Positions 1-64,000 of a DNA stretch of 64,000 bases are shown in pieces. The stretch's first letter is position 1; the number at the start of each line of letters is the position of its first letter. The notes below the pieces were generated by a model, which was not told where the DNA came from, ran no database searches, and was given only the letters and a program-made list of their open reading frames with translations. The stretch is taken from the NCBI GenBank assembly GCA_965242865.1, contig CBDETK010000013.1, positions 3,168,001 through 3,232,000 of the forward strand. Direction: 5' to 3'. The position numbers were made by a program, and so were the translations under genes. The DNA comes from Candidatus Latescibacterota bacterium. GTDB lineage: Bacteria; Latescibacterota; UBA2968; UBA8231.

Positions 1-356
1 CCCATCCGATCTATCATTGCTTCTACGATGTGGAGAGTCTCCCCCGCGGGATGCGCGATATGCACTATGCAAACTATGCAACAGGAGCGGGAATGAGAAC
101 GCCGCCAACTCCGGACTATTTGGAGGGCATTGTCGTCGGGGATCAGTTGGTGGGCGTGTATTCGATGCGTGGCTACGCCGATTTCTGGGCGGGAATCGCC
201 GAGCAGGAAAAGGAAGTATTTGCTACGCTCAGTAATATTAGTCCGTTTCTGGCCAGTGCCGAGGAGCCGATGGTGTATAACTTGGGCGTCAATTTCTTGG
301 TGTATGCGCTGACACGCGAGGGGTCACTGACCCAACAATTAGTCGTTGCGGACTGA
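1..356 (+). CDS. DUF4159-like protein, 3' part (truncated by window edge), paralog 1
   Basis: HPIYHCFYDVESLPRG...YLEGI...LGVNFLVYALT, near-identical to the C-termini of ORFs at 20245, 24644 and 35833. Confidence 0.8.
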   Translation, partial: HPIYHCFYDVESLPRGMRDMHYANYATGAGMRTPPTPDYLEGIVVGDQLVGVYSMRGYADFWAGIAEQEKEVFATLSNISPFLASAEEPMVYNLGVNFLVYALTREGSLTQQLVVAD

Positions 357-389
357 GGGCTATCAGAACAAACTGTGTGGATCCTTTTT

Positions 390-563
390 CTCAACGGGCA
401 GCCGGTGCGCCGAGTGTGGGCGGGTTCGTTGGCAGCGGGCGAACACCGGCTGGCTTGGGATGGCCGGGACGCGCAGGGCCAACCCGTCGCCGCGGGCGTC
501 TATGTGTATCGGTTGCAGGTGGGCGACCAGACGCGCATCCGCAAGATGGTCAAAATCGAATAG
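390..563 (+). pseudogene. Orphan FlgD-Ig tail, remnant of a deleted peptide-FlgD gene
   Basis: The spacer ctatcagaacaaactgtgtggatccttttt, which precedes intact peptide genes at 21627 and 26041, runs directly into GQPVRRVWAGSLAAG...KMVKIE. Confidence 0.7.
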
Positions 564-572
564 GGTACGGAC

Positions 573-3065
573 ATGCTGGATAAATTGCGCCAACATATAG
601 CGACTGGCTTACAGAATCTGAGCGTCCGGCTGCAACGGGCCGGCACGATCAAGGGGCTGCCGCGCCACGAGTGCCCCGTCTTGATCTTTTTCCACGGCTA
701 CAGCTTGGCCCACACCATCCGGCCACTGGTCGTAGGACGAGCACTGCGAGCGTGCGGCTACCCCGTTGAGTTCGCGGGAGTGGGGCCTCACGCCGCTCGG
801 ATCGCCGCCGAAGGGTTTCAAGTGCATGAGGTAGAAACCATGCCGCAAAGCCGCATGGACGAGTACGTAGCCCGCAGCGACTACGCCTACTACAACGCAG
901 AGTGGATAGACCGCTGCGTACAAGCCGAACGCACCCTCCTCCGGCGGCTCTGCCCCGCCCTCGCGCTGGCCGACCTGCGGCCCACCTTGCCGCTTACCGC
1001 CTCTCTTGAAGGGGTGGATATAGCCCTGATAGAGGCAGCCTACAACCAACCGGACTACCCGTTTCCCATTCGCCTACCCACGTCCTTTTCCTTGGGCACC
1101 GAGCCATTCGACGAATACGCTCGCAACCACATCTCGACCTTCAAGCCACACCACACCCTCTACTTGGTGGCCGATGTGCCCCAGTTCCACCCACCGGGTG
1201 AACAGACCCCATCCCATTATTGCTATGTGGGGCCATTGATCGAATTCCCACCGCCCCGCCCTATCGCGGAACTGAGCGATTGGGACGATTCGTTGCCGCT
1301 GGTCTATTTCAACTGCGGCAGCACTGGGGGCCATCCCGGCTTTCTCGACGAGGTGCTGTGCCGCATGGCCCATAAACCCTACCGCGTCTTGGTGACCACC
1401 GCGGGCCGTTGGGCTGGACAGGCAGCGGCCCCCAATATCCGCGTCGCCGACTTCGTACCCGCAGCTTGGGTGTTGGCGCGGGCGGCCCTCTTCGTGGGTG
1501 TGGGCGGCATAGGCTCCATCTACCATGCCTTGCGCCAAGGCGTACCCGTGCTCGGCGCGCCCGAGCACTTGGACCAAGAGTACCACCTCAACCGAGTGCG
1601 CGACCTCGGCTTGGGGTCCAAGCTCAACTGGGACGAGTTTCTCCGGGTGAACCCCCTGTTGGAGGCCATCGACGATCTCTTGGCTCGTCGCGGCGAATTT
1701 GCCTCGCGTTGCCAAGCCTTTGCCGCCCACGTGGGGCAATGGGACGGAGGCGAGGCCGCAGCCGATGCAGTAGAAGCCTTTTTTGCGGACCAGCGTTCCG
1801 CCCACTCGATCGAGGCGGCCTACCAAATGCCCGAGCCCGAGTTTATCCACTACCTCAACCTGAGCACCCCGGCCAACCTCGGCGTCGCCGAGCTCCGCAC
1901 CTTGCTCCACCGCAACCTGAGTCGCGGTTTGCCGCATGTCCAACAGGGCGGTCAGATCGCCTTTGACCGGGCCGATTCTTGGAACTGGCTCTACGATCAC
2001 GAGCCTGCGTTCTTTGAAAGCGATTACCGCGCCCTCGAAGAGAAACGCCGCGATTTTTTCTCTCCTGCAAATGGCCACGTCGCGCAGCACCGAAATCGTC
2101 AACGCTACCGCCTCACCTATACCTATCGGCTCTACCCCGCGACCTTGCCGCCCGATGTAAGCACCCGGCTCTTTCTGCCCTATCCCATCCCTAGTCCTCA
2201 TCAAGAGGCTATTGAGTTGTGCGCCTGTGCGCCGGACGATCTGCGAACTTGCTTTGCGCCGCAGGCCGGTTTTTTCTACGGCTATCCCGTCCGGGTAAAG
2301 GAGGCCGCTGCAGCCGCGGTGGATTTTTCCTACACCTGTGAGTTGACCGTGCGGGGGCGCAACGGCGCAACGGCTCCGCTGTCGGCCAGCGAATCCCGCC
2401 GCTACAGCGCAATCGAGCCAACGTTGGCGCAAGAAGCGGTCGTCCAAAATTTCTTTGCCGCACTGGATTTGGACGAGGTGGAAGACCCGTTGGAAAAGGC
2501 GCGGCGCATCTACGACCGCTTGGCCACGGTCAAGCGCTTCAAAAAAACCAAAGAGCGATCGCAGGACTTGGCCTCTTGCATCCACGTGGTGTTGAACGAC
2601 AGCGGCGGCCATTGCATCACCCTGTCCAATGCCTTTATCGCCCTTTGTCGGTTACAAGGGGTCGCGGCGCGGGCGGTCACCGGCGCTCTAGCCGGCTACC
2701 CCGCTGGCGCGGGTCGTTTTGAGCTGGCGGCCTATAACGAAATTCTCTTTGGGCACACGTGGGCGGAGGTTTTCGCGCCGGGACGAGGTTGGGTGCCAGT
2801 GGAATTTCACGGTATTGTCATTGGCCCGCAGTCGGCCACTGAGGACAACGTCGCCGACGAGGCCCTGCGCCGTCATATCGCCGAAGTCGGCGGTCGCTAC
2901 GTCGATTTTTACTTTGGCCAGTTGGATTGCCACCGCGTGGTGTGTTCCAATTCAGTCAAGACCGTGCCGCAACTGTTGGCTTGGCGCGAGACCGCGTCCG
3001 GGCCGCAATCCCACGTGCCGGAGGGCGTACAATACGAGTGCCGGCTCGTCTGGGAGTGCATTTGA
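573..3065 (+). CDS. GT-B (GT1/MGT-like) glycosyltransferase fused to a transglutaminase-like domain
   Basis: N-terminus GYSLAH, YVGPL, VADFVP, GVGGIGS...GVP..G.PEHLDQEYH; C-terminus GHCITLSNAFIALCRLQGVAARAVTG...HTWAEVF...GWVPVE. Confidence 0.8.
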   Translation: MLDKLRQHIATGLQNLSVRLQRAGTIKGLPRHECPVLIFFHGYSLAHTIRPLVVGRALRACGYPVEFAGVGPHAARIAAEGFQVHEVETMPQSRMDEYVARSDYAYYNAEWIDRCVQAERTLLRRLCPALALADLRPTLPLTASLEGVDIALIEAAYNQPDYPFPIRLPTSFSLGTEPFDEYARNHISTFKPHHTLYLVADVPQFHPPGEQTPSHYCYVGPLIEFPPPRPIAELSDWDDSLPLVYFNCGSTGGHPGFLDEVLCRMAHKPYRVLVTTAGRWAGQAAAPNIRVADFVPAAWVLARAALFVGVGGIGSIYHALRQGVPVLGAPEHLDQEYHLNRVRDLGLGSKLNWDEFLRVNPLLEAIDDLLARRGEFASRCQAFAAHVGQWDGGEAAADAVEAFFADQRSAHSIEAAYQMPEPEFIHYLNLSTPANLGVAELRTLLHRNLSRGLPHVQQGGQIAFDRADSWNWLYDHEPAFFESDYRALEEKRRDFFSPANGHVAQHRNRQRYRLTYTYRLYPATLPPDVSTRLFLPYPIPSPHQEAIELCACAPDDLRTCFAPQAGFFYGYPVRVKEAAAAAVDFSYTCELTVRGRNGATAPLSASESRRYSAIEPTLAQEAVVQNFFAALDLDEVEDPLEKARRIYDRLATVKRFKKTKERSQDLASCIHVVLNDSGGHCITLSNAFIALCRLQGVAARAVTGALAGYPAGAGRFELAAYNEILFGHTWAEVFAPGRGWVPVEFHGIVIGPQSATEDNVADEALRRHIAEVGGRYVDFYFGQLDCHRVVCSNSVKTVPQLLAWRETASGPQSHVPEGVQYECRLVWECI

Positions 3066-3066
3066 G

Positions 3067-4131
3067 ATGGATATTTCCGTGGTCATTGCCACGCATAACC
3101 AGCAGGAACGGCTGCGGCTGGTATTGGCCGGATTGCGCGGCCAGACTGCGCCGGCTACGCGCTTTGAAGTGGTGGTGGTAGAAGATGGTTGTAGCGACAA
3201 AACGGCCGAGATGCTCGACGAAGTGGATCGTCAGATGGACTTAAAAATTGTTCGCCTGCGGCCCAACGAGGGACGTTGTATGGCGCGCAACCGGGGCGTA
3301 GAGGCCGCTGCCGGGGAATTTGTCGCCTTCTTGGACGGGGACGCCCTGCCGCATCCACAATGGCTCCAACGCCATGTCGAAGCACTAGAACAGGGCGGGC
3401 GGGAGTCTCTGTTGTGCGGTGCCGAATACAGTCTGCCCGATTTGGAGTACCTGCAAGACCCCCAACGGGGAACGCCGATGGAGGGCAAGACCCCGAGCGT
3501 AGTGCGCGAGTACCTCCGCGCCCATCAACAGGAGTTGATCCTGACCGAGGATATGGTCCTCAGAGCCTTTGACCGCGTCGAAGCGCGCGCCGTGCTCGGG
3601 GGGTATCCCTTTCCCGAACTCGAGATCATGCAGGAGCAGATCGCCGCGCTCTTTGTCCAGCATCCCGATTCCCCTATTGGTTGGATGGGCTTTTTCCCGC
3701 ACAACGGCGCGGTCGCTAAGGAGGCTTTTTTAGAGGTGGGTGGTTTTGATCCCGACATGGCCTTTAGCGAAGGGTGGGACTTGGCTTATCGGCTACAGCA
3801 GCGTGGGTGTCGGCCCCACTTTGTCCCCGAGGCCAAGACCTATCACCTCTATCACTACCACGACTTTTCTGACCCGCTCAAGGCGCACGAAGAAACGCTC
3901 GCCCCCCAACGGGCCATGCAGTACATGGAGCGGAAATACGGCGATCCCAAGTTGCTGCTATTCCACTTCTGGTACGCCAGTATCTGGCCGGATCCCCTCC
4001 TGCCCGAAGAGACGTTGCTAAGAGACTTGGTAGAATTTCACCATGCGTACGCGCACTGGCCCACTAGCCGACTGCGCGATCTGCGGATATTGTTAGACCA
4101 TCACCCGACATGGGCAAAACCGGCCGGCTAA
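3067..4131 (+). CDS. Glycosyltransferase family 2
   Basis: ISVVIATHN, VVVVEDGCSD, ARNRG, FLDGD, VGGFD; ATG at 3067 directly after the upstream stop. Confidence 0.88.
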   Translation: MDISVVIATHNQQERLRLVLAGLRGQTAPATRFEVVVVEDGCSDKTAEMLDEVDRQMDLKIVRLRPNEGRCMARNRGVEAAAGEFVAFLDGDALPHPQWLQRHVEALEQGGRESLLCGAEYSLPDLEYLQDPQRGTPMEGKTPSVVREYLRAHQQELILTEDMVLRAFDRVEARAVLGGYPFPELEIMQEQIAALFVQHPDSPIGWMGFFPHNGAVAKEAFLEVGGFDPDMAFSEGWDLAYRLQQRGCRPHFVPEAKTYHLYHYHDFSDPLKAHEETLAPQRAMQYMERKYGDPKLLLFHFWYASIWPDPLLPEETLLRDLVEFHHAYAHWPTSRLRDLRILLDHHPTWAKPAG

Positions 4132-4168
4132 CTTGAACGGGCGGAAGCCGCCTGTTTGGCCAAACCGT

Positions 4169-4234
4169 AAAAAGTCGTGCAAAACCTGTGTAAAAGTCGT
4201 GCAATCCGAACAACTTTTGCACGACTTTTGCACG
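4169..4234. promoter_or_regulatory. Putative activator-binding repeat array (AAAAGTCGTGC, direct and inverted)
   Basis: AAAAGTCGTGCAA (4192-4204) inverted to TTGCACGACTTTT (4217-4229), plus extra copies; about 130-200 bp upstream of a sigma-54 site; conserved at 17153. Confidence 0.6.
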
Positions 4235-4316
4235 GAAAATCGCCGATCAACTGGCGACGATGCCTTACGCCGGCCTCATAGAAAACTATTTTTAACTGTC
4301 CAAATCCTTGTTTTTC

Positions 4317-4347
4317 AATCCTTTAGGTAATCCTAAAGGATTTTTTT
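4317..4347 (+). terminator. Hairpin plus T-tract, overlapping an IHF-like site
   Basis: AATCCTTTAGG-TAAT-CCTAAAGGATT-TTTTT; TTTCAA-TCCT-TTA at 4313-4325 resembles WATCAA-N4-TTR. Confidence 0.55.
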
Positions 4348-4365
4348 GTCCCGGACCGGTCTCGT

Positions 4366-4381
4366 TGGCACGAAACTTGCA
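4366..4381 (+). promoter_or_regulatory. Sigma-54 -24/-12 promoter
   Basis: TGGCACGAAACTTGCA is a perfect TGGCAC-N5-TTGCA match. Confidence 0.88.
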
Positions 4382-4510
4382 ATAGTCATTACAAGACAAG
4401 TGAAGCTCATCTACCAGAAAGGAGGTGCATCCCGTGCTCGTAGGTTTTGCTCGTCAGCAACCGCACTGGTTTGCTGATCCTTTTTCCTATCACTCAAGGA
4501 GAATTGAGTT

Positions 4511-4846
4511 ATGAACTTTTTGACTTTGATCTTGCAGTCGGCGCTGATGGCTCCGCTGGTGGAGTTCGCCACGTCGACGAGCGGCCACGTTGAGCCGCGC
4601 GAGGGCTTGGCACTGGGCTGGCTGGGCAGCGTGGTGGCGGGGCTGGCGGTGGTATTCAGCACGGCCGAACGGACGCCGGCCGATTCCTGCTACGGAATAG
4701 CCGAAGACTCCCATGGATCGGTTTGTCTTCCCTACGCATGTGCGTTTGATCATGAAGGGCGGCCTAGGGGGTGGTACCAAGCAAACTACTATCACTCGTC
4801 GGTTACAGGCTGTCAACAAGACAGAGGATGGTCCTGCAATTGCTGA
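4511..4846 (+). CDS. Cys-rich secreted peptide 1 (constant leader, 6-Cys variable core)
   Basis: RBS AAGGAG; first gene after the sigma-54 promoter; leader nearly identical to that at 17496; hydrophobic stretch then TPA|DSC. Confidence 0.8.
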   Translation: MNFLTLILQSALMAPLVEFATSTSGHVEPREGLALGWLGSVVAGLAVVFSTAERTPADSCYGIAEDSHGSVCLPYACAFDHEGRPRGWYQANYYHSSVTGCQQDRGWSCNC

Positions 4847-4851
4847 GAGTA

Positions 4852-4893
4852 CAGCCGCTGTGGCACTTTAGGGCTTGAGTGCCACAGCGACTG
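4852..4893 (+). other. Stable stem-loop after the peptide gene
   Basis: GCTGTGGCACT...AGTGCCACAGC, no U-tract; homolog with compensatory changes at 17934. Confidence 0.65.
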
Positions 4894-4956
4894 CAATCTG
4901 ATAGGTGGAAATATTAGAGGGGCTATACACCCATCCAACGACTTTGGAGGCGAATT

Positions 4957-7086
4957 ATGCGCGGCTTGCTCTTTGTTATTGGGCTATTGACCGCTCCGCT
5001 TGGAGCCTTCGCTCTAACGTGGGATTTTGACGAGGACACCACGTGGGGCTGGACCGCTCGGGAGAGCATCTTAGGAGATGACTTTGGAAGCTCCAGTACT
5101 ACGGTGTATAGCGAGGTAGCCGATGGCGTCTGGCGCATTGCGCCCGTGCCGAACTCTCAACGACCAGCCATCAATTTGCGTTCGCCGCCAATTGGGGAAG
5201 ATTCTGCCTTGTTTGACCGGGTCACCCTACGGCTGCGCATCATTCATGATCGCCACACTGAGGGACGAATCCAGATGGCGTGGTTCAATGCCGAGTATAG
5301 ACGCCTCAAAAAGGAATCGGGTTCATCCTTTATAACAGAATTGATTGGTCGTTTTTTTCTGGTACGTACACAACGTTATCCCACTGAATGGGAAGACATC
5401 ACTGTCGATCTGCGTACTTTGGCAGCAGCCCTAAAACGAGAAATCACTTGGCAGGATACTCTCTTCGACTTCCAGTTAGAACTGGATTTAAACGAATTCT
5501 CCCAAGGTCCGGTCGATCATCCAGTCTTTTTAGAAGTGGACTGGATTCAACTGACGGGGACTGAGGAGTTGCTATTGGGAGAATTACAGCCTCGGGCGGT
5601 CTTCTTGGAGGTGGGATTGCTTGGCAGGTTGTTCGCTGAACTCGGCTTTTTTCCCCTTGGCGTGGGTATTGAGGATATACGCTCAGGTTATGGGCTTCCG
5701 CAAAGTGCGTTGGGCGATGTGGACGGCGATGGGGATGTGGACTTGGTAACGGACTGGACGCGCTCCGACGCCGGCCAGACCTCGGGCTGGATGGTAGCTT
5801 CTAACGATGGTTTGGGGCACTTGGTCCCATTCAGGGAGTACACATCCCCTCTTGGACTTATAAGCCAACTCCAAGGGGGTGATTTTAACGGGGATGGACT
5901 CCTCGATCTGGCCTTTGCTGACGGTCGGAACCTCGAACTGTGGCTCAACAAAGGCGAAGACCGCTTTGAAGTTACTCTACAACTGTCCGATGTCTTATTC
6001 AATGGCCTAGCCGATGGCGATGGAGACGGGGACGTGGACCTGTTGAGTGTGGAAGTAGGCGATTCGCAGTACAACGCGATCCTATGGCTCAATGACGGCA
6101 ATGCCGGGTTTGCCCTCAGCGATCGGTTTGCCCCTAACAGCGAGGAGAAGCTCTTTCCTTTTGCGCTCGCTGGACACTCGTTGGGCGAGGCCGTGCGCCT
6201 GTTATGGGTTCGGCCCTGTTACCAACCTCAAGGTACTTGGCAGCTAACCCAGCCGTGGGCGGCTAGCGCGGAACCGATGCTGTTTCTTGACCCAGTGGTC
6301 AACCCCTGTAACCTGCACTTGCTCGCCGATTTGGATGACGATGGAACAGCAGAATTAATCGGGGCTGCTGAACGCGATTTACAATTCGATCCTTTTTACA
6401 CTGGCACAACCTATCACGGTTTGGCCCTGTGGCGTCTGGACGAGTCGGGCGAGTTGGTACGCCACGTTCTGCTTGATTCAGAGGTGCTTTTACCGCATCG
6501 CGCCATTGCCCACGACCTCAACGGCGATGGCCTGTTGGACTTGGCTGTGGTTGATGGCAACTTGGCGACCGGACCGGCGCTGGTGGTGCTGACCGGCCAG
6601 CGCGATGGCTTGCCCGTCGTCGAAGGCCGCTATCGGCTGCCGGGCACGGGCGGTCCCATCCTCGCCGGCGACCTCAACGGCGATGGGGCCGCCGATCTGG
6701 TCGTTCTCGGACGAAGCATAGAAGGCGGTCCGGGCGGAGCTTTCGTCTTTCTCAACCAGAGTGCGCCAGCCACCGCCATCGCCGCCGAGACGCTGACTAC
6801 GCCCACGGCCTTTGCCCTCGGGGCCAACTATCCCAACCCATTCAACCCAGCCACGACCATCCCCTTGGCACTGCCGGCCGACGCTGGCGAGGTGGCCTTA
6901 ACTATCTACAATGTCTTGGGGCAGCCGGTGCGCCGCGTATGGGCAGGTTCGTTGGCCGCCGGCGAGCATCGACTGGCTTGGGATGGCCGGGACGCGCAGG
7001 GGCAGTCCGTCGCCGCGGGGGTCTATTGGTATCGGTTGCAGGTGGGCGATCAGACGCACACCCGCAAGATGATCAAAATCGAATAG
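4957..7086 (+). CDS. Secreted FG-GAP/VCBS-repeat protein with FlgD-Ig tail, paralog A
   Basis: Signal peptide AFA|LTWDFD; multiple GDxDGDGxxDL repeats; GANYPNPFNPATTI...WDGRD...GVYWYRL. Confidence 0.88.
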   Translation: MRGLLFVIGLLTAPLGAFALTWDFDEDTTWGWTARESILGDDFGSSSTTVYSEVADGVWRIAPVPNSQRPAINLRSPPIGEDSALFDRVTLRLRIIHDRHTEGRIQMAWFNAEYRRLKKESGSSFITELIGRFFLVRTQRYPTEWEDITVDLRTLAAALKREITWQDTLFDFQLELDLNEFSQGPVDHPVFLEVDWIQLTGTEELLLGELQPRAVFLEVGLLGRLFAELGFFPLGVGIEDIRSGYGLPQSALGDVDGDGDVDLVTDWTRSDAGQTSGWMVASNDGLGHLVPFREYTSPLGLISQLQGGDFNGDGLLDLAFADGRNLELWLNKGEDRFEVTLQLSDVLFNGLADGDGDGDVDLLSVEVGDSQYNAILWLNDGNAGFALSDRFAPNSEEKLFPFALAGHSLGEAVRLLWVRPCYQPQGTWQLTQPWAASAEPMLFLDPVVNPCNLHLLADLDDDGTAELIGAAERDLQFDPFYTGTTYHGLALWRLDESGELVRHVLLDSEVLLPHRAIAHDLNGDGLLDLAVVDGNLATGPALVVLTGQRDGLPVVEGRYRLPGTGGPILAGDLNGDGAADLVVLGRSIEGGPGGAFVFLNQSAPATAIAAETLTTPTAFALGANYPNPFNPATTIPLALPADAGEVALTIYNVLGQPVRRVWAGSLAAGEHRLAWDGRDAQGQSVAAGVYWYRLQVGDQTHTRKMIKIE

Positions 7087-7116
7087 ACGACCCGAAGCTA
7101 TCACTGGAGGTGACCT

Positions 7117-9267
7117 ATGCGCGGCTTGCTTTTTGCGATTGGCTTGTTGACGGCTCCGGTTGGAGCCTTGGCCTTAACGTGGGATTTCGACGACGGCACC
7201 ACGTGGGGCTGGACCGCCCAAGAGAGTACTCTCAGCCTCGCCGCCGTTGGCGGTAGTCTCACCACGGTATATAGCGAAGTCGAAAACGGCGTTTGGCGCA
7301 TTGCGCCCGTGCCGGGCGGGCGACAACCGGCCATCCTATTGCGCTCGCCACCGATTGGGGCAGACTCGGCTCTGTTCGACCGGGTCACCCTACGGCTTCG
7401 CATCGTCCACCATACCCCCACCGAGGGCGATCTCCTGATGTGGTGGTTCAACACCGAATACAAACGCCTCATTGATGCTGGCATCCGACTTCCAAAGGGG
7501 TTTAGGACGATCCGTTATCAAATCTATCCCACCGAATGGCAACACATCACCATAGACCTACGTGCCTTAGAAGCCGCGGCGGAGGCGAATCCAGAAGTCG
7601 AGATCACTTGGCAGGACACCCTCTTTGATTTTCAGCTAGACTTGAACTTAAACCACGACGCGCAGAGTTCGGCTGATCATCCGGCCTTTTTAGAAGTGGA
7701 CTGGATTCAACTGACTGGGGACGAAGAGTTGCTGCTGGGAGAATTGCACCCTCGGGCGATCGCCGTGGCGGCGGGACTGCCCGGTGCCCTGTTCGCCGCG
7801 CCCGGTTTTTTCCCCCTCGGCGAGGGCATCTTGATAACAGATCACCTACTCCCAAACAATGCTTTGGGGGATGTGGACGACGATGGGGATGTGGATATGG
7901 TGGCGACCTATGTGCGCCACTCTCTGGGTGGAGCAGTAGAAACGGGCTGGATGGTGGCGTCCAACGATGGACGGGGTGGTTTTGTCCCGACCCAAGAGGT
8001 TTCCCTCTCCAAGACAGGGGAGGGCTCTTACATACGACCCGTCGTTGAGGGAGGCGATTTCGATGGAGATGGACTCCTCGATCTGGTCGTTACAGTGGGT
8101 GCTTCCGTTGACCTGTTGCACAATCAGGGCAAGGACGGCTTTGAAACGGTGCTGCACCTGTCTGATTTTGCTTTCGTTGGCTTGGCCGATGGCGATGGCG
8201 ATGGCGATGTGGATCTGTTGGTTCATGAGCTTGACGACGAGTCGCCCCATATAGTGTTGTGGCGCAACGACGGTGCGGCCGGATTTGTCCGCGATGATCG
8301 GTTCGTCCTCGACACCGAGGAAAGACTGTTTCCTTGGCTCCTCTCCGGGCAGCCGTTGGACGAGGCCGTGCGCCTGTTGTGGACCCACTCCTGCTACCAG
8401 CCCCAAGGGACTTGGCAACTGACCCAGCCGTGGGCGACCCGTGCGGAGCCACCGCTGTTTTTTGACGCGGTGGTCAACCCCTGTGATATGCACTTGCTCG
8501 TTGATTTGGAGGGTGATGGAGCGATGGAGTTGATCGGGGCTTCCGAGCGAAATCTATACTTCGACCCTACGAATACTAACGCCACCCGTCACGGTTTGGC
8601 CCTGTGGCGGGTGGACGCTTCGGGCGGGGTGGAACGCCATATCCTGCTCGATTCGCAGGTACGCCTATCCGATGGGACTGGAGCTATTGCCAGCGACCTG
8701 ACCGGCGATGGCCTGTTGGATCTAGCTGTGGTCGATGGCAACTTGGCGACTGGGCCGGCGTTAGTGGTGCTGACCGGCCAGCGCGATGGGCTGCCCGTCG
8801 TCGAAGGCCGCTATCGGCTGCCGGGCACGGGCGGCCAAGTGCTCCCCGGCGACGTAAACGGCGATGGGGCAACCGATCTGGTGGTGCTGGGGCGGAATAT
8901 GGCAGGCGGTCCGGGCGGAGCCTTCGTCTTCCTCAACCAGCGCACATCGGCCACCGCTGTCGCCGCCGAGACGTCGACCACCCCCTCAGCCTTTGTCCTC
9001 GGTGCCAACTATCCCAACCCGTTCAATCCAGTCACGACCATCCCCTTGGCACTGCCCGCCGACGCTGGCGAGATAGCCTTAACCATCTACAATGTCTTGG
9101 GGCAGCCGGTGCGCCACGTATGGGCGGGTTCGTTGGCGGCGGGCGCACACCGGCTGGCTTGGGATGGTCGGGACGCGCAGGGGCGGCCCGTCGCTGCGGG
9201 GGTCTATTGGTATCGGTTGCAGGTGGGCGATCAGACGCACACCCGCAAGATGGTCAAGATCGAATAG
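7117..9267 (+). CDS. FG-GAP/FlgD protein, paralog B
   Basis: Same architecture; RBS GGAGG. Confidence 0.88.
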   Translation: MRGLLFAIGLLTAPVGALALTWDFDDGTTWGWTAQESTLSLAAVGGSLTTVYSEVENGVWRIAPVPGGRQPAILLRSPPIGADSALFDRVTLRLRIVHHTPTEGDLLMWWFNTEYKRLIDAGIRLPKGFRTIRYQIYPTEWQHITIDLRALEAAAEANPEVEITWQDTLFDFQLDLNLNHDAQSSADHPAFLEVDWIQLTGDEELLLGELHPRAIAVAAGLPGALFAAPGFFPLGEGILITDHLLPNNALGDVDDDGDVDMVATYVRHSLGGAVETGWMVASNDGRGGFVPTQEVSLSKTGEGSYIRPVVEGGDFDGDGLLDLVVTVGASVDLLHNQGKDGFETVLHLSDFAFVGLADGDGDGDVDLLVHELDDESPHIVLWRNDGAAGFVRDDRFVLDTEERLFPWLLSGQPLDEAVRLLWTHSCYQPQGTWQLTQPWATRAEPPLFFDAVVNPCDMHLLVDLEGDGAMELIGASERNLYFDPTNTNATRHGLALWRVDASGGVERHILLDSQVRLSDGTGAIASDLTGDGLLDLAVVDGNLATGPALVVLTGQRDGLPVVEGRYRLPGTGGQVLPGDVNGDGATDLVVLGRNMAGGPGGAFVFLNQRTSATAVAAETSTTPSAFVLGANYPNPFNPVTTIPLALPADAGEIALTIYNVLGQPVRHVWAGSLAAGAHRLAWDGRDAQGRPVAAGVYWYRLQVGDQTHTRKMVKIE

Positions 9268-9296
9268 ACGACCGCAGTTATCACTGGAGGTGCATG

Positions 9297-11420
9297 ATGC
9301 GCGGCTTGCTTGTTGCGATTGGCTTGTTGACCGCTCCGGTTGGAGCCTTGGCCTTAACGTGGGATTTCGACGACGGCACCACGTGGGGCTGGACCGCCCA
9401 AGAGAGTTCTCTCAGTACTGCCGCTGTTGAAATTAGTCTCACCACGGTGTATAGCGAAGTCGAAGACGGCGTTTGGCGCATTGCGCCCGTGCCGGACGCA
9501 CAACGACCAGCCCTTCTATTGCGCTCGCCGCCAATTGGGGAAGACTCCGCCCTCTTTGACCGGGTCACCCTACGGCTCCGCATCGTCCACGATCGCCCCA
9601 CCGAGGGCAATCTCCTGATGTGGTGGTTCAATTCCGAGTACAAACGCTTCATAGACGCTGGCATACCAGACCCCGAGGGATTTTCGATGGGACGGTTCCA
9701 AATCTATCCGACCGAATGGCAAGACATCACGATAGACCTACGCGCCTTAGAATCCGCTGCGGAAGCGAACCCAGAAGCCGAGATCACTTGGCAGGACACC
9801 CTCTTCGACTTCCAGTTAGATTTGGACTTAAACACCGACCCGCAGGGCTTGGCCGACCATCCTGAGTTTTTAGAAGTGGACTGGATTCAACTGACCGGGG
9901 TTGAAGAACGGCTGCTGGGGGAATTGCAACCCCGAAAGATCGCAGTGGAAGTTGGGTTGCCCGGCGCGTTACTCGCATCGCCCGACTTTTTCCCTCTCGG
10001 CGAGGGGGTAGAGATTGAGATGGGACCGCAAACGCTGGGCGATGTAGATGGCGATGGCGATGTGGACTTGGTGGCAGCTTGGAGCCGCTCCACAGGCAAC
10101 GTCGGCCCCGGGCACGGGGGCTGGACGGTGGCGTTCAACAACGGACAGGGGGAATTTGTCTCCACCCGAGAGATACAAGTAGGGCCGGCCACGCGCGCTC
10201 CCCGCATTCAAGGGGGGGATTTTGACGGAGATGGGCTCCTCGATCTGGTCGTTGGGGGGGCTTCCGTTGACCTGTTGCACAATCAGGGCAAGGACAGCTT
10301 TGAAACGGTGCTGCACCTGTTCGATGTCGTTCTCCGTGGCCTCGCCGATGCCGATGGCGATGGCGATGTGGACCTGTTGGTTCATGAGCTTGACGACGAG
10401 TCGCTCCATGTAGTGTTGTGGCGCAACGACGGTGCGGCCGGATTTGTCCGCAGTGCTCGGTTTGTCCTCGACACCGCGGAAAGACTTTTTCCTCGGCTCC
10501 TCGCCGGGCAACCGTTGGGCGAGGCCGTGCGCCTGTTGTGGACCCGCTCCTGCTCCCAGCCTCAAGGGACCTGGCAACTGACCCGGCCATGGGCGACCCG
10601 CGAGGAGCCGCCGCTGTTTTTCGAGGCCACGGTCAACCCCTGTGACTTGCACCTGCTCATTGACCTCAACGGAGCTGGAAGAGTGGAGTTAATCGGAGCT
10701 TCCGAGCGGAATCTGCAATTTGACCCTACTACTATTAACCCCACTCGCCACGGTTTGTCGCTATGGCGGTTGGACGCCTCGGGCGGGGTGGAACGCCACC
10801 CCCTGCTTGGTCCGCAGGTGCTCTTATCGCATCGCGCCATTGCCCACGACCTCAACGGCGATGGCCTGTTGGACTTGGCCTTGGTCGATGGCAACTTGGC
10901 GACCGGGCCGGCGTTAGTGGTGCTAGTCGGCCAGCGCGATGGCTTGCCCGTCGTCGAAGGCCGCTATCCGCTGCCGGGCACGGGCGGTCCCGTCCTCGCC
11001 GGCAATGTAAACGGCGATGGGGCCGCCGATCTGGTCGTTCTCGGACGAAGCGTGGCAGGCGGTCCGGGCGGAGCCTTCGTCTTTCTAAACCAGAGTGCGC
11101 CAGCCACCGCCATCGCCGCCGAGACGCTGACTACGCCCTCAGCCTTTGTCCTCGGTGCGAACTATCCCAACCCGTTCAATCCAGCCACGACCATCCCCTT
11201 GGCACTGCCGGCCGACGCTGGCGAGGTGGCCTTAACCATCTATAACGTCTTGGGGCAGCCGGTGCGCCACGTGTGGGCAGGTTCGTTGGCGGCGGGCGCA
11301 CACCAGCTGGCTTGGGATGGCCGGGACGCGCAGGGGCGGCCCGTCGCTGCGGGGGTCTATTGGTATCGGTTGCAGGTGGGCGATCAGACGCACACCCGCA
11401 AGATGGTCAAAATCGAATAG
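9297..11420 (+). CDS. FG-GAP/FlgD protein, paralog C
   Basis: Start reassigned from 8604 to MRGLL after GGAGG, by paralog alignment. Confidence 0.88.
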   Translation: MRGLLVAIGLLTAPVGALALTWDFDDGTTWGWTAQESSLSTAAVEISLTTVYSEVEDGVWRIAPVPDAQRPALLLRSPPIGEDSALFDRVTLRLRIVHDRPTEGNLLMWWFNSEYKRFIDAGIPDPEGFSMGRFQIYPTEWQDITIDLRALESAAEANPEAEITWQDTLFDFQLDLDLNTDPQGLADHPEFLEVDWIQLTGVEERLLGELQPRKIAVEVGLPGALLASPDFFPLGEGVEIEMGPQTLGDVDGDGDVDLVAAWSRSTGNVGPGHGGWTVAFNNGQGEFVSTREIQVGPATRAPRIQGGDFDGDGLLDLVVGGASVDLLHNQGKDSFETVLHLFDVVLRGLADADGDGDVDLLVHELDDESLHVVLWRNDGAAGFVRSARFVLDTAERLFPRLLAGQPLGEAVRLLWTRSCSQPQGTWQLTRPWATREEPPLFFEATVNPCDLHLLIDLNGAGRVELIGASERNLQFDPTTINPTRHGLSLWRLDASGGVERHPLLGPQVLLSHRAIAHDLNGDGLLDLALVDGNLATGPALVVLVGQRDGLPVVEGRYPLPGTGGPVLAGNVNGDGAADLVVLGRSVAGGPGGAFVFLNQSAPATAIAAETLTTPSAFVLGANYPNPFNPATTIPLALPADAGEVALTIYNVLGQPVRHVWAGSLAAGAHQLAWDGRDAQGRPVAAGVYWYRLQVGDQTHTRKMVKIE

Positions 11421-11442
11421 ACGACCGATTTGGAGGTGCATG

Positions 11443-13560
11443 ATGCGCGGCTTGCTTTTTGCGATTGGCTTGTTGACCGCTCCGGTTGGAGCCTTGGCCT
11501 TAACGTGGGATTTCGACGACGGCACCACGTGGGGCTGGACCGCCCAAGAGAGCGACTTCAGCAGTGGAACTTCAGCCAATGTCACCACAGTGTACAGCGA
11601 AGTCGAAGATGGCGTCTGGCGCATTAAGCCGGTGCCGAGCGGACAACGACCGGCCATTGCGTTGATCTCGCCGCTGATTGGGGAAGACTCGGCCCTGTTC
11701 GACTGGGTCACCCTCCGGCTCCGCATCATCCACCATACCCCGACCGAGGGGCGACTCACCATGGAATGGTTCAATGCCGAATACAAACGGTACAGACGCC
11801 TCAGTCCTGCGTCCCGATTCCTTGAATTGGCGTCTCAGTTTCATACAGGACATCCGCAATTATATCTCACGGAATGGCAAGACATCACCATAGATATACG
11901 GGACTTGGAAGCGGACCCGGAAGCAGAATTCACTTGGCAGGACACCCTTTTCGATTTTCAGATAAACTTGGACTTAAACACCGACCCGCAGGGCATGGCC
12001 GACTATCCTGAGTTTTTAGAAGTGGATTGGATTCAACTGACCGGGGCGGAAGAATTGCTGTTGGGGGAATTGCCGCCCCGGGCGGTCGTCGTGGAGGCGG
12101 GATTGCCCGGCACTCTGTTCGCGGCACCCGACTTTTTTTCGCTCGGCGAGGTCTCTGGGAGGCCAGCCAGATGGGCAGGATCATCCGGCGCGCTGGGCGA
12201 TGTGGATGGCGATGGCGATGTGGATTTAGTGGCGGTTTGGGATCGACTCACGGACGCCGACTTTCAAGTTGGCTGGCTAATAGCGTCCAACGATGGGTTG
12301 GGCGGCTTTGAGACCATCCAAGAGCAAGAGGCCACCGGTCAGTCCATCAATCTCCAAGGGAGCGACTTCGACGGGGATGGCCTCCTCGACTTGGTCCTTG
12401 ATGGAGGCTCGACCCTCGAACTGTGGCACAACCGGGGCGAGGATGGGTTTGAGACCACGCTGCGGCTATCCGGCGTCTGGTTTCTTGGCCTAGCGGATGG
12501 CGATGGCGATGGCGATATGGATGTGTTGGGTGCGGAACTGGACGACCAGACACCCCACGCGATGGTATGGCTCAACGATGGCCCCGACGGATTTGTCCGC
12601 AGCGATCGGTTCGATCTCGACAGCGAAGAGGAGCTCTTTGCGTACCTTCCCGCCGGGCAACCGTTCGGCGAGGCCGCGCACCTGTTGTGGAACCGCCCCT
12701 GCTACCTGCCTCAAGGGCCGTGGCAACGGACCCGGCCGTGGGCGACCAGCGAGGAGCCGCCGCTGTTTTTCGAAGCCGAGGTCAGCCCCTGTAATCTGCA
12801 CCTGCTCGCCGATGTGGATGGCGACGGGGAGGTGGATTTACTCAGCTCCCCTGATACAAGAGAGTTTTTCATCACCGCCACCACCTATCACGGTTTGGAC
12901 TTGTGGCGGTTGGACGCTTCGGGTGGGGTGTCCCGCCATCCCCTGCTCGGCTCGCAGGTACAGGTGTCGCATCGCGCCATTGCTCACGACCTCAACGGCG
13001 ATGGCCTGCTGGACTTGGCCGTGGTTGATGGCAATTTAGCTACCGGACCGGCGCTGGTGGTGCTGGTCGGCCAGCGCGATGGCCTGCCCGTCGTCGAAGG
13101 CCACTACCGGCTGCCGGGCACGGGCGGCCAAGTGCTCCCCGGCGATGTAAACGGCGATGGGGCTGTCGATCTGGTGGTGCTGGGACGGAATATGGCAGGC
13201 GGTCCGGGCGGAGCCTTCGTCTTTCTAAACCAGCATACGCCAGCCACCGCCATCGCCGCCGAGACCGCGATCATGCCCTCAGCCTTTGCCCTCGGTGCGA
13301 ACTATCCCAACCCGTTCAATCCAGCCACGACCATCCCCTTGGTGCTCCCCGTTGACGCCAGCGAGGTGGCCTTAACCATCTACAATGTCTTGGGGCAGCC
13401 CGTGCGCCGAGTATGGAACGGTTCGTTGGCCGCCGGCGCACACCGGCTAGCTTGGGATGGCCGGGACGCCGCGGGCAAGCCGGTCGCCGCCGGCGTCTAT
13501 TGGTATCGGTTGCAGGTGGACGATCAGACGCGCACCCGCAAGATGGTCAAAATCGAATAG
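11443..13560 (+). CDS. FG-GAP/FlgD protein, paralog D
   Basis: Start reassigned to MRGLL after GGAGG. Confidence 0.88.
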   Translation: MRGLLFAIGLLTAPVGALALTWDFDDGTTWGWTAQESDFSSGTSANVTTVYSEVEDGVWRIKPVPSGQRPAIALISPLIGEDSALFDWVTLRLRIIHHTPTEGRLTMEWFNAEYKRYRRLSPASRFLELASQFHTGHPQLYLTEWQDITIDIRDLEADPEAEFTWQDTLFDFQINLDLNTDPQGMADYPEFLEVDWIQLTGAEELLLGELPPRAVVVEAGLPGTLFAAPDFFSLGEVSGRPARWAGSSGALGDVDGDGDVDLVAVWDRLTDADFQVGWLIASNDGLGGFETIQEQEATGQSINLQGSDFDGDGLLDLVLDGGSTLELWHNRGEDGFETTLRLSGVWFLGLADGDGDGDMDVLGAELDDQTPHAMVWLNDGPDGFVRSDRFDLDSEEELFAYLPAGQPFGEAAHLLWNRPCYLPQGPWQRTRPWATSEEPPLFFEAEVSPCNLHLLADVDGDGEVDLLSSPDTREFFITATTYHGLDLWRLDASGGVSRHPLLGSQVQVSHRAIAHDLNGDGLLDLAVVDGNLATGPALVVLVGQRDGLPVVEGHYRLPGTGGQVLPGDVNGDGAVDLVVLGRNMAGGPGGAFVFLNQHTPATAIAAETAIMPSAFALGANYPNPFNPATTIPLVLPVDASEVALTIYNVLGQPVRRVWNGSLAAGAHRLAWDGRDAAGKPVAAGVYWYRLQVDDQTRTRKMVKIE

Positions 13561-13642
13561 ACGACCGATTTGACTGCGCGATCTACAGACCTTGTTGGAC
13601 CATCACCCGACATGGGCAAAACCGAACGGAGCGCAAATCATA

Positions 13643-14250
13643 ATGAGTCGCTTAAAAATAGAAGAGGGAAAGGTCCTCAAAGCACTGGCCCAAGCTGAGG
13701 TAAATGAGGATAAACAAGGAATGACAGCGGCCCATCTTCAATTAGGCCATCTACACAAGAGAGCCGGCCAACTTGAACGGGCAGAAGCCGCCTATCAGCG
13801 TGCCCGCGTCTTGGCCGAAAAGTCGGTGCTGCCCTAGAGGCCGATGCCTATAGCGGCTGGGGTCTGTTGTGTGAGGTGCAGGGCAACTTGGGGCGGGCGT
13901 GGGAACTGCTCATGTCATCTTATGAGATAAACAGGGCAGGCGAGGACCGAGCGCGCTTGGCGGACAATTACAGCAATCTGGGTTTTCTGGCGCAAATGCA
14001 GGGCGATTTTGCCGATGCCGAGCGCCTGTACGGCTATGCCTTGCACCTGCGCGAAGAACTGGCAGACAAGGCTGGACGGGCCGTGGGGGACAAATCTATC
14101 TCCAGACGGAGCGGCTCGACGAGGCCGAATCCATGTATCGGAAAGCCCTATCCGTACAGGAGCGGTTGGGACATAAGCGCAACCAAGCCAGCGCGGCCGG
14201 CCATCTGAGCATGATATATCAGCAGCACCAAGCGCACGAAAGCGCGAAAG
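13643..14250 (+). pseudogene. Fragmented tetratricopeptide-repeat gene
   Basis: TPR-like helices (LGHLH..AGQLERAEAAYQRA; YSNLGFLAQMQGDFADAERLY; MYRKALSVQERLG) spread over several frames. Confidence 0.7.
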
Positions 14251-14273
14251 AGATGGCGCAGAAAGGTTGCTAT

Positions 14274-16160
14274 ATGGTGGCTTCAGCGGTGAAACATGCC
14301 CTCCGATCCAGTGGATTGGTCGCGTATGTGGCTCTGTCGTTGCTGCATCCTTCGCATCTTAGAGCCTTCACTTGGGACTTTGCTCAAGAAGGCGATGCCC
14401 AAGGTTGGGTGGCTTGGGAAAGCGGGGCTTCGGGCGCGGTAATTAGAGTACCGCTGCATTCGGAAACAGCCGGCGGAGTATGGCGCGTTGCGCCCCGGGA
14501 CTTTGTGCCCGGTATCAGGCCGATAATCGAATTGATCTCCCCGCCGATTGGCCGCGATTCGGCCCTGTTCAACCGAGTGCGCGTCCGCCTGCGCGTACTG
14601 CATACACAGCCGCTCGAAAGTCAGATTACGCTCCTGTGGAAGAATCCCGCGAACAAGGATCACCTAGGATTCTTTATCAACGCGCCGCCGAGAACGGGGA
14701 TTGATCATACTACCTTGCTCAAGGGCCAACGCCATACCTACACTGTGGACTGGCAGGAGGTGACGATCGATAGTGTAGCATCCAAGACTTATGTACGAGA
14801 GGACAAGGTCTATCGGCGTCTATGGGAGGGTGAATTGCTCGAAATACGCCTTCGCCTGCCCTTGTTCAACTACTCAAAGGACGTGGAGGGACCGGGGGAG
14901 ATCCCCGAGGCGGTAGAAATCGATTGGATCGAGTTGACCCATGCGGAAAGGCCAGATTCAGAGGGCGCGCCGCCGAGGGGGGAAGAGCCGTACCCTGTCG
15001 GGACGCTCTTTGCTCTACCGATCTTTTATCCTTTAGACCAGCATGGATTGGACGTAGGGCAGCGCGGCCAGCCCGTAGCCGAATTGGGGGATCTGGATGG
15101 CGATGGCGACATGGACGTGGCGGCAGTATGGAAAGACTGGCAGCCCAGCACGAACTCCGACAGGGCCGGTTGGCTGTGCGCGTTCAATGAAGATGGTCGC
15201 TTTTCCCCCAAGGTCCGCATGGAACCATTCCCCACAATCGCTCCCATACCTAGGCTGGCCGGTGCTGATTTGCTCGGCGATGAGCGCATGGAACTCATCG
15301 TAGGCTCTGGTCGTTCACTCGACCTATTGGAGCATTCATCAGCTATCTGGTCGGTAGCGCGACATGTGGATGGGGCGATTCCCTTGGGTACAGGCGATGT
15401 CGATGGAGACGGAGACGAGGATATATGGCTGGCCGAGTTCTACTCCAAGCTCTCGGAGCGTGCCGTCATTTTGCTCAATGATGGGGAGGGGCGGTTCGAC
15501 AAACGAATGACTCTGGCCCCCGAATTGGCCGAGTTCGCTTGGTCGCCCATGCGGCTGATCGATCATATCCCGGGTGGCCGCAAGACGGGATTGCTTTGGG
15601 GCGGCCCCGATGTGGGCACTCCATACGACTATATGGCGACCTATCTGGACGATAATGGAGAAACCGTCCAAGAGTACCTCCGAGTGGATGCCGCGGCGGA
15701 TTTGATCTGTTACGCGGGCGATTTTGATCGGGATGGAGATACAGATATGGTCGCGGGTAGAGCGGTCACCTCTACGACGATAGGCTCTGTGCCCACAGTG
15801 CTCACCGGGCTAGACCTTTTGATCAATCGAGGCGATGGCGTCTTGGACAAGGTTGCATGGTATGAGAGGGGGCATGTACAACAGGATGTGGTGTTTTCCG
15901 ACCTCAATGAAGATGGTATCTTGGACGCAGTGTTTGTCGATCGCGATTTCCGCCAGCCGGCACTCGTCGTCAACATGGGAAGAAGGAACGGTGTGCCCCT
16001 GCGGGAAGGCCACTATCCGCTGCAAGGGTTGGGTGGAACAGTCGTGGATGGCGACATGGATGGCGACGGCGACCTAGACTTGGTCGTGCTGGAAAATGCC
16101 GTGCGCGGGGGGGGCAGTGGCATATACATCCTGTCCAACCAGACAAAAACAGACGACTGA
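14274..16160 (+). CDS. Divergent FG-GAP protein without FlgD tail, paralog K
   Basis: LRA|FTWDF...GW, SPPIGRDSALF..VRVRLR, VEIDWIEL, GDLDGDGDMD repeats; ends at LSNQ where the other paralogs continue into the tail. Confidence 0.8.
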   Translation: MVASAVKHALRSSGLVAYVALSLLHPSHLRAFTWDFAQEGDAQGWVAWESGASGAVIRVPLHSETAGGVWRVAPRDFVPGIRPIIELISPPIGRDSALFNRVRVRLRVLHTQPLESQITLLWKNPANKDHLGFFINAPPRTGIDHTTLLKGQRHTYTVDWQEVTIDSVASKTYVREDKVYRRLWEGELLEIRLRLPLFNYSKDVEGPGEIPEAVEIDWIELTHAERPDSEGAPPRGEEPYPVGTLFALPIFYPLDQHGLDVGQRGQPVAELGDLDGDGDMDVAAVWKDWQPSTNSDRAGWLCAFNEDGRFSPKVRMEPFPTIAPIPRLAGADLLGDERMELIVGSGRSLDLLEHSSAIWSVARHVDGAIPLGTGDVDGDGDEDIWLAEFYSKLSERAVILLNDGEGRFDKRMTLAPELAEFAWSPMRLIDHIPGGRKTGLLWGGPDVGTPYDYMATYLDDNGETVQEYLRVDAAADLICYAGDFDRDGDTDMVAGRAVTSTTIGSVPTVLTGLDLLINRGDGVLDKVAWYERGHVQQDVVFSDLNEDGILDAVFVDRDFRQPALVVNMGRRNGVPLREGHYPLQGLGGTVVDGDMDGDGDLDLVVLENAVRGGGSGIYILSNQTKTDD

Positions 16161-16241
16161 ATGGGTAGCCCTGCCAAAAAGAAAGGGGCATAAGATGATG
16201 AGTTGTGCCGTGGTACATAACTGAGGAGGGGACTGCGAGGC

Positions 16242-17137
16242 ATGGAAATCATTCCGTTAATTCCCGAACGCGACGTAGCGATACAGTGCGCACATGCCGC
16301 ACAAGATCGCGATATACGCACCCAAGGGAAGGCTTGTCTCCTTTCCACACAGCGTTGGGGAATAGGGCTTATTGGGCTGAAGAATGCGGCAACTTGGGGC
16401 AGTTGGCACTCCAGCAAAACAAACCGGACGAGGCTGAGGCTCACTTCCAACAGGGCTTGAAGGTTTGCACAAAACTCGGCGATCTGTCGGGCATTTCCGG
16501 CCACTATCAGGGCTTGGGGCTGGTCTATCTCGGACAGCAGCGTTTGGCCGAAGCCGAAACCGTCCTCAAAAAAGGCGTTGAGATCGAGGAGCGACTCCAG
16601 CACGACGAGGGGTTGGCTCATCATTACAGCGTTCTGGGGGCCGTATATAGCCAAGCGGGTCGATTTGATGAGGCGGCAGCAATGTACCGTCGGACGCTGG
16701 CGACCCAACAAAAATTAGGCAATAAACAGTTTGAGGCTCGCACCTTGGGCGGTCTGGGACAGGTGCTACGGGAGAAAGGCGACCTGCGAGAAGCCACGGC
16801 GTTCTTTCAACAGGCGAGGGCACTGTTTGACGCGATTGGAGACAACAGAGGCCAAGCGGTACAAGCGGCTATTTTGGGCGATATTTATATGGACGTTGAA
16901 AACTTTAATGCGGCTGAGGAGGCATATCGGCAGGCGTTGCAACTGTTCACGGAAGTATCAGACTTAGAGGCTGTAGCCGCCGTTAAAGTCAGCTTGGGGA
17001 GGGCCTATGCGTCGAATCAGGCCCCTTTTGATGCCTTACTTCAGTGGCGGCAAGCACTAGAACTATACCGCGAACTCCAACGCGGCGACAAGGTTGAGTT
17101 CGTAGAAGAACTGCTGAGGACGAGCGGCCGAATGTGA
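16242..17137 (+). CDS. TPR protein, probably frameshifted or internally deleted near the 5' end
   Basis: About 6 TPR units in frame 16205..17137; the RBS-preceded ATG at 16242 is in another frame. Confidence 0.65.
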
Positions 17138-17152
17138 AGCGGCTAATCTGTA

Positions 17153-17217
17153 AAAAGTCGTGCAAAAGTCGTGCAAAAGTCGTGCAATCCGAACAACTTT
17201 TGCACGACTTTTGCACG
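17153..17217. promoter_or_regulatory. 11-bp tandem/inverted repeat array, putative activator site, copy 2
   Basis: AAAAGTCGTGC x3 followed by inverted TTTTGCACGACTTTTGCACG. Confidence 0.6.
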
Positions 17218-17299
17218 GAAAATCGCCGATCAACTGGCACCGACGCCTTACGCTGGCCTCGTAGAAAATTATTTTTAGCTATCCAACACCTTGTTTTTC

Positions 17300-17330
17300 A
17301 ATCCTTTAGGATTACCTAAAGGATTTTTTT
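17300..17330 (+). terminator. Hairpin plus T-tract, copy 2
   Basis: AATCCTTTAGG-ATTA-CCTAAAGGATT-TTTTT. Confidence 0.55.
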
Positions 17331-17348
17331 GTGCCGGACCGGCCTCGT

Positions 17349-17364
17349 TGGCACGAAACTTGCA
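17349..17364 (+). promoter_or_regulatory. Sigma-54 -24/-12 promoter, copy 2
   Basis: TGGCACGAAACTTGCA. Confidence 0.88.
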
Positions 17365-17495
17365 ATAGTCATTACAAGACAAGCGAAGCTCATCTACCAG
17401 AAAGGAGGTGCATTCCGTGCTCGTAGGTATGATGCTCGTCAGCAACCGCACTGGTTTGCTGATCCTTTTTCCTATCACTCAAGGAGAGTTGAGTT

Positions 17496-17825
17496 ATGAA
17501 CTTTTTGACTTTGATCTTGCAGTCGGCGCTGATGGCTCCGCTGGTGGAGTTCGCCACGTCGACGAGCGGCCACGTTGAGCCGCGCGAGGGCTTGGCACTG
17601 GGCTGGCTGGGCAGCGTGGTGGCGGGGCTGGCGGTGGTATTCGGCACGGCCGAACGGACCCAGGCCGATTCCTGCTACGGAATCTCCGAGGGAAGCACGG
17701 GCTCTTACACAACGGGTCGTCCGTGCGAGTGGAGAGACCATAAACCCTCGGCTTATTGGAGGGAATATTATTACCACGAACCTCGTGATCAGGGCTGTAC
17801 CTATCTGTATGCTGTATGCGTATAG
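17496..17825 (+). CDS. Cys-rich secreted peptide 2 (4-Cys core)
   Basis: Leader nearly identical to that at 4511; core DSCYGISEGSTGS...PCEW...YYYH...GCTYLYAVCV. Confidence 0.8.
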   Translation: MNFLTLILQSALMAPLVEFATSTSGHVEPREGLALGWLGSVVAGLAVVFGTAERTQADSCYGISEGSTGSYTTGRPCEWRDHKPSAYWREYYYHEPRDQGCTYLYAVCV

Positions 17826-17933
17826 CCCGGCCGCTCAGTGCTCCGTCGCTGGATTCCCGGCTGTATCTATCAGCGTTTTACATGCGGCTAGGTGAGGTCC
17901 TGTGACGTTGCCCGGCCGTTGCAGAAACGACGC

Positions 17934-17970
17934 GCCCCTGTGGTACTTTCGGGCCGAGTACCACAGGGGC
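17934..17970 (+). other. Stem-loop after peptide 2
   Basis: GCCCCTGTGGTACT...AGTACCACAGGGGC. Confidence 0.65.
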
Positions 17971-18020
17971 AGGCGGCCAGAACACCCTAAAACACATCTA
18001 TCACGCTCTGGAGGTTCGTT

Positions 18021-20144
18021 ATGCACGGCTTGCTGGTTGCGATTGGATTGGTGGTGGTTCCGCTTAAAGCCTTTGCTTTAACGTGGGATTTTGACGACGG
18101 CACGACTTGGGGATGGACCGCCCAAGAGAGTGCCTACGGCTCTGACTATGGCACCACCACGGTGTTCAGCGAAGTCGAAGATGGCGTCTGGCGCATTGCG
18201 CCGGTGCCGCACGGGAAAAGACCAGCCATTCGCTTGCTCTCGCCGCTGATTGGGGAAGACTCTGACCTGTTCGACTGGGTCACCTTACGGCTACGCATCA
18301 TCCACAATTACCCCACCGAGGGGGTCCTTGAAATGTCGTGGTCTAATGTCGAGTACAGACGCCTCAAGGAGGAAGACTCCATCATAGGGTTGGGGTTTTT
18401 TATGAGCCGGCCTCAAGTTTATTCCACCGAATGGGAAAACATCACCATAGATATACGGGGCTTGGAAGCGGCCCCAGCAGAAGAGATCAATTGGGAGATC
18501 ATTTGGCAGGACACCCTCTTCCACTTTTTCCTAGACCTAGACTTATTGCAACTACACGACATACAAGAATCCAGCTTAAGCCCGGCCGATCGTCCGACCT
18601 TTGTCGAAGTTGATTGGATTCAACTGACGGGGGCCGAAGAGTTGCTGCTGGGGGAATTGCAGCCCCGGGAGGTCGCCGTGGAGGCCGGGTTGCTTGGGAC
18701 GTTGTTCGCGGAACCGCGTTTTTCGGTGCTGGGCCAAAATATCGGTAGCCCAACATCGCACGGTACTTTGGGCGATGTGGACGGCGATGGGGATGCCGAT
18801 CTAGTCGTGAAATGGGATACAATGGAGAGCACGGGCTGGACTATAGCGACCAGCGATGGCTTGGGGGGCTTGGTTTCCACCCCAGAGGTCCGCCTCCCAA
18901 CCGGGCATCCGACAATTGCGGGGGGCGATTTTGACGGGGATGGTCTTCTCGATCTGGCCTTTAGCGACGGTCGAACCATCGAATTGTGGCTCAACCGGGG
19001 CGAAGATGGATTTGAAACCATCCTACAGCTACCCGACAGTCACCTCATCGGTCTAGCCGATGGCGATGGCGATGGCGATGTGGACCTGTTGGTATTAGAG
19101 GAGTACGACGACCTATGGTCTAACGTGACTATGTGGATCAACGACAGCGCGGGTGGGTTTGTCCACAGCAATCGGTTCGTCCTCGACACCGAAGAAGAGC
19201 TCGATCCTTCCCTGCTGGCAGGGCAACCGGTGGGCGAGGCCGTGCGCCTGTTGTGGAACCGGCCCTGCTGGAAGCCGGTGGGGCCTTGGCGGCTGACCCA
19301 GCCATGGGCGGCGAACGAGGAGCCACCGCTGTTTTTTGAGACCGGCGAGGTCAAATCCTGCGACATGTACCTGCTGGCCGATCTGGATGGGGATGGAGCG
19401 GTGGAGTTGGTTGGAACGCCTGAGCGGAACCTGGCCCTAGGCTTTTCTAACGGCAACACCCATCACGGTTTGGCCCTGTGGCACGTGGACATCGCGGGCG
19501 GGTTGGAACGCCATATCCTGCTCGGTCCGCAGGTGATCGTGCCGTATTCGTGGCCTAGGAGTGGGGTCATTGCCAGCGACCTGACCGGCGATGGCCTGCT
19601 GGACATAGCCGTGATCAATATCAACCTAGCGGGTCCGGCACTGATCGTCTTGGTCGGCCAGCGCGATGGCCTGCCCGTCGTCGAAGGACACTATCCCCTG
19701 CCCAGCATCGGCCGCAGCCTAGTCGCGGGCGATGTCAACGGCGATGGGGCGGCCGATCTGGTCGTGCTGGGACGGAGTCAGCGCGGCGAGGGCGGAGCCT
19801 CCGTCTTCCTCAACCAAGGCGTTCCCGCCACCGCCATCGCCGCCGAGACAACGACTACCCCCTCAGCCTTTGTCCTTGGTGCCAACTATCCCAACCCGTT
19901 CAACCCGGCCACGACTATTCCCGTGTCGGTGTCGGCGGGTGCGGGCGAGGTAGATTTAACCATCTACAATGTCTTGGGGCAGCCGGTGCGCCGCGTGTGG
20001 AACGGTTCGTTGGCCGCCGGCGCCCACCGGCTGGCTTGGGATGGCCGGGACGCGCAAGGACAGCCGGTCGCCGCGGGCGTCTATTGGTATCGGTTGCAGG
20101 TGGACGACCAGACGCACACCCGCAAAATGGTCAAACTTGAATAG
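18021..20144 (+). CDS. FG-GAP/FlgD protein, paralog E
   Basis: Same architecture; closest to paralog F. Confidence 0.88.
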   Translation: MHGLLVAIGLVVVPLKAFALTWDFDDGTTWGWTAQESAYGSDYGTTTVFSEVEDGVWRIAPVPHGKRPAIRLLSPLIGEDSDLFDWVTLRLRIIHNYPTEGVLEMSWSNVEYRRLKEEDSIIGLGFFMSRPQVYSTEWENITIDIRGLEAAPAEEINWEIIWQDTLFHFFLDLDLLQLHDIQESSLSPADRPTFVEVDWIQLTGAEELLLGELQPREVAVEAGLLGTLFAEPRFSVLGQNIGSPTSHGTLGDVDGDGDADLVVKWDTMESTGWTIATSDGLGGLVSTPEVRLPTGHPTIAGGDFDGDGLLDLAFSDGRTIELWLNRGEDGFETILQLPDSHLIGLADGDGDGDVDLLVLEEYDDLWSNVTMWINDSAGGFVHSNRFVLDTEEELDPSLLAGQPVGEAVRLLWNRPCWKPVGPWRLTQPWAANEEPPLFFETGEVKSCDMYLLADLDGDGAVELVGTPERNLALGFSNGNTHHGLALWHVDIAGGLERHILLGPQVIVPYSWPRSGVIASDLTGDGLLDIAVININLAGPALIVLVGQRDGLPVVEGHYPLPSIGRSLVAGDVNGDGAADLVVLGRSQRGEGGASVFLNQGVPATAIAAETTTTPSAFVLGANYPNPFNPATTIPVSVSAGAGEVDLTIYNVLGQPVRRVWNGSLAAGAHRLAWDGRDAQGQPVAAGVYWYRLQVDDQTHTRKMVKLE

Positions 20145-20244
20145 GGAGCGGACGTGCTGGAGACGTTGCGCCAACCCATAGCGGCTGACTGGCAGCGTTC
20201 CATGGACTGGTTAGGCCCTGTCGAGAAGCGAAGGACATAAGACG

Positions 20245-21567
20245 ATGAGACGACCGTGGAAAGCACCGCTCCGCAAAAACAGAACCCTGCAAAGCTGCTT
20301 GGCGGTGTCGCTGGCCTTGCATCTGCTGGTGATCTTCGGCATCACGCACCGCGAACAGGTTGCTCAGTTTCCTGTCCTACAGCCGATCATGGTGGAGTTC
20401 ACCAAACGCCCGCCGCCGCAGCGCACTCTCACCCGCCGCCAACGGCCCCGCCAACGGCCCTTAGTGCGCCGCCCCGCCCTGCAAGCCGCCCCGGTCGTTG
20501 CGGTGCGACCCGCCCCCACGGCGACACGGCCCCTGCCGATGTTCAAGCCATCGGCACTTAGGCTGCCGATGGCAGCATTGCCCGATCGACTGGTGCTACC
20601 CGTGCCGGACTTCCCCGCTCGGCACATTGGTCCGCAAATGCAGGCTGGGGCATTGGAAGGAACGCGACAGGGGACCGACGAGATTGACTTGGCCTTAGAA
20701 CTGATGGATGTGCAGGCCATGGACACCGGCCAGCACCGGGCGATGGTGGTCGTCGATCCAAAAGACCGGCGTCAACTCAAGGGATTCCTCTATATGTCCA
20801 ATGTGTATAGCTCCTCCATTGAACGGGCTGAGCGAGAAACATCACGCCGACTTTTGCAGACGCGCCAAATGGTGGAAAACCGGATGCTGCAAGGGTTGGC
20901 CGACAAAATGGTCGCCAGTACGCAGGTTCACGCCGAAGTGCTCGACGCGGTGGCACTAGACGACCCCCAGCTACTGCAGGTGCCCTTCGTCCTCCTGACG
21001 GTGAGTGATCATTTTGAGTTCACCGAGGCGGAGACAGCTAATCTCGGAGCGTACTTGACTTCGGGTGGCTTCCTGTTTGCGGATATTGTCAGCCCATTGC
21101 AGCGCGAATACAGCGACGACGAATTGGATATTCCCGCGGTGCGTTCCCTCATTCGCACCAGCTTTCAGGCGGCGGGTTATCAAGAATGGAAGGACTGGCA
21201 ATTTGGACGCCTAGCGATGACCCATCCGATCTACCATTGCTTCTACGATGTAGAGAGTCTCCCCCGCGGGATGCGCGATATGCACTATACCGGCGGAGTG
21301 CGGCGGCCTCCGCGGACTCCGGACTATTTGGAGGGCATCATAGTCGGGGATCAGTTGGTGGGCGTGTATTCGATGCGCGGGTACGCCGATTTCTGGGCGG
21401 GAATCGCCAAGGAGGAAACGGAGATATTTGATCCTGTTCTTTTTGGCGATAGTCCGTTTCTGGCCAGTGCCGAGGAGCCGATGGTGTATAACTTAGGCGT
21501 CAATTTCTTGGTGTATGCGTTGACACGCGAGGGATCACTGACCCGACAATTAGTCGCTGCGGACTGA
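20245..21567 (+). CDS. Membrane-anchored DUF4159-like protein, paralog 2
   Basis: N-terminal TM SLALHLLVIFG, Pro/Arg-rich linker, PFVLLT...EAETANLGAYLTSGGFLFAD...HPIYHCFYD. Confidence 0.8.
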   Translation: MRRPWKAPLRKNRTLQSCLAVSLALHLLVIFGITHREQVAQFPVLQPIMVEFTKRPPPQRTLTRRQRPRQRPLVRRPALQAAPVVAVRPAPTATRPLPMFKPSALRLPMAALPDRLVLPVPDFPARHIGPQMQAGALEGTRQGTDEIDLALELMDVQAMDTGQHRAMVVVDPKDRRQLKGFLYMSNVYSSSIERAERETSRRLLQTRQMVENRMLQGLADKMVASTQVHAEVLDAVALDDPQLLQVPFVLLTVSDHFEFTEAETANLGAYLTSGGFLFADIVSPLQREYSDDELDIPAVRSLIRTSFQAAGYQEWKDWQFGRLAMTHPIYHCFYDVESLPRGMRDMHYTGGVRRPPRTPDYLEGIIVGDQLVGVYSMRGYADFWAGIAKEETEIFDPVLFGDSPFLASAEEPMVYNLGVNFLVYALTREGSLTRQLVAAD

Positions 21568-21626
21568 GAGCTATCAGAACAAACTGTGTGGATCCTTTTT
21601 ATTACTCTTTAAGTGAGGAATGAGTT

Positions 21627-22325
21627 ATGCAGTCTTTAACGTTTGTCTTTAAGGCCCTCGCCACGTCAGCGAGCGAGCACATAGAGCCACGTCAGGGGTT
21701 GGTGCTGATGGTGCTGAGGTGGCTGGGTAGCGTGGTGGCGGGGCTGGCGATGGTGTTCGGCACGGCCGCCCGGACGCCGGCCGATCCCTGCTTTGGGATC
21801 GCAGAGGGAAGCAGCGGATCGCACACAACGCCGTATCCATGCGAGTGGCAAGACCACAAATCCGCCGAGTATTTCCACTATTCTGAGACGCCGGCCGACA
21901 GCTCTCGGTCTGAGACGCCGGCCGATAGCTCTCGGCAGGATCATTATTTACACCATCGTGGAAATCCGGGATGTGTTTATCTGGGTTCTACCTGTGGCTC
22001 AAGTGCGGCCACCGCCATCGAGGCCGAGGCGGCGACTACACCTTCCACTTTTGCCCTCGGTGCCAACTACCCCAATCCATTCAATCCGGCCACGACCATC
22101 CCCTTGGTGCTACCCGCCGGAGCTGAGGAGGTGGACTTAACCATCTACAACGTCTTGGGGCAGCCGGTGCGCCGAGTGTGGGCGGGTTCGTTGGCGGCGG
22201 GCGAGCATCGGCTGGCTTGGGATGGCCGGGACGCGCAGGGGCAGCCCGTCGCCGCGGGCGTCTATTGGTATCGGTTGCAGGTGGACGACCAGACGCGCAT
22301 TCGCAAGATGGTCAAAATTGAGTAG
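21627..22325 (+). CDS. Cys-rich peptide 3 fused to FlgD-Ig tail
   Basis: Leader WLGSVVAGLA.VFGTA, core DPCFGIAEGSSGS...PCEW...GCVYLGSTC, then GANYPNPFN tail. Confidence 0.8.
   Translation: MQSLTFVFKALATSASEHIEPRQGLVLMVLRWLGSVVAGLAMVFGTAARTPADPCFGIAEGSSGSHTTPYPCEWQDHKSAEYFHYSETPADSSRSETPADSSRQDHYLHHRGNPGCVYLGSTCGSSAATAIEAEAATTPSTFALGANYPNPFNPATTIPLVLPAGAEEVDLTIYNVLGQPVRRVWAGSLAAGEHRLAWDGRDAQGQPVAAGVYWYRLQVDDQTRIRKMVKIE
21882..21935 (+). repeat. 27-bp tandem repeat encoding SETPADSSR x2
   Basis: tctgagacgccggccga(c/t)agctctcgg twice. Confidence 0.85.
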
Positions 22326-22410
22326 GGCGAAGGCTCTTGAGCCATGCACTCAAAGAAAGGGACATAAGACGATGAGACGACCCGAAGCTATCACGCTCTG
22401 GAGGTGCATT

Positions 22411-24543
22411 ATGCGCGGCTTGCTCGTTGCGATTGGATTGTTGGTGGTTCCGCTTAAAGCCTTCGCTTTAACGTGGGATTTTGACGACGGCACGACTTGG
22501 GGATGGACCGCCCAAGAGAGCCCTTTAGGCTCTGACCGTAGTACCACCACGGTGTATAGCGAAGTCGAAGATGACGTCTGGCGCATTGCACCGGTGCCGA
22601 ACGGGCTAAAACCAGCCATTCGCTTGTTATCGCCGCTGATTGGGGAAGACTCTGACCTGTTTGACTGGGTCACCTTACGGCTACGCATCATCCACGATCA
22701 CCCCACCGAGGGGAACTTCCTGATGACGTGGTCCAATACCGAGTACAGAAGCTTCACGAAGGAAGCACTTCGCGAAAAAAAAATCGCGTTGAGGTTTTAT
22801 ACGGGCCGTTCTCAACTTTACCTCACCGAATGGCAAAACATCACCGTAGATATACGGGCCTTGGAAGCCGGTGCGGAAACGGACCCAGAAGCAGAGATTA
22901 CTTGGCAAGACACCCTCTTCCACTTCCACTTCGACCTAGACTTATTGCACATAGACGACGTATATGTATATGACTTAAAACCGGAGGATCGTCCGGCTTT
23001 TGTCGAAGTCGATTGGATTCAACTGACGGGGGCCGAAGAGCTGCTACTGGGGGAACTACAGCCCCGGGCGAACACCGTGGAGGCCGGGTTGCCCGGGACG
23101 TTGTTCGCAAAACCGCGGTTTTCGGTGCTGGGCCAAAATATCGGTGTCCCCATATCGCATGGTACTTTGGGCGATGTGGATGGCGATGGGGATGCCGATC
23201 TGGTCGTGGGCTGGAAAGTGTGGGATACGGGCTGGACTATAGCAACCAGCGATGGCTTGGGGGGCTTGGTTCCCACCCAAGAGGTCCGCCTCCCAAAGGC
23301 GATTGTTCCGGTTATCGTGGGGGGCGATTTCAACGGCGATGGGCTGCTCGATCTGGCCCTTGATACCGGTCGAACCATCGAATTGTGGCTCAACCGGGGC
23401 GAGAATGAATTTGAGACCATCCTACAGCTATCCGGCGGCTATCTCATCGGTCTAGCCGATGGCGACGGCGATGGCGATGGGGACCTGTTGGTGGTAGAGG
23501 ACCTCGACGACCGCTGGTCTAACGTGACTATGTGGATCAATGATGGCGCGGCCGGGTTTGCCCACAGCGACCAGTTCGTCCTCGACACCGAAGAAGAGCT
23601 CGGGGTTTCCCTGCTGGCAGGGCAACCGGCGGGCGAGGCCGTGCGCCTGTTGTGGAGCCGACCCTGCTGGAAGCCGGTGGAGCGGTGGCGCCTGACCCAG
23701 CCATGGGCGGCCAGCCAGCCGCCACCGCTGTTTTTTGAGACCGGGCAGACCAATCCCTGCGACATGTACCTGCTGACCGATCTGGATGAGGATGGAGCGG
23801 TGGAGTTGATCGGGACGCCCGAACGGAATCTGTACTTAGGCTTTTCTGTGGGCAACACCTACCACGGTTTGGCTGTGTGGCGGGTGGACGCCGCGGGCGG
23901 GGTGGAACGCCACACCCTGCTCGGTCCGCAGGTGATGGTGCCGTTTGCGTTTGCGGGTGGGGTTATTGCCCGCGACCTGACTGGCGATGGCCTGTTGGAC
24001 TTGGCTGTGATCGACATCAACATAGCGACGGGTCCGGCGCTGATCGTCTTGGTTGGCCAGCGCGATGGCCTGCCCATCGTCGAAGGGCGCTATCCCCTGC
24101 CGGGCATCGGCCACAAGGTACTAGCGGGCGATGTCAACGGCGATGGGACGACCGATCTGGTCGTGCTGGGACGGAGTCAGCGCGGCGAGGGCGGAGCCTC
24201 CGTCTTCCTCAACCAAGGCGTTCCCGCCACCGCCATCGCCGCCGGGACAACGACCACCCCCTCAGCCTTTGTCCTTGGTGCCAACTATCCCAACCCGTTC
24301 AACCCGGCCACGACTATTCCCGTGTCGGTGTCGGCGGGTGCGGGCGAGGTAGATTTAACCATCTACAATGTCTTGGGGCAGCCGGTGCGCCGAGTGTGGG
24401 CGGGTTCGTTGGCGGCGGGTGCCCACCGGCTGGCTTGGGATGGCCGGGACGCGCAAGGACAGCCGGTCGCCGCGGGCGTCTATTGGTATCGGTTGCAGGT
24501 GGACGACCAGAGGCACACCCGCAAAATGGTCAAAATTGAATAG
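22411..24543 (+). CDS. FG-GAP/FlgD protein, paralog F
   Basis: Start reassigned to ATG 22411 after GGAGG. Confidence 0.88.
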   Translation: MRGLLVAIGLLVVPLKAFALTWDFDDGTTWGWTAQESPLGSDRSTTTVYSEVEDDVWRIAPVPNGLKPAIRLLSPLIGEDSDLFDWVTLRLRIIHDHPTEGNFLMTWSNTEYRSFTKEALREKKIALRFYTGRSQLYLTEWQNITVDIRALEAGAETDPEAEITWQDTLFHFHFDLDLLHIDDVYVYDLKPEDRPAFVEVDWIQLTGAEELLLGELQPRANTVEAGLPGTLFAKPRFSVLGQNIGVPISHGTLGDVDGDGDADLVVGWKVWDTGWTIATSDGLGGLVPTQEVRLPKAIVPVIVGGDFNGDGLLDLALDTGRTIELWLNRGENEFETILQLSGGYLIGLADGDGDGDGDLLVVEDLDDRWSNVTMWINDGAAGFAHSDQFVLDTEEELGVSLLAGQPAGEAVRLLWSRPCWKPVERWRLTQPWAASQPPPLFFETGQTNPCDMYLLTDLDEDGAVELIGTPERNLYLGFSVGNTYHGLAVWRVDAAGGVERHTLLGPQVMVPFAFAGGVIARDLTGDGLLDLAVIDINIATGPALIVLVGQRDGLPIVEGRYPLPGIGHKVLAGDVNGDGTTDLVVLGRSQRGEGGASVFLNQGVPATAIAAGTTTTPSAFVLGANYPNPFNPATTIPVSVSAGAGEVDLTIYNVLGQPVRRVWAGSLAAGAHRLAWDGRDAQGQPVAAGVYWYRLQVDDQRHTRKMVKIE

Positions 24544-24643
24544 GGAGCGGACGTGCTGGAGACGTTGCGTCAACCCATAGCGGCTGACTGGCAGCGTTCC
24601 ATGGACTGGTTAGGCCCTGTCGAGAAGCGAAGGACATAAGACG

Positions 24644-25981
24644 ATGAGACGACCGTGGAAAGCACCGCTCCGCAAAAACAGAACCCTGCAAAGCTGCTTG
24701 GCGGTGTCGCTGGCCTTGCATCTGCTGGTGATCTTCGGCATCACGCACCGCGAACAGGTTGCTCAGTTTCCCGTCCTGCAGCCGATCATGGTGGAGTTTA
24801 TCAAACGCCCGCCGCCGCAGCGCACCCTTACCCGCCGCCAACGGCCCCGCCAACGGCCCTTAGTGCGCCGCCCCGCCCTGCAAGCCGCCCCGGTCGTTGC
24901 GGTGCGCCCGGCTCCCACGGCGACACGGCCCCTGCCGATGTTCAAGCCATCGGCACTTAGGCTGCCGATGGCAGCATTGCCCGATCGACTGGTGCTACCC
25001 GTGCCGGACTTCCCCGCTCGGCACATTGGTCCGCAAATGCAGGCTGGGGCATTGGAAGGAACGCGGCAGGGGACCGACGAGATTGACTTGGCCTTAGAAC
25101 TGATGGATGTGCAGGCCATGGACACCGGCCAGCACCGGGCGATGGTGGTCGTCGATCCAAAAGACCGGCGTCAACTCAAGGGATTCCTCTATATATCTGG
25201 CATCTACAGCCCCTCCATTGAACAAGCTGACAATGAACATCCCGGATACAGACCAGCGAACTGGTGGCACCGGATGCCGCGCCGATTGATGGAACGGCAG
25301 ATGTTGCAAGGATTGGCCGATGAGATGACCGCCAAGACACAAGTTCAGGTTGAAGTGCGCGACGCGGTCCGGCTCGACGATCCCCAGCTTTTGCAAATCC
25401 CCTTCGTGCTGTTGACCATTGATACCTTCTTTGAGTTTACGGACAGCGAGGCGGCCAACCTCGGGGCGTATTTAACTTCGGGTGGCTTCTTGTCTTTGGA
25501 TATTGGGAGCTTTTTGCAGGACAATTACAGCGACGACGAATTGGATATTCCGGCGGCGCGTTCTCTCATTCGCGCCAGCTTTCAAGCGGTGGGTCATCAA
25601 GAATGGAAGGATTGGCAGTTCAAGCGCCTAGAGATAACGCATCCGATCTATCATTGCTTCTACGATATAAACAGCCTGCCGCGTGGGATGCGCGATATGC
25701 ACTTTCTAAACTTAGAAGCTCCACCACCAACTCCGGACTATTTAGAGGGTATCGTAGTAGGGGAGCAGTTAGTGGGGGTGTACTCGATGCGTGGCTACGC
25801 CGATTTCTGGGCGGGAATCGCTAGGCAGGAGCTAGACCACGCTTTGGAGTATAGCTCACCCAGCAACTGGTTTCTGGCCAGTGCCGAGGAGCCGATGGTG
25901 TATAACTTGGGCGTCAATTTCTTGGTGTATGCGTTGACACGCGAGGGGTCACTGACCCAACAATTAGTCGCTGCGGACTGA
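24644..25981 (+). CDS. DUF4159-like protein, paralog 3
   Basis: N-terminal ~180 aa nearly identical to 20245; central part divergent. Confidence 0.8.
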   Translation: MRRPWKAPLRKNRTLQSCLAVSLALHLLVIFGITHREQVAQFPVLQPIMVEFIKRPPPQRTLTRRQRPRQRPLVRRPALQAAPVVAVRPAPTATRPLPMFKPSALRLPMAALPDRLVLPVPDFPARHIGPQMQAGALEGTRQGTDEIDLALELMDVQAMDTGQHRAMVVVDPKDRRQLKGFLYISGIYSPSIEQADNEHPGYRPANWWHRMPRRLMERQMLQGLADEMTAKTQVQVEVRDAVRLDDPQLLQIPFVLLTIDTFFEFTDSEAANLGAYLTSGGFLSLDIGSFLQDNYSDDELDIPAARSLIRASFQAVGHQEWKDWQFKRLEITHPIYHCFYDINSLPRGMRDMHFLNLEAPPPTPDYLEGIVVGEQLVGVYSMRGYADFWAGIARQELDHALEYSSPSNWFLASAEEPMVYNLGVNFLVYALTREGSLTQQLVAAD

Positions 25982-26040
25982 GAGCTATCAGAACAAACTG
26001 TGTGGGTCCTTTTTCTTAACTCTTTAAGGAGAAATGAATT

Positions 26041-26913
26041 ATGCAGTCTTTAACGTTTGTTTTTAAGGCCCTCGCCACGTCGGTGAGCGAACACGTAGAG
26101 CCGCGTCAGGGCTTGGCTCTCGGCTGGCTGGGCAGCGTGGTGGCGGGGCTAGCGGTGGTGTTCGGCACGGCTAGCCAGACCCAGGCCGATCCCTGCTTTG
26201 GAATCGCGGGGGAAAGCCATGGATCGCACAAAACGATGCGTCCATGCGAGTGGAAAGACCATGAACCCGCCGAGTACTGGTGGGAGCATTACTTCCACTA
26301 TTCTAGAACGCCGGCCGATAGCTCTGGGCAAAGTCCGGGATGTGTTTATCTGACTTCTACCTGTGGCCCAAGTGCGGCCCCCGTCATCGTGGCCGAGACG
26401 CCGACCGATACCTGTTTTGGGATCGCAGAGGGAAGCAGCGGATCACACACAACGCCGTATCCATGCGAGTGGAAAGACAATAAACCCGCCGAGTACTGGT
26501 GGGATCATTATTTTCACTCTTCTGAGACGCTGGCCGATAGCTCTGGGCAAAGTCCGGGATGTGTTTATCTGACTTCTACCTGTGGCCTAAGTGCAGCCAC
26601 CGCCATTGAGGTCGAGACGCCGACTACCCCTTCCACTTTTGTCCTCGGTGCCAACTATCCCAACCCGTTCAATCCGGCCACGACCATCCCCCTTACCCTG
26701 CCCGCCAGTGCCGAGGCGGTGGACGTAACCATCTACAATGTCTTGGGGCAGCCCGTGCGCCGAGTATGGAACGGTTCGTTGGCCGCCGGCGCACACCGGC
26801 TAGCTTGGGATGGCCGGGACGCCGCGGGCAAGCCGGTCGCCGCGGGGGTCTATTGGTATCGGTTGCAGGTGGACGATCAGACGCACACCCGCAAGATGGT
26901 CAAAATCGAATAG
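26041..26913 (+). CDS. Cys-rich peptide 4 with two tandem cores fused to FlgD-Ig tail
   Basis: Core repeated with a 219-nt period (Asp codons at 26188 and 26407). Confidence 0.8.
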   Translation: MQSLTFVFKALATSVSEHVEPRQGLALGWLGSVVAGLAVVFGTASQTQADPCFGIAGESHGSHKTMRPCEWKDHEPAEYWWEHYFHYSRTPADSSGQSPGCVYLTSTCGPSAAPVIVAETPTDTCFGIAEGSSGSHTTPYPCEWKDNKPAEYWWDHYFHSSETLADSSGQSPGCVYLTSTCGLSAATAIEVETPTTPSTFVLGANYPNPFNPATTIPLTLPASAEAVDVTIYNVLGQPVRRVWNGSLAAGAHRLAWDGRDAAGKPVAAGVYWYRLQVDDQTHTRKMVKIE

Positions 26914-26935
26914 ACGACCGATTTGGAGGTGCATG

Positions 26936-29086
26936 ATGCGCGGCTTGCTTTTTGCGATTGGATTGTTGACCGCTCCGGTTGGAGCCTTGGCCTTAACGTG
27001 GGATTTCGACGACGGCACCACGTGGGGCTGGACCGCCCAAGAGAGCTTCTTGGGTGCTGACGACAGGAACCCCACTACGGTGTACAGTGAAGTCGAAGAC
27101 GACATCTGGCGCATTGCGCCGGTGCCGGACGGACAACGACCGGCCATTACGTTGTACTCACCGCCGATTGGGGGAGACTCGGCCCTGTTCGACTCCGTCA
27201 CCCTACGGCTCCGCATTATCCATGATCGCCCCACCGAGGGGAATGTCCTGATGTCGTGGTTCAATTCCGAGTACAAAAGACTCAAGGAGGAATCGGGCTA
27301 CCGCGGAATAGACATAGACAGCATGTCGAAGTTTTCTACGGGACGTAATCAAATCTATCCCACCCAATGGCAAGACATCACGATAGATATACGCGCCCTA
27401 GAAGCCGCGGCGGAAGCCGACCCAGAAGCCGAGATCGTCTGGCAGGACACCCTCTTCAACTTCCAGATTGAACTGGACTTAAACACCGACCCGCAGGGCT
27501 TGGCCGATCATCCGGCCTTTGTCGAAGTAGATTGGATTCGACTGACGGGGATTGAAGAGTTGCTCTTGGGAGAATTGCCGCCCCGGAGCATCGCCACACC
27601 GACAGGGTCGCCCGGTGCGTTATTCGCCGCGCCCCGCTTTTTCCCTCTCGGCGAAGGCGTCAAAGTATCCCCCCAACTCTCGCAAAATGCTTTGGGGGAT
27701 GTGGATGGCGACGGGGATGTAGATATGGTGGTGGTCTATGGGCGCAGCTCTGCGGACGGAGGAGTAGAAGCGGGCTGGATGGTGGCGTCCAACGACGGGC
27801 GGGGTGGTTTTGTCCCCACCCAAGCGGTCTCCCTCTTCAAGGGCAAGGGCTCTTACCTACAACCCGTCCTCAAGGGCGGCGATTTCGACGGGGATGGACT
27901 CCTCGATCTGGCCGTTACAAGGGGGACTTCCGTTGAACTCTTGCACAATCAGGGCAAGGACGGCTTTGAAACGGTGCTGCACCTATCTGATTTCTCTTTC
28001 GTTGGCTTAGCCGATGGCGATGGCGATGGCGACGTGGACCTGTTGGGAGTGGAAGATGGCGATACTTGGTCCAACATGATTATGTGGTTCAATGATGGCG
28101 ACGCTGGGTTTGTCCGCCGTGATCGGTTCAACCTCGACACCGAGGAGGAACTTTTTGCTCGGCTCCTCCCAAGGCAACCGTTGGGCGAGGCCGTGCGCCT
28201 GTTATGGGTCCGACCCTGCTACCTGCCTCAAGGGGCTTTGCAACTGACCCAGCCGTGGGCGCCCCACGAGCCGCCGCCGCTGTTTTTTGAGACCGCGGTC
28301 AACCCCTGTTACCAACTGCACTTGCTCGCCGATCTGGATGGCGATGGAGCGGGGGAGTTCGTCGGACCGCCCGATAGGGACCTACCATTCGACTCTCGCG
28401 ACATCACCACCTACCACGGTTTGGCCCTGTGGCAGCTAGACGCCTCGGGCGGGGTGGAACGCCACACCCTGCTTGGTCCGCAGGTGCTCTTACCGCATCG
28501 CGCCATTGCCCACGACCTCAATGGCGATGGCCTGTTGGACTTGGCTGTGGTCGATGGCAATTTAGCTACTGGACCGGCGTTAGTGGTGCTGACTGGCCAG
28601 CGCGATGGCTTGCCCATCGTTGAAGGCCGCTATCCGCTGCCGGGCACGGGCGGCCCCGTCCTCGCCGGCAATGTAAACGGCGATGGGGCCGCCGATCTGG
28701 TCGTTCTCGGACGAAGCGTGGCAGGCGGTCCGGGCGGAGCTTTCGTCTTTCTCAACCAGCATACGCCAGCCACCGCCATCGCTGCCGAGACCACGACCAC
28801 CCCCTCAGCCTTTGTCCTCGGGGCCAACTACCCCAACCCGTTCAATCCGGCCACGACCATCCCCCTTACCCTGCCCGCCAGTGCCGAGGCGGTGGACGTA
28901 ACCATCTACAATGTCTTGGGGCAGCCCGTGCGCCACGTATGGGCGGGTTCGTTGGCGGCGGGCGCACACCGGCTGGCTTGGGATGGCCGGGACGCACAGG
29001 GGCAGTCCGTCGCCGCGGGGGTCTATTGGTATCGGTTGCAGGTGGACGATCAGACGCACACCCGCAAGATGGTCAAAATCGAATAG
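26936..29086 (+). CDS. FG-GAP/FlgD protein, paralog G
   Basis: Start reassigned to MRGLL. Confidence 0.88.
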   Translation: MRGLLFAIGLLTAPVGALALTWDFDDGTTWGWTAQESFLGADDRNPTTVYSEVEDDIWRIAPVPDGQRPAITLYSPPIGGDSALFDSVTLRLRIIHDRPTEGNVLMSWFNSEYKRLKEESGYRGIDIDSMSKFSTGRNQIYPTQWQDITIDIRALEAAAEADPEAEIVWQDTLFNFQIELDLNTDPQGLADHPAFVEVDWIRLTGIEELLLGELPPRSIATPTGSPGALFAAPRFFPLGEGVKVSPQLSQNALGDVDGDGDVDMVVVYGRSSADGGVEAGWMVASNDGRGGFVPTQAVSLFKGKGSYLQPVLKGGDFDGDGLLDLAVTRGTSVELLHNQGKDGFETVLHLSDFSFVGLADGDGDGDVDLLGVEDGDTWSNMIMWFNDGDAGFVRRDRFNLDTEEELFARLLPRQPLGEAVRLLWVRPCYLPQGALQLTQPWAPHEPPPLFFETAVNPCYQLHLLADLDGDGAGEFVGPPDRDLPFDSRDITTYHGLALWQLDASGGVERHTLLGPQVLLPHRAIAHDLNGDGLLDLAVVDGNLATGPALVVLTGQRDGLPIVEGRYPLPGTGGPVLAGNVNGDGAADLVVLGRSVAGGPGGAFVFLNQHTPATAIAAETTTTPSAFVLGANYPNPFNPATTIPLTLPASAEAVDVTIYNVLGQPVRHVWAGSLAAGAHRLAWDGRDAQGQSVAAGVYWYRLQVDDQTHTRKMVKIE

Positions 29087-29115
29087 ACGACCGCAGTTAT
29101 CACTGGAGGAGACCT

Positions 29116-31239
29116 ATGCGCGGCTTGCTTTTTGCGATTGGCTTATTGACGGCTCCGCTTGGAGCCTTGGCCCTAACGTGGGATTTTGACGAGGGCACCA
29201 CGTGGGGCTGGACCGCCCAAGAGGCGGGTTTCTACAGCACTAGGGGAACGGCTGATGCCACCACGGTGTACAGCGAAGTCGAAGACGGCGTCTGGCGTAT
29301 TGCGCCCGTGCCGGGGGCTCAAAAACCGACCCTTCAGTTGCGCTCACCGCCGATTGGCGAAGACTCGGCCCTGTTCGACTATGTCACCCTCCGGCTCCGC
29401 ATCATCCACCATACCCCGACCGCGGGAACTCTCTTGATGCGATGGTTCAATTCCGAGTACACAAGACTCCTCGGTCTGTACCAACACGAAGACGAAGACG
29501 AAGACGAAGTGGTGCCGTTTTCAACGAGCCGTTTTCAACTCTATCCCACTCAATGGGAAGACATCACCATAGATATACGCGCCTTAGAAGCGAACCCAGA
29601 AATCGCGATCGTCTGGCAGGACACCCTTTTTGAATTCCATTTTGACTTGGACCTACACACCGCCGCACAGGGACCGGCCGATCATCCGGCCTTTGTCGAA
29701 GTAGATTGGATTCAACTGACCGGGGCTGAAGAGTTACTGCTAGGGGAATTGTCGCCCCGGGCCATCGTCGTGGAGGCGGGCGTACCCGGGGCGTTGTTCG
29801 CCGAACCGGCCTTTTTCCCCCTCGTTGAGGGCATCACAGGCAAAACAGTGGGCCTTGGACAATCGGCGGGTACTTTGGGGGATGTGGATGGCGATGGCGA
29901 TGTGGATCTAGTAGCGGTTTGGAATCGCTTGACCGCCACCGGAAGCGACCATGGTTGGCTCATAGCCTCCAACGATGGCTTCGGCGGCTTTGCTCCCACC
30001 CAAGAGGAGGCCGCAAGTGCCTACCTCAGTCTCCAAGGAAGCGACTTCGATGGGGATGGGCTGTTAGACTTGGTCTTTGATGGAGAACGGATAGTCGAAC
30101 TGTGGCACAACCGGGGCGAGGATGGCTTTGAGAGCACGTTGCGGCTGTCCGGCGTTGAGTTCATCGGCTTAGCCGATGGCGAGGGCGATGGCGATGTGGA
30201 CCTGTTGGTTCTTGAGCTTGACGACGAATCGCCCCACGTGGTGTTGTGGCTCAACGATGGCGACGCCGGATTTGTCCGCAGCGATCGGTTTGATCTCGAC
30301 AGCGAAGAGGAGCTCCTTCCGTACCCGACCTCCGAGCAAGTGCCGGGCGAGGCCGTTCATCTGTTGTGGAACCGCCCCTGCTACCTGCCTCAAGGGCCGT
30401 GGCAACGGACCCGGCCGTGGGCGACCAGCGAGGAGCCGCCGCTGTTTTTCGAGACCGAGGTCAACCCCTGTACTCTACAACTGCTCGCCGATGTGGATGG
30501 CGATGGAGAAGTGGATTTACTCAGCGTCTCTGTGATAAGAGAGTTCTTCTTCACCGCCACCACCTATCACGGTTTGGACTTGTGGCGGTTGGACGCTTCG
30601 GGCGGGGTGTCTCGCCACCCCCTGCTCGGCTCGCAGGTACAGGTGTCGCATCGCGCCATTGCCCACGACCTCAACGGCGATGGCCTGTTGGACTTGGCCT
30701 TGGTTGATGGCAACTTAGCCACCGGACCGGCGCTGGTGGTGCTGGTCGGCCAGCGCGATGGGCTGCCCGTCGTCGAAGGCCGCTACCGGCTGCCGGGCAC
30801 GGGCGGCCAAGTGCTCCCCGGCGACGTAAACGGCGATGGGGCCGCCGATCTGGTCGTTCTCGGACGAAGCGTGGCAGGCGGTCCGGGCGGAGCCTTCGTC
30901 TTCCTCAACCAGCATACGCCAGCCACCGCCATCGCCGCCGAGACCACGACCACCCCCTCAGCCTTTGTCCTCGGGGCCAACTACCCCAACCCGTTCAATC
31001 CGGCCACGACCATCCCCTTGGCACTGCCCGCCGACGCCAGCGAGGTGGCCTTAACTATCTACAATGTCTTGGGGCAGCCGGTGCGCCGCGTATGGGCAGG
31101 TTCGTTGGCAGCGGGCGCACACCGGCTGGCTTGGGATGGCCGGGACGCGCAGGGGCAGCCCGTCGCCGCGGGGGTCTATTGGTATCGGTTGCAGGTGGAC
31201 GATCAGACGCACACCCGCAAGATGATCAAAATCGAATAG
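29116..31239 (+). CDS. FG-GAP/FlgD protein, paralog H
   Basis: Start reassigned to ATG 29116 after GGAGG. Confidence 0.88.
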   Translation: MRGLLFAIGLLTAPLGALALTWDFDEGTTWGWTAQEAGFYSTRGTADATTVYSEVEDGVWRIAPVPGAQKPTLQLRSPPIGEDSALFDYVTLRLRIIHHTPTAGTLLMRWFNSEYTRLLGLYQHEDEDEDEVVPFSTSRFQLYPTQWEDITIDIRALEANPEIAIVWQDTLFEFHFDLDLHTAAQGPADHPAFVEVDWIQLTGAEELLLGELSPRAIVVEAGVPGALFAEPAFFPLVEGITGKTVGLGQSAGTLGDVDGDGDVDLVAVWNRLTATGSDHGWLIASNDGFGGFAPTQEEAASAYLSLQGSDFDGDGLLDLVFDGERIVELWHNRGEDGFESTLRLSGVEFIGLADGEGDGDVDLLVLELDDESPHVVLWLNDGDAGFVRSDRFDLDSEEELLPYPTSEQVPGEAVHLLWNRPCYLPQGPWQRTRPWATSEEPPLFFETEVNPCTLQLLADVDGDGEVDLLSVSVIREFFFTATTYHGLDLWRLDASGGVSRHPLLGSQVQVSHRAIAHDLNGDGLLDLALVDGNLATGPALVVLVGQRDGLPVVEGRYRLPGTGGQVLPGDVNGDGAADLVVLGRSVAGGPGGAFVFLNQHTPATAIAAETTTTPSAFVLGANYPNPFNPATTIPLALPADASEVALTIYNVLGQPVRRVWAGSLAAGAHRLAWDGRDAQGQPVAAGVYWYRLQVDDQTHTRKMIKIE

Positions 31240-31268
31240 ACGACCAAAGTTATCACTGGAGGCAAACT

Positions 31269-33428
31269 ATGCGCGGCTTGTTTTTTGCGATTGGCTTATT
31301 GACCGCTCCGGTTGGAGCCTTGGCCTTAACGTGGGATTTTGACGAGGGCACCACGTGGGGCTGGACCGCCCAAGAGAGCTACTTAGGCGATGACGACAGA
31401 GATCCCACCACGGTGTACAGCGAAGTCGAAGACGGCGTCTGGCGCATTGCGCCGGTGCCGGACGGACAACGACCGGCCATTACGTTGTACTCGCCGCCGA
31501 TTGGGGAAGACTCGGCCCTATTCGACTATGTCACCCTCCGGCTCCGCATCCTCCATGATAGCCCCACCGGGGGGAATCTCTTTATGGACTGGTTCAATGC
31601 CGAGTACAAAAGACTCCGGGAGGAAAGAAGACTCAAACAGGCAGCGGGCCAACGCATACCAAGCTACGGGTCGAAGTTTTCGATGGGCCGTTATCAAATC
31701 TATCCCACCCAATGGGAAGACATCACGATAGATATACGCGCCTTAGAAGCCGCTGCGGAAGCGAATCCAGAAGTCGCGATCGTCTGGCAGGACACCCTTT
31801 TTGAGTTTTATTTTGACTTGGCTCTAAACACCGCCGCGCAGGGGCCGGCCGATCATCCGTCCTTTGTCGAAGTAGATTGGATTCAACTGACCGGGGTCGA
31901 AGAGTTGCTCTTGGGGGAATTGCCGCCCCGGAGGATCGCCGCGCCGGCTGGGTCGCCCGGCGCGTTGTTCGCCGCGCCCAACTTCTCCCCCCTCGGCGAA
32001 GGCGTCCAAGACTCCCGACTCTCGGAAAATGCTTTGGGGGATGTGGATGGCGATGGGGATGTGGATATGGTGGTGGCCTATGTGCGCGGCTCTACGAGAG
32101 TAGAAACGGGCTGGATGGTGGCGTCCAACGACGGGCGGGGTGGTTTTGTCCCCACCCAAGAGGTCGCTCTCTTCAAGGGCAAGGGCTCTTACCCCTACCC
32201 CCACTTTGAGGGCGTCGATTTTGATGGGGATGGACTCCTCGATCTGGTCGTTTCAGGGAGGGATTCCGTTGACCTGTTGTACAATCAGGGCAAGGACGGT
32301 TTTGAAACGGCCCTACAACTGTTTGTACCTGATTTCCTTTTCGTTGGCTTGGCCGATGGTGATGGTGATGGCGATGTGGACCTATTGGGAGTGGAAAGCG
32401 GCGACACTCGGCCTAACGTGACGATGTGGTTCAACGATGGCGACGCCGGGTTTGTCCGCCGTGATCGGTTCAGCCTCGACACCGAGGAGGACCTTTTTCC
32501 TCGGATACTCCCAGGGCAGCCGCCGGGCGAGGCCGTGCGCCTGTTGTGGACCCGACCCTGCTACCTGCCCCAAGGAGCTTTGCAACTGACCCAACCATGG
32601 GCGGCTAGCGAGGAGCCGCCGCTGTTTTTCGAGACCACGGTCGACCCCTGTGACCAACTGCACTTGCTCGCTGATCTGGATGGCGATGGAGCGGTAGAAT
32701 TCGTCGGACCGCCCGATCAGGATCTACAATTCGACTCTCGCGACATCACCACCTACCACGGTTTGGCCCTGTGGCGTCTGGACGAGTCGGGCGAGTTGGT
32801 ACGCCACGTTCTGCTTGATTCAGAGGTGCTTTTACCGCATCGCGCCATTGCCCACGACCTGACCGGCGATGGCCTGTTGGACTTGGCCGTGGTCGATGGC
32901 AATTTAGCTACCGGACCGGCGCTGGTGGTGCTGGTCGGCCAGCGCGATGGGCTGCCCGTCGTCGAAGGCCGCTACCGGCTGCCGGGCACGGGCGGCCAAG
33001 TGCTCCCCGGCGATGTAAACGGCGATGGGGCAACCGATCTGGTGGTGCTGGGGCGGAATATGGCAGGCGGTCCCGTCGGAGCCTTCGTCTTCCTCAACCA
33101 GCATACGCCAGCCACCGCGGTCACTATTGAGACCGCGACTGTCCCCTCAGCCTTTGTCCTCGGCGCCAACTATCCCAACCCGTTCAATCCGGCCACGACC
33201 ATCCCCCTTACCCTGCCCGCCAGTGCCGAGGCGGTGGACGTAACCATCTACAATGTCTTGGGGCAGCCCGTGCGCCGAGTATGGAACGGTTCGTTGGCCG
33301 CCGGCGCACACCGGCTAGCTTGGGATGGCCGGGACGCCGCGGGCAAGCCGGTCGCCGCGGGGGTCTATTGGTATCGGTTGCAGGTGGACGATCAGACGCA
33401 CACCCGCAAGATGGTCAAAATCGAATAG
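31269..33428 (+). CDS. FG-GAP/FlgD protein, paralog I
   Basis: Start reassigned to ATG 31269 after GGAGG. Confidence 0.88.
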   Translation: MRGLFFAIGLLTAPVGALALTWDFDEGTTWGWTAQESYLGDDDRDPTTVYSEVEDGVWRIAPVPDGQRPAITLYSPPIGEDSALFDYVTLRLRILHDSPTGGNLFMDWFNAEYKRLREERRLKQAAGQRIPSYGSKFSMGRYQIYPTQWEDITIDIRALEAAAEANPEVAIVWQDTLFEFYFDLALNTAAQGPADHPSFVEVDWIQLTGVEELLLGELPPRRIAAPAGSPGALFAAPNFSPLGEGVQDSRLSENALGDVDGDGDVDMVVAYVRGSTRVETGWMVASNDGRGGFVPTQEVALFKGKGSYPYPHFEGVDFDGDGLLDLVVSGRDSVDLLYNQGKDGFETALQLFVPDFLFVGLADGDGDGDVDLLGVESGDTRPNVTMWFNDGDAGFVRRDRFSLDTEEDLFPRILPGQPPGEAVRLLWTRPCYLPQGALQLTQPWAASEEPPLFFETTVDPCDQLHLLADLDGDGAVEFVGPPDQDLQFDSRDITTYHGLALWRLDESGELVRHVLLDSEVLLPHRAIAHDLTGDGLLDLAVVDGNLATGPALVVLVGQRDGLPVVEGRYRLPGTGGQVLPGDVNGDGATDLVVLGRNMAGGPVGAFVFLNQHTPATAVTIETATVPSAFVLGANYPNPFNPATTIPLTLPASAEAVDVTIYNVLGQPVRRVWNGSLAAGAHRLAWDGRDAAGKPVAAGVYWYRLQVDDQTHTRKMVKIE

Positions 33429-33450
33429 ACGACCGATTTGGAGGTGCATG

Positions 33451-35565
33451 ATGCGCGGCTTGCTTTTTGCGATTGGATTGTTGACCGCTCCGGTTGGAGC
33501 CTTGGCCTTAACGTGGGATTTCGACGAGGACACCACGTGGGGCTGGACCGCCCAAGAGGCGGGTTCCTATAGCACTAGGGGAACGGAGGATGTCACTACG
33601 GTACACAGCGAAGTGGAAGATGGCGTTTGGCGTCTTGCGCCCGTGCCGGAGGCTCGAAAACCCACCCTTCAGTTGCGCTCGCCGCCGATTGAGGAAGACT
33701 CCGCCCTGTTCGACTCCGTTACCCTCCGGTTACGCATCATCCACCATACCCCCACTGAGGGCAATCTCGTGATGCGATGGTTCAATGCTGAGTACACAAG
33801 ACGCCTCGGGCTGAACCGACGCGAAGGAGATACTCAGTTTCGGATGAGCCGTTATCAACTCTATCCCACTCAATGGGAAGCCATCACCGTAGATATACGC
33901 GCCTTAGAAGCCGCAGCCGTAGCCGACCCAGCCGCCGCGATCGTCTGGCAGGACACCCTTTTTGAATTCCATTTTGACTTGGATCTAAACACCGGCGCAC
34001 AGGGGCCGGCCGATCATCCGTCCTTTGTCGAAGTAGATTGGATTCAGCTAACGGGGGTTGAAGAGTTACTGCTGGGGGAGTTGCCGCCCCGGGCCATCGT
34101 CGTGGAGGCGGGCGTACCCGGCGCGTTGTTCGGCGAACCGGCCTTTTTTCCCCTCGTTGAGGGCATCACAGGCAAAACAGTGATCCTTGGAGAATCGGCG
34201 GGTACTTTGGGGGATGTGGATGGCGATGGCGATGTGGACCTCGTGGCGATGTGGAACCGCCGCACCGCCACCGGAAGTGCCCATGGCTGGGTAATAGCCG
34301 CCAACGATGGCTTCGGCGGCTTTGTCCCCACTCAAGAGGAGACCACAAGCCCAGACCTCGGTCTCCAAGGGAGCGACTTCGATGGGGATGGGCTGTTCGA
34401 CTTGGTCTTTAGTGGCGACCGGATCGTCGAACTGTGGCATAACGAAGGGGAAGATGGGTTTGCGAGCACGTTGCAGCTATCCGGCGTCAAGTTACTTGTC
34501 CTCGCCGATGGCGAGGGCGATGGCGATGTGGACCTGTTGGTTCATGAGCCTGACGACTTATCGTCCCACGTGATTTTGTGGATCAACGACGGCGACGCCG
34601 GCTTCGTCCGCCGGGAGCGGTTCGATCTCGACAGCGAAGAGAGACTCTATCCGTACCCGCGCTCCAAGCAACCGCCGGGCGAGGCCGTGCGCCTGTTGTG
34701 GAACCGCCCCTGCTACTTACCCGTAGGGCCTTGGCGCCTGACCCGGCCGTGGGCGGCTAGTGCGGAGGAGCCGCTGTTTTTTGAGACCGCGCTCAACCCC
34801 TGTACGCTGGACCTAATCGCTGATCTGGATGGCGATGGGGCGGTGGAGTTCGTCGGTTCCCTTGAACTGCGCCGGTTCCTCGGCCTCATCTACCACGGCT
34901 TGGCCGTGTGGCGGGTGGACGCTTCGGGTGGGGTGTCCCGCCATCCCCTGCTCGGTCCGCAGATGATTGCGTCGCATCGCTCCATTGCCCACGACCTCAA
35001 CGGCGATGGCCTGTTGGACTTGGCTGTGGTCGATGGCAACTTGGCGACTGGACCGGCGTTAGTGGTGCTGACCGGCCAGCGCGATGGGCTGCCCGTCGTC
35101 GAAGGCCGCTATCGGCTGCCGGGCACGGGCGGTCAAGTCCTCCCAGGCGACGTAAACGGCGATGGGGCTGTCGATCTGGTGGTGCTGGGGCGGAATATGG
35201 AAGGCGGTCCGGGCGGAGCCTTCGTCTTTCTAAACCAGCATACGCCAGCCACCACGGTCACTACTGAGACCGCGACTGTCCCCTCAGCCTTTGTCCTCGG
35301 GGCCAACTATCCCAACCCGTTCAATCCAGCCACGACCATCCCCTTGGTGCTGCCTGCCCAAGCCGGCGAGGTGGCCTTAACCATCTACAACGTCTTGGGG
35401 CAGCCGGTGCGCCACGTATGGGCGGGTTCGTTGGCCGCCGGCGAACACCGACTGGCTTGGGATGGCCGGGACGCGCAGGGACAGCCGGTCGCCGCGGGGG
35501 TCTATTGGTATCGGTTGCAGGTGGGCGATCAGACGCACACCCGCAAGATGATCAAAATCGAATAG
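33451..35565 (+). CDS. FG-GAP/FlgD protein, paralog J
   Basis: Start reassigned to MRGLL. Confidence 0.88.
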   Translation: MRGLLFAIGLLTAPVGALALTWDFDEDTTWGWTAQEAGSYSTRGTEDVTTVHSEVEDGVWRLAPVPEARKPTLQLRSPPIEEDSALFDSVTLRLRIIHHTPTEGNLVMRWFNAEYTRRLGLNRREGDTQFRMSRYQLYPTQWEAITVDIRALEAAAVADPAAAIVWQDTLFEFHFDLDLNTGAQGPADHPSFVEVDWIQLTGVEELLLGELPPRAIVVEAGVPGALFGEPAFFPLVEGITGKTVILGESAGTLGDVDGDGDVDLVAMWNRRTATGSAHGWVIAANDGFGGFVPTQEETTSPDLGLQGSDFDGDGLFDLVFSGDRIVELWHNEGEDGFASTLQLSGVKLLVLADGEGDGDVDLLVHEPDDLSSHVILWINDGDAGFVRRERFDLDSEERLYPYPRSKQPPGEAVRLLWNRPCYLPVGPWRLTRPWAASAEEPLFFETALNPCTLDLIADLDGDGAVEFVGSLELRRFLGLIYHGLAVWRVDASGGVSRHPLLGPQMIASHRSIAHDLNGDGLLDLAVVDGNLATGPALVVLTGQRDGLPVVEGRYRLPGTGGQVLPGDVNGDGAVDLVVLGRNMEGGPGGAFVFLNQHTPATTVTTETATVPSAFVLGANYPNPFNPATTIPLVLPAQAGEVALTIYNVLGQPVRHVWAGSLAAGEHRLAWDGRDAQGQPVAAGVYWYRLQVGDQTHTRKMIKIE

Positions 35566-35571
35566 ACGCAC

Positions 35572-35800
35572 GATTTGACTGCGCGATCTACAGACCTTGT
35601 ATTGCTGCATAGAGCACTGGCCATAGACGAACCGCTCGGTCGGCTCGAAGGACTGGGCCTTGAATACGACACCTTGGGACAAATCTATCTCCAGACGGAG
35701 CGGCTCGACTAGACTTGGTCGTGCTGGAAAATGCCGTGCGCGGGGGGGGGCAGTGGCATATACATCCTGTCCAACCAGACAAAAACAGACGACTGAATGG
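35572..35800 (+). pseudogene. Deletion scar made of pieces of the 13.57-16.16 kb region
   Basis: Segments match ~13567-13594, ~14087-14119 (TPR) and ~16075-16164 (end of paralog K). Confidence 0.75.
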
Positions 35801-35832
35801 ATAGCCTTGCGAAAAGAAAGGGGAATAAGACG

Positions 35833-37137
35833 ATGAGACGACCGTGGAAAGTACCGCTCCGCAAAAACAGACCCCTGCAAAGCTGCTTGGCGGTGTCGCT
35901 GGCCTTGCATCTGCTGGTGATCTTCGGCATCACGCACCGCGAGCAGGTTGCTCAGTTTCCCGTCCTACAGCCGATCATGGTGGAGTTCACCAAACGCCCA
36001 CCGCCGCAGCGCACCCTCACCCGCCGGCAACGGCCCCGCCAACGGCCCTTAGTGCGCCGCCCCGCCCTGCAAGCCGCCCCGGTCGCCGCGGTGCGCCCGG
36101 CTCCCTCGGCGACGCGCCCCCTGCCGATGTTCAAGACGTCGGCACTTAGGCTACCGATGGCAGCATTGCCGGATCGACTGGTGCTACCCGTGCCGGATTT
36201 CCCCGCTCGGCACATTGGTCCGCAAACGCAGGCTGGGGCATTGGAAGGGACGCGACAGGGGGCCGACGAGATCGACTTGGCCTTAGAACTGATGGATGTG
36301 CAGGCCATGGACACCGGCCAGCACCGGGCGATGGTGGTCGTCGATCCAAAAGACCGGCGTCAACTCAAGGGATTCCTCTACATGTCCAATGTATATAGCC
36401 CTTCCATTGAACGGGCTGAGCGAGAAACATCACGCCGACTTTGGGAAACGCGCCAAATGCAAGAAAACCGGATGCTGCAAGGGTTGGCCGACAAAATGGT
36501 CGCCAGTACGCAGGTTCACGCCGAAGTGCTCGACGCGGTGGCACTGGACGACCCCCAACTATTGCAGGTGCCCTTCGTCCTCCTGACGGCAAGTGGGTCC
36601 TTTGAGTTCACCGAGGCGGAGACAGCTAATCTCGGAGCGTACCTGACTTCGGGCGGCTTTCTGTTTGCGGAGATTGTCAGCGAATTGCGCCCCAACTACA
36701 GCGACACCGAGTTGGACATTCCCGCGGTGCGCTCCCTCATTCGCGCCAGCTTGCAGGCGGCGGGTTATCAAGAGTGGAAGGACTGGCAATTTAGACGCCT
36801 AGAGCTAACCCATCCGATCTATCATTGCTTCTACGATGTGGAGAGTCTCCCCCGCGGGATGCGCGACATGCACTATGCAATAGGAGTGCCGCTCACGCCG
36901 GACTATTTGGAGGGCATCGTCGTCGGGGATCAGTTGGTGGGCGTGTATTCGATGCGCGGATACGCGGATTTCTGGTCGGGGCTGGCCGAGCAGGAATCGG
37001 AGACTTTTGATGTGATCAACAGTCCGTTTTTGGCCAGTGCCGAGGAGCCGCTGGTGTATAACTTGGGCGTCAATTTCTTGGTGTATGCGTTGACGCGAGA
37101 AGGCTCATTGGCCCAACAATTAGTCGATGCAGACTAA
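35833..37137 (+). CDS. DUF4159-like protein, paralog 4
   Basis: MRRPWK start, homologous to 20245 and 24644. Confidence 0.8.
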   Translation: MRRPWKVPLRKNRPLQSCLAVSLALHLLVIFGITHREQVAQFPVLQPIMVEFTKRPPPQRTLTRRQRPRQRPLVRRPALQAAPVAAVRPAPSATRPLPMFKTSALRLPMAALPDRLVLPVPDFPARHIGPQTQAGALEGTRQGADEIDLALELMDVQAMDTGQHRAMVVVDPKDRRQLKGFLYMSNVYSPSIERAERETSRRLWETRQMQENRMLQGLADKMVASTQVHAEVLDAVALDDPQLLQVPFVLLTASGSFEFTEAETANLGAYLTSGGFLFAEIVSELRPNYSDTELDIPAVRSLIRASLQAAGYQEWKDWQFRRLELTHPIYHCFYDVESLPRGMRDMHYAIGVPLTPDYLEGIVVGDQLVGVYSMRGYADFWSGLAEQESETFDVINSPFLASAEEPLVYNLGVNFLVYALTREGSLAQQLVDAD

Positions 37138-37175
37138 TATGGAATGTTCATCGGCCCTGTTTTTGCCTATGAATA

Positions 37176-37549
37176 GTCATTCCCGCAAAAGCGGGAATCC
37201 AGTCTTGAATGATGCAGGCTTGCTATAGTAAGCACTTGACCTATTGGAGTATTCTTGCCGAAAGGAGGTTTCGTTATGCTCATGATGACATTACCTGAAG
37301 CCGAAAAGCGACACATTTTGGCAGCTCTCCAAGTCACCAAATTCGCACGAGGTGCGACATCTCTCTGCTGGTTGTCCCTTGCGTCTAAACGATACCGGCT
37401 GGATTCCCGCTTGCGCGGGAATGACGCTTCGTAAGTAAAAAAGACGGTCCCGATCAACATTCTATGCTTTCGAGTCATTTAGGACTTATTCGCTTGATCC
37501 TTCCCGCGAACGAACGTCATCCCGCGCCCTGACACGGAGCGGGAATCCA
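37176..37549. repeat. REP-like palindromes of the GTCATTCCCGC-N4-GCGGGAATCCA type
   Basis: 37176-37202, inverted copy 37399-37425, degenerate copy 37516-37549. Confidence 0.75.
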
Positions 37550-37848
37550 TGGAAGCAATGACCAAACAACCCGTCGTGTACATAATGGCGAGCAAGCGCA
37601 ACGGAACACTTTATACAGGAGTAACCGGCGACTTGCCCGCTCGCGTGTGGCAACATAAAAACAACGCCACAGAGGGATTTACTAAAAAATACAGCGTACA
37701 TACATTGGTTTATGTTGAACCACACGAAGATATGCTGTCAGCGATTAAACGGGAAAAACAAATAAAGAAATGGCGCCGTCAATGGAAACTGGAACTCATA
37801 GAACGGCAGAATCCTACTTGGCGTGATTTATATGAAGACCTTGTCTGA
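37549..37848 (+). CDS. Small GIY-YIG nuclease family protein
   Basis: VYIMASKRNGTLYTGVT.DL..RVWQH...AIKREKQIKKWRRQWKLELIE..NP.WRDL. Confidence 0.92.
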   Translation: MEAMTKQPVVYIMASKRNGTLYTGVTGDLPARVWQHKNNATEGFTKKYSVHTLVYVEPHEDMLSAIKREKQIKKWRRQWKLELIERQNPTWRDLYEDLV

Positions 37849-37881
37849 AATGCGGCCCGAAGCTCGTTATCCCTTAAATAA

Positions 37882-39087
37882 ATGAACCGCCTCCTGCTCA
37901 TCGCCCTGTGCTGTGTGCCCCTGTGCTCCTGCGTCGAAAGCCTCGTCAATCCGGGCGTTCAGCCTCTATCTGCGGCCAGTCCCCAAATAATGGTCCACTA
38001 CATGCCTTGGTACGCGGCGAAACCTGTCAGCGGCGAGTGGGGCTGGCACTGGACGATGAATCACTTTGATCCCAACACAATCGCCGACGAGGGCCGCCGC
38101 GAAATCGCCTCTCATTACTACCCATTGATCGGGCCGTACGATTCAAACGACCCTCACGTCTTGGAATGTCACGTTCTGCTTATGAAGTTCGCGGGTATTG
38201 ACGGCGCGATCATCGACTGGTACGGCATCCAAGACCACCGCGATTACGCCGCTATTCACCGCAACACAAACCACCTAATCGCATACATCAAAAAGGCCGG
38301 CTTGAGCTTTGCAATATGTTACGAAGACCAATCGATAAAGCACCTCGTCAACGATGGGGTGCTCCGCGCAAGCCAAGCTCTTAGCCACGGCAAGGATGTC
38401 TTGCGCTGGATGCAGGACCACTGGTTTGTCGCCGACGAATACGCCACGAGCGCAGGCCGCCCCCTGCTCTTCGTATTCGGCCCGCAGTATTTCAAGGGGG
38501 CGGCGTGGAAGGAGCTGTTTTCGGGCTTGCCGCAGCCTCCGTCTTTCTACACCCTGAACTCGCTCCAGGAAGGTGCCGACGGGGTGTTCGGCTGGCCGCC
38601 AGTACACGACGGCCGCGTCGTGCCGCCGGCCGCTTGGCGCGCGTACCTAAACCAGCTCTACGAAAAGGGCGGCGTGGGCACGGCGTTTCCCAAGTTCCAC
38701 GACATCTATGCGGAGGCTGGGGTGCGCGAAAGCTACGGGTATCTCGACGACCAAGGGGGCGCGGTTTTTGGCGAGACGCTAGCCCGCGCTGGGGAGGGCG
38801 CGTCCCTGATCCAGATCGTCACTTGGAACGATTACGGCGAGGGCACCATAATCGAGCCGACCGCAGAGTTTGGCTATCGCTATCTCGAAGCGATACAGAG
38901 CTACCGCAACCAGCAAGCCGGAACGACTTTTCCGTACCGCGCAGACGATCTGCGGCTGCCCATCGCGCTGTACCAGCTTCGCCAGCAAGCAGGGGCCGAC
39001 GGGCGGGCGGACAGCGCAGCGGTGCTTCTGTTCGCGTCTGAGCCTGAGGCTGCAAGCAGCATACTGCGGCGGGACGCCATTGACTAG
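37882..39087 (+). CDS. Glycoside hydrolase family 99/71-like lipoprotein
   Basis: MVHYMPWY, IASHYYPLIGPYDS.D, AGIDG.IIDWY, QIVTWNDYGEGT.IEP; lipobox-like LCSC. Confidence 0.8.
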   Translation: MNRLLLIALCCVPLCSCVESLVNPGVQPLSAASPQIMVHYMPWYAAKPVSGEWGWHWTMNHFDPNTIADEGRREIASHYYPLIGPYDSNDPHVLECHVLLMKFAGIDGAIIDWYGIQDHRDYAAIHRNTNHLIAYIKKAGLSFAICYEDQSIKHLVNDGVLRASQALSHGKDVLRWMQDHWFVADEYATSAGRPLLFVFGPQYFKGAAWKELFSGLPQPPSFYTLNSLQEGADGVFGWPPVHDGRVVPPAAWRAYLNQLYEKGGVGTAFPKFHDIYAEAGVRESYGYLDDQGGAVFGETLARAGEGASLIQIVTWNDYGEGTIIEPTAEFGYRYLEAIQSYRNQQAGTTFPYRADDLRLPIALYQLRQQAGADGRADSAAVLLFASEPEAASSILRRDAID

Positions 39088-39108
39088 AGCGAACCGCGGG
39101 GATACCCT

Positions 39109-40116
39109 TTGACGACCCTTCACCTGGAGCATGTCATGGCCCTAACCCCTGCCGAACGCCAGCAATTCCACGACCTCGGCTACGTAGTCAAAGAAGACCT
39201 CTACGCTCAAGCCGATCTGCAACCCCTCAAAGACGGCCTCACCGCCGTCATAGATCAGACGTGTACCGCTTTGCGAGAAGAAGGGCTGCTCGGCGCGGAA
39301 ACCTTGGCGGCCGACCCCTTTGAAACCCGCCTCGGTGCCCTCTTCAAAGCCAATGTCGCAGTCGGCGAGCGCGTGACGCAAGCGATTATGGGGCGCGGCG
39401 GCGGCGGCTTCAAAGAACAGGCCATTCTCGACTTTTTGCGCCACCCGCCGCTCGTGTCCTGCATCGAAAGCCTCGTCGGCCCCGACATCATTGGCTCGTC
39501 CGTGTATCGCATCCGCCCCAAGGCCCCGGGCTACGCACGCGGGGCCGTGCCGTGGCACCAAGACTCCGGGTATTTCATGCCCCACTGCGACGGGAGCTTG
39601 ATCGTGACCTGCTGGATTCCCCTCGTCGATGCCACCGTTGAAAACGGCTGCCTATACGTCATCCCCAAGGCGCACCGCAGCGGGGTCTATCGCCACTACA
39701 CCGGCGGGCAAGGTGGGTATCTCGAAATCGCTGGCGAAGACTTGCCGACACCCGCACCAGTCGCCTGCCCAATGCGCGCCGGCTCGGTGCTCTTTATGAC
39801 CAATCTCACCCCACACGCCTCCTTTGAGAACAACACCGACGTCGTCCGCTGGAGCGTCGATCTGCGCTACCAAGACGCCGAGGTTCCCAACAACACTGAC
39901 GAAGACCCCAAGGACTTCGACCCAGAACGAGAACGCGACCCGGTCACCATGGCCTGCTTGCCTACGGAAGGGGATTTTGTCATCAAAGACGCGCAAAACC
40001 CAGCGCGCGAAGTCACCGACATCGCCGAATTCAAGGAAATCCGCACCCGCTACGAACAAACCCCCGTCCACAAGCCCGGCCGCGGCTGGACTCCTTTTGC
40101 CGATCGTCAAGTCTGA
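39109..40116 (+). CDS. Phytanoyl-CoA dioxygenase (PhyH) family Fe/2OG enzyme
   Basis: VPWHQDSGY, TCWIPLVDAT.ENGCL, TPHAS..N..DVVRWSVDLRY. Confidence 0.88.
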   Translation: MTTLHLEHVMALTPAERQQFHDLGYVVKEDLYAQADLQPLKDGLTAVIDQTCTALREEGLLGAETLAADPFETRLGALFKANVAVGERVTQAIMGRGGGGFKEQAILDFLRHPPLVSCIESLVGPDIIGSSVYRIRPKAPGYARGAVPWHQDSGYFMPHCDGSLIVTCWIPLVDATVENGCLYVIPKAHRSGVYRHYTGGQGGYLEIAGEDLPTPAPVACPMRAGSVLFMTNLTPHASFENNTDVVRWSVDLRYQDAEVPNNTDEDPKDFDPERERDPVTMACLPTEGDFVIKDAQNPAREVTDIAEFKEIRTRYEQTPVHKPGRGWTPFADRQV

Positions 40117-40151
40117 GAAGCTGTCCTTACTACACGCCGCCAACCTTTCAA

Positions 40152-40178
40152 GGATCGAGGGCGGGACGCCCTCGATCC
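40152..40178. terminator. 12-bp perfect hairpin between convergent genes (terminator or REP)
   Basis: GGATCGAGGGCG-GGA-CGCCCTCGATCC. Confidence 0.55.
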
Positions 40179-40230
40179 CGGCCACAGCGGAAACAACAGA
40201 AAAGGCGGACGCAAAGTAAGTGTCGCGTAC

Positions 40231-40623
40231 TTAGGAAGCTATATGGCTTCTTCGATGACCAAGTTCGCGCTCAAGTTGGCTCGGCTGAGTTTGCACATCG
40301 CAAGCGAGCCTGCCGGCGTATGCCCACAAGTTTTTGCTTTCCAAGAAGCGGACGCTCTGGACGCAATCGCCCACTGGAGTAAATTGGCTGCCGGCTTCGC
40401 TGTTGCCCCATCCGCCAAAATCGAACCGGAGACAGTGGAAGCCGGCATCTGCCAGTTGGCGTGCGCCGTACACGTACATGCTATGGTCTCCGAACAGATG
40501 ATCGGGTTCGCCGGGGACGAATAGTACGCCGTGCCGCAGGTCATGCCTAGGGCTAGGCTGATGCAGTACGCCAAAGAGTTGGCTGTTTTCTCCTCGATAG
40601 ACAACGGGTCGCTCGTTGGTCAT
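40231..40623 (-). pseudogene. Truncated copy of the alpha/beta hydrolase at 50012-50854
   Basis: First ~95 codons nearly identical, then diverges before the nucleophile motif. Confidence 0.8.
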
Positions 40624-40664
40624 GGGTTGTCCCTTTGCTGAGAACGCACTTCGACGGAGTGGGA

Positions 40665-41122
40665 TTACTTGACGAAAACGAGCACACCCCAATACGCCGA
40701 ATAATGCACATACTTGGTGCTGATAACGGCCCCGTCCCCGTCGGGGAAGGGCGACCACGTACTGAGCACCCCAGAATCCTCCTCGTCCCCGTGGTCAAAC
40801 CGCATGAAGTTGGCTTTCCACTTATCCCCTACCTTCGGAGGAATGGAACGGTCCCCTAATAGATCTAGCTCGTCGGCTTGGACGCTGTCCGAGGGGCCTT
40901 CTTCTTCCGCATCTCCGTATCCATCGCGGACCAATGCGTTCAACGCGGCTTGGCTCATACTGCGCCAAGGAAAGAGAAATTCCACTGTCCATGCTTCGTC
41001 TCGATCGGTTCGATCCTCCAAGTTGCCCAATACGACCACCGCACTTTCAGCACCGGAATCCCAGTTGGAAAAAGGGCGACCGGCAGCCGCCGTGCTAGGA
41101 TGCTAAAACGAATCGCATTCAT
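40665..41122 (-). pseudogene. Remnant of a CBM9-like (carbohydrate-binding family 9-like) gene
   Basis: WDSGAESAVVVLGNLEDRTDRDEAWTVEFLFPW...PKVGDKWKANFMRFD; the AGGAGG-preceded ATG at 41122 is out of frame. Confidence 0.55.
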
Positions 41123-41171
41123 GTCCCACCTCCTTGGGATTAAGGCTTGGTTTGAGCTCGTCAGAGCCGCT

Positions 41172-43643
41172 CTACTCGCTCTGCAAGCCTTTGGTGATCG
41201 GCTCTCGCATCAGGGCCACTGTGTGCAACAACACTCCCGCACCGGCTGTGGCTGCCGCGGCCAAACTGCCCAGCGCGAGGAACAGCCAGTCGTCGTCTGT
41301 CCGCTGTGCGAACTGGTTCAGCCACTCTTCGACGCCGAGGTACGCCACGGGGCCGATCAGCAGGCATCCTGCCAGCACCAGCCACAGCAGCCGCCGTGCC
41401 AACAGACCCGCCACATGCCGACTCTCGGCGCCCAACGTGCGCATGAAGGCGATATTGCGCCGCTGATGAGACACCGTAATCGCCGTCAGGCCGTAGGCGC
41501 CCAGCGCGGCAATGAGCACGGCCAAGAAAGCTGACCCGCCGACGACCCATAGCCAGATCCGGTCCTCTCGGTAGTACGCGGCCAAGAAGTCTTCGAGCCT
41601 TGACAGATGCAGCATTTCGTCGGGGGCTATCGCTTTCCACGTGCGCTCGATGTGCTCCAAGGCCGCGTTGCCGGCCTTGGGGTCGAGGCGGATGAAGAAC
41701 AAGGCATGATCTGTTACGTTGGAGTCGAGTAAGAGCACTCCCGGTTCGACACTGCTTTTCAACGAATAGAAGCGATAGTCGCTCAACATCCCTACGACGC
41801 GCCCATTGGGCACGCGACGACCTAAGCGTTTCGTAAACTGCACGACTTGGCCGATGGGCTGATCCCAACCGGCTCGGGCGACAAAGGTCTCATTGACCAG
41901 AATGCCCGCTTGGTCCGGTCCCAAGTCTGCGCCCTGTACGAGTTGGAGGCCGAGCGTCTCGACAAAGCTCGAGTCCACTCGTAGGCACTCCGCCCGAATC
42001 TTGCGATCTTCACCGGGCAATATCGTCTCTTGCAGCCACGGCGTTCCCTTCTCTAGGAAATGATCCTTACTCATAGCCACCGACTTGATTCCACTATGGG
42101 CGAGCAGCCCCTCCTTGAGCCGATGTCGGAACGTCCTGTCAATGGCCTCCCGTAACGCATTCGTGTTGAGTACCAGCACATCATCAGGGACTAAGCCCAG
42201 ATCGAATGCCTGCAGGTGGTGTAGTTGCCGAACCATCACCAAGCTCGTACCCGCCAGCCCAGCACAGGCGGCGAACTGCATCACCACTAACGCACCGCCT
42301 AGTGCAGACCGACTGCTGAGTAGGCTGGTGCGACCCACCGCCTCGCTTGGGTTGATCCGGGCGAGGATTAGGCCGGGATAGGCGGCGGCCAAAAGGCTGG
42401 TGAGTACCAGCAGGACCAGTCCGCTAACGATAAAGGGGGGAGCAAGGTAGTCGAGACGCAGGTCTTGACCCAACACCGCATTGAACGCGGGCAACAGTGC
42501 CTCGCCGAGAACCAAGCCAATTACTAGCGACACGCCACACACCACCACCGTCTCGACCCAGAATTGCACCGGCAGTTGACCACGGGTCGCCCCCAAGACG
42601 ACGCGCACCCCAACTTCTAGCCCGCGCGTACTCGCCCGCGCCGTGGCGAGGTTGACGTAGTTGACCACGGCGACAGCCAGCAGCAGCACGGCAATGGCCA
42701 AGACGATATAGGTGGCCAGCGGGTCACGCGGCGGGGCGATGCCGTCGTATCCGTTCCCCTGCGTCACATCGGTGTCCGTGTGTAGAGCCGACAGGGGTTG
42801 CAACGCCACGCTAAGCTCCGCCTTGAGAGGGGCCAGCTTTTTGCTGTAATCGGATGAGTTCTCAATATACAACTGCCGCATCAACGCTTTGGCCTGCTTC
42901 AGATCGTCCCCGTTGGCGTCCTGCCGTAGTTGGACGAATAGGACGCTTCCCCGGTCCCAGAAGTCATCAATCCAGCGCCACAGGCGCTCGGAGTTGTGAA
43001 AGGGCAACAGGATATTCAACTGAATCGACGAGTTCGCCGGCGGCGGGGCGACCACGGCTTGGATGGTGTATTCCTTGCGCTCGGATTGGGGCCACCCCAC
43101 ATCGATCCGTATTACCTGCCCCACCGCCGGCTCGTCGCCGAAGTAGCGGCGGGCGAACTCGCGGCTGACCACGACGCCATCTTTTGCCTGCAGAGCCGTC
43201 CGCGAATCGCCCGCGTCGAGGGGGAAAGAGAACACCTCAAAGAAATTCTCATCGACCAGTAAAAACGGCTCGTCGTTCCATCTATCGCCTATCCGCACAC
43301 GGATGCGCCGACCTTCCAACGACGGTCTGTGACCAGAAGCCAACCGGACCGTTTCTTCAACTTGGGGCACGGCGTTCTGAATAGCCTCGGCCATGGCGAC
43401 CGGGGTGTGATCCCCGAACTTCGCACGGTCATAGCCCGGGATTGTAATATCGAACACCACTCGATATAAGTGCGCCCCGTTCTCGTGGAAGCTATCGTAG
43501 TTCCACTCGTGCGATACCAGCGCGTGAGCTAAGACGCAGAAGCCAAACGCCAGTGATAGACTGCACACTTCAATGAAGCTCAGCAGCTTGTGCCGTCGCA
43601 GAACGCGCACGGCGACCTGTAAGTAATTACCGATCATGTTCAT
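41172..43643 (-). CDS. MacB/FtsX-like ABC transporter permease 1
   Basis: NYLQVAVRVLRRHK..SFI, YDSFH, NYVNL.TARA..R..EVGVR..LGA, two FtsX domains; start reassigned from 43739. Confidence 0.88.
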   Translation of the reverse strand: MNMIGNYLQVAVRVLRRHKLLSFIEVCSLSLAFGFCVLAHALVSHEWNYDSFHENGAHLYRVVFDITIPGYDRAKFGDHTPVAMAEAIQNAVPQVEETVRLASGHRPSLEGRRIRVRIGDRWNDEPFLLVDENFFEVFSFPLDAGDSRTALQAKDGVVVSREFARRYFGDEPAVGQVIRIDVGWPQSERKEYTIQAVVAPPPANSSIQLNILLPFHNSERLWRWIDDFWDRGSVLFVQLRQDANGDDLKQAKALMRQLYIENSSDYSKKLAPLKAELSVALQPLSALHTDTDVTQGNGYDGIAPPRDPLATYIVLAIAVLLLAVAVVNYVNLATARASTRGLEVGVRVVLGATRGQLPVQFWVETVVVCGVSLVIGLVLGEALLPAFNAVLGQDLRLDYLAPPFIVSGLVLLVLTSLLAAAYPGLILARINPSEAVGRTSLLSSRSALGGALVVMQFAACAGLAGTSLVMVRQLHHLQAFDLGLVPDDVLVLNTNALREAIDRTFRHRLKEGLLAHSGIKSVAMSKDHFLEKGTPWLQETILPGEDRKIRAECLRVDSSFVETLGLQLVQGADLGPDQAGILVNETFVARAGWDQPIGQVVQFTKRLGRRVPNGRVVGMLSDYRFYSLKSSVEPGVLLLDSNVTDHALFFIRLDPKAGNAALEHIERTWKAIAPDEMLHLSRLEDFLAAYYREDRIWLWVVGGSAFLAVLIAALGAYGLTAITVSHQRRNIAFMRTLGAESRHVAGLLARRLLWLVLAGCLLIGPVAYLGVEEWLNQFAQRTDDDWLFLALGSLAAAATAGAGVLLHTVALMREPITKGLQSE

Positions 43644-43784
43644 GGTTCCTGCTCCTGTCGTGTATCTACTTTCCTTATTAGCATCAAGGTATTCATGCCA
43701 AGGAGACGAAGGGCTTAGTGGGTTGGATATGTGAAGCATGTTCCTTTCGGCCTTCGTTTGTCATGGCCTTCTACCCAAAAGAAA

Positions 43785-43904
43785 AGCAAAATGTATGCCA
43801 TACTATCTAACTTTTTGAAAGACAACAAGATGTGTCGAATTGTCCTCCTGAGCACTCCATTGGCAGTGTCCGCTGGTGATACAGGGGTGTCCGCTGGTGA
43901 TACA
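43785..43904 (-). promoter_or_regulatory. Sigma-54 promoter, IHF-like site and tandem UAS
   Basis: Minus strand TGGCATACATTTTGC; TTTCAA-AAAG-TTA; TGTCCGCTGGTGATACA at 43867 and 43888. Confidence 0.8.
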
Positions 43905-43944
43905 CTCGCGGTGCAACCAGCACTCCCGTCGGCTTCTATCATTT

Positions 43945-44100
43945 GCTCTGCAAGCCTTTGGTGATCGGCTCGCGCATCAGGGCCACTGTGTGCAACAACA
44001 CTCCCGCACCGGCTGTGGCTGCCACGGCCAAACTGTCCAGCACGAGGAACAGCCAGCCCTCGTCGATCCGCTGCGAGAAATAGATCAGCCACTCTTCGAC
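43945..44100 (-). pseudogene. 3' fragment of a third MacB-like permease
   Basis: Matches the permease 3' end at ~41179-41333. Confidence 0.75.
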
Positions 44101-44281
44101 AGTACGCGACCCTTACTTTGAGTCCGTCTTTTCTGCTGTTGCCGCTACGTCCGGGATCGAGGGCAAGAGGCTCGCGATTCTTGGAAGGCTGGAAGGCTGG
44201 GAGGGGAGTTGGTGTAGTAAGCAGCATACTAAAAACGAAATACGCTGAATTACGGCGTGGCTGGCCTAGCATTACTATCCG

Positions 44282-45592
44282 CTAGCGTACAATGGGAGAG
44301 GCCCCTAGAATCCCGGCCCATCCTTCGTCCTGTAACTCTACAGCGTGTTCCATGCCTTGGATTATATTGTCCTCAATGGAGCAATACGTCCAAGCCCCAT
44401 AACGACCGATGCTGCTGATGCCAAAGTGCCCCAACTCGCTCCTCTGTCTAGCGGCTTCTCGTTGCGCCAAAGGAGTTATGTGGACGTACGCCGGTGCCAT
44501 GATCACCGAATGCCAGTCCACCAATTTGTGCCCTCGGATTATGCCGCATCCCTCCAATTCAACTAGCACCCGGTCTAGCGTCCTTCTCACTACTGACTCA
44601 TCAACGCGGGCTGCCATAGGCAGTCCTACTTCCACGTAGAGGCTCATCTCGTCGGAGGCGAAAAGGTTGTCGTAGAAACCAACCCGATAGAAGGAAAGAT
44701 CGACTTGCGGGAAATACACCCAATGAACGCCCTCCCAGCTCTTGCGGTCGAAGCCTAAGTTGAAAACTAGCACCTTGCTACAGGTATAAGCATCTGGACC
44801 GTAGTCCCAATCGCATACATCGAGGAACCGAGGTAGTGGAATCGTGTTGACCAACCTGTCGTAGGCCCACGTTCTCTTATTGGTCACTACGGTTTTCTTG
44901 GATATATCGACCGCTAAAACCTGTTCGTTGACGCAGATATTTTCGGCGGGGATATCCTGCGCTAGGGCTTTCACATACTCAAAAGCCCCACCTGCTGGGT
45001 AGGCGAACTCAGCATTGTAACTGGTGTCCTCGCCATGGCCCCGGAAATTCTGGACGATCTCTTCCACCCTGACATGTGGAAAGAATCTCCCCAGCGCCTC
45101 GGGGGCCAAGCGGTCTAGATCCACCGAATAAACCTTCTCGTTGTACGGGATTAGGAACTTTTCCGCAATCGAGTGTCCGTAATGGGCGATGAGCATGTCC
45201 TTGAAGGTGTGTACAACGCGATTTTCGCGAAACAACAGATCGTATAGACACGCTAGGAAATCCGCTTTTTTAAGCTGGTGTATATTCTGTTGGAACGGAT
45301 AATCCACCAATTGACCGTCGTAATATATATAGCACCGCTTGGCCCCTTTGTAGATGCGTTGCGGCTCCATGCGCGAAAAGAGGTATTGCTCAATTTCCTG
45401 CCTCTGAAAATGAAAAAAGTGGCCGGAGTAGTCCCAAGTATAGCCATTGCGCCTAATCGTTTTGCAGTATCCCCCTATTTCCGGCTCCCTCTCGATAATT
45501 GCGTACGCATCATCGGGAAGCCAATTCGCCACCGCTAGTCCAGTAATGCCGCCGCCAATTATCACATATTCTCTTTCCTCTGTATCGCGCAT
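44282..45592 (-). CDS. FAD-dependent oxidoreductase (protoporphyrinogen oxidase/UDP-galactopyranose mutase-like)
   Basis: IIGGGITGL, E....GGYC.T....GYTWDYSGHFFH, PYNEK, GRYGAW.Y. Confidence 0.8.
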   Translation of the reverse strand: MRDTEEREYVIIGGGITGLAVANWLPDDAYAIIEREPEIGGYCKTIRRNGYTWDYSGHFFHFQRQEIEQYLFSRMEPQRIYKGAKRCYIYYDGQLVDYPFQQNIHQLKKADFLACLYDLLFRENRVVHTFKDMLIAHYGHSIAEKFLIPYNEKVYSVDLDRLAPEALGRFFPHVRVEEIVQNFRGHGEDTSYNAEFAYPAGGAFEYVKALAQDIPAENICVNEQVLAVDISKKTVVTNKRTWAYDRLVNTIPLPRFLDVCDWDYGPDAYTCSKVLVFNLGFDRKSWEGVHWVYFPQVDLSFYRVGFYDNLFASDEMSLYVEVGLPMAARVDESVVRRTLDRVLVELEGCGIIRGHKLVDWHSVIMAPAYVHITPLAQREAARQRSELGHFGISSIGRYGAWTYCSIEDNIIQGMEHAVELQDEGWAGILGASPIVR

Positions 45593-45607
45593 AACAGTAT
45601 CTCCGTA

Positions 45608-46420
45608 CTAAAAGGAGGCGTCCCGGACCACCGAGGCGATTCGACGAATGGCGACGTTCTGACGCGGACCGGTCCTTGCTACTGGGCGGTTCCAGTACGG
45701 CGGACAGGAGAGACGCCATTGATCTCCAGCGCGGCCTTTATCGCGCCCAGTATAGACGTAAGCTACTGAGGCGAGAACCTCGTCCGCGTTATTCCCACCG
45801 TGTTTTTCCAACTCTTGGAGTAACTGAGATTTCACTCTGTGCCCCAGCATGTCTATTTCGGATTCGGTCTCTATCTCTTTGGCTAAATCCACTGTCTGTT
45901 GCCATGCACATCCTTGGCGGATCATCCCGACTATCTTGCGTTTGCGGTCCAAGGTCTTGAGATACTGGCCTATGGAATCAACCGGATCTATCACCCAGAC
46001 CATCTTGACGAGCGGGCTTTCCTCGGCGAGCCAGATCCCCATATTCGCCCCCAGTCTGCAACCGACTATGGTCAAGCGCGAGGTATCAATATGGCCGCAG
46101 TCCCGCAGCAGGAAATTGAGGCCAACCTGATAATCCCGGCGCAGCTCATTGAGATTTGAAGACGCTATTTCGCCGCCTGTATTCCCGTGTCCCTGCGGTT
46201 CTACTCGGACGACGGACATCCCCAACTGCGCCATGGCCCGGCACAAATCAACCGACCAAGTGTAGCTGGCATAGAATTCGGTCAGCAAGGGATGCAGGTA
46301 GAGTACCGGCCGGCTCTGGCCATGGAGAGTACTTTTGGGCTGGTAGTGCGCGTAGTACAACCGCCCATCGAGTACGCCGTGCATCTCTCGACATTTCTCG
46401 CCCAACTCAACCGGCTGCAT
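45608..46420 (-). CDS. Alpha/beta hydrolase, exosortase-A-system hydrolase-2-like
   Basis: GHGNTGG, elbow motif GCRLG; start reassigned to MQPVEL after GGAGG. Confidence 0.65.
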   Translation of the reverse strand: MQPVELGEKCREMHGVLDGRLYYAHYQPKSTLHGQSRPVLYLHPLLTEFYASYTWSVDLCRAMAQLGMSVVRVEPQGHGNTGGEIASSNLNELRRDYQVGLNFLLRDCGHIDTSRLTIVGCRLGANMGIWLAEESPLVKMVWVIDPVDSIGQYLKTLDRKRKIVGMIRQGCAWQQTVDLAKEIETESEIDMLGHRVKSQLLQELEKHGGNNADEVLASVAYVYTGRDKGRAGDQWRLSCPPYWNRPVARTGPRQNVAIRRIASVVRDASF

Positions 46421-47543
46421 TGCAAGCCTCCCAGTACACTTCCTTGTATCTCTCGCACATTGCATTGAAGTTCCAACGGGCGACCCCTTTGCGTGCTCGC
46501 TCTCCCATCTGTTTGAGCTGTCCGCGGTCATTGAGTAAGTGAACGACTGCCGCCGCTCCTCCTTCGGTATCGCCCCGCCCAATCAGAACGCCAGCCTTTG
46601 TCTCTTCGATGATCTCGATGCAGCCATCGACGCGAGTACATACTACGGGGACGCCCGCCGCCATGGCTTCCAAGACCACAAGGCCCAATCCCTCGTGTGC
46701 CGACATCAGTACAAACACATCCATCGCCGCCATGATAGCGGGCACATCGCGCCGCCAACCTAGTAGGCGGATGCTTTCTTCCAAGCCGTCGCGGTCTATT
46801 TGGCGTTGAATTTCCTGTCGCAACTCTCCGTCGCCGACCACTACTGCCGTCATATTGGGGATCGCATTCCGCACCTGCTTACACACTTCCACAAAATCCC
46901 CGACCCGTTTGCCGGGCTTCATACAACTCACAGTACCGATCACGACACCGTCGCCCCGCAGACCAAGCGCGGCTCTGGCCTGACTACGAGTCGGTAGCTT
47001 GGCGAACTGGAGAGCGTCGAATCCCCCGGAAATCACCCTCACCCTTCCATCCGGTGCGAGACCGTGCTCCATGCAGGTCTTTTTTAACCTTTCCGAAACC
47101 ACGACTTGGACCGCCGACAGCTTGGCGGCCAACCGCTCGCAGGTCAGATAGACCTTTTCGACCGGACTCATCGCCGAGACGTCGCAACCTATACCGTGGA
47201 CCGTATGGATGCACGGAATGTGTAGCAATCGCGCCGCCACCCGGCCGATCAACCCAGCCTTTGGCGTATGGGTGTGGACAATGTCCGGTTTGAACCGACT
47301 GAGCAGGCTCATTATCCGAACCAACGCTCGGAGATCTTTGAAAGGTGTTATTTCCCGGCGGAGCGTCGCTACCGTGATTACTTCTACCCCTCGTGCTCCC
47401 CGGAGATCTTGCAGCAGCAGTCCGCGCTCATTGGTTATGACGCAGACTTGCCAATTGGACTGCGCCAACCGGCTGGCCAACTCAATGACTATACGCTGCG
47501 CCCCGCCAAGCTGTAGTTCGGTTATTATCAACGCTATTTTCAC
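46407..47543 (-). CDS. Glycosyltransferase family 4
   Basis: GGAQR, PDIVHTHTPKAG, HTVHG, EGLGLVVLEAMAAGVPVV. Confidence 0.92.
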   Translation of the reverse strand: MKIALIITELQLGGAQRIVIELASRLAQSNWQVCVITNERGLLLQDLRGARGVEVITVATLRREITPFKDLRALVRIMSLLSRFKPDIVHTHTPKAGLIGRVAARLLHIPCIHTVHGIGCDVSAMSPVEKVYLTCERLAAKLSAVQVVVSERLKKTCMEHGLAPDGRVRVISGGFDALQFAKLPTRSQARAALGLRGDGVVIGTVSCMKPGKRVGDFVEVCKQVRNAIPNMTAVVVGDGELRQEIQRQIDRDGLEESIRLLGWRRDVPAIMAAMDVFVLMSAHEGLGLVVLEAMAAGVPVVCTRVDGCIEIIEETKAGVLIGRGDTEGGAAAVVHLLNDRGQLKQMGERARKGVARWNFNAMCERYKEVYWEACNAAG

Positions 47544-47564
47544 GATTTCTCTCCTCGCACTGGC

Positions 47565-48569
47565 CTAGCTATGGGGACGGGGCAACTTGGCTAGTCGGTC
47601 GCCTAGGACAACCATCAACCCCACCAAGCTGCCAACGCATATCCACGTGTAGCTTTGGGCTTGGCCAAAGACGAGTACGGCCAAGATGCCCAGCAGACCT
47701 GTACTTACGACAGCGGCCAACACCAATTGAACGCCGGTAAGGCCGACGGCCCCCAACCGATGCGCCAGATGGTCGCGGCTCCCCTGTAGGATCGGTATTC
47801 CGCGACGCCACCTGCACAGCGAAACGAGCAGCACATCTAGGACGGGCACGGCCAAGACGAGACCGGCTGCCGCCCAGTCTTCTATGCGCTTAGTCCCCAC
47901 GCCCAACTTGATGCACAGGACGCCCAGCAGGAAACCGAGTAAAAGGCTCCCGCCATCCCCCAAAAACATTCGAGCCCGAGGAAAGTTGAAAAACAGAAAC
48001 GCAACCGTGGCACCGACGATCGCGATGCTAGTCAGCGCAACGGGTGCGTCGCCCGCATAAAACCCGAGCACAGCGATAACCGCGGCAGCGGTGGCGGCAA
48101 CCGCGGCGGCTAGACCATTGGCTACGTCGAGGATATTAAACGCATTGGTCAACAGCACGAGCCATGCTGAGGCGGCCACCACCCACAACCAGTCAGCGCC
48201 GATCAACGCATAGGCCACCAGCGGGCAGACGAGGAGTTGGACTGACAACTTGAACCGAGCCGACAGTCCGATCTTGTCGTCGATAGTCCCCAGCACCAGC
48301 AAGACTAAGGCCCCAACCGCAACTCCTTGGCCCAACAGGTCAACGGGATGCTGACCAATGAACGCCAAGGCCAAGACGCTGGCCAAGCACAAGGCTAGCC
48401 CTCCCAGATACGCGACGGGTTCGGCGTGCCGCTTGAGTTTGCCATTGGGCTGGTCAACTATGCCTAGCGTTCGGGCCACAAAAATCGCCACCGGCGACAA
48501 GGCCACGCCCAAGGAAAACGAAACGGCTGTCAGCATTAGTAAGGGCCAAGTGTCCCCGTCAAGTTCCAT
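47565..48569 (-). CDS. MraY/WecA-family polyprenyl-phosphate sugar-1-phosphate transferase
   Basis: YLGGLA, GTIDD, NAFNILD.ANGL, FNFPRARMFLGDGGS, DHLAHRL. Confidence 0.88.
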   Translation of the reverse strand: MELDGDTWPLLMLTAVSFSLGVALSPVAIFVARTLGIVDQPNGKLKRHAEPVAYLGGLALCLASVLALAFIGQHPVDLLGQGVAVGALVLLVLGTIDDKIGLSARFKLSVQLLVCPLVAYALIGADWLWVVAASAWLVLLTNAFNILDVANGLAAAVAATAAAVIAVLGFYAGDAPVALTSIAIVGATVAFLFFNFPRARMFLGDGGSLLLGFLLGVLCIKLGVGTKRIEDWAAAGLVLAVPVLDVLLVSLCRWRRGIPILQGSRDHLAHRLGAVGLTGVQLVLAAVVSTGLLGILAVLVFGQAQSYTWICVGSLVGLMVVLGDRLAKLPRPHS

Positions 48570-48603
48570 TGTAGCACCTCTTTTCCCGACCCCCGACGAT
48601 CAG

Positions 48604-49182
48604 CTAACGGAAGTCGATATATCCCACGCCGATATAGTAGATTAAGGCCGCGGTTTCATACGCGAGTTGCCAAGCTAACTTGAACGGGTTTTCTGTAGAA
48701 TTGCCAAAACCAAGTACTGGGGCTAATCGCCACGATGCCTGTTGCACCGCAATCCCCTTCGATGAAAAGGTCGCCGCCGTGCGCAACAGATGCAGTGGGT
48801 ACGTGACGAGGATCGCCTCTTGCCAGTCTTGGTTGCGGAAAACTCGCTCTATGGTTCTGGCCTCGCCGTACGTCCCGCCCGGGTGCGAAGCCGAGACCGA
48901 AACCGTGCTGTTGGGGGGTATGCCCGCCGCCGCCGCCGCCCGCAATGGGGCGAACACCACTACTTTGGGAGCCATCCCCTGCTCGTAAAGTTCGGCGGCG
49001 CAATCCAACGCCCGAGCGACCTCTCTGCTCGGTCCACTCGGCACAACTATAGCGTCGGCTCGACCGCCGATGTGCGGTACGTAAAAGGCGCGATGCACAA
49101 TCCAAGCGGCGAGTGCCAGCATAATGCCCAAGCTGACCGCCAATAAGCCCACAGCCGCTTTTGTAGAGTAATTGTATCCCAT
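48604..49182 (-). CDS. YdcF/DUF218-like protein
   Basis: TM, ADAIVV, A.ELY..G, TYGEA, ILVT...HL.R, YE. Confidence 0.7.
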   Translation of the reverse strand: MGYNYSTKAAVGLLAVSLGIMLALAAWIVHRAFYVPHIGGRADAIVVPSGPSREVARALDCAAELYEQGMAPKVVVFAPLRAAAAAGIPPNSTVSVSASHPGGTYGEARTIERVFRNQDWQEAILVTYPLHLLRTAATFSSKGIAVQQASWRLAPVLGFGNSTENPFKLAWQLAYETAALIYYIGVGYIDFR

Positions 49183-49212
49183 CGCGGATATCCTCCTCTT
49201 CTATCCACTTTC

Positions 49213-50019
49213 TTACTTCAGCTTTCTGACGGCCCGTACCAACTGCGGGCAACTCCCTGCCAGTTTTTCGGACAACCGCATACGACGCACCCAAGCCGAC
49301 GACACCCAATTGTGCCGCCGGTCCCCTCGGCCTCCCAACTTCGCAACCACGCCTTGAGAATCGTCGTGGTCGTATAGCTCTCGCCGCTTGAGGAAATACG
49401 GATCCGACCGATGCGTATTGGTCCCCGCGACCGTGCTGCATGCTCCAGCATAACCGCACTCGATCACTACGCGCCGTACGCGGGCTGTTGCCAGCCCTCG
49501 CGGGTATGCGAAATACCGCACCGCTTTGCCGAGTCGATCCTCAATCCTGCGCTTTGAATCGCTTACTTCGCGGTAAATCCCGTCGAGGCTGAGCCGGGTA
49601 AGCATGGCGTGGGTCGCGCTGTGCGAACCAATTTCGACTCCCGCTGCGGACAGGGCCGCAATGTCTCGCCATCCGAGTAACTCCCTTCCTTCCAGCCGGC
49701 ACCCGACGAGATCGCTGACCACAAAGACGGTTGCTTTGAATCCGAAACGCTCCAACAGGGGCATGGCCTCGGTCAACACGCTCGCATAGCCATCGTCGAA
49801 AGTGATGGCAATTTCCCGATCAACCGAGTGGTTCCCCCAGCCGTAAAGCCTCTTCACCGACCTCTCAAGCGCAGTGGTGACATAGCCTAAGTTGCGAATG
49901 GCCTCAAGGTGCTCTGCGAACCTCCTCGGGGACACGCTCAACGGACCGTCCCCGGCCTCTATCGCATGGTAGGTCAGGATGGGGAGGGCACTGCGTCTTT
50001 GCGTTTTTTCTTTAGACAT
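49213..50019 (-). CDS. Polysaccharide deacetylase
   Basis: ILTYH, ITFDDGY, EIGSHSATH, FAYPRG. Confidence 0.92.
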   Translation of the reverse strand: MSKEKTQRRSALPILTYHAIEAGDGPLSVSPRRFAEHLEAIRNLGYVTTALERSVKRLYGWGNHSVDREIAITFDDGYASVLTEAMPLLERFGFKATVFVVSDLVGCRLEGRELLGWRDIAALSAAGVEIGSHSATHAMLTRLSLDGIYREVSDSKRRIEDRLGKAVRYFAYPRGLATARVRRVVIECGYAGACSTVAGTNTHRSDPYFLKRRELYDHDDSQGVVAKLGGRGDRRHNWVSSAWVRRMRLSEKLAGSCPQLVRAVRKLK

Positions 50020-50854
50020 AGCAATGCTCCGGTTGTGCTCGTCTGACCACCGGGCTGGGCGCAGAAAGCCAATCCACCGTCATCTGGACGACTTCCTTTA
50101 CTTTATCGTGCGAACGGTAGGAGTGGTCGCTATCCTCGACCGTTCTCGCCTCGAATGATATGCCGCCGATACTGCGGCACAACGCCTCATAGTCGCGGGC
50201 GCAGTCGCGGCTAGAGGGGTCGCCAGAGGGATAGATGCCGAGTGCGTGGACGGTTGCGCGGAAGCGGTCTTTGGGCACGAGGTTTTCGATGGGTATATGG
50301 TCAAGACTTTCTTCTTCAGAGGCGTCCACCCCTCTCGGACGGGCGAATTGGTTCTTGGCCTCGGCGTATAAACCCCAGAACTCCACGACCGCGGCTTTCA
50401 GGTATTTGGCGGACCGGCGGATGTCCATGGAGCGCTTATCGGCTAGTTCGGTGGGACTCCACATCACTAACCTTTGCCAGTTCACCGCCGCCTTTGCGAG
50501 ACAATAGAGCACCACCCAAGCACCAAAGCATTGGGCCACGCACGAGACCGCCTCAATGTCCGCTTCGCTTTCCAAGAAGCGTACGCTCTGGACGCAATCG
50601 CCCACTGGAGTGAATTGGCTGCCGGCTTCGCTGTTGCCCCGTCCGCCAAAATCGAACCGGAGACAGTGGAAGCCGGCATCTGCCAGTTGGCGTGCGCCGT
50701 ACACGTACATGCTATGGTCTCCGAACAGATGATCGGGTTCGCCGGGGACGAATAGTACGCCGTGCCGCAGGTCATGCCTAGGGCTAGGCTGATGCAGTAC
50801 GCCAAGGAGTTGGCTGTTTTCTCCTCGATAGACAACGGGTCGCTCGTTGGTCAT
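50012..50854 (-). CDS. Alpha/beta hydrolase, exosortase-A-system hydrolase-1-like
   Basis: GVLHQP, LRFDFGGRGNSE, Cys at the elbow (AQCFG), C-terminal DH. Confidence 0.7.
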   Translation of the reverse strand: MTNERPVVYRGENSQLLGVLHQPSPRHDLRHGVLFVPGEPDHLFGDHSMYVYGARQLADAGFHCLRFDFGGRGNSEAGSQFTPVGDCVQSVRFLESEADIEAVSCVAQCFGAWVVLYCLAKAAVNWQRLVMWSPTELADKRSMDIRRSAKYLKAAVVEFWGLYAEAKNQFARPRGVDASEEESLDHIPIENLVPKDRFRATVHALGIYPSGDPSSRDCARDYEALCRSIGGISFEARTVEDSDHSYRSHDKVKEVVQMTVDWLSAPSPVVRRAQPEHCYV

Positions 50855-51044
50855 GGGTTGCCCCTTTGCTGAGAACGATTATCGATCATTCTCATGGTGC
50901 TTGTTCCTTCCTACCTTGCATTTGCTTGTCGTCTGGTATCGCTTTTACTATGCCAAGGAGACGAGGGGCTTCGTTGGCTTGAGAGAGCCTAGCAATACGG
51001 CTACGGATAAGTGGACCTATCCTAGGTTCACCTATGGGACACTG

Positions 51045-51221
51045 CTAGTCGGGATCGCAACATTTATCTGTCGAGTAAACGCAGGTCTCCGTTCTCCGGA
51101 ACAGCGTTTCCTGTATCCACATGCTGGTGTAGTTGGACCGCTGCTCTGGCTTGCACTCGACGTGATACCCGAAAACGACCTTGCGGTTGTGCGCCCGGTT
51201 TCGCTTCGTCAGCTTTTTCAT
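51045..51221 (-). CDS. 58-aa putative RiPP precursor, copy 1 (absent from the ORF track)
   Basis: Manual translation MKKLTKRNRAHNRKVVFGYHVECKPEQRSNYTSMWIQETLFRRTETCVYSTDKCCDPD; RBS AAGGAGGTG; sigma-54 promoter upstream. Confidence 0.78.
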   Translation of the reverse strand: MKKLTKRNRAHNRKVVFGYHVECKPEQRSNYTSMWIQETLFRRTETCVYSTDKCCDPD

Positions 51222-51368
51222 ACTTCACCTCCTTCCTCAGGCCCCTCGGTCTCCTTGGCGTGATGCCCAACAGGTGGTCTCATTGCCCGCCTCCTTTCTG
51301 ACCCTGTTGGATATGTGAAGCATGTTCCTTTCGGCTTTCGTTTGTCATGGCCTTCTACCCAAAAGAAA

Positions 51369-51488
51369 AGCAAAATGTGTGCCATACTATCTAACTTGTT
51401 GAAAGACAACAAGATGTGTCGAATCGTCCTCTTGGGCACTCCATTGGCACTGTCCGCTGGTGATACAGGGGTGTCCGCTGGTGATACA
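51369..51488 (-). promoter_or_regulatory. Sigma-54 promoter, IHF-like site and tandem UAS
   Basis: TGGCACACATTTTGC; TTTCAA-CAAG-TTA; UAS boxes at 51451 and 51472. Confidence 0.82.
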
Positions 51489-51535
51489 CTCGCGATACCG
51501 ACCTGACGAAAACCAGCGTCCTCCGTCGGCCTCTC

Positions 51536-54022
51536 TCACTCGCTCTGCAAGCCTTTGGTGATCGGCTCCCGCATTAGGGCCACTGTGTGCAACAACACCC
51601 CCACACCGGCAGTGACCGCCGCGGCCAAACTGCCCAACCCCAAGAACAGCCAGTCATCGTCGATCCGTTGCGCGAACTGGTTCAGCCACTCTTCGACGCC
51701 CAAGTGCGCCAAAGGCCCGATTAGCAGGCATCCCGCCAACACCAACCACAGCAGTCGCCGCGCCAACAGGCTGGCCACATGATGCCCCTGAGCTCCCAAC
51801 GTCCGCATGAAGGCGATATTGCGCCGCTGATGGGACACCGTAATCGCCGTCAGGCCGTATGCCCCCAGCGCGGCGATCAGCACGGCCAACAGGGCCGCCC
51901 CCCCGACGACCCATAGCCAGATCCGGTCGTCTTGGTAATAAGCGACCAAGAAGTCTTCGAGCCTTGACAGATGCAGTACTTCGTCTGGGGCTACAGCTTT
52001 CCACGTACGCTCGATATGATCAAGAGCCTCGTTGCCTGCCTTGGGGTCGAGGCGTACGAAGAGCAACTCGTGCTGATTTACAGAGGAGTTGAGCAAGAGC
52101 ACCCCCGGCTCTTCAGAGTTGTTTTTTAGCGAATAAAAGTAATAGTCGCTCAGTACGCCTACGACGCGGCCTTGTCCATTGGGCATCTGACGGGCTAGGC
52201 GTTTCTCAAACTGCACGACTTGGCCGATGGGCTGATCCCAACCGGCTCGGGCGACGAAGGTCTCATTAACCAGAATGCCCGCTTGGTCCGGGCCCAAGTC
52301 TGTGCCCTGAACGAGTTGGAGGCCGAGCGTCTCGACAAAATGCCGATCCACGCCTAGACAACGCGCCTCAATAGTGCGGTCCTCACTGGGCAACATCGTC
52401 TTTTTTATCCACGGTGCCCCGCCCAATTCTTTCTCTAAAAAATGATCCTTACTCGTAGCCACCGACTTGATCCCACTATGGGCGAGCAGTCGCTCCTTGA
52501 GTAACTGCCGGTGTCTGCTATGGATGTCCTGGGACAACTCCCTTATTCTGAGCACCAGCACGTCGGCGGACACAAAGCCCAGATCGAATACCTGCAAGTG
52601 GTGCAGTTGCCGAACCATAACCAAACTCGTGCCCGCCAGCCCAGCACAGGCAGCGAACTGCATCACCACTAACGCACTGCCCAACGTAGATCGGCGGCTG
52701 AGCAAACGGGTGCTACGTACGGCCTCGCTGGGATTGGTCCGCGCAAGGATTAGGCCGGGATAGGCGGCGGCTAGTAGGCTGGTCAGCACCAACAGGACCA
52801 GCCCGCCAACGATGAAGGGGGGGGCAAGGTAATCGAGACGCAGGTCCTGACCCAACACCGCGTTGAACGCCGGCAACAGGGCTTCGCTGAGGCCCAAGCC
52901 GATTACTAGCGACACACCACACACCATCACCGTCTCGATCCAGAACTGCACCGGCAGTTGTCGACGGGTGGCTCCCAAGGCGACGCGCACCCCAACTTCT
53001 AGCCCGCGTGTACTCGCCCGAGCCGTAGCCAAGTTGACGTAGTTGACCACGGCTACGGCTAGCAGGAGCACGGCGATCGCCAAGACGATATAGGTCTCCA
53101 ATGGGTCGTGCGGCGAGGCGATACTTTCGTATCCTTTCCACTGCGTCACATCGGGGTCCGTGTGTATGGCCGACAGGGGTTGCAATTCCACTCTAAAATT
53201 CACCCCACGATCTACCTCTTGGCTGAAATCGGATGCGTTTTCAAGTACTAACTGCCGCATCAGTTCTTCTGCTTGCTTCAAATCGCCATCGTTGGCGTTC
53301 TCTTGAAACCTGACGAATAGGACGCTTCCCCAGTCCCAGAAGTCATCAAGCCAGCCCCATAGATACTCGGAGTTGTGAAAGGGCAACAGGATATTCAACT
53401 GAATCGACGAGTTCGCCGGCGGCGGGGCGACCACGGCTTGGATGGTGTATTCCTTGCGTTCGGATTGGGGCCACCCCACATCGATCCGTATTACCTGCCC
53501 CACCGCTGGCTCGTCTCCGAAGTAGCGGCGGGCGAACTCGCGGCTGACCACGACGCCGTCTTTTGCCTGCAGAGCCGTCCGCGGATCGCCCGCGTCGAGG
53601 GGGAAAGAGAACACCTCAAAGAAATTCTCATCGACCAGCAGAAACGGCTCGTCGTTCCACCTATCGCCTATCCGCACACGGATGCGCCGACTTTCCAGTG
53701 ACGCCCCGCGACTGGAAACTAACCGGACCGTTTCTTCAACTTGGGGCACGGCGTTCTGGATCGCCTCGGCCATGGCGACCGGAGTGTGATCCCCCATCTT
53801 CCTATTACCATATACTGGGCTTTTGGCACTGAACACCACTCGATAGAGGTGCCCCCCTTTCTCATGGAAGCTATCGTAGCTCCACTCGTGCGACACCAAC
53901 GCGTGGGCTAGAATGCAGGCACCAAAAGCCAGCGACAAACCGCACACCTCAATGAAGCTCAACAGCTTGTGCCGTCGCAGGATGCGCACGGCGGTCCGTA
54001 AGTAATTACCGATCATTCTCAT
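51536..54022 (-). CDS. MacB/FtsX-like ABC transporter permease 2
   Basis: Paralog of 41172-43643. Confidence 0.88.
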   Translation of the reverse strand: MRMIGNYLRTAVRILRRHKLLSFIEVCGLSLAFGACILAHALVSHEWSYDSFHEKGGHLYRVVFSAKSPVYGNRKMGDHTPVAMAEAIQNAVPQVEETVRLVSSRGASLESRRIRVRIGDRWNDEPFLLVDENFFEVFSFPLDAGDPRTALQAKDGVVVSREFARRYFGDEPAVGQVIRIDVGWPQSERKEYTIQAVVAPPPANSSIQLNILLPFHNSEYLWGWLDDFWDWGSVLFVRFQENANDGDLKQAEELMRQLVLENASDFSQEVDRGVNFRVELQPLSAIHTDPDVTQWKGYESIASPHDPLETYIVLAIAVLLLAVAVVNYVNLATARASTRGLEVGVRVALGATRRQLPVQFWIETVMVCGVSLVIGLGLSEALLPAFNAVLGQDLRLDYLAPPFIVGGLVLLVLTSLLAAAYPGLILARTNPSEAVRSTRLLSRRSTLGSALVVMQFAACAGLAGTSLVMVRQLHHLQVFDLGFVSADVLVLRIRELSQDIHSRHRQLLKERLLAHSGIKSVATSKDHFLEKELGGAPWIKKTMLPSEDRTIEARCLGVDRHFVETLGLQLVQGTDLGPDQAGILVNETFVARAGWDQPIGQVVQFEKRLARQMPNGQGRVVGVLSDYYFYSLKNNSEEPGVLLLNSSVNQHELLFVRLDPKAGNEALDHIERTWKAVAPDEVLHLSRLEDFLVAYYQDDRIWLWVVGGAALLAVLIAALGAYGLTAITVSHQRRNIAFMRTLGAQGHHVASLLARRLLWLVLAGCLLIGPLAHLGVEEWLNQFAQRIDDDWLFLGLGSLAAAVTAGVGVLLHTVALMREPITKGLQSE

Positions 54023-54171
54023 GGTGCTTGTTCCTTCCTACCTTGCATTTGCTTGTCGTCTGGTATCGCTTTTACTATGCCAAGGAGACGAGGGGCTTCG
54101 TTGGCTTGAGAGAGCCTAGCAATACGGCTACGGATAAGTGGACCTATCCTAGGTTCACCTATGGGACACTG

Positions 54172-54348
54172 CTAGTCGGGATCGCAACATTTATCTGTCG
54201 AGTAAACGCAGGTCTCCGTTCTCCGGAACAGCGTTTCCTGTATCCACATGCTGGTGTAGTTGGACCGCTGCTCTGGCTTGCACTCGACGTGATACCCGAA
54301 AACGACCTTGCGGTTGTGCGCCCGGTTTCGCTTCGTCAGCTTTTTCAT
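54172..54348 (-). CDS. 58-aa putative RiPP precursor, copy 2
   Basis: Identical to 51045-51221. Confidence 0.78.
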   Translation of the reverse strand: MKKLTKRNRAHNRKVVFGYHVECKPEQRSNYTSMWIQETLFRRTETCVYSTDKCCDPD

Positions 54349-54495
54349 ACTTCACCTCCTTCCTCAGGCCCCTCGGTCTCCTTGGCGTGATGCCCAACAG
54401 GTGGTCTCATTGCCCGCCTCCTTTCTGACCCTGTTGGATATGTGAAGCATGTTCCTTTCGGCTTTCGTTTGTCATGGCCTTCTACCCAAAAGAAA

Positions 54496-54615
54496 AGCAA
54501 AATGTGTGCCATACTATCTAACTTGTTGAAAGACAACAAGATGTGTCGAATCGTCCTCTTGGGCACTCCATTGGCACTGTCCGCTGGTGATACAGGGGTG
54601 TCCGCTGGTGATACA
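54496..54615 (-). promoter_or_regulatory. Sigma-54 promoter and tandem UAS
   Basis: Identical to 51369-51488. Confidence 0.82.
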
Positions 54616-54726
54616 CTCGCGATACCGACCTGATGAAAACCAGCACACCCTAATACCCCATCACGGCGTATCCATACGTAGCCGCCTCTGCGCTCCGAGA
54701 TGCGTTTTAATAGCGATTTCATGGCA

Positions 54727-55011
54727 CTATACCGAGACAGCCCGTCTGGATACGAATTCTGCTAGGGCTCGCAAACTACTCAGCACTTCGGGATTGAGGT
54801 CGTCGTCGTCAAACTCAAAGCCGAATCGTTCTTCTATTTCTTGCACATAAGTCAGAATTTCAACGGAATCCATTCCAAGGTTGCCGTCGAGAAGGGCTTC
54901 GTCCAAATCAATCAGATTCGGATCTATATCCACCTCCGTCACCTCCAAGAGTAGCACCTGTAACTCGTATAGGAGGCGTTCCATTCGACTATCGCCAGAT
55001 TGGCTCTCCAT
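54727..55011 (-). CDS. Acyl carrier protein
   Basis: Acidic, LGMDSVE phosphopantetheine motif, IEERFGFEF; RBS AGGAGG. Confidence 0.88.
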   Translation of the reverse strand: MESQSGDSRMERLLYELQVLLLEVTEVDIDPNLIDLDEALLDGNLGMDSVEILTYVQEIEERFGFEFDDDDLNPEVLSSLRALAEFVSRRAVSV

Positions 55012-55114
55012 TGTTTGTTTCCTCCTAGTTAGTATAGCCGCGCCTCGGCCTTAGAAGCCGTCTGAATCTCCCTCTGGAGTCGTGTTGAGCACGGTAAGGA
55101 CAGCAGACCGCTTC

Positions 55115-56887
55115 TTATCCCACAGCCGCCGCGAAGTGCCTACGACCCTGTATCTCTTCTGTCCCATCCAACGCAAAAAGCTGCTGAAAATGCTTTCCCT
55201 TTCTCTTCATTTCTGCTGGAGTCCCCTCTTCTACAATTCTTCCGTTCTCAATGCAGAAGACCCAGTCCATTCTTTCTATGACTTCTACATTGTGGCTCAC
55301 TACTATGGTGAACATGTTTTTTCGAGTTTCCAGCAGTTCCAAAACCGATTCTTCCATCTGTCCATCCACCATTGAAGTGCCCTCGTCTATGACTAAAATA
55401 TCGGGATCAGACATTAGTGCTCTCGCTATGCACACCCTCTGCCGTTGTCCGCCCGACAGCCGCGCCCCATTATCACCAATTGTCGCACCGCTAGCCTTCT
55501 CTGTGACGAGTTCAGGTATCCTAAGAGAGTGCAGTATCCTATCTGCATCGGCGACCTCCTCCTGCTTTCCATAAAGCACGTTATCCAACACAGGCCGATT
55601 GAAAAGCAGTGTTTCCTGCGGCACCATGCCGATATTCAGATCCTTCAACTTTATGCTGTCTTTGCCAAATGCACTATGGACGGCTATCTCTCCATCCATG
55701 GGGTCCAAAAGCCCGCACACCATATTGACCAACGTAGTCTTTCCGCTCCCGTTCTCGCCCACAAGCGCGTAGCGCATGCCTCTTTTGAGGTCGAGGTCAA
55801 TGTCGTGCAGAACCAACCCTCCGTGATAGCCTGCTGAGACTTTTCTCATTGTTATCCGCGAGCATTCGGGCCGATTTCGTCTTTCTCCAGCTAGTTCGAT
55901 AGTGTCTTTTAGATGCAGGTTTTCCAGTTCCTCAATCCGCCTCAACGAGACGCTGCCCTCTACCAAGGTCGTATATACTCCCCCTAACTTCCTGACAGGT
56001 TCCACGAGCCAGTTGATGTACTGGCCAAACGCGACGAGAGCCCCAACGGTCATATCCTCCTCTAGTACATCGTGGGCACCGACGAGTAGAACCAAGATCG
56101 GCCCTAAGCCGAGGAAAAACGAGGAACAGGAATGTCTGGTCGCGCCGAAAACCGTGCGCTTTACTTCGAGATCGCCGAGAGCACCTACTTCTTTCTTAAT
56201 ATCCTTGGTAGTATTGGCCCCTTGGGCAAAGGCTTGCACCACCTTCAAGTTCTGGTAAGTCTCCACGAAACGGGCCGTGAGGCGACTTTTGCATTCAGTG
56301 GACATCTGGGTGTACTCTAAGAGCTTGGCTTGAGTAAATTTTGCTATCACCAGAAAAAAGGGGAGTCCAATCACGCAAATAAAGAGCAGCTTCAGATTCA
56401 TCCATCCCAGAATGCCCACAATAATCACCAATCGCAACCCATTTTTCACTACATTTAACAGCGTTTGGGTCAAGACCTTCTGCACATTACCGCAATCTGT
56501 CATCGCCCGATACGAAAGGTCAGCGGCGTTAAAATTGCGTAGATTGAAGTACGGGATCTCTATTATTTTTGCCGCGAGTTCCCCACGTAACTTCAGCATG
56601 ATGTTTCTGCCTATATGAGCACTCAACAGGCGTGAGAGTACGGACAGCACTAACCGCACAATCATCAGACCGAACATGCCGAATACGATCCAGATCAATA
56701 GCTCGCCATTGCGCTCTAGGAGCACCTTATCGATAAGCGTCTTGGTCAGTAGAGGCAAAGCGAGCACAGCCGCTATAGAGATGCAACTGAGGATCAGGGC
56801 CAAGAGCTGGAGCCGCCATTCCCAGCTTATGTACTTGACGTACGGAGTTAGCACACTGAGCAAGTTCGCATTTCTCTTAAACATCAC
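55115..56887 (-). CDS. ABC exporter, fused TMD-NBD (no C39 peptidase domain)
   Basis: TM domain, GENGSGKT, LSGGQRQR, ILVIDEGTS. Confidence 0.92.
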   Translation of the reverse strand: MMFKRNANLLSVLTPYVKYISWEWRLQLLALILSCISIAAVLALPLLTKTLIDKVLLERNGELLIWIVFGMFGLMIVRLVLSVLSRLLSAHIGRNIMLKLRGELAAKIIEIPYFNLRNFNAADLSYRAMTDCGNVQKVLTQTLLNVVKNGLRLVIIVGILGWMNLKLLFICVIGLPFFLVIAKFTQAKLLEYTQMSTECKSRLTARFVETYQNLKVVQAFAQGANTTKDIKKEVGALGDLEVKRTVFGATRHSCSSFFLGLGPILVLLVGAHDVLEEDMTVGALVAFGQYINWLVEPVRKLGGVYTTLVEGSVSLRRIEELENLHLKDTIELAGERRNRPECSRITMRKVSAGYHGGLVLHDIDLDLKRGMRYALVGENGSGKTTLVNMVCGLLDPMDGEIAVHSAFGKDSIKLKDLNIGMVPQETLLFNRPVLDNVLYGKQEEVADADRILHSLRIPELVTEKASGATIGDNGARLSGGQRQRVCIARALMSDPDILVIDEGTSMVDGQMEESVLELLETRKNMFTIVVSHNVEVIERMDWVFCIENGRIVEEGTPAEMKRKGKHFQQLFALDGTEEIQGRRHFAAAVG

Positions 56888-58008
56888 AGTGTAGTCCCGT
56901 GTGGTTCTTCTTTCATCAATCGCAGGCTATTAACGTGCGAGTTGCTGTAGTCAGGCTTGTTCTGCCGCAGGGCAGGACACGCTATCAGCGAAATGCAGCA
57001 GTCCCTAAGTGCCTCTAAATCCAACTCGCGATTCTCTCGGTAGTGTCTGAGGCCATTTTGCAGATGAGGTATAAGGCTTAATGGGATAGTATCGACAAAC
57101 TCGAAAAGATCTAATTCAAATTTGCCGCGCTTGCTGACCTCAAAGTTGTATGTCTTGTACGTAAAAAGCTCAAACAATATCCCGCACAACGCATAATGGT
57201 CTGTTTCCTGCGTGAATTGCTCAAACCGCAAAACCTGCTCAACGGGAGCATAGGCGGGACTGTACTTCCCCATTTTGTACTCTTTGCCCGCCGGGTGAGG
57301 CTCTCCAGCCGTTACTGTCGTCTCGAAATCGACGAGCGTTACCCCTAATTCGCTCAGGCCGACAGAGAACGGATCCCGAGGACACACCATGATATTTCCG
57401 GGGTTAAGATCGAGAAAGACCTTACCTTTAGCGTGTAACAAGCGAAGGGCCTCCGTCAGCTTAGCTGCTACCCACAATTTCATATCGAGGGTCAGTTCTT
57501 GCGGATACTGGTCTCTGCTAGGTATCGGATAGTACTTATGCAGCGACTTGCCTTCAACGAGTTCGTACACGTAATACAGGATTTTGTAGCGCGTTGGGAC
57601 TATGCCTTTGCAATAGTACTTAACCGCCAGTCCCTTCTCGATGGGCTTCGCGAAACTTTCGTGCTCCAACTCTTGGGCAACGTTAAACTCATTGTCGTAA
57701 AATGCCCTTTCGGCCAACCAAGTCCGAGAACCTACTCTGTCCTCACCCTCTGTCTTTACGTCGCCTAGGAGACCGATATCTTGGCTAGGCAGGACGTACT
57801 TTATGAATACCTGTTTTCCGGTCAGAGTGTCTCGGGCTGCGAGGATATTATGACGTCTTGTGGAAAGTCGTTCGGGAGAGAGCCTGTATTTTCCCAGCCG
57901 GTGAATTGGACGTCTCCTCGCTGGCACGACTTTCGGCTCGAGTACGCAGATAGGCATGCTGCGGAAAATCCACTTTGCAAACTGGCGAATGTGCCTGTTG
58001 ATTTCCAT
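56884..58008 (-). CDS. Stand-alone Ser/Thr-type kinase
   Basis: VFIK, YELVEG, LHAKGKVFLDLNPGNIMV, LVDFE, YAPVE, D.YALC; start after AAGGAGG. Confidence 0.8.
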   Translation of the reverse strand: MEINRHIRQFAKWIFRSMPICVLEPKVVPARRRPIHRLGKYRLSPERLSTRRHNILAARDTLTGKQVFIKYVLPSQDIGLLGDVKTEGEDRVGSRTWLAERAFYDNEFNVAQELEHESFAKPIEKGLAVKYYCKGIVPTRYKILYYVYELVEGKSLHKYYPIPSRDQYPQELTLDMKLWVAAKLTEALRLLHAKGKVFLDLNPGNIMVCPRDPFSVGLSELGVTLVDFETTVTAGEPHPAGKEYKMGKYSPAYAPVEQVLRFEQFTQETDHYALCGILFELFTYKTYNFEVSKRGKFELDLFEFVDTIPLSLIPHLQNGLRHYRENRELDLEALRDCCISLIACPALRQNKPDYSNSHVNSLRLMKEEPHGTTL

Positions 58009-58056
58009 GTTAGCCTCCTTTATGTAGCAATCGCGGTAAGTTCTTGCTCGCACCCA

Positions 58057-58695
58057 TTAGCGGGACGCATCAGCGACCACTCCTTTCGTTGCACAACTGG
58101 CCAAGAACCGGCGACGGCTTTCCTCTATATCGTCGGCAAATTGCTCGACCATAAAATCGCCGATGCGCCCCGAACTATCGACGCAGAGCATGACACCGTG
58201 TATTTCTCTCGATCCGAGCAGTTGTAGCAACGGTTCTGGCACATGCTCCTTTTCTATTGTGACAGGCTTTCTTTTGGGAGCGTACGAGGCACTTATCTCC
58301 AGCACCTTTATCAGGCTCTCCTCCCCTTCAAACGCGCCGATGTAGAGCGGCTCGTTTCCAATCTCCAGATTGCTTTGTCCCTCGTACCAGTACCCAAACA
58401 TATCGACGTAACAGGCACCGCACTTTGCCTTGTCGTCGAATAGCATAATTATATCGCCATCTCGCCGAATAAAATCTCCCAAGCGGACTATCTCTACCCC
58501 CTGCCGAGTAGGCAACTCGTCCAAGGCGAGTCCCAGTACCCGATCTCCCGCGACTTCCAAGGCAACTTCCCTCTTTAACTCCTCGATCTCGTGCCGGCGC
58601 TCGTCCCGGCCTTGGTTCTTGCCAACCAAGAAAGACACCCCTATGGCTAGGGCCGCCAGCAGCACAACGGCCAACCGTCTGATGTGTGTCATCAT
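58057..58695 (-). CDS. Membrane-anchored CxxC (thioredoxin-like?) protein
   Basis: N-terminal TM, IIMLFD..AKCGAC, MLCVDSSGRI. Confidence 0.55.
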   Translation of the reverse strand: MMTHIRRLAVVLLAALAIGVSFLVGKNQGRDERRHEIEELKREVALEVAGDRVLGLALDELPTRQGVEIVRLGDFIRRDGDIIMLFDDKAKCGACYVDMFGYWYEGQSNLEIGNEPLYIGAFEGEESLIKVLEISASYAPKRKPVTIEKEHVPEPLLQLLGSREIHGVMLCVDSSGRIGDFMVEQFADDIEESRRRFLASCATKGVVADASR

Positions 58696-58745
58696 TCGCT
58701 CCTTGTTGTTGGAGTTGATATTGCTCGCAGTCTCAGACCGCACTA

Positions 58746-59813
58746 TTAGGCATCCAAAACCGCGATCCTGTACACCTTTACCACTGGATCGGCTAAGTTG
58801 CCGGAATCGTCGATATAGGCTTCCTGCCGCATATAGAGCAGGCCCTCGTCAGCAGTGCCCACTAACCAGCCATAATCGGAACCAATACGGCCGACTCGTC
58901 TGAACTGGTCGTCATATACCAGATAGTAGCCGAACTCTTCGCCTTCCTCCCTCATCTCCTCAGTCTCGGGAGCCACGACGAGTACGATGTACAGACCTAC
59001 CTCCTGCAAGTAGTACAGGTCTAAGAGATGGGCTGCATTCGACCACTCTTCGACGAAACGCGGGTCACGCTTGGAATCTACCTCGCTGAACAGGTCATTG
59101 GAGACCTGCCGCTCATCTACCAAGTACTTGCCGATGAGCTGCCCCTTGTTGATGTCGTACACCCGCAGGGCATTGTCCAAATTCGTCGTCGCTACCAAGC
59201 TGTCGCCTTTCAGGACCATCCCTTTGTTTTCGTACTTCCGCAGCAGCGACATATTGCCAATAGCAAGCAGCCCGTGCTCGCCATCCTCCGTCGGTCCCAC
59301 TCTGAACAGAAAGTGGCCCCTCGATACCAGTTTGGCGTACCTGCCCGCACCGTTGTACTCCATCTTCTCCACGTACGACCGAGGCCGCTTCTCCACATAC
59401 TTTTTGTCCTTGTCAAACTCGTATGCGTATCGGCTATCCAGCACGATGAGACCACCGCTCGGAGTCCATATAAGGTACTTCGGTTTGGTGAAGTTGCGGC
59501 CCTCTCCTTCCAAATGGCGGTACTCATCAATGACGAGACCGTCCGCCGTTACCTCGACCACGTTGCCGCTCTTTTTGTCCGCAACGACCAGCGTTCCATT
59601 CCCATTGGGCAACACGTGAGTAGCACTGACCAGTTTTTTCCCGTCCTCGGCCCGCAGAACGAGAGTTCCTTCTTCCCGCAGGTCCATTTTGAACGGCGAA
59701 GACCCCGCCTGTTGCACAGGGCAATCTGCCTCTGGATCAACGCCGCATCCCAAAATCGCGGGCAAGGCGAAAAACGCGGAGTTCAAAACCCCTATAATGG
59801 CTGCCTTTACCAT
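58746..59813 (-). CDS. Beta-propeller (6-bladed/NHL-like) lipoprotein
   Basis: Lipobox ILGC; G.LVVAD, GEG..F..P, G.LIVLD, YLVYD blade motifs; start after GGAGG. Confidence 0.7.
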   Translation of the reverse strand: MVKAAIIGVLNSAFFALPAILGCGVDPEADCPVQQAGSSPFKMDLREEGTLVLRAEDGKKLVSATHVLPNGNGTLVVADKKSGNVVEVTADGLVIDEYRHLEGEGRNFTKPKYLIWTPSGGLIVLDSRYAYEFDKDKKYVEKRPRSYVEKMEYNGAGRYAKLVSRGHFLFRVGPTEDGEHGLLAIGNMSLLRKYENKGMVLKGDSLVATTNLDNALRVYDINKGQLIGKYLVDERQVSNDLFSEVDSKRDPRFVEEWSNAAHLLDLYYLQEVGLYIVLVVAPETEEMREEGEEFGYYLVYDDQFRRVGRIGSDYGWLVGTADEGLLYMRQEAYIDDSGNLADPVVKVYRIAVLDA

Positions 59814-59815
59814 GG

Positions 59816-61759
59816 CTATTCCTCCTGACGGTTGCTGTCGAAGTAATCTTCGACGAGATTGACCACCCGATTCACCCCTGCGGGAAAACTGATACACACT
59901 GCGGGTAGGCCGGTTGCATCGTTCAACCTGCTTTCCATAGCATCCACTTGCGCTTTGTCCAGCACTCGCTCCTTTGTGATGAGCCGACCGATCCCCTCCA
60001 AGATCTGCCGCTGCCGTGCGATGAACGCCAACGCTATGGTATCGGCCTTGCCCAGCCCTCTGAGGACTGCTAGACAATCCTCAATGTGATCCAACTCGTC
60101 GAACTCGTTGACCAGCAGTACGTAGGCATCGGGTGCGGTGCCGAACATGGTCGCTATCGCGGGCAGCGAATACAGACTGTGCTTCACCGCCAGAGACGGC
60201 AGGGACACCCCGGATTGCGCCCCGACCAAGACGATGTCAGGTGTGGATTGGGCGATGCCTACCATGGCGCTCTGCAAAAGGGTCACATGACTCTCCATGG
60301 GAATATCCACGCTGACCAGCCCCTCGTATCCGTTGGGGAAAGTGTAGTCAGCACCCAACAATTCCCCTTGGTGTTCTGTCGCTAGCCAACTCGTCGCGTA
60401 CCCCCTACTCTTGAGTTCTTTCCTTATCAAAAGCTGGGCCGTGACTTTCCCCTGGTCCTGCGAGGTGCCAAAAATTCCCAAGACAGGGCAGGTGATCGGT
60501 TCGTCTGGAGCAAAGGCACGGACCAAGGCGCGATAGACCTCTGTATCCACTATCGGCGCTGCCAAGCGCAACCCGCGCTTCTCGAACAACTCAGCATAGG
60601 GCACTTCGTAGAGCAAACACGCACGAGACAAGCTGTAAACGTTGCATCCCTTGGCTAGACAGACCTCCAGCGCTTCCCGCAACAGATCTCTCCGCTTGGC
60701 CTCACTATAGGCGTCCAAATGGCCTATGATCAGCGTATCAACGCCGTCTAACGCCTCTTCTAAGACCAATCGGACCGATGCACCGACAGGTTCCGCGCCA
60801 ATTGCCTCGCCTGCGTCCAATCCTTTTAGCTTGGACGGGGGGATGTCCACCACGCTAGCAATTTCAAACGACAACTGATCGGCGAAGCGGACCAACGACC
60901 TCATTTCCTTGTTGAAAGGATATACGGCTGCCCGCCCGATCCACCCGATGTCGGGTTTTATCGACTCCTTCCCCCAGGTAACCGCACCGCTGATCCACGT
61001 TGGCCCCGCTTCATTCCCGCTCTGGTGAACCATCGGCGGGGCGGTCTCGGCAGAAAAGCGGTGGAATTGATCCTCAATGCGACCTCCCTGTACACGTCGC
61101 CGCTGCTCTAGGAGTAAGGCGATGCCCGACACCCTTGCAGCCGCAAAGCTCGAAGCGGCTATTAGTGCTTTTTGCCCTTCCTTCCAGACGACTCGTTGCC
61201 TGTCACCCCGTGCAATGAATTGGACAGCAGCGTCTGAATCGTAGAAATAGCCGTACTTGCCACGAACCCGGCCGCCATTGACGCCGTACACGCAATCAAA
61301 CTTGGCCGGCGACGAGAGCAGGGCGGGATCGCGGTTCGCACTGACCAGCAATATGCCAGCATCACTCAAGTCTCGGCAGGCCGCATACAGTTCGTCCTCC
61401 CAATCGCGCTCCAGCGTCCCCAAGCTCAGATTGACCGCATCAGCCCCAAGCTCCTTGCACTGGCCTAGGGCTTGGAGAATGACTTCGGGATATGCTCGTA
61501 ACTCCTCCCCGAAGACTTTGATGCTGCTAATCGTCGCCGCGGGTGCAACACGCGCAATCAGGTCCATACAAGCGGTCCCGTGGCCGATTTCGTCCATGCC
61601 TTCCTGCGGCCCCCCTTTGCTCCCCGTCAAGTCAATGACCGCCCCCAACGCGATGTCCTCCAGAGATTTGCCTAGACCGCTGTCTATGACCGCTACGTGC
61701 ATTCCGCTGCCGTGAGACGACTCCAACTCGTGTGCGTGATGCTGACTCAATGCAGGCAT
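59816..61759 (-). CDS. S8 subtilase fused to a DUF1611/TIGR04066-like P-loop domain
   Basis: VAVIDSG, HGTAC, VNLSLG, SSFAAARVSG; then AVYPFNKE...GLDAG and PVLGIFGTSQDQGK. Confidence 0.78.
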   Translation of the reverse strand: MPALSQHHAHELESSHGSGMHVAVIDSGLGKSLEDIALGAVIDLTGSKGGPQEGMDEIGHGTACMDLIARVAPAATISSIKVFGEELRAYPEVILQALGQCKELGADAVNLSLGTLERDWEDELYAACRDLSDAGILLVSANRDPALLSSPAKFDCVYGVNGGRVRGKYGYFYDSDAAVQFIARGDRQRVVWKEGQKALIAASSFAAARVSGIALLLEQRRRVQGGRIEDQFHRFSAETAPPMVHQSGNEAGPTWISGAVTWGKESIKPDIGWIGRAAVYPFNKEMRSLVRFADQLSFEIASVVDIPPSKLKGLDAGEAIGAEPVGASVRLVLEEALDGVDTLIIGHLDAYSEAKRRDLLREALEVCLAKGCNVYSLSRACLLYEVPYAELFEKRGLRLAAPIVDTEVYRALVRAFAPDEPITCPVLGIFGTSQDQGKVTAQLLIRKELKSRGYATSWLATEHQGELLGADYTFPNGYEGLVSVDIPMESHVTLLQSAMVGIAQSTPDIVLVGAQSGVSLPSLAVKHSLYSLPAIATMFGTAPDAYVLLVNEFDELDHIEDCLAVLRGLGKADTIALAFIARQRQILEGIGRLITKERVLDKAQVDAMESRLNDATGLPAVCISFPAGVNRVVNLVEDYFDSNRQEE

Positions 61760-61802
61760 AGCTACTTGCGTCCTTGGCTTGTGGTGGCCTTATCTCCTAT
61801 AT

Positions 61803-61923
61803 AGCAAGATGTATGCCATGTTCTATATACTATTGAAAAACAAGGAGATGCGTTGAATCGGCCTCTGGACCGACCTAAGGGCGAGTGTCCGCTGGTGATA
61901 CAGGGGTGTCCGCTGGTGATACA
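61803..61923 (-). promoter_or_regulatory. Sigma-54 promoter and tandem UAS
   Basis: Minus strand TGGCATACATCTTGC; TGTCCGCTGGTGATACA at 61886 and 61907. Confidence 0.85.
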
Positions 61924-62035
61924 CTTTAGCTCACAGGCAGGACGATGCGTAGCGTCCGCGATTGACTTGGGGGGATGGACTCGTTATATGTCTCAGATAT
62001 GAACTACAAACGCTTGGAACTTGGGAGCGGCGACC

Positions 62036-63408
<1,373 letters not shown>

Positions 63409-63412
<4 letters not shown>

Positions 63413-63684
63413 ACCTGCTCGTGGGCTTCTTTATACGCTTTCAGAATCGCACTGATCCGCGTCTGACAGCCTTCGCCTTGGCGCCGGAACCATTCCAGTA
63501 CATCCTTGTCCAGACGCAGGGTAATCTGCGCCTTGCCCGGCACCGGCTTCAAGCCCTTTTGCACGAGGGCCTGAGCGAACATTTCGGGAGACAGAGGCCG
63601 AACATCGGAGTAATCAATGGCCTCATCCTCCATCGCGTCTAGCCGCTTGAGTGTGCGCTTGATAGATTCTTTGTTCTCGCTCAT
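63409..63684 (-). CDS. BrnA-family antitoxin (DUF4415-like)
   Basis: IDYSD..PL, K.QITLRLDKDVLEWFR.QGEG.QTRI..IL..Y. Confidence 0.82.
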
Positions 63685-63870
63685 TGGCTTTCCTCATCGA
63701 GATGTTGCCCCTCGGCCTCCGATTCACAAATGCCCAAAAAGCCAAAGGCAATCGCCGCAGTGCCCGCCGCCGCGCCAAGAGCAAAAGCACCAACGCCTAT
63801 CGCGCCCACGCCCTCGACCGCGCCGGCCTCGACCACGCCCGCGCCCCACGCTATACCAGCCAGCCGCCGC

Positions 63871-63948
63871 GGCAATTTGCTATCTGTTAATGCCGCCCAC
63901 TAAAGAAAGTTCTGAGAAGAAGGAAGAACCAACAGATAGCAAATTGCC
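63871..63948. mobile_element. 78-bp MITE-like element or IS remnant
   Basis: Perfect 18-bp inverted repeat GGCAATTTGCTATCTGTT / AACAGATAGCAAATTGCC. Confidence 0.5.
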
Positions 63949-64000
63949 AAACCACGCCGATATTGACGTGCTGGCCGAACTCAAAAAGCATTGGGCCGCC

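Follow-up and report, generated by a model that had tools for sequence, protein, structure and literature searches.

The genome of a Candidatus Latescibacterota bacterium that occurs in sponge metagenomes carries arrays in which genes for variable, Cys-rich secreted peptides are interleaved with genes for large FG-GAP propeller proteins (hereafter FG proteins) and DUF4159 proteins. The three families form a real co-inherited system, supported by their neighborhoods in other genomes, and this system is restricted to one family of Candidatus Latescibacterota. Such a pairing, in which small Cys-rich peptides and dozens of propeller proteins are all variable and secreted and the propeller proteins are predicted to clasp the peptides, seems to be undescribed. 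Tentatively, we favor a lineage-specific, sigma-54-controlled secretion system that would make two-part extracytoplasmic complexes. The window is the whole stretch of DNA that was analyzed (64,000 nucleotides), and its positions 1-37137 hold 11 FG-GAP, four DUF4159 and four Cys-rich peptide genes, all on the + strand, in the numbers given by the original prediction. The array is larger than was then stated. It starts 19 kb upstream of the window, and two more arrays elsewhere in the genome bring the total to 33 FG paralogs against about 12, and at least 12, peptide genes. The paralogs are too diverged for an assembly duplication artefact, and unique segments turned up again, at 0-24 differences, among contigs assembled from the runs of three studies.

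The genes and gene remnants of this part of the array are:

3-356, +: D0, 3′ part of a DUF4159 gene with its 5′ end cut by the window edge (tblastn, 92% identity to D1; ORF list); entire gene, G000:C13:3167025-3168356
366-563, +: T9SS sorting-domain remnant, a 62-residue ORF and rearrangement scar (tblastn 80%, residues 25-89 of the FG1 C-terminal query)
573-3065, +: GT1 (macrolide-GT-like) fused to a transglutaminase core (Pfam Transglut_core 59.7 bits, EryCIII-like_C 35.2 bits)
3067-4131, +: GT2 glycosyltransferase (Pfam Glycos_transf_2 87.5 bits)
4511-4846, +: P1, 57-residue leader and 54-residue core with six Cys (ORF, leader alignment; AAGGAG ribosome-binding site upstream)
4957-7086, +: FG1, signal peptide, CBM-like N domain, FG-GAP propeller and T9SS sorting domain (Pfam, TIGR04183, models, fold searches)
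7117-9267, +: FG2 (tblastn, alignment, as for all FG genes below except FG5)
9297-11420, +: FG3
11443-13560, +: FG4
13572-13624, +: 53-bp copy of the GT2 3′ end at 90.6%, a rearrangement scar
13867-14208, +: TPR ORF (TPR_12 24.5 bits, below the cut-off of 30.1, E 3e-5)
14274-16160, +: FG5, divergent paralog without a sorting domain (Pfam FG-GAP_3 only, 66.3 bits; alignment, 32-37% identity)
16205-17137, +: TPR protein (Pfam TPR_12 120.4 bits)
17496-17825, +: P2, P1-type leader and 4-Cys core (ORF, leader alignment)
18021-20144, +: FG6
20245-21567, +: D1, N-terminal membrane helix, Pro/Arg-rich stretch and DUF4159 domain (Pfam 68.9 bits, cut-off 25.9; hydropathy)
21627-22325, +: P3, leader, one 4-Cys module and T9SS sorting domain (Pfam FlgD_ig 53.2 bits)
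22411-24543, +: FG7
24644-25981, +: D2 (tblastn, alignment)
26041-26913, +: P4, leader, two 4-Cys modules and T9SS sorting domain (Pfam FlgD_ig 51.4 bits)
26936-29086, +: FG8
29116-31239, +: FG9
31269-33428, +: FG10
33451-35565, +: FG11
35797-37137, +: D3, translation probably starting from the second Met, 35833 (ORF list, alignment)

The Pfam scan covered FG1 and FG5 (2 of the 11 FG proteins), and the other nine were placed by alignment (62-91% pairwise identity) together with tblastn. FG1 matched FG-GAP_3 at 67.4 bits (cut-off 26.9) and FlgD_ig at 52 bits (cut-off 27), and its sorting domain matched TIGR04183 at 34.8 bits (cut-off 23); the Pfam family Por_Secre_tail scored 22.4, under its cut-off of 27. 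Profile searches of the genome for two components of the T9SS machinery found both, SprA (481.9 bits) and PorU (624.3 bits, cut-off 420), over their cut-offs, and about 160 T9SS-type sorting domains were found by tblastn. On these features the FG proteins are predicted type IX secretion cargo. Like type A cargo (TIGR04183/Por_Secre_tail, FlgD_ig-like) they end in a sorting domain, as do P3 and P4, in a genome where SprA and PorU are present. Unlike it, they belong to an undescribed cargo family, composed of an N domain without a Pfam family and a propeller, and their genes are arrayed with partner peptides and what would be a dedicated maturation module.

The model of FG1 (pLDDT 88, pTM 0.83) has a propeller fold, and Foldseek matched it to integrin alphaV, CRTAC1 and a PVL-type lectin with E 1e-9 to 1e-7 (9etn and 4tqm among the matches). 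Its N domain (pLDDT 89.9) is modeled as a beta-jelly-roll as in known CBMs, with fold matches to CBM86, CBM4, CBM28, CBM11, CBM30 and CBM22 (E 1.5e-5 to 7e-4, TM 0.35-0.49 on the query); the type B CBMs among them and a hyaluronan-binding module matched at E 1.5e-5 to 1e-4. The domain is CBM-like by fold, and a predicted carbohydrate-binding module. FG1 residues 1-230 had no Pfam or NCBIfam match and Atlas leads were all <0.9; the domain has only 218 cluster representatives among 1.84 billion. FG-GAP_3, the Ca-loop motifs and the fold matches are shared with the integrin alpha head, CRTAC1/ASPIC and PVL-type fungal lectins. Integrin alpha, CRTAC1 and PVL-type propellers bind ligand at the face where FG loops vary, and by analogy the variable FG loops would occupy that ligand-binding face. 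The FG proteins differ from these propellers in being bacterial, in their CBM-like lid domain and type IX route, and in that the predicted ligand is an endogenous mini-protein.

Alignment of the paralogs bore out a constant scaffold with hypervariable segments, which form about ten loop segments. Across 132 members of the family only the Ca-loop Asp/Gly and the core Trp are nearly invariant, and the propeller contains no conserved His, Arg, Lys or Tyr. A dN/dS check, which the original prediction had called for, gave a loop omega of ∼1 (0.44-1.67 in eight close pairs), so neutral drift fits as well as diversifying selection, and dN is inflated because the variable columns were picked by low conservation.

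In the peptides a leader of about 45 residues, which hardly varies, is joined to a fast-evolving core of 4-10 Cys, and alignment upheld for them the near-constant scaffold with hypervariable segments that had been read from the letters. Among 14 peptides, drawn from at least seven genomes, 37 leader columns show no variation. Between genomes (83 pairs), pN is 0.051 against a pS of 0.414 in the leader, and 0.43 against 0.61 in the core. The leader is made up of a short polar segment, an invariant Gly25 and a hydrophobic stretch; in both peptide subfamilies the residue at +5 after this Gly is Arg, not Glu, and an Ala-x-Ala signal-peptidase-type site lies exactly at the leader/core boundary. In P3 and P4 the core is followed by the same C-terminal sorting domain as in the FG proteins. 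Pfam assigned no family to P0, P1 and two array B peptides and gave P2 a match to X8 only (E 0.04), and none of the peptides was matched in a Flp_Fap profile search of the genome.

The putative regulatory elements around P1 and P2 are:

4166-4235, no strand: 12-mer inverted and direct repeats, a candidate activator binding site (from sequence)
4317-4349, +: terminator-like hairpin of 11 pairs with a T-run, just 5′ of the promoter
4366-4381, +: perfect sigma-54 -24/-12 element
4852-4893, +: stem-loop between P1 and FG1, no U-run (110-nt spacer, -42.7 kcal/mol, z -4.46)
17300-17332, +: terminator-like hairpin with a T-run, a copy of 4317-4349
17349-17364, +: perfect sigma-54 -24/-12 element
17931-17975, +: stem-loop between P2 and FG6, no U-run (z -2.71)

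As originally proposed, both perfect promoters are followed by a peptide gene, then a hairpin and then FG genes. Searching for TGGCAC-N5-TTGCA, 15 elements with at most one mismatch were found in the window against 2.23 expected, and none of 100 shuffles reached 15. The 360 bp around the promoter at 17349-17364 are 92% identical to 4158-4515, and nine of the 27 peptide ORFs are preceded by a perfect promoter at a distance of 145-208 nt. The putative control by sigma-54 is backed by these elements, by a dedicated activator in both large arrays and by rpoN (201 bits in the genome).

That activator is encoded in a head module which the original prediction missed, situated upstream of the window and directly 5′ of the first peptide gene. 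The module encodes a sigma-54 activator with a propeller sensor, an A24 (prepilin-peptidase-type) protease, an FMN-binding-like protein and two CxxC thioredoxin-like proteins. The activator (Sigma54_activat 208 bits, Reg_prop 121 bits) has 5-7 Reg_prop repeats, Y_Y_Y and HTH_8, and neither a signal peptide nor a membrane helix by hydropathy. Reg_prop/Y_Y_Y sensors are found in glycan-sensing regulators of Bacteroides. The activator shares the Reg_prop repeats and Y_Y_Y with the hybrid two-component sensors of that genus, but its sensor lacks a signal peptide and membrane helix, and the kinase, receiver and AraC parts are replaced in the fusion by a sigma-54 AAA+ domain and HTH_8. The thioredoxin-like proteins have AhpC/TSA-Redoxin matches, with both CxxC motifs visible in sequence. 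The protease scores 27.1-30.7 bits with Peptidase_A24 (cut-off 26.5), displays both Asp motifs and is the sole A24 match in the genome; its gene is preceded by repeat sites related to those at 4166-4235 and by a sigma-54 element that has a single mismatch.

In a survey of 76 family genomes, A24 and peptide were present together in 26, the peptide alone in two, A24 alone in two and neither in 46, and by our own reading of coordinates the two are ≤10 kb apart in 17 of the 26. Genome profile searches detected a single T2SSE ATPase and a single secretin, neither of them near the arrays; both are on a 41-kb contig (C1), not on the chromosome.

DUF4159 (PF13709) is a family for which we know of no function. 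Pfam was run on D1, one of the four proteins, and the remaining three were placed by alignment (83-96% identity). These proteins had been thought hypervariable, which does not hold at 77-96% identity; what stands is mild variability in 4-5 short patches. The embedded GT1-transglutaminase, GT2 and TPR genes were found again by Pfam, the TPR ORF at 13867-14208 below cut-off. NCBIfam MGT stayed under its cut-off on the GT1-transglutaminase, as did EpsD/MftF on GT2. The genome has four GT1-transglutaminase/GT2 modules, two of which lie outside arrays.

The co-occurrence of the families, proposed as a check, was seen in other MAGs: within 10 kb of 59 FG loci, a peptide is found at 31, DUF4159 at 26 and the activator at 22. 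Among the 76 family genomes, 25 have both FG and peptide, three the peptide only, 11 FG only and 37 neither; with no peptide match in 11 of 36 FG-positive genomes, FG proteins do not depend on this peptide in every case. FG matches outnumber peptide matches in several genomes (10/0 in G142, 24/1 in G146, 26/1 in G121 and 20/2 in G139), and four loci (L022, L023, L025, L035) have 5-7 FG genes each and no peptide within 10 kb; the peptide profile was made from one subfamily and others may escape it. Neither FG arrays without a detectable peptide nor the type IX context were part of the original prediction. Peptide and FG genes adjoin in both subfamilies and across genera. All 20 of 20 leader-bearing peptide ORFs are paired with an FG gene 23-212 nt downstream, which is not an independent count because the pairing criterion demanded an FG gene nearby.

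The original prediction also suggested a ligand/binder repertoire, and a computational model now supports this idea directly for the first time, with the P1 core placed in the FG1 cleft and an interface that coincides with the hypervariable surface. Its ipSAE is 0.86, 0.85 and 0.85 against 0.00 for the best of three controls, with a partner pLDDT of 80-83 and at least 58% of contacts common to the runs. When the complex tool was calibrated, 58 of 80 solved complexes scored at or above its mark, as did 2 of 110 mismatched pairs, counts that are only roughly applicable here because our own alignments were supplied. Of 46 interface residues, 39 belong to the fifth of positions with the lowest conservation; among the 547 other residues, 80 do (odds ratio 32). 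Co-variation between the peptide core and the interface of the adjacent FG protein did not rise beyond what common descent accounts for, with a partial r of -0.07 in subfamily A (n = 13, p 0.67) and 0.41 in subfamily B (n = 7, p 0.043).

In the two-part secretion system that we tentatively favor, the cytoplasmic activator, a propeller sensor joined to a sigma-54 AAA+ domain, would turn on operons headed by a small precursor gene. The precursor would enter the inner membrane via its nearly invariant leader, which the dedicated A24-type GxGD protease would cut, probably after Gly25; the core may also be freed at the Ala-x-Ala site of the leader/core boundary. Two thioredoxin-like proteins, presumably membrane-anchored, would fold the 4-10-Cys core oxidatively through their CxxC motifs, with the FMN-binding-like protein as a putative redox partner. 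In the model the neighboring FG protein grips the folded core in the cleft that separates its CBM-like N domain from the top face of its propeller; this FG protein would exit by type IX secretion via its C-terminal sorting domain. Peptides without a sorting domain would travel as passengers on FG proteins, and P3 and P4 would use their own. The repertoire may have arisen as genes were duplicated in tandem and converted at their ends, while cleft loops and peptide cores changed fast. In the sponge habitat it would most likely serve as a variable binding coat, either at the surface or secreted. Several observations weigh against this reading: FG-positive genomes and loci in which no peptide was detected, 33 FG against about 12 peptide genes in this genome, the co-variation result and the loop omega near 1. 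In addition, the top-face loops of propellers vary in general, a model may favor a concave cleft, and the reading assigns no role to DUF4159 or the GT module. A more specific version, which we consider speculative and unlikely, is a matched “key and clasp” repertoire, in which A24/thioredoxin-matured mini-proteins carried as passengers in the hypervariable cleft form a combinatorial, switchable surface coat of sponge symbionts for host recognition or phagocytosis evasion.

It is possible, if unlikely, that the two products are co-regulated and otherwise separate, the FG proteins being type IX-secreted adhesins or lectins for external glycans or host matrix, the peptides acting independently and the complex model being a false positive. 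The N domain does fold like type B CBMs, the propeller resembles PVL-type lectins, integrin alpha and CRTAC1, FG arrays without peptides exist, P3 and P4 need no carrier because they have their own sorting domain, and the sensor type of the activator would, by analogy with Bacteroides, suit glycan sensing. Set against this are the gap between 0.85 and the 0.00 of the controls, the match of the modeled interface to the variable surface, and the adjacency of peptide and FG genes in both subfamilies and across genera. A further reading is a polysaccharide-utilization-like locus, with a glycan-sensing activator and FG proteins as secreted polysaccharide lyases or other enzymes carrying a CBM. Weak profile matches to the PL11 lyases YesW/YesX (E 2e-5 to 9e-5), a fold match to a rhamnose-glucuronate lyase (7esk) and the CBM-like N domain point that way, yet the would-be catalytic face is the most variable part, the propeller has no conserved His, Arg, Lys or Tyr across 132 members, and the peptides, A24 protease and thioredoxin-like proteins are left unexplained, which makes such a locus very improbable.

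The close link between A24 and peptide raises the question of whether the peptides are prepilin-like, with A24 removing an N-terminal segment, the helix serving as membrane anchor or fiber core and a variable Cys-rich head displayed as in type IV/Flp pilins. Pilin operons typically are under sigma-54 control and have a hairpin behind a first gene that is highly expressed, and the array promoters and hairpins would by analogy fit this pattern. As with type IV/Flp prepilins, an A24 GxGD protease adjoins small proteins in which a polar segment and Gly precede a helix, the N terminus being conserved and the C terminus variable and Cys-bearing. However, the peptides match neither Flp_Fap nor any Pfam family and have no N-methyl motif match, Arg replaces Glu at +5, Ala-x-Ala follows the helix just where leader and core meet, neither the single T2SSE ATPase nor the single secretin is on the chromosome, and the type IX sorting domain of P3 and P4 requires soluble periplasmic cargo; we regard prepilin-like peptides as improbable. 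A polymorphic toxin or bacteriocin with immunity is quite improbable. Here the peptides would be antimicrobial or host-directed effectors that FG or DUF4159 proteins neutralize. Glycocin clusters such as that of sublancin combine a leader and disulfide-rich core with oxidoreductases and a GT2, and the arrays may be likened to these, and to other RiPPs and animal conotoxin-like superfamilies, in their leader under purifying selection, fast Cys-framework core and nearby thiol-disulfide oxidoreductases and GT2. Array A also has roughly one DUF4159 gene per peptide unit, and tight peptide-FG binding is predicted. Unlike in glycocins and RiPPs, the leader holds a membrane/signal segment, and no leader-dependent modifying enzyme, ABC/C39 exporter, lysis gene or known toxin domain was identified among the array genes scanned. 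Moreover, the FG proteins are themselves predicted to be secreted, DUF4159 is conserved while the peptides vary, and the GT module is separable, occurring also apart from the arrays.

If the two-part reading holds, these arrays would represent a new kind of secreted system, composed of a maturation line for disulfide-rich mini-proteins and a large family of type IX cargo predicted to hold them, and type IX export of passengers would be a novelty of its own. The A24 protease would gain a proposed substrate class and role, on a chromosome where neither a pilus ATPase nor a secretin was detected. The N domain and the peptide add two protein families without a Pfam model, and the peptide cores amount to a library, made by nature, of small disulfide-rich scaffolds for which binders are predicted. 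Together these proteins are candidate means by which an uncultured lineage associated with sponges could vary its surface.

Every long open reading frame (ORF) of interest between positions 1 and 37137 of the window lies on the forward strand. The original prediction counted 11 FG-GAP, four DUF4159 and four peptide genes here, which ORFs, alignment, tblastn and Pfam bear out, as Pfam does for the embedded glycosyltransferase (GT), transglutaminase and TPR genes. The FG-GAP ORFs (FG1-FG11, about 630-720 aa) share a Leu-Thr-Trp-Asp-Phe-Asp motif after a short signal peptide, FG-GAP repeats and, in 10 of 11, a C-terminal domain. Pfam detects FG-GAP_3 (67.4 bits) and FlgD_ig (52 bits) in FG1 and FG-GAP_3 alone in the divergent FG5; the other nine were identified by alignment (62-91% pairwise identity, 15 paralogs) and tblastn. 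The FG1 tail is a type A sorting domain of the type IX secretion system (T9SS; NCBIfam 34.8 bits, cut-off 23). One DUF4159 ORF matches Pfam (68.9 bits) and the remaining three are 83-96% identical to it. The four Cys-rich small proteins (P1-P4) have a common leader, and two of them, P3 and P4, end in an FG-type sorting domain. Because P4 also contains two tandem 4-Cys modules, and P3 a short repeated Ser/Thr/Pro-rich insert ahead of its last Cys pair, the Cys module, judged by sequence, behaves as a unit open to duplication and to fusion with a sorting domain. The array, hereafter array A, extends upstream of the window into a head module.

Features of array A and its surroundings, in gene order
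Upstream gene 1: sigma-54 activator, 1070 aa, with Sigma54_activat, HTH_8, five Reg_prop repeats and Y_Y_Y; hydropathy shows no membrane helix
Upstream gene 2: Peptidase_A24 (prepilin-peptidase-type) protein, 379 aa, both Asp motifs visible (A24)
Upstream gene 3: membrane-anchored protein with an FMN_bind-like end, below cut-offs
Upstream genes 4-5: two membrane-anchored AhpC/TSA-Redoxin proteins with CxxC motifs, nearest to ResA, MauD and StoA, below their cut-offs
Next upstream: P0, a fifth peptide gene, then five further FG genes, then the DUF4159 gene cut by the window edge (3-356, forward strand)
366-563: stranded sorting-domain remnant, a rearrangement scar
573-3065, forward strand: GT1-transglutaminase fusion
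3067-4131, forward strand: GT2
13572-13624: copy of the GT2 3' end, a rearrangement scar
20245-21567, forward strand: DUF4159 gene
21627-22325, forward strand: P3
26041-26913, forward strand: P4
37882-39087: GH99-like/WbsX-like protein with a signal-like N terminus, directly after the array and followed by a PhyH-type dioxygenase

Array A is one of several on contig C13, where the window spans 3168001-3232000; the contig's length of 5.6 Mb suggests a long-read assembly. Logan contigs recover unique array segments but break or join at the repeats. Array B (C13:367-411 kb) carries 13 FG genes at about 35% identity and seven peptides of a second subfamily, together with a second activator and DUF4159, GT2, transglutaminase, GT1 and TPR genes. 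Array C (489-497.5 kb) has three FG genes and a DUF4159 gene, and a single FG gene lies near two distant DUF4159 genes at 178-185 kb. The genome contains 33 matches to the FG N-terminal (N) domain in total. Array A holds the genome's sole copies of A24, the FMN-binding-like protein and the two thioredoxin-like proteins. Of the GT1-transglutaminase/GT2 module there are four genomic copies; two sit outside the arrays, so the module is separable from them, and these two (C13:1583-5136 and C13:2011058-2015961, GT1-transglutaminase and GT2, with or without TPR) are 33-50% identical to the window copy. DUF4159 5' fragments occur in arrays B and C (G000:C13:379871-379960 and 493473-493553), and such gene fragments mark past recombination inside arrays.

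Also as predicted, two perfect sigma-54 elements, at 4366 and 17349, are each followed by a peptide gene, a stem-loop and an FG gene. Both stem-loops are stable and without a U-run (z -4.46 and z -2.71), and a terminator-like hairpin with a T-run also lies upstream of both promoters. Ahead of both promoters, 12-mer inverted repeats (4166-4235) are candidate activator sites, and over the 360 bp that run from them into the leader the two units are 92% identical. The A24 gene is preceded by a sigma-54 element with one mismatch and by inverted repeats. An rpoN gene is present in the genome. A perfect -24/-12 element lies 145-208 nt upstream of 9 of 27 leader-bearing peptide ORFs from this genome and related loci, and upstream of five of the seven in array B. 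The remaining peptide ORFs come after thioredoxin-like genes or a DUF4159 gene, and are therefore presumably co-transcribed with them.

The genome makes heavy use of sigma-54. Four more sigma-54-type elements, two of them perfect, lie on the reverse strand at 43785-43800, 51369-51384, 54496-54511 and 61803-61818. The first is just upstream of a reverse-strand 185-aa ORF, itself ahead of a MacB/FtsX-type permease gene, the second just upstream of another reverse-strand ORF, the third inside ORF 54345-54722 and the fourth just upstream of a reverse-strand S8-DUF1611 gene. An NtrC-type response regulator is encoded at 62021-63412. The lower-GC stretch at 54000-62000 (0.50-0.54) contains an ABC exporter (55115-56887) and the Peptidase_S8-DUF1611 fusion (59816-61759), and is possibly another peptide-processing cluster.

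Related loci number 59, from records titled Candidatus Latescibacterota or Latescibacteria, with three exceptions titled Gemmatimonadetes/-ota. Within 10 kb of their FG genes lie a peptide gene in 31, DUF4159 in 26, a thioredoxin-like gene in 23, an activator in 22, an FMN-binding-like gene in 17, GT1-transglutaminase in 15, A24 in 13 and GT2 in 12. In a sample of the phylum, 10 of the 40 other genomes from this family have the N domain, against none of 80 genomes from 13 other families. Several sequencing runs with this DNA are labelled sponge metagenome, and in one of these (X4) the unique segments show 0-24 differences.

Across 14 subfamily A peptides from at least seven genomes 37 columns are invariant; apart from the initiator Met and the four Cys of the core, all of these fall at leader positions 12-49. 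The leader has a polar N segment whose last residues, Ser-Gly, are invariant; a hydrophobic stretch follows, and then an Ala-x-Ala-type site, which falls exactly at the onset of variability. The core retains four invariant Cys, to which subfamilies add pairs to give 6, 8 or 10. Between a point some 110 nt ahead of the start codon and the first Cys codon, the DNA of P0, P1 and P2 is 95-100% identical; beyond that, identity is 30-60%. Between genomes (83 pairs) the leader has pN 0.051 and pS 0.414, and the core pN 0.43 and pS 0.61; because leader pN is far below pS, the leader is conserved as protein, over and above DNA homogenisation. The peptides match no Pfam or NCBIfam family, and an X8 domain hit for P2 (E 0.04) was judged a chance Cys pattern.

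What could process such a leader? The A24 protein of the head module is the only A24 match in the genome. Among 76 genomes of the GTDB family, which are related and so not independent, raw counts give 26 with both A24 and peptide, two with peptide only, two with A24 only and 46 with neither; of the 26, 17 carry the two genes within 10 kb of each other, five on different contigs and four far apart. This co-occurrence, along with the leader conservation, leads us to propose the peptide as an A24 substrate. By the tests applied, the peptides are not themselves pilins: HMMs for pilin membership, Flp_Fap included, give no match, and position +5 is Arg rather than Glu. The pilin reading is also disfavoured because the only T2SSE ATPase and only secretin of the genome lie on small contig C1 (G000:C1:26570-36472). 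This contig (41 kb, of higher GC at 0.637) may be foreign to the organism, given a bin contamination of 6.84%.

The original prediction also took DUF4159 for a variable family, yet these proteins are 77-96% identical with four to five short variable patches, and make up a conserved component even where the FG proteins of different arrays are only some 35% identical. Their N-terminal 185 residues, a membrane helix and a Pro/Arg-rich stretch, are nearly invariant. An invariant Ser-x3-His in the helix, followed by the conserved Pro-rich stretch (22 paralogs/orthologs; window 20245-20800), is by eye what we take to be reminiscent of the TonB N terminus; Pfam and NCBIfam return no such match at E up to 10.

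Variation among the FG proteins is concentrated in about 10 loops. A model built from 132 family members (pLDDT 88, pTM 0.83) predicts a beta-sandwich (~20-215), a propeller (~230-600) and an Ig-like tail, a three-domain order the same as that of galactose oxidase. Whole-model Foldseek matches include galactose oxidase, CRTAC1, integrin alphaV, PVL-type lectin and sialidases with a CBM, and a PDB sequence profile gives weak matches to FlgD, CRTAC1, PVL lectins and PL11 lyases. Modelled alone (pLDDT 89.9), the N domain resembles CBM86, CBM4, CBM28, CBM11, CBM30 and a hyaluronan-binding module, with identity of about 10%. No sequence family includes it, leads from an atlas search are all below 0.9, and only 218 relatives (E up to 0.001) emerge from a profile search across 1.84 billion representatives. 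Proteins of a second architecture (P0047, P0091, P0104, P0109, P0115 and others; 920-990 aa) have the N domain at ~300-550 rather than at the N terminus. Family-wide, only Ca-loop Asp/Gly and core Trp are nearly invariant in the propeller, which favours a binding scaffold over an enzyme. Nei-Gojobori omega is 0.25-0.5 for the scaffold, 0.14-0.35 for the tail and about 1 (0.44-1.67, eight close pairs) for the variable columns, whose choice is circular and whose loop alignment is uncertain; none of these pairs gives a robust omega >1, and diversifying selection on the loops is possible. Lower pS at both gene ends (0.21-0.30 vs 0.4-0.66) suggests gene conversion there. Both indels and substitutions distinguish the loops, a pattern that does not point to a diversity-generating retroelement.

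A complex was modelled for one peptide-FG pair, FG1 residues 20-612 with P1 core residues 58-111. Three runs gave ipSAE 0.86, 0.85 and 0.85, with partner pLDDT 80-83 and at least 58% of contacts common between runs, and ipSAE was 0.00 in all three controls, in which an unrelated partner (two controls) or an unrelated large chain (one) was substituted. In a calibration that is only rough here, where our own alignments were used, solved complexes reached the mark in 58 of 80 cases and mismatched pairs in 2 of 110. The P1 core is predicted to bind almost enveloped by FG1, with ~100 contacts, in the space that separates its N domain from the top face of the propeller. The least conserved fifth of positions takes in 39 of the 46 FG1 interface residues and 80 of the 547 remaining ones (odds ratio 32); with 132 sequences the interface figure is 38 of 46. 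Top-face propeller loops tend to vary anyway.

The account best supported by these data is one of maturation and passenger export, which we hold tentatively, at somewhat short of an even chance. It draws on the genes, domains, linkage, promoters, conservation pattern and distribution of the arrays and on the predicted fold and complex. The leader would be cut, the core folded by redox chemistry and the product exported as a passenger of the FG protein, and the system may have a role in the sponge. The main rival, in which FG proteins act on their own as lectins or adhesins, with the peptides as separate products, we consider unlikely. Several counts speak against an obligate pair: in the family sample 25 genomes have both FG and peptide matches, three peptide only, 11 FG only and 37 neither, leaving 11 of 36 FG-positive genomes with no peptide match; some genomes have 10-26 FG matches and 0-2 peptide matches; four loci with five to seven FG genes lack a peptide within 10 kb; and this genome has nearly three FG genes per peptide gene. 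Co-variation between cores and adjacent FG interfaces does not rise above shared history by partial Mantel test: partial r is -0.07 in subfamily A (n=13, p 0.67) and 0.41 in subfamily B (n=7, p 0.043).

A literature search of the main texts of articles found no published description of this peptide/FG system. The text searched for one study lists ankyrin, LRR, NHL, SEL1, TPR, WD40, FN3 and PQQ proteins in sponge Latescibacterota, FG-GAP not being among those listed (PMC12993501), and that of another includes an FG-GAP-containing protein among recombinant eukaryotic-like proteins (PMC13747020). In the same searched literature only the Pfam database paper names DUF4159. The individual domains are all known. 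Their combination falls into no described kind of system: a dedicated A24 and thioredoxin maturation line and leader-core mini-proteins, together with arrays of type IX cargo by which these mini-proteins are predicted to be clasped.

Follow-up and report, generated by a model that had tools for sequence, protein, structure and literature searches.

Four genes in the 64,000-nucleotide stretch of DNA analysed here (the window) are best read as members of a large undescribed family encoding precursors of small secreted disulfide-rich proteins in sponge Latescibacterota. Such a precursor would comprise a conserved, nearly fixed extended signal peptide of 50-60 residues, between one and four hypervariable cores, each of about 50 residues and harboring 4, 6 or 8 Cys, and, optionally, a T9SS sorting domain. 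On balance, the family probably has a pathway of its own in which hypervariable disulfide miniproteins are processed and oxidatively folded, and some of these are exported by the T9SS; here, both the cleavage sites and the role of the cores are inferred. In comparison with an earlier note on this DNA, the sigma-54 control, the module of A24, FMN_bind and redoxin genes, the second subfamily (type B) and the duplication of the upstream DNA are new.

The open reading frames were confirmed for all four genes, i.e., g4511 (4511-4846, 111 aa), g17496 (17496-17825, 109 aa), g21627 (21627-22325, 232 aa) and g26041 (26041-26913, 290 aa), the last carrying two cores; these, as well as all other features given below by window coordinates, lie on the + strand. 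Each ATG is preceded, at a distance of 7-9 nt, by a Shine-Dalgarno-like AAGGAG or GTGAGGA. The alignment and the motif positions bear out the earlier description of five Cys-rich cores built on D-x-C-[YF]-G-I...S-x-G-S...C...Y-[YF]-H...G-C-x6/7-C. The leader of g4511 (4511..4681, aa 1-57) displays the n-region motif, G32|L33...W37, the hydrophobic helix and T-P-A|D; its core (4682..4846, stop codon included) harbors 6 Cys and has 6-Cys relatives among the homologues listed. The leader of g17496 (17496..17666, aa 1-57) is followed by a core with 4 Cys (17667..17825, stop codon included), for which a small beta domain of four strands is predicted (pLDDT about 86-93 over residues 61-109). Short-form leaders are found in the two longer genes. 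That of g21627 (21627..21782, aa 1-52) heads a 4-Cys core with an internally duplicated 9-residue segment (21783..22034), then a linker and a T9SS C-terminal sorting domain (22035..22325); that of g26041 (26041..26187, aa 1-49) heads core 1 with its linker (26188..26406, 4 Cys), core 2 (26407..26622, 4 Cys) and a T9SS type A sorting domain (26623..26913).

Judging by its sequence features, the leader is an extended signal peptide rather than a classical RiPP leader, since it combines an n-region, a hydrophobic helix of roughly 18 residues and an A-x-A site; these Sec-type features are visible by alignment. The cytoplasmic n-region, the most conserved part of the leader, follows [EF]-F-x-x-S-x-S-G-x-x-x-P-x-x-G; the 18-residue Gly/Ser/Ala-rich helix begins with L-x-L-G-W, and the leader ends with Gly/Pro...A-x-A. 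The cleavage at T-x-A|D proposed earlier fits the -3/-1 rule of signal peptidase I and generalizes across the family to A-x-A before the first Cys. The conserved motif of the whole leader can be written as S-x-S-G...G|L-x-x-x-W. In a 21-sequence alignment, both W37 and G32 before the helix are invariant, with R or K at -3 or -2; the small residue at -1 and the nearby charge typical of class III signals are thus present in these 21 sequences. In some distant members, V, A or S stands in place of this G, and S-x-S-G...W is kept in members from other bacterial families at <35% identity. The Gly/Pro...A-x-A site is situated before the first Cys in all subfamilies, which departs from the helix retention of class III signals.

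The earlier note considered the contrast between constant leaders and variable cores as typical of RiPP precursors and of disulfide-rich secreted toxins. The asymmetry itself proved to be real and selected, with a mean pairwise identity of 82% in the leaders vs 39% in the cores of 120 homologues; the classical RiPP leader did not stand. Among 20 sequences drawn from several genomes (190 pairs), the leader showed a dN of 0.063 and a dS of 0.68 (dN/dS about 0.09), a sequence signature of strong purifying selection; hence, the protein sequence itself is selected, to a far greater degree than an ordinary signal peptide would require. The dN of the core in the same pairs was 0.59, a non-synonymous rate about ten times that of the leader, and the core dN/dS of 0.40, with 59 of the 190 pairs saturated, does not amount to a demonstration of positive selection. 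The disulfides assumed earlier are plausible: the number of Cys is even in 113 of the 120 cores, and genes of thiol-disulfide oxidoreductases are linked to the family. As previously noticed, the leaders of g4511 and g17496 differ at only 2 of 57 residues (171/174 nt identical over codons 1-58), and their cores are strongly diverged (60/129 aligned nt identical; 6 vs 4 Cys). Since the near-identity of this pair extends 345 nt 5' of the ATG (319/343 nt), the likeness of its leaders is in part that of a duplicated promoter-plus-leader segment.

The claim of a new family is sustained: neither Pfam nor NCBIfam models match the leader or the core. The search with g17496 revealed 185 matching database proteins at E<=0.01, and the 120 of them that were listed all share the same architecture. 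The separate search by the leader, suggested in the earlier note, revealed 13 genes in this Latescibacterota genome with the leader HMM (the next match was at E 0.8) and, with a leader-only profile, 129 cluster representatives at E<=0.001 among 1.84 billion proteins, mostly of 75-130 aa and with cores of 6-12 Cys. Given the 185 homologues and the 13 genes, the occurrence of the four genes is far beyond chance. The members in this genome comprise five genes of type A around the window and eight of type B at 0.37-0.41 and 2.27 Mb. One leader variant is shared by different core types within a genome, near-identical cores across genomes carry different N-terminal variants, and up to eight paralogues with unrelated cores are found per genome.

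From the DNA, the free peptide genes are predicted to be driven by sigma-54 promoters with upstream repeats. The pattern TGGCAC-N5-TTGCA occurs in the window twice vs 0.01 matches expected by chance, and both predicted sites are of the form TGGCACGAAACTTGCA: one at 4366..4381, 145 nt 5' of the ATG of g4511, and one at 17349..17364, 147 nt 5' of that of g17496. The whole genome has 29 such sites, of which 7 sit 145-155 nt 5' of leader genes; rpoN is present as well (201 bits). Further upstream, g4511 has two direct copies of AAAAGTCGTGCAA, an inverted copy and CACGGAAAATCG (4170..4242), and g17496 has three direct copies, an inverted copy and CACGGAAAATCG (17153..17225). These repeats, probable enhancers (UAS) for the sigma-54 activator, are common to both genes and the master operon. 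A terminator-like 11-bp hairpin followed by a T-run (4317..4342) ends 24 nt 5' of the g4511 promoter, a similar hairpin with a T-run (17300..17325) precedes the promoter of g17496, and this element is conserved 5' of A-type and B-type genes. In the 5' untranslated region of g17496 (17385..17495), the 3' end of the second redoxin gene from the master operon survives as a remnant, 69% identical over 36 aa to residues 199-234 of Trx2. An activator gene with Sigma54_activat and HTH_8 domains adjoins the master operon, and in both the A and B clusters the peptide genes show tight linkage to the activator gene as well as to sigma-54 promoters.

The module linked to the family consists of A24, FMN_bind-like, Trx and Trx genes (C13:3152624-3155669) located 12 kb upstream of the window, directly 5' of the first A-type peptide gene. 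In 18 of 27 related loci, with three different gene orders, leader genes have at least three of its four genes as neighbors, and the module also adjoins leader genes in all 4 loci from two further families. By these gene neighborhoods, its conservation next to leader genes extends over three bacterial families. In a sample of 151 genomes, an A24-like gene was detected in 23, a leader ORF in 26 and both in 22; the sampled genomes are related, so these counts overstate the independence of the co-occurrence. In many genomes, including G061, G065, G079, G088, G095, G098, G130 and G132, a leader ORF starts within about 400 nt 3' of the A24-like gene. The complete genomes G121 and G124 possess leader ORFs, mostly long tail-fused ones, and yield no A24-like match at E<=1e-10, suggesting that the peptidase may be dispensable for some forms. 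A leader alone was also recorded in G085 (75% complete) and G018 (weak match), and G050 has the peptidase and no leader match. Within the genome under study, the type B cluster lacks its own A24 and redoxin genes.

The A24 enzyme (C13:3152636-3153772) is the sole PF01478 match in the genome (30.7 bits vs a cut-off of 26.5). All 12 of its homologues match PF01478 (best E 2.3e-10), and 5 of the 12 weakly match Arc_PepC. D33 in Y-T-D-x3-R-x-[IV]-P-N is invariant, as is G92-D93-A-K-L (12 and 13 sequences); we take them to be the catalytic Asp motifs of the A24 family. With regard to the fold of FlaK, the family member of solved structure, the model of the enzyme is of low confidence (mean pLDDT 63.9), with no Foldseek match at E<=0.001 and no PDB relative found by the profile search. 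Gene linkage and co-occurrence make this enzyme a candidate for cleaving the leader. Contig C1 carries a T2SSF gene and three GFxxxE pseudopilins; the single A24 peptidase could hence serve ordinary pseudopilins, if C1 belongs to the organism (contamination 6.8%). The FMN_bind-like protein remains below the Pfam cut-off (18.9 vs 22 bits). The redoxins possess CxxC motifs, and their best NCBIfam matches are ResA, MauD and StoA, with scores far below the ResA and MauD cut-offs.

The FlgD tails reported earlier on g21627 and g26041 were recovered as PF13860 FlgD_ig (53.2 and 51.4 bits, respectively). In g26041, the tail also matches TIGR04183, the T9SS type A sorting domain (39.7 bits, cut-off 23, residues 206-288 of 290); the NCBIfam scan of the tails covered this protein, and the tail of g21627 rests on Pfam. 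The scores for PF18962 (Por_Secre_tail), 22.1 bits in g21627 and 24.8 in g26041, are below its cut-off of 27. The genome encodes T9SS machinery, e.g., PorU (NF033707, 624 bits vs a cut-off of 420) and SprA (TIGR04189, 482 vs 200). Fusions of the same leader and cores with TIGR04183 or FlgD_ig tails are found both here and in relatives, and a leader and core fused to a T9SS sorting domain imply a requirement for Sec export.

The proposed pathway would begin with the activation of the sigma-54 promoter by the adjacent Reg_prop/Y_Y_Y sensor-activator acting on the upstream repeats, so that the peptide gene is transcribed along with the downstream genes of FG-GAP T9SS cargo. The precursor would enter the inner membrane via Sec, and signal peptidase I would cut after A-x-A, freeing the core into the periplasm. 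There, the two ResA/TlpA-like redoxins of the operon may form or shuffle the disulfides, the FMN_bind-like membrane protein acting as an electron sink. The archaeal-type A24 (GxGD) peptidase would recognize the junction of the n-region and the helix (G32|L33...W37) and cut the leader there, either before the signal peptidase cut or after it, like a signal-peptide peptidase. Cores fused to sorting domains would exit via the T9SS, to be displayed or released, and free cores would stay periplasmic or leave by another route. That an A24 peptidase has been recruited for non-pilin precursors with S-x-S-G...G|L-x-x-x-W, together with an FMN-linked thioredoxin-fold pair and with products either free or directed to the T9SS, is a more tentative proposal, to which we give slightly less than an even chance. 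The tandem display on a sorting domain, the aromatic-rich surfaces and the fast divergence favor the cores as putative binding modules facing the host or other microbes.

An unlikely reading is that these are ordinary Sec-secreted small proteins, the constancy of their leaders stemming from concerted evolution (gene conversion or recent duplication) and the A24 and redox genes being unrelated to them. It would account for the abrupt divergence of g4511 and g17496 past their shared upstream and leader DNA, for the operon remnant in the 5' UTR, for the reassortment of leader variants and core types within and across genomes and for the leader ORFs of G121 and G124 lacking an A24-like gene. It fits poorly with the excess of dS over dN in leaders from several genomes, the persistence of S-x-S-G...W below 35% identity in other bacterial families, the ordinary short signal peptides on FG-GAP cargo of the same operons and the adjacency of the module across three gene orders. 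Somewhat less likely still is a type IV pilin-like protein, with a class III signal cut only by A24 at G|L and the helix retained in a filament or as the anchor of a Cys-rich head in the membrane. The linked, apparently active A24 peptidase of predicted archaeal architecture and the invariant G32 and W37 at the helix start suit such a protein, and the long leader resembles type IVb and archaeal precursors. Moreover, class III signals are known from archaeal non-pilin proteins (PMC3047682). However, TIGR02532 (G-F-x-x-x-E) had no match at E<=0.1 in the four peptides scanned, and position +5 is occupied by W instead of E. All subfamilies possess a canonical signal peptidase I site past the helix, these leaders are also found on T9SS cargo, which is necessarily soluble in the periplasm, and no assembly ATPase or platform gene was found in the clusters examined.

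Enzymatic conversion of Cys (to thioethers, thiooxazoles or sactionine-type links) by a leader-recognizing cytoplasmic maturase, as in classical RiPPs, is considered improbable. The conserved leader, the hypervariable Cys-rich core, the many precursors per genome and the linked protease are all reminiscent of it, and, according to PMC11626156, bufferins are RiPPs with Sec signal peptides. Nevertheless, Pfam revealed no radical-SAM, LanM, YcaO or DUF692/MNIO domain in five operon proteins, eight window proteins and ten further window ORFs; the even Cys counts and the periplasmic-type CxxC redoxins indicate disulfides, and the cores are predicted with confidence to adopt a small beta domain fold. 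The least probable reading makes these proteins small bitopic regulators, whose cytoplasmic n-region signals to the sigma-54 activator and whose variable periplasmic Cys-rich domain is the ligand sensor, with A24 releasing the n-region by regulated intramembrane proteolysis. GxGD proteases can indeed act as signal-peptide peptidases, the n-region is the most conserved part, and the activator is tightly linked to the peptide genes; still, the A-x-A site and the T9SS-fused forms argue that the core is released, and a sensor would not usually occur as as many as eight paralogues in one genome, their cores being unrelated.

The processing and oxidative-folding pathway preferred here resembles several known systems in part. 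One of the closest, a multigene family, is alike in its near-constant signal/leader and fast-diverging disulfide-rich cores on a Cys framework; the present family differs in being bacterial, arranged in operons, under sigma-54 control, endowed with an extra n-region motif, linked to A24 and redoxin genes and, in some members, fused to T9SS domains. With the A24 peptidases of class III signals (PilD, TadV, FlaK, PibD), it shares PF01478 with both Asp motifs and a small residue plus a conserved +5 position at the helix start, and, unlike them, it combines the absence of G-F-x-x-x-E/TIGR02532 and of pilus assembly genes in the cluster with an SPase I site after the helix and cargo sent to the T9SS. 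The extended signal peptide region (ESPR) is a conserved N-terminal extension of type V secreted proteins and, like the n-region, precedes an otherwise normal Sec signal peptide and is restricted to one cargo class. It is reviewed in PMC8151025. Unlike ESPR (PF13018), the leader is linked to a dedicated protease gene and belongs to tiny rather than very large cargo, and there is no sequence match, Pfam returning 0 families in g4511 and g17496 at E<=0.01.

MauD is described as dedicated to a single disulfide-rich client. MauD/MauE-type and ResA/StoA-type thiol-disulfide systems share CxxC with the operon redoxins, whose best NCBIfam matches, with scores far below the cut-offs, are found there; the place of MauE or CcdA as partner is taken here by an FMN_bind-like protein together with an A24 peptidase. 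In prochlorosin-type RiPPs, one leader serves many cores. The logic of leader and core, the multiplicity of precursors and the Cys-rich cores are common to these and to bufferins, which are exported by Sec according to PMC11626156; unlike in these RiPPs, a known maturase is not linked to the family, and the probable modification is disulfide formation by thioredoxin-fold proteins.

Should the linkage be functional, A24 peptidases would gain a class of bacterial substrates beyond pili, archaella and bindosome proteins, and the N-terminal signal could be used as an HMM for annotating hundreds of "hypothetical" small proteins. It would also represent a compact route (leader, protease and redox pair) to diverse stable disulfide-rich peptides from uncultured sponge symbionts; similar scaffolds are mined from cone snails and plants for bioactivity. 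If true, sponge symbionts would possess a sigma-54-switched route to conotoxin-like diversity. A handle on the interaction with the host or neighbors would be gained as well, since the sigma-54 operons pair a variable miniprotein with T9SS-exported FG-GAP surface proteins.

In most related loci, an FG-GAP/T9SS-type gene is situated 3' of the peptide gene. Downstream of g4511, the first of a run of such genes (4957..7086) encodes an FG-GAP repeat protein that has a short signal peptide of the ordinary kind as well as a T9SS sorting domain (FG-GAP_3 67 bits, FlgD_ig 52 bits); its counterpart downstream of g17496 (18021..20144) also has a T9SS sorting domain (TIGR04183, 35.8 bits). The latter is followed by a DUF4159 gene (20245..21567) ending 59 nt 5' of g21627, with no sigma-54 site found between the two. 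A second DUF4159 paralogue (24644..25981), whose likeness to 20245-21567 was read from the translations, likewise ends 59 nt 5' of g26041.

The four ORFs reported earlier as a new family of Cys-rich peptides are present on the plus strand of the window, each opening with ATG after a Shine-Dalgarno-like sequence. Two are free peptide genes, g4511 (4511-4846, 111 aa, 6-Cys core) and g17496 (17496-17825, 109 aa, 4-Cys core), and two are tail-fused, g21627 (21627-22325, 232 aa) and g26041 (26041-26913, 290 aa). Protein alignment and residue positions bear out the consensus proposed for the five variable cores, the six versus four Cys residues of g4511 and g17496, and the difference of their leaders (the conserved N-terminal part of ~50-60 residues) at 2 of 57 residues. 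The FlgD tail was recovered on both fused proteins as PF13860 FlgD_ig (53.2 bits in g21627 and 51.4 bits in g26041), and the tail of g26041 also matches the type A sorting domain of type IX secretion (T9SS), TIGR04183, at 39.7 bits (cut-off 23). The claim of novelty holds as well, since neither leader nor cores have any Pfam or NCBIfam model. In g21627, a tandem duplicate of a 9-residue segment within the loop that leads from the aromatic motif to the last Cys pair (window 21900-21960) makes the core longer than those of g26041.

Beyond the window, a leader HMM recovered 13 genes from the same genome (6.0 Mb in 13 contigs, 93.6% complete, 6.8% contamination; the window is C13:3168001-3232000), the next match having an E-value of 0.8. 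Five of these genes are of type A: in addition to the four in the window, there is one 12 kb upstream of it, at C13:3155669. The other eight, of type B, encode proteins of 95-101 aa whose leader is shorter and whose cores, with 6-8 Cys, are unrelated; seven of them map to 371-411 kb and the eighth to 2.27 Mb. The seven form part of another cluster, a mirror image of the first, which lies outside the window on the minus strand (C13:366000-416000) and where each type B gene is followed by 1-3 FG-GAP/T9SS genes and where paralogues of the activator, DUF4159, TPR, glycosyltransferase and FMN_bind-like genes occur; no copy of the A24-like peptidase or of the redoxins was found in this cluster.

A word-indexed search of 5.8 billion proteins with g17496 returned 185 homologues at E<=0.01, all unnamed or annotated as "hypothetical", and the same build was seen in all 120 of the 185 that were listed. 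The leader-only profile, built from 21 sequences and run against 1.84 billion cluster representatives, gave 129 matches at E<=0.001 (35 at E<=1e-10), nearly all of 75-130 aa, with very diverse cores mostly of 6-12 Cys. All the named genome records with relatives are MAGs of Candidatus Latescibacterota, one of them labelled Gemmatimonadota. DNA nearly identical to the window is present in runs labelled sponge metagenome, and parts of the region were recovered from sponge metagenomes of three studies (four DNA runs) as short pieces fragmented by paralogues. No description of this bacterial family was found in the main texts of the openly accessible literature searched. A term search of PMC12993501, on sponge Latescibacterota, revealed no mention of T9SS, prepilin peptidase or these peptides.

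The asymmetry between leader and core is pronounced: the mean pairwise identity among the 120 listed homologues is 82% for the leaders and 39% for the cores. Selection on the leader was assessed by NG86 over 37 gap-free codons in 190 pairs from 20 of 22 DNA sequences; two had been dropped beforehand, the g21627 leader with its 3-codon insertion and a probable pseudogene at L024:7207-7761, a leader ORF in a related locus whose frame continues into unrelated sequence. Mean dN was 0.063 against a mean dS of 0.68, hence strong purifying selection acts on the leader at the amino acid level while its silent sites drift. The cores evolve fast, with a dN of 0.59 and a dS of 1.48, values from uncertain alignments in which saturation kept 59 of the 190 pairs from being scored. 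Positive selection on the cores was not demonstrated, dN/dS being 0.40 with many pairs saturated. Even numbers of Cys were found in 113 of the 120 cores (4 Cys in 42, 6 in 52, 8 in 17 and 2 in 2), and the seven odd-numbered cores include evident frameshifted entries. Within a genome, one leader variant is common to different core types, and nearly identical cores from different genomes carry different N-terminal variants; hence, some concerted evolution or core exchange operates in addition to the constraint at the protein level.

Across types A, B and distant members, leader positions S24, G32 and W37 are invariant and S22, G25 and G50 nearly so. The short n-region ends in [EF]-F-x-x-S-x-S-G-x-x-x-P-x-[RQ]-x-G and is followed by an 18-residue hydrophobic segment, rich in Gly, Ser and Ala, which opens with L-x-L-G-W. 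Towards its end, the leader has Gly or Pro, then a short polar stretch and finally A-x-A immediately ahead of the first Cys, the arrangement that characterises the c-region in signal peptidase I substrates. The cleavage at T-x-A|D suggested in the earlier note finds its place here, its motif being one form of the A-x-A c-region seen across the family; the cut itself, after A-x-A, is probable on these sequence features. This leader is also found at the head of proteins with 1-4 tandem cores and a C-terminal T9SS sorting domain, in this genome and in relatives, and the genome encodes PorU and SprA. Sec carries T9SS cargo across the inner membrane, and in the periplasm this cargo must be soluble; therefore, the leader should act as a cleaved signal peptide, at least in the tail-fused forms. 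At the same time, FG-GAP cargo genes of the same operons encode ordinary 20-residue signal peptides, so the peptide leaders, with their conserved n-region and helix, have an extra feature in need of its own explanation. The genes very probably form a genuine family whose products are exported disulfide miniproteins and whose leader is under functional constraint.

In an AlphaFold2 model of g17496 (46-sequence alignment), residues 61-109 are confident (block means 86-93) and the core forms four beta strands, while the leader is of low confidence except for a helix at residues 36-55. When this core was compared with the PDB by Foldseek, no match reached E<=0.001 (best 1.5); the highest Z obtained by VIA-align among 48,161 chains was 3.4, which is within noise, and core residues 58-109 had no usable match in the ESM Atlas. 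These searches found no known relative, which does not in itself imply a new fold.

The free genes of the window share more than their leaders. The identity between g4511 and g17496 starts 345 nt upstream, with 319/343 nt identical there and 171/174 nt through codon 58, and drops to 60/129 aligned nt beyond that codon. Along this shared upstream stretch, direct and inverted AAAAGTCGTGCAA repeats come first (4170-4242 and 17153-17225), then a T-run hairpin of 11 bp (4317-4342 and 17300-17325), and then a perfect sigma-54 promoter motif TGGCACGAAACTTGCA (4366 and 17349), of which the window has two matches versus 0.01 expected by chance. As Rfam matched 0 families over the whole window, this DNA is not a known RNA element. 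The ~110 nt after the promoter are left over from the 3' end of a redoxin gene, to which they retain 69% identity over 36 aa. The repeat-hairpin-promoter block recurs at the master operon, the accessory-gene operon 12 kb upstream of the window, where it separates the activator gene from the first operon gene; the last promoter base, G, is the sole difference. Hence, the g4511 and g17496 units look like copies of the master operon from which four accessory genes have been deleted. Genome-wide, 7 of the 29 TGGCAC-N5-TTGCW sites sit 145-155 nt upstream of leader genes (two of type A, five of type B); type B upstream regions share this hairpin and carry a related repeat, and rpoN is present in the genome (201 bits). 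No sigma-54 promoter of this kind precedes g21627 or g26041, each of which lies 59 nt after a DUF4159 gene.

The gene content of the operon was resolved in the related locus L018, where the peptide gene is the fifth behind the sigma-54 promoter, upstream of which lies an activator gene (Reg_prop/Y_Y_Y/Sigma54_activat/HTH_8). The first gene encodes a 381-aa polytopic protein (Peptidase_A24, 26.9 bits, cut-off 26.5), the second a protein that matches FMN_bind weakly (18.9 bits vs a cut-off of 22; best NCBIfam match RnfG), and the third and fourth AhpC-TSA/Redoxin proteins with CxxC (best NCBIfam matches ResA, MauD and StoA, all below cut-off). The same operon lies at C13:3149146-3156016, with a peptidase 92% identical to that of L018; it ends in the type A peptide gene 3155669, after which five FG-GAP genes extend up to the window. 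At least three of the four module genes stand beside leader genes in 18 of 27 related loci (L018-L044), in three orders: A24, FMN_bind-like, two redoxins, peptide (type A); activator, peptides, FMN_bind-like, A24, two redoxins (type B); and FMN_bind-like, two redoxins, A24, peptide (distant type). The remaining nine loci are mostly short contigs or pieces adjoining a module-bearing locus. In four loci of two further taxonomic families, redoxin genes and an A24 gene are followed by 1-3 leader ORFs. In the database protein P0128, a leader follows immediately on the C-terminal part of the A24-like protein, perhaps owing to a deletion or to faulty assembly.

Among 151 genomes of the phylum, taken as a fixed sample, the A24-like gene (E<=1e-10) was present in 23 and a leader ORF (E<=0.001, broad profile) in 26, with both in 22 and neither in 124, counts that are descriptive rather than a test, the genomes being related. 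The peptidase occurred alone in one genome (G050) and leaders alone in four (G085, G121, G124, G018); as a caution for the proposed role of the peptidase, two complete genomes have leader ORFs but lack the A24-like gene. The Asp motifs of the peptidase subfamily, D33 and G92-D93-A-K-L, are invariant, and the linked enzyme is apparently active. PF01478 matches 12 of 12 subfamily members, the archaeal A24 C-terminal domain weakly matches 5 of 12, and the operon peptidase is the only PF01478 match in the window's genome. Comparison with PDB sequences gave nothing with the single sequence and only a chance match (E 1.5) with a profile; the protein model is of low confidence and its Foldseek list carries no meaning. 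The predicted complex of the enzyme with leader residues 1-64 scored 0.07 and 0.12 (mark 0.32), which is no evidence either way.

An alternative client for the module would be the FG-GAP proteins that follow the peptide gene in the master operon. This explanation was rejected because three genomes of distant lineages (G079, G095, G055) keep module and peptide adjacent with no FG-GAP gene downstream. The gene found there belongs to a conserved but unrelated ~320-aa family without a Pfam match or FG-GAP similarity (L032:5658-6659, L033:8621-9655 and L040:1815-2762; 41% identity between two members). Therefore, the constant partners of the leader are the module genes rather than the FG-GAP genes. 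A module dedicated to peptide maturation is the likely reading. Both this module and sigma-54 control are additions to the case made in the earlier note. A small contig (C1:27932-29874) bears a T2SSF gene and three GFxxxE pseudopilin-like ORFs, and this T2SS-like set, if the contig belongs to the same organism, could supply the A24 enzyme's ordinary clients, a further caution.

The family can also be compared with known classes. The linked enzyme is an A24 family member, but the leaders are not those of type IV pilins: there is no TIGR02532 match, W rather than E stands at +5, and an A-x-A site follows the helix. RiPP families share the logic of one leader and many cores, but no known maturase was seen among the scanned neighbours, and the RiPP-type leader raised by the earlier note was not borne out, the leader being an extended signal peptide rather than a cytoplasmic RiPP leader. 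In type V signal peptides, the ESPR extension follows a logic like that of the present leader extension, but ESPR had no Pfam match here. Conotoxins are Cys-rich animal families whose constant pre-pro region obeys a similar logic. The same is seen in the animal Cys-rich family MgCRP-I of mussel (PMC4558851).

In the proposed pathway, the precursor would be inserted via Sec and cut by signal peptidase I after A-x-A. The redoxin pair would form or isomerise disulfides, with the FMN_bind-like protein as a redox partner; the even Cys counts and the two linked CxxC redoxins agree with the conserved disulfides proposed earlier, and their formation is thus probable. The A24 enzyme may recognise and cut the conserved junction of n-region and helix, before or after the signal peptidase cut; a cut by this enzyme at G32|L33 has somewhat less than even chances. 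Tail-bearing forms would then be exported by T9SS. A binding role towards the host or neighbouring microbes is our first guess for the cores, because of the tandem display on a sorting domain, the aromatic-rich sequence and the rapid divergence; antimicrobial toxins are the second.

Of the other genes of the window, a tandem array of ~10 paralogous ~710-aa genes (4957-35565) combines a conserved N-terminal domain with FG-GAP repeats and a T9SS sorting domain; one tail-less relative lies at 14133-16160. Many long overlapping ORFs on both strands are spurious products of high G+C. Two MacB/FtsX-type permeases are encoded at 41175-43739 and 51539-54022, and a separate minus-strand group at 55115-61759 has an ABC exporter (ABC_membrane + ABC_tran) and a Peptidase_S8 + DUF1611 protein. 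Between the FG-GAP array and a GH99-like gene, a 99-aa ORF (37549-37848) presumably encodes, judging by eye, a GIY-YIG nuclease-family protein.

Follow-up and report, generated by a model that had tools for sequence, protein, structure and literature searches.

The ten FG-GAP paralogs encoded at 4957-35565 of the window (the whole stretch of 64,000 nucleotides analysed here) are part of a family of predicted type IX secretion system (T9SS) cargo proteins that is lineage-specific and strongly expanded in a Latescibacterota bacterium. The array is best read as a fixed repertoire rather than as a case of antibody-like hypervariation, because its variable surfaces are stable between related strains. 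The ten paralogs with a common framework and variable loops, as given in the preliminary description, are all present and all lie on the plus strand. They consist of 704-719 residues with a framework identity of 65-70%, and their true starts read MRGLL or MHGLL, each with GGAGG ahead of it. Paralog 1 is organized into a signal peptide (residues 1-19), an N-domain (19-203), a linker, a propeller (224-603) and a T9SS C-terminal domain (CTD; 620-709). The array as a whole contains 15 copies, five more being located upstream of the window. Because the genes within a run are separated by only 22-30 bases, their spacing suggests joint transcription and not one-at-a-time expression. Relatives of the first leader ORF were identified by tblastn at 17496-17825, 21627-22325 and 26041-26913. 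The features are as follows.

4511..4846, plus strand: leader ORF of 111 aa, small and Cys-containing, that precedes paralogs 1-4 (tblastn, ORFs)
4957..7086, plus strand: paralog 1, 709 aa (ORF and SD)
5011..5565, plus strand: N-domain of paralog 1, residues 19-203, predicted CBM-like beta jelly roll (AF2, Foldseek, VIA)
5065..5106, plus strand: loop 1 (L1) of paralog 1, joining strands 2 and 3 (residues 37-50)
5290..5355, plus strand: loop 2 (L2) of paralog 1, joining strands 7 and 8 (residues 112-133)
5626..6765, plus strand: seven-bladed FG-GAP propeller of paralog 1, residues 224-603 (VIA, blade map)
6814..7086, plus strand: type A T9SS C-terminal sorting domain of paralog 1 (TIGR04183 above cut-off)
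7117..9267, plus strand: paralog 2, 716 aa (ORF, SD, alignment, as for paralogs 3-10)
9297..11420, plus strand: paralog 3, 707 aa
11443..13560, plus strand: paralog 4, 705 aa
14133..16160, plus strand: divergent eleventh copy with N-domain and propeller, without T9SS tail, about 32-38% identity; start uncertain
17496..17825, plus strand: small leader ORF of 109 aa that precedes paralog 5 (tblastn, ORF)
18021..20144, plus strand: paralog 5, 707 aa
20245..21567, plus strand: DUF4159 protein of 440 aa at the close of the paralog-5 unit (Pfam PF13709, 68.9 bits; linkage)
21627..22325, plus strand: small leader protein of 232 aa that precedes paralog 6 and itself has a T9SS tail
22411..24543, plus strand: paralog 6, 710 aa
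24644..25981, plus strand: DUF4159 protein closing the paralog-6 unit
26041..26913, plus strand: small leader protein of 290 aa that precedes paralogs 7-10, with internal duplication and T9SS tail
26936..29086, plus strand: paralog 7, 716 aa
29116..31239, plus strand: paralog 8, 707 aa
31269..33428, plus strand: paralog 9, 719 aa
33451..35565, plus strand: paralog 10, 704 aa
35797..37137, plus strand: DUF4159 protein closing the unit of paralogs 7-10

The whole genome carries 33 copies of the family. All 12 Latescibacterota genomes of the same genus contain it, with 2-29 matches each, and none of eight other genomes of the class does. A search retrieves 642 proteins at E<=0.001, and the family has only 176 representatives among 1.84 billion. 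Like type A T9SS cargo of the FCB superphylum, the paralogs combine a signal peptide with a C-terminal Por_Secre_tail that scores above the cut-off (in paralog 1, TIGR04183 scores 34.8 bits where the cut-off is 23, and Pfam also detects FG-GAP_3 at 67.4 bits and FlgD_ig at 52 bits). Unlike in usual T9SS cargo, one family here accounts for a third of the tail matches of the genome (32 of 96). The same genome encodes the T9SS machinery, including PorU (624 bits) and SprA (482 bits). The signal peptide and the type A sorting domain predict that the proteins would be displayed on the cell surface or released.

What kind of fold carries loops 1 and 2? The AF2 model of full-length paralog 1 has a pLDDT of 85.4, and that of the N-domain alone (185 aa) reaches a pLDDT of 87.6 and a pTM of 0.85. 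The jelly roll that had been proposed for the N-terminal domain is therefore modelled with confidence, and it is of the CBM type. Foldseek and VIA comparisons match it to CBM28 (1uww, Z 11.6), CBM22 (2w5f, Z 11.0) and CBM17 (1j83, Z 9.7), with further matches to CBM27 and CBM15 and a CBM range of Z 9.7-11.6. The top VIA score belongs to a phage baseplate domain (8gtc_M, Z 12.8), and, among jelly rolls, a modelled fold likeness of Z 10-13 is no proof that sugars are bound. The N-domain resembles type B CBMs (nearest CBM17/28; also CBM22, CBM27, CBM15 and CBM4) in fold and size and in the placement of invariant Trp and Arg residues beside variable, putatively outward strand residues, as with R92 and R94. 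Such an arrangement would be expected for a sheet-face site like that of CBM clefts. The N-domain differs from CBMs in lacking a significant sequence match to any CBM family, in being attached to a propeller and a T9SS tail instead of a glycoside hydrolase, and in containing two long variable insertions (L1 and L2). Pfam gives no significant match to the N-domain, a PDB sequence search yields nothing significant (best E 0.29), and PF03424 (CBM17/28) matches 16 of the 33 family N-domains weakly (best E 0.0064). In the N-domain model, L2 is built as two short helices, and the pLDDT of L1 and L2 is 65-74, with L1 at ~65.

The propeller contains a DxDxDG motif in the A-B loop of six blades and is matched by VIA to integrin alphaM, alphaL, alphaIIb and alphaV at Z 22-23 and a sequence identity of only 9-13%; BBS1 and PLL lectins are also top matches, and aldos-2-ulose dehydratase (Z 22.4) is among the best. 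It shares with integrin alpha the seven four-stranded blades and Pfam FG-GAP and FG-GAP_3 matches above cut-off. Unlike integrin alpha, the paralogs are bacterial proteins that are predicted to be secreted, and they have no beta subunit, thigh or calf legs or transmembrane segment.

Variability is far from uniform in the ten-copy alignment, which has a mean column identity of 75%. All ten loop-1 strings and both loop-2 examples quoted in the preliminary description are letter-exact in alignment A1, and L2 differs between copies in both sequence and length. Smoothed entropy flags columns 39-47 (L1) and 119-141 (L2) in the N-domain, and columns 253-264 (before LGDVD), 283-295, 313-329, 346-349, 397-401 and 500-512 (before YHGL) elsewhere. 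In the 15-copy alignment, the mean entropy is 1.76 bits for L1, 1.31 for L2 and 0.61 for the N-domain strands. The variable loops before LGDVD and YHGL thus exist as described, but they are located in the propeller and not in the N-terminal domain.

The idea that the loops converge on one face is partly supported. In the propeller, the B-C and D-A loops are the more variable class, averaging 1.29 bits over 103 columns versus 0.50 over the 102 columns of the A-B and C-D loops (p=7e-12, Mann-Whitney), and propeller topology would place this variability on the face opposite the DxDxDG calcium hairpins, which in integrins is the ligand face. In the N-domain, L1 and L2 exit opposite ends of the sandwich, as judged by strand parity, and strand faces vary as well. 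Entropy has a two-residue periodicity in strands 5, 7, 8 and 10, and the variable alternate residues (73, 75, 104, 106, 108, 134, 138, 171 and 173) probably face outward; their exposure and clustering rest on strand periodicity and topology. Because the two loops leave at opposite ends and alternate outward strand residues vary, the N-domain pattern is that of a variable sheet face with flanking loops, not of loops alone.

The variable surfaces are maintained between close relatives. In the four closest ortholog pairs, which are 87-93% identical and form the basis of the difference counts, 1/44 residues differ in L1, 7/88 in L2, 43/684 in the N framework and 72/492 in the CTD. Paralog 1 and its ortholog P0001 have no differences in loop 1 (0/11) or loop 2 (0/22). 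Contigs from other studies exhibit an identical loop consensus, and one of them, an X1 contig that spans 4957-6208, contains a single difference that lies outside the loops. At greater distance, external best matches with 74-85% identity display heavy loop differences, such as 17/23 in L2 (paralog 8 versus P0027), and L1 differs at 6/9 positions between paralog 6 and P0106. Between-genome DNA pairs indicate that loops change 2-3 times faster than strands (19-22% versus 8%). The loops are therefore constrained, but less so than the framework.

One competing view is that the variable segments are the least constrained surfaces of an old paralog family, of a kind normal at 65-70% identity, and confer no specificity. 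Near-neutral change is compatible with all 45 pairs of the ten copies, in which loop pS is near saturation (0.47-0.68) and omega of the loops spans 0.36-1.28. In the 15 within-genome pairs, nonsynonymous change is not significantly in excess in any region, and the lower model confidence of L1 and L2 fits the same view. We nonetheless consider it unlikely, given that loops are as conserved as the framework in close orthologs (8/132 versus 43/684) and that omega in ten between-genome pairs is well below 1 (L1 0.39, L2 0.45, propeller top loops 0.50). The variability is, moreover, organized onto one propeller face and alternate strand residues, and the loop differences persist even though gene conversion appears to homogenize the adjoining tail. 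The CTD of paralog 1 is 83% identical to that of its ortholog but 94% identical to that of a paralog in its own genome, which suggests that the sorting domain evolves in concert within a genome.

The nearest version of the earlier antibody-like idea is that diversifying selection is still at work, with the loops serving as antigenic or receptor-escape surfaces in an arms race against phages, predators or host immunity; we regard it as improbable. For L2, the four own-genome pairs that are closest give an omega of 2.80 (Nd 36.7, Sd 4.3; binomial p=0.026 uncorrected), but this excess is lost once the number of loops tested (ten) is corrected for, and omega drops to 1.21-1.32 with six pairs and to 1.18 with fifteen. 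Similarly, the entropy-picked N loops of the g3164789/paralog 6 pair (91% identical) contain 13 nonsynonymous changes to one synonymous change, a circular count given that the columns were chosen for their variability. Omega is higher within than between genomes in every variable class (L2 1.18 versus 0.45; propeller top loops 0.81 versus 0.50), and genomes of the one genus carry between 2 and 33 copies, both in line with an arms race. The unchanged loops in close orthologs and in contigs from other studies, together with gene spacing that suggests joint transcription, argue against it. Antibody-like hypervariation is thus not borne out by any secure nonsynonymous excess, and the analogy weakens further because the fold is not immunoglobulin-like. 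Dedicated mutagenic systems, for instance diversity-generating retroelements, target genes with a framework and variable segments in arrays, but the idea that one of them diversified the loops is close to refuted: no such retroelement is found near the arrays, the sole RVT_1 match of the genome (C13:5488215-5488628) lies ~2.3 Mb from the array, an Rfam scan of the window finds no family, the loops are of unequal length (not an outcome of adenine-directed mutagenesis) and they are stable across strains and studies.

The proteins could instead be enzymes, with a catalytic propeller acting on a polysaccharide or other substrate, a targeting CBM and paralogs covering different substrates. CBMs are typically appended to enzymes, and the whole-model Foldseek search is led by galactose oxidases (E 3.7e-9 and 9.2e-9) and includes sialidases with lectin domains; aldos-2-ulose dehydratase is also among the best propeller matches. 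The paralogs share the three-module order of galactose oxidase (N-terminal CBM32, seven-bladed propeller and C-terminal beta domain), but TM-scores of 0.28-0.33 and an rmsd of 17-20 A indicate that the modules match and their arrangement does not. The propeller is of the FG-GAP type and not kelch, and the C-terminal domain is a secretion signal. The propeller could be catalytic instead of, or besides, binding; we doubt, however, that the proteins are primarily enzymes, as the top propeller matches are binding modules (integrin alpha, BBS1 and PLL lectins), and Pfam and NCBIfam give no catalytic family. Four distant relatives that were scanned (P0152, P0223, P0226 and P0260) contain an ECF sigma factor followed by the N-domain and propeller, without a sorting tail, and in P0152 and P0226, both read in sequence, a hydrophobic membrane segment separates the sigma part from the module. 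The module would form the outer part of these fusions, a sensor context that supports its use in binding or sensing.

Sequencing runs labelled sponge metagenome contain this stretch, which points to a sponge habitat. The integrin-type repeat class of the paralogs is reminiscent of the eukaryotic-like proteins of sponge symbionts. FG-GAP is among the domains of the eukaryotic-like proteins tested in PMC13747020, which shows that single proteins of this kind alter uptake by sponges. For sponge Latescibacterota, the parts of PMC12993501 consulted list ANK, LRR, NHL, SEL1, TPR, WD40, FN3 and PQQ, and mention neither FG-GAP nor a secretion system. Our literature search turned up no paper linking FG-GAP to T9SS or to Latescibacteria.

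Thus, we propose as the probable explanation that the array encodes surface binding proteins that form a fixed repertoire, each paralog having a specificity of its own on a kept framework. Each protein would combine two predicted binding-type modules, a CBM-like jelly roll and a calcium-motif, integrin-alpha-like FG-GAP propeller, and its specificity surfaces would comprise jelly-roll loops 1-3, outward strand residues and the propeller loops opposite the calcium hairpins. The differences probably arose after duplication under relaxed or episodically positive selection, partly by segment replacement, and were afterwards maintained by purifying selection, while gene conversion homogenizes the sorting domain and signal peptide within the genome. 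In this view, each paralog would bind its own variant within one class of ligands, for which glycans or matrix polymers from the habitat are the likeliest candidates.

The segment 4957-35565 carries ten genes on the + strand (paralogs 1 to 10; residue numbering follows paralog 1), each of which encodes 704-719 residues and starts with MRGLL or MHGLL, with GGAGG upstream. When aligned, the ten copies are 65-70% identical to the first copy, with a mean column identity of 75%, and every loop string quoted in the preliminary description is present in the alignment. Entropy peaks at columns 39-47, 119-141, 253-264, 283-295, 313-329, 346-349, 397-401 and 500-512.

What kind of protein do these genes encode? 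The middle part of paralog 1 matches Pfam FG-GAP_3 at 67.4 bits (cut-off 26.9) and FG-GAP at 31.4 bits (cut-off 22.1), with similar results for paralog 9; the C-terminus matches FlgD_ig / Por_Secre_tail, and the first ~250 residues have no Pfam match. DSSP assignment of an AF2 model of paralog 1 (86-sequence alignment; pLDDT 85.4, pTM 0.78) yields seven four-stranded blades, with strand 230-235 closing blade 7 of the ring, and residues 224-603 match integrin alpha propellers with Z 22-23 over 330 residues. Six of the seven A-B loops (blades 1, 2, 3, 5, 6 and 7) carry the DxDxDGxxD motif of predicted calcium-binding hairpins; the exception is blade 4. The Pfam score, the seven modeled blades and the calcium-type hairpin motifs identify the domain as a predicted propeller of the FG-GAP/integrin alpha type. 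A Foldseek search with the whole model places galactose oxidases at the top, with the same module order and low TM-scores.

The sorting tail scores 34.8 bits against NCBIfam TIGR04183, the type A T9SS sorting domain (cut-off 23). The search for T9SS machinery covered PorU and SprA, and the genome encodes both (NF033707, 624 bits, cut-off 420; TIGR04189, 482 bits, cut-off 200). Its sorting-tail matches number 96, of which 32 come from the family (15/15 array copies and 17/17 subfamily-B copies). At the other end of the protein, a hydrophobic N-terminus that ends in A-x-A ahead of LTWDF is a putative signal peptide. By sorting tail and machinery genes, the family proteins are predicted type A T9SS cargo.

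The N-terminal domain (N-domain) was modeled by AF2 from an alignment of the genome's 33 copies, giving eleven strands with pLDDT 87.6 and pTM 0.85. Foldseek E-values are as low as 9e-6, and the structure matches are as follows.

Structure matches of the N-domain model
Phage baseplate domain 8gtc_M: Z 12.8
CBM28 1uww_B: Z 11.6, rmsd 2.8, 143 aligned
CBM22 2w5f: Z 11.0
Laminin L4b: Z 10.9
CBM27: Z 10.6
CBM15: Z 10.4
CBM17 1j83_A: Z 9.7, rmsd 3.2, 144 aligned

The N-domain is thus modeled as a beta jelly roll of the carbohydrate-binding-module type, superposable on solved CBM17/28 members, and the jelly-roll fold that had been suggested for it earlier agrees with both the Foldseek and the structure matches. 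Because other CBM families score as high as CBM17/28, the match is informative on the fold class but not on the family. At the sequence level, Pfam CBM_17_28 (PF03424) gives weak matches in 16 of the 33 N-domains (best E 0.0064; none for paralog 1 at E<=1), and a profile search of the PDB with the N-domain returns chance-level matches alone (best E 0.29).

The differences between copies are concentrated on defined parts of both modules. In the propeller, the B-C and D-A loops have an entropy of 1.29 bits over 103 columns, against 0.50 bits over 102 columns for the A-B and C-D loops (Mann-Whitney p of 7e-12); the strands lie between the two at 0.85. Propeller topology places the variable loops of the model on a common face opposite the calcium hairpins. 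In integrins, the propeller face opposite the calcium hairpins is the ligand face. The segments before LGDVD and YHGL are variable, as the preliminary description had noted, but they belong to the propeller rather than to the N-terminal domain. In the N-domain, loops L1 (37-50), L2 (112-133) and L3 (178-190) have entropies of 1.76, 1.31 and 1.01 bits, and loops 24-32 and 76-87 are almost invariant (0.23 and 0.25 bits). Several N-domain strands also display a two-residue entropy periodicity, in which positions 73, 75, 104, 106, 108, 134, 138, 171 and 173 reach 1.7-2.9 bits with invariant neighbors; strands 6 and 11, including R92 and R94, are invariant on both sides. By analogy with cleft-binding CBMs, this pattern would fit a variable sheet face with flanking loops. 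The proposal that the loops converge on one binding face is partly supported: the variable loops of the propeller would share a face, but L1 and L2, by strand parity, would exit at opposite ends of the sandwich.

The array had been likened to an antibody system, with a conserved framework and hypervariable loops. Codon counts, close orthologs and contigs from other samples all argue against such hypervariation. Across the full set of 45 pairs among the ten copies, the nonsynonymous/synonymous ratio (omega) is 0.20-0.29 in the framework and 0.36-1.28 in the loops, with synonymous sites near saturation. Loop sets picked by entropy (omega up to 6) were dropped as circular because their columns had been chosen for variability; the later codon tests take the loops from the secondary structure of the model and use disjoint close pairs only. 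The four closest pairs within the genome give an omega of 0.77 for L1, 2.80 for L2 (Nd 36.7, Sd 4.3; p=0.026, uncorrected for the ten loops tested) and 0.33 for the strands, and six such pairs give 0.52 for L1 and 1.21 for L2.

Omega by region in 15 within-genome and 10 between-genome pairs (the latter are the best available, at 83-90% identity, and some are perhaps not true orthologs)
L1: 0.51 within, 0.39 between
L2: 1.18 within, 0.45 between
L3: 0.55 within, 0.33 between
N-domain strands: 0.42 within, 0.21 between
Propeller top loops: 0.81 within, 0.50 between
Propeller bottom loops: 0.25 within, 0.19 between

Omega is significantly above 1 in none of the region classes tested, and the excess of nonsynonymous change expected of the loops is not found. 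The variable parts are under weaker constraint than the rest, and the gap is larger between paralogs than between genomes.

The species representatives yielded no close ortholog DNA (70% at best, for paralog 1), and the comparison with external family proteins comprises eleven pairs. In the four closest (P0001, P0073, P0059 and P0031, at 87-93% identity), residues differ at 1/44 positions in L1, 7/88 in L2, 43/684 in the N framework, 84/1111 in the propeller framework and 72/492 in the tail. The seven more distant pairs (74-85%), which are perhaps not orthologs, differ strongly in the loops (e.g. 17/23 in L2). Public sequencing runs were compared as Logan contigs, in which rare or minority loop variants could go unseen. 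Contigs of run X1, which belongs to a sponge-labeled study, are near-identical to the stretch: they have one difference over 4957-6208 (at 5586, outside the loops) and one in the N-domain of paralog 2 (7197-8145). Contigs of run X10 have none over 4984-5304. Many contig differences fall in the conserved 3' parts, at points of rising summed depth, and probably stem from contigs of one paralog being placed on another. In several runs, contig joints within 6595-13270 jump between paralogs at these conserved 3' parts (e.g. 10075 to 12351, and 12476 back to 8179) and may be assembly chimeras or real recombinants. The likeness to an antibody variable domain also fails at the level of fold, since the model is a CBM-type jelly roll instead of an immunoglobulin fold, and the loops are kept between close orthologs. 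A diversity-generating retroelement is unlikely because the sole RVT_1 match lies 2.3 Mb away and the loops vary in length. The family does not reveal a new diversification mechanism.

Different parts of these genes have different histories. dS varies within a single gene pair: between paralog 6 and g3164789, a copy of the same genome outside the ten genes, it is 0.11 in the N-domain and 0.026 in the propeller and tail. Paralog 1 has a tail that shares 83% identity with that of its ortholog and 94% with that of a paralog of its own genome, and the tails of P0031, P0059 and P0073 are mutually 95-98% alike. Such greater closeness within a genome than to the ortholog indicates that gene conversion homogenizes the ends and leaves the variable surfaces distinct in each paralog. 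The T9SS sorting domains (6814-7086 in paralog 1 and the corresponding 3' end of each copy) evolve in concert within the genome. One gene is therefore subject to two opposed forces, with its export signal in concerted evolution and its paralog-specific surfaces preserved. In some pairs, pS is 0.58-0.70 in loops against 0.22-0.32 in the frame, which points to segment replacement or poor loop alignment rather than point mutation. The external protein P0054 resembles paralog 7 (26936-29086) in loop 1 (1/10 differences) and paralog 9 (31269-33428) in loop 2 (1/27); loop 2 of paralog 7 differs from it at 10/23 residues, with indels. The sequences suggest that one loop was replaced after the duplication.

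The family genes are embedded in a recurrent neighborhood. A small Cys-containing ORF, related from run to run, stands ahead of each run of them. The genome's six close DUF4159 paralogs (76-100% identity) each follow immediately downstream of a family gene, and both subfamilies have such cases.

Genes associated with the family (window coordinates unless stated)
4511-4846 and 17496-17825: small Cys-containing ORFs, short (109-111 aa)
21627-22325: small Cys-containing ORF, longer (232 aa), own T9SS sorting tail
26041-26913: small Cys-containing ORF, longer (290 aa), own T9SS sorting tail, internal duplication
L001, near 5669-5980: small Cys-containing ORF
1-353 (partial), 20245-21567, 24644-25981 and 35797-37137: DUF4159 paralogs
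C13, 393596-394930 and 496197-497534, elsewhere in the genome: DUF4159 paralogs
14133-16160: divergent eleventh copy, N-domain and FG-GAP repeats, no sorting tail

This placement defines a repeated unit of a small ORF, one to five family genes and DUF4159, and the linkage suggests that DUF4159 and the family genes share a function. The divergent copy, which may be decayed or re-purposed, has TPR-rich sequence on its flanks: the N-terminal extension annotated for it is TPR-like in appearance, and a 310-aa TPR protein (16205-17137) follows it. Promoter and terminator scans returned counts level with or lower than those expected from shuffling (4 against 7.0 and 13 against 19.2; 2 against 4.7 and 14 against 13.4) and thus do not define transcription units. 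An Rfam search of the window found no family. Two near-identical hairpins, each with an 11-bp stem followed by a T run (4317-4342 and 17300-17325), lie ~640-700 bases upstream of paralogs 1 and 5, within a duplicated upstream region (4133-4957 and 17134-18021). Downstream of the array, two genes on the - strand (41172-43739 and 51536-54022) encode ADOP-family duplicated ABC permeases, with matches of ~224-226 bits, below the family cut-off of 622.

The N-domain occurs 33 times in the 6.0-Mb genome: 15 copies form a single array, of which five lie immediately upstream of the window; one is the divergent copy; and 17 make up a second subfamily (35-42% identity) at three other sites. The family occurs in 12/12 genomes of the same genus (2 to 29 matches per genome) and in 0/8 genomes from other families of the class. 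Public proteins at E<=0.001 number 642, and the N-domain profile has 176 matches among 1.84 billion representatives. By title, 70 of 74 genome loci are Latescibacterota or Latescibacteria and four are Gemmatimonadetes/-ota. DNA of the stretch is found in runs labeled sponge metagenome (one study) and in runs of two further studies with coded organism names.

In four distant relatives (P0152, P0223, P0226 and P0260), the N-domain and FG-GAP propeller follow an ECF sigma factor (regions 2 and 4), and the sorting tail is missing; P0152 and P0226 have a hydrophobic membrane segment between the sigma part and the module. In six further representatives, the N-domain lies at residue ~300. The presence of the N-domain and propeller in the sensor-domain position of ECF sigma fusions favors a ligand-binding role for the module. 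We propose that the family is probably a fixed repertoire of exported binding proteins, each paralog with its own specificity.

Literature searches pairing Latescibacteria with FG-GAP, Latescibacterota with type IX secretion, or FG-GAP with type IX secretion found nothing; none of the matches listed in the wider FG-GAP, T9SS and paralog literature joins FG-GAP with T9SS, and no paper was found on the family or its module combination. The available portion of a paper on sponge Latescibacterota (PMC12993501) contains no occurrence of FG-GAP or a secretion system. As described in part of another source, eukaryote-like repeat proteins alter sponge-bacterium interactions, and FG-GAP is one of the domains in the eukaryotic-like proteins tested in sponges (PMC13747020). 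Given this partial account and the sponge-labeled runs that contain this DNA, it is reasonable to regard the family as a candidate means by which Latescibacterota would recognize a host or matrix.

One third of the type IX secretion cargo predicted for the 6-Mb genome belongs to the family, which has hundreds of public relatives. It is confined to one uncultured lineage, and the annotations examined give it generic names only. The mapped copy differences provide a concrete list of candidate specificity surfaces on two classic binding modules joined in one protein. A bolder reading, which we regard as speculative and rather unlikely, is that a host-associated bacterium encodes a recognition repertoire in its germline. 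In this view, dozens of receptors on the cell surface, each joining a lectin-type jelly roll to an integrin-like propeller, would have been diversified by duplication and by replacement of loops on two defined faces, with gene conversion keeping the export signals uniform, and would recognize, adhere to or be recognized by the varied glycans and matrix of an animal host, for example a sponge. If this recognition repertoire exists, differences in copy number (2 to 33 in one genus) would be expected to follow host range or breadth of niche, and each paralog to have a ligand specificity of its own that can be transferred.
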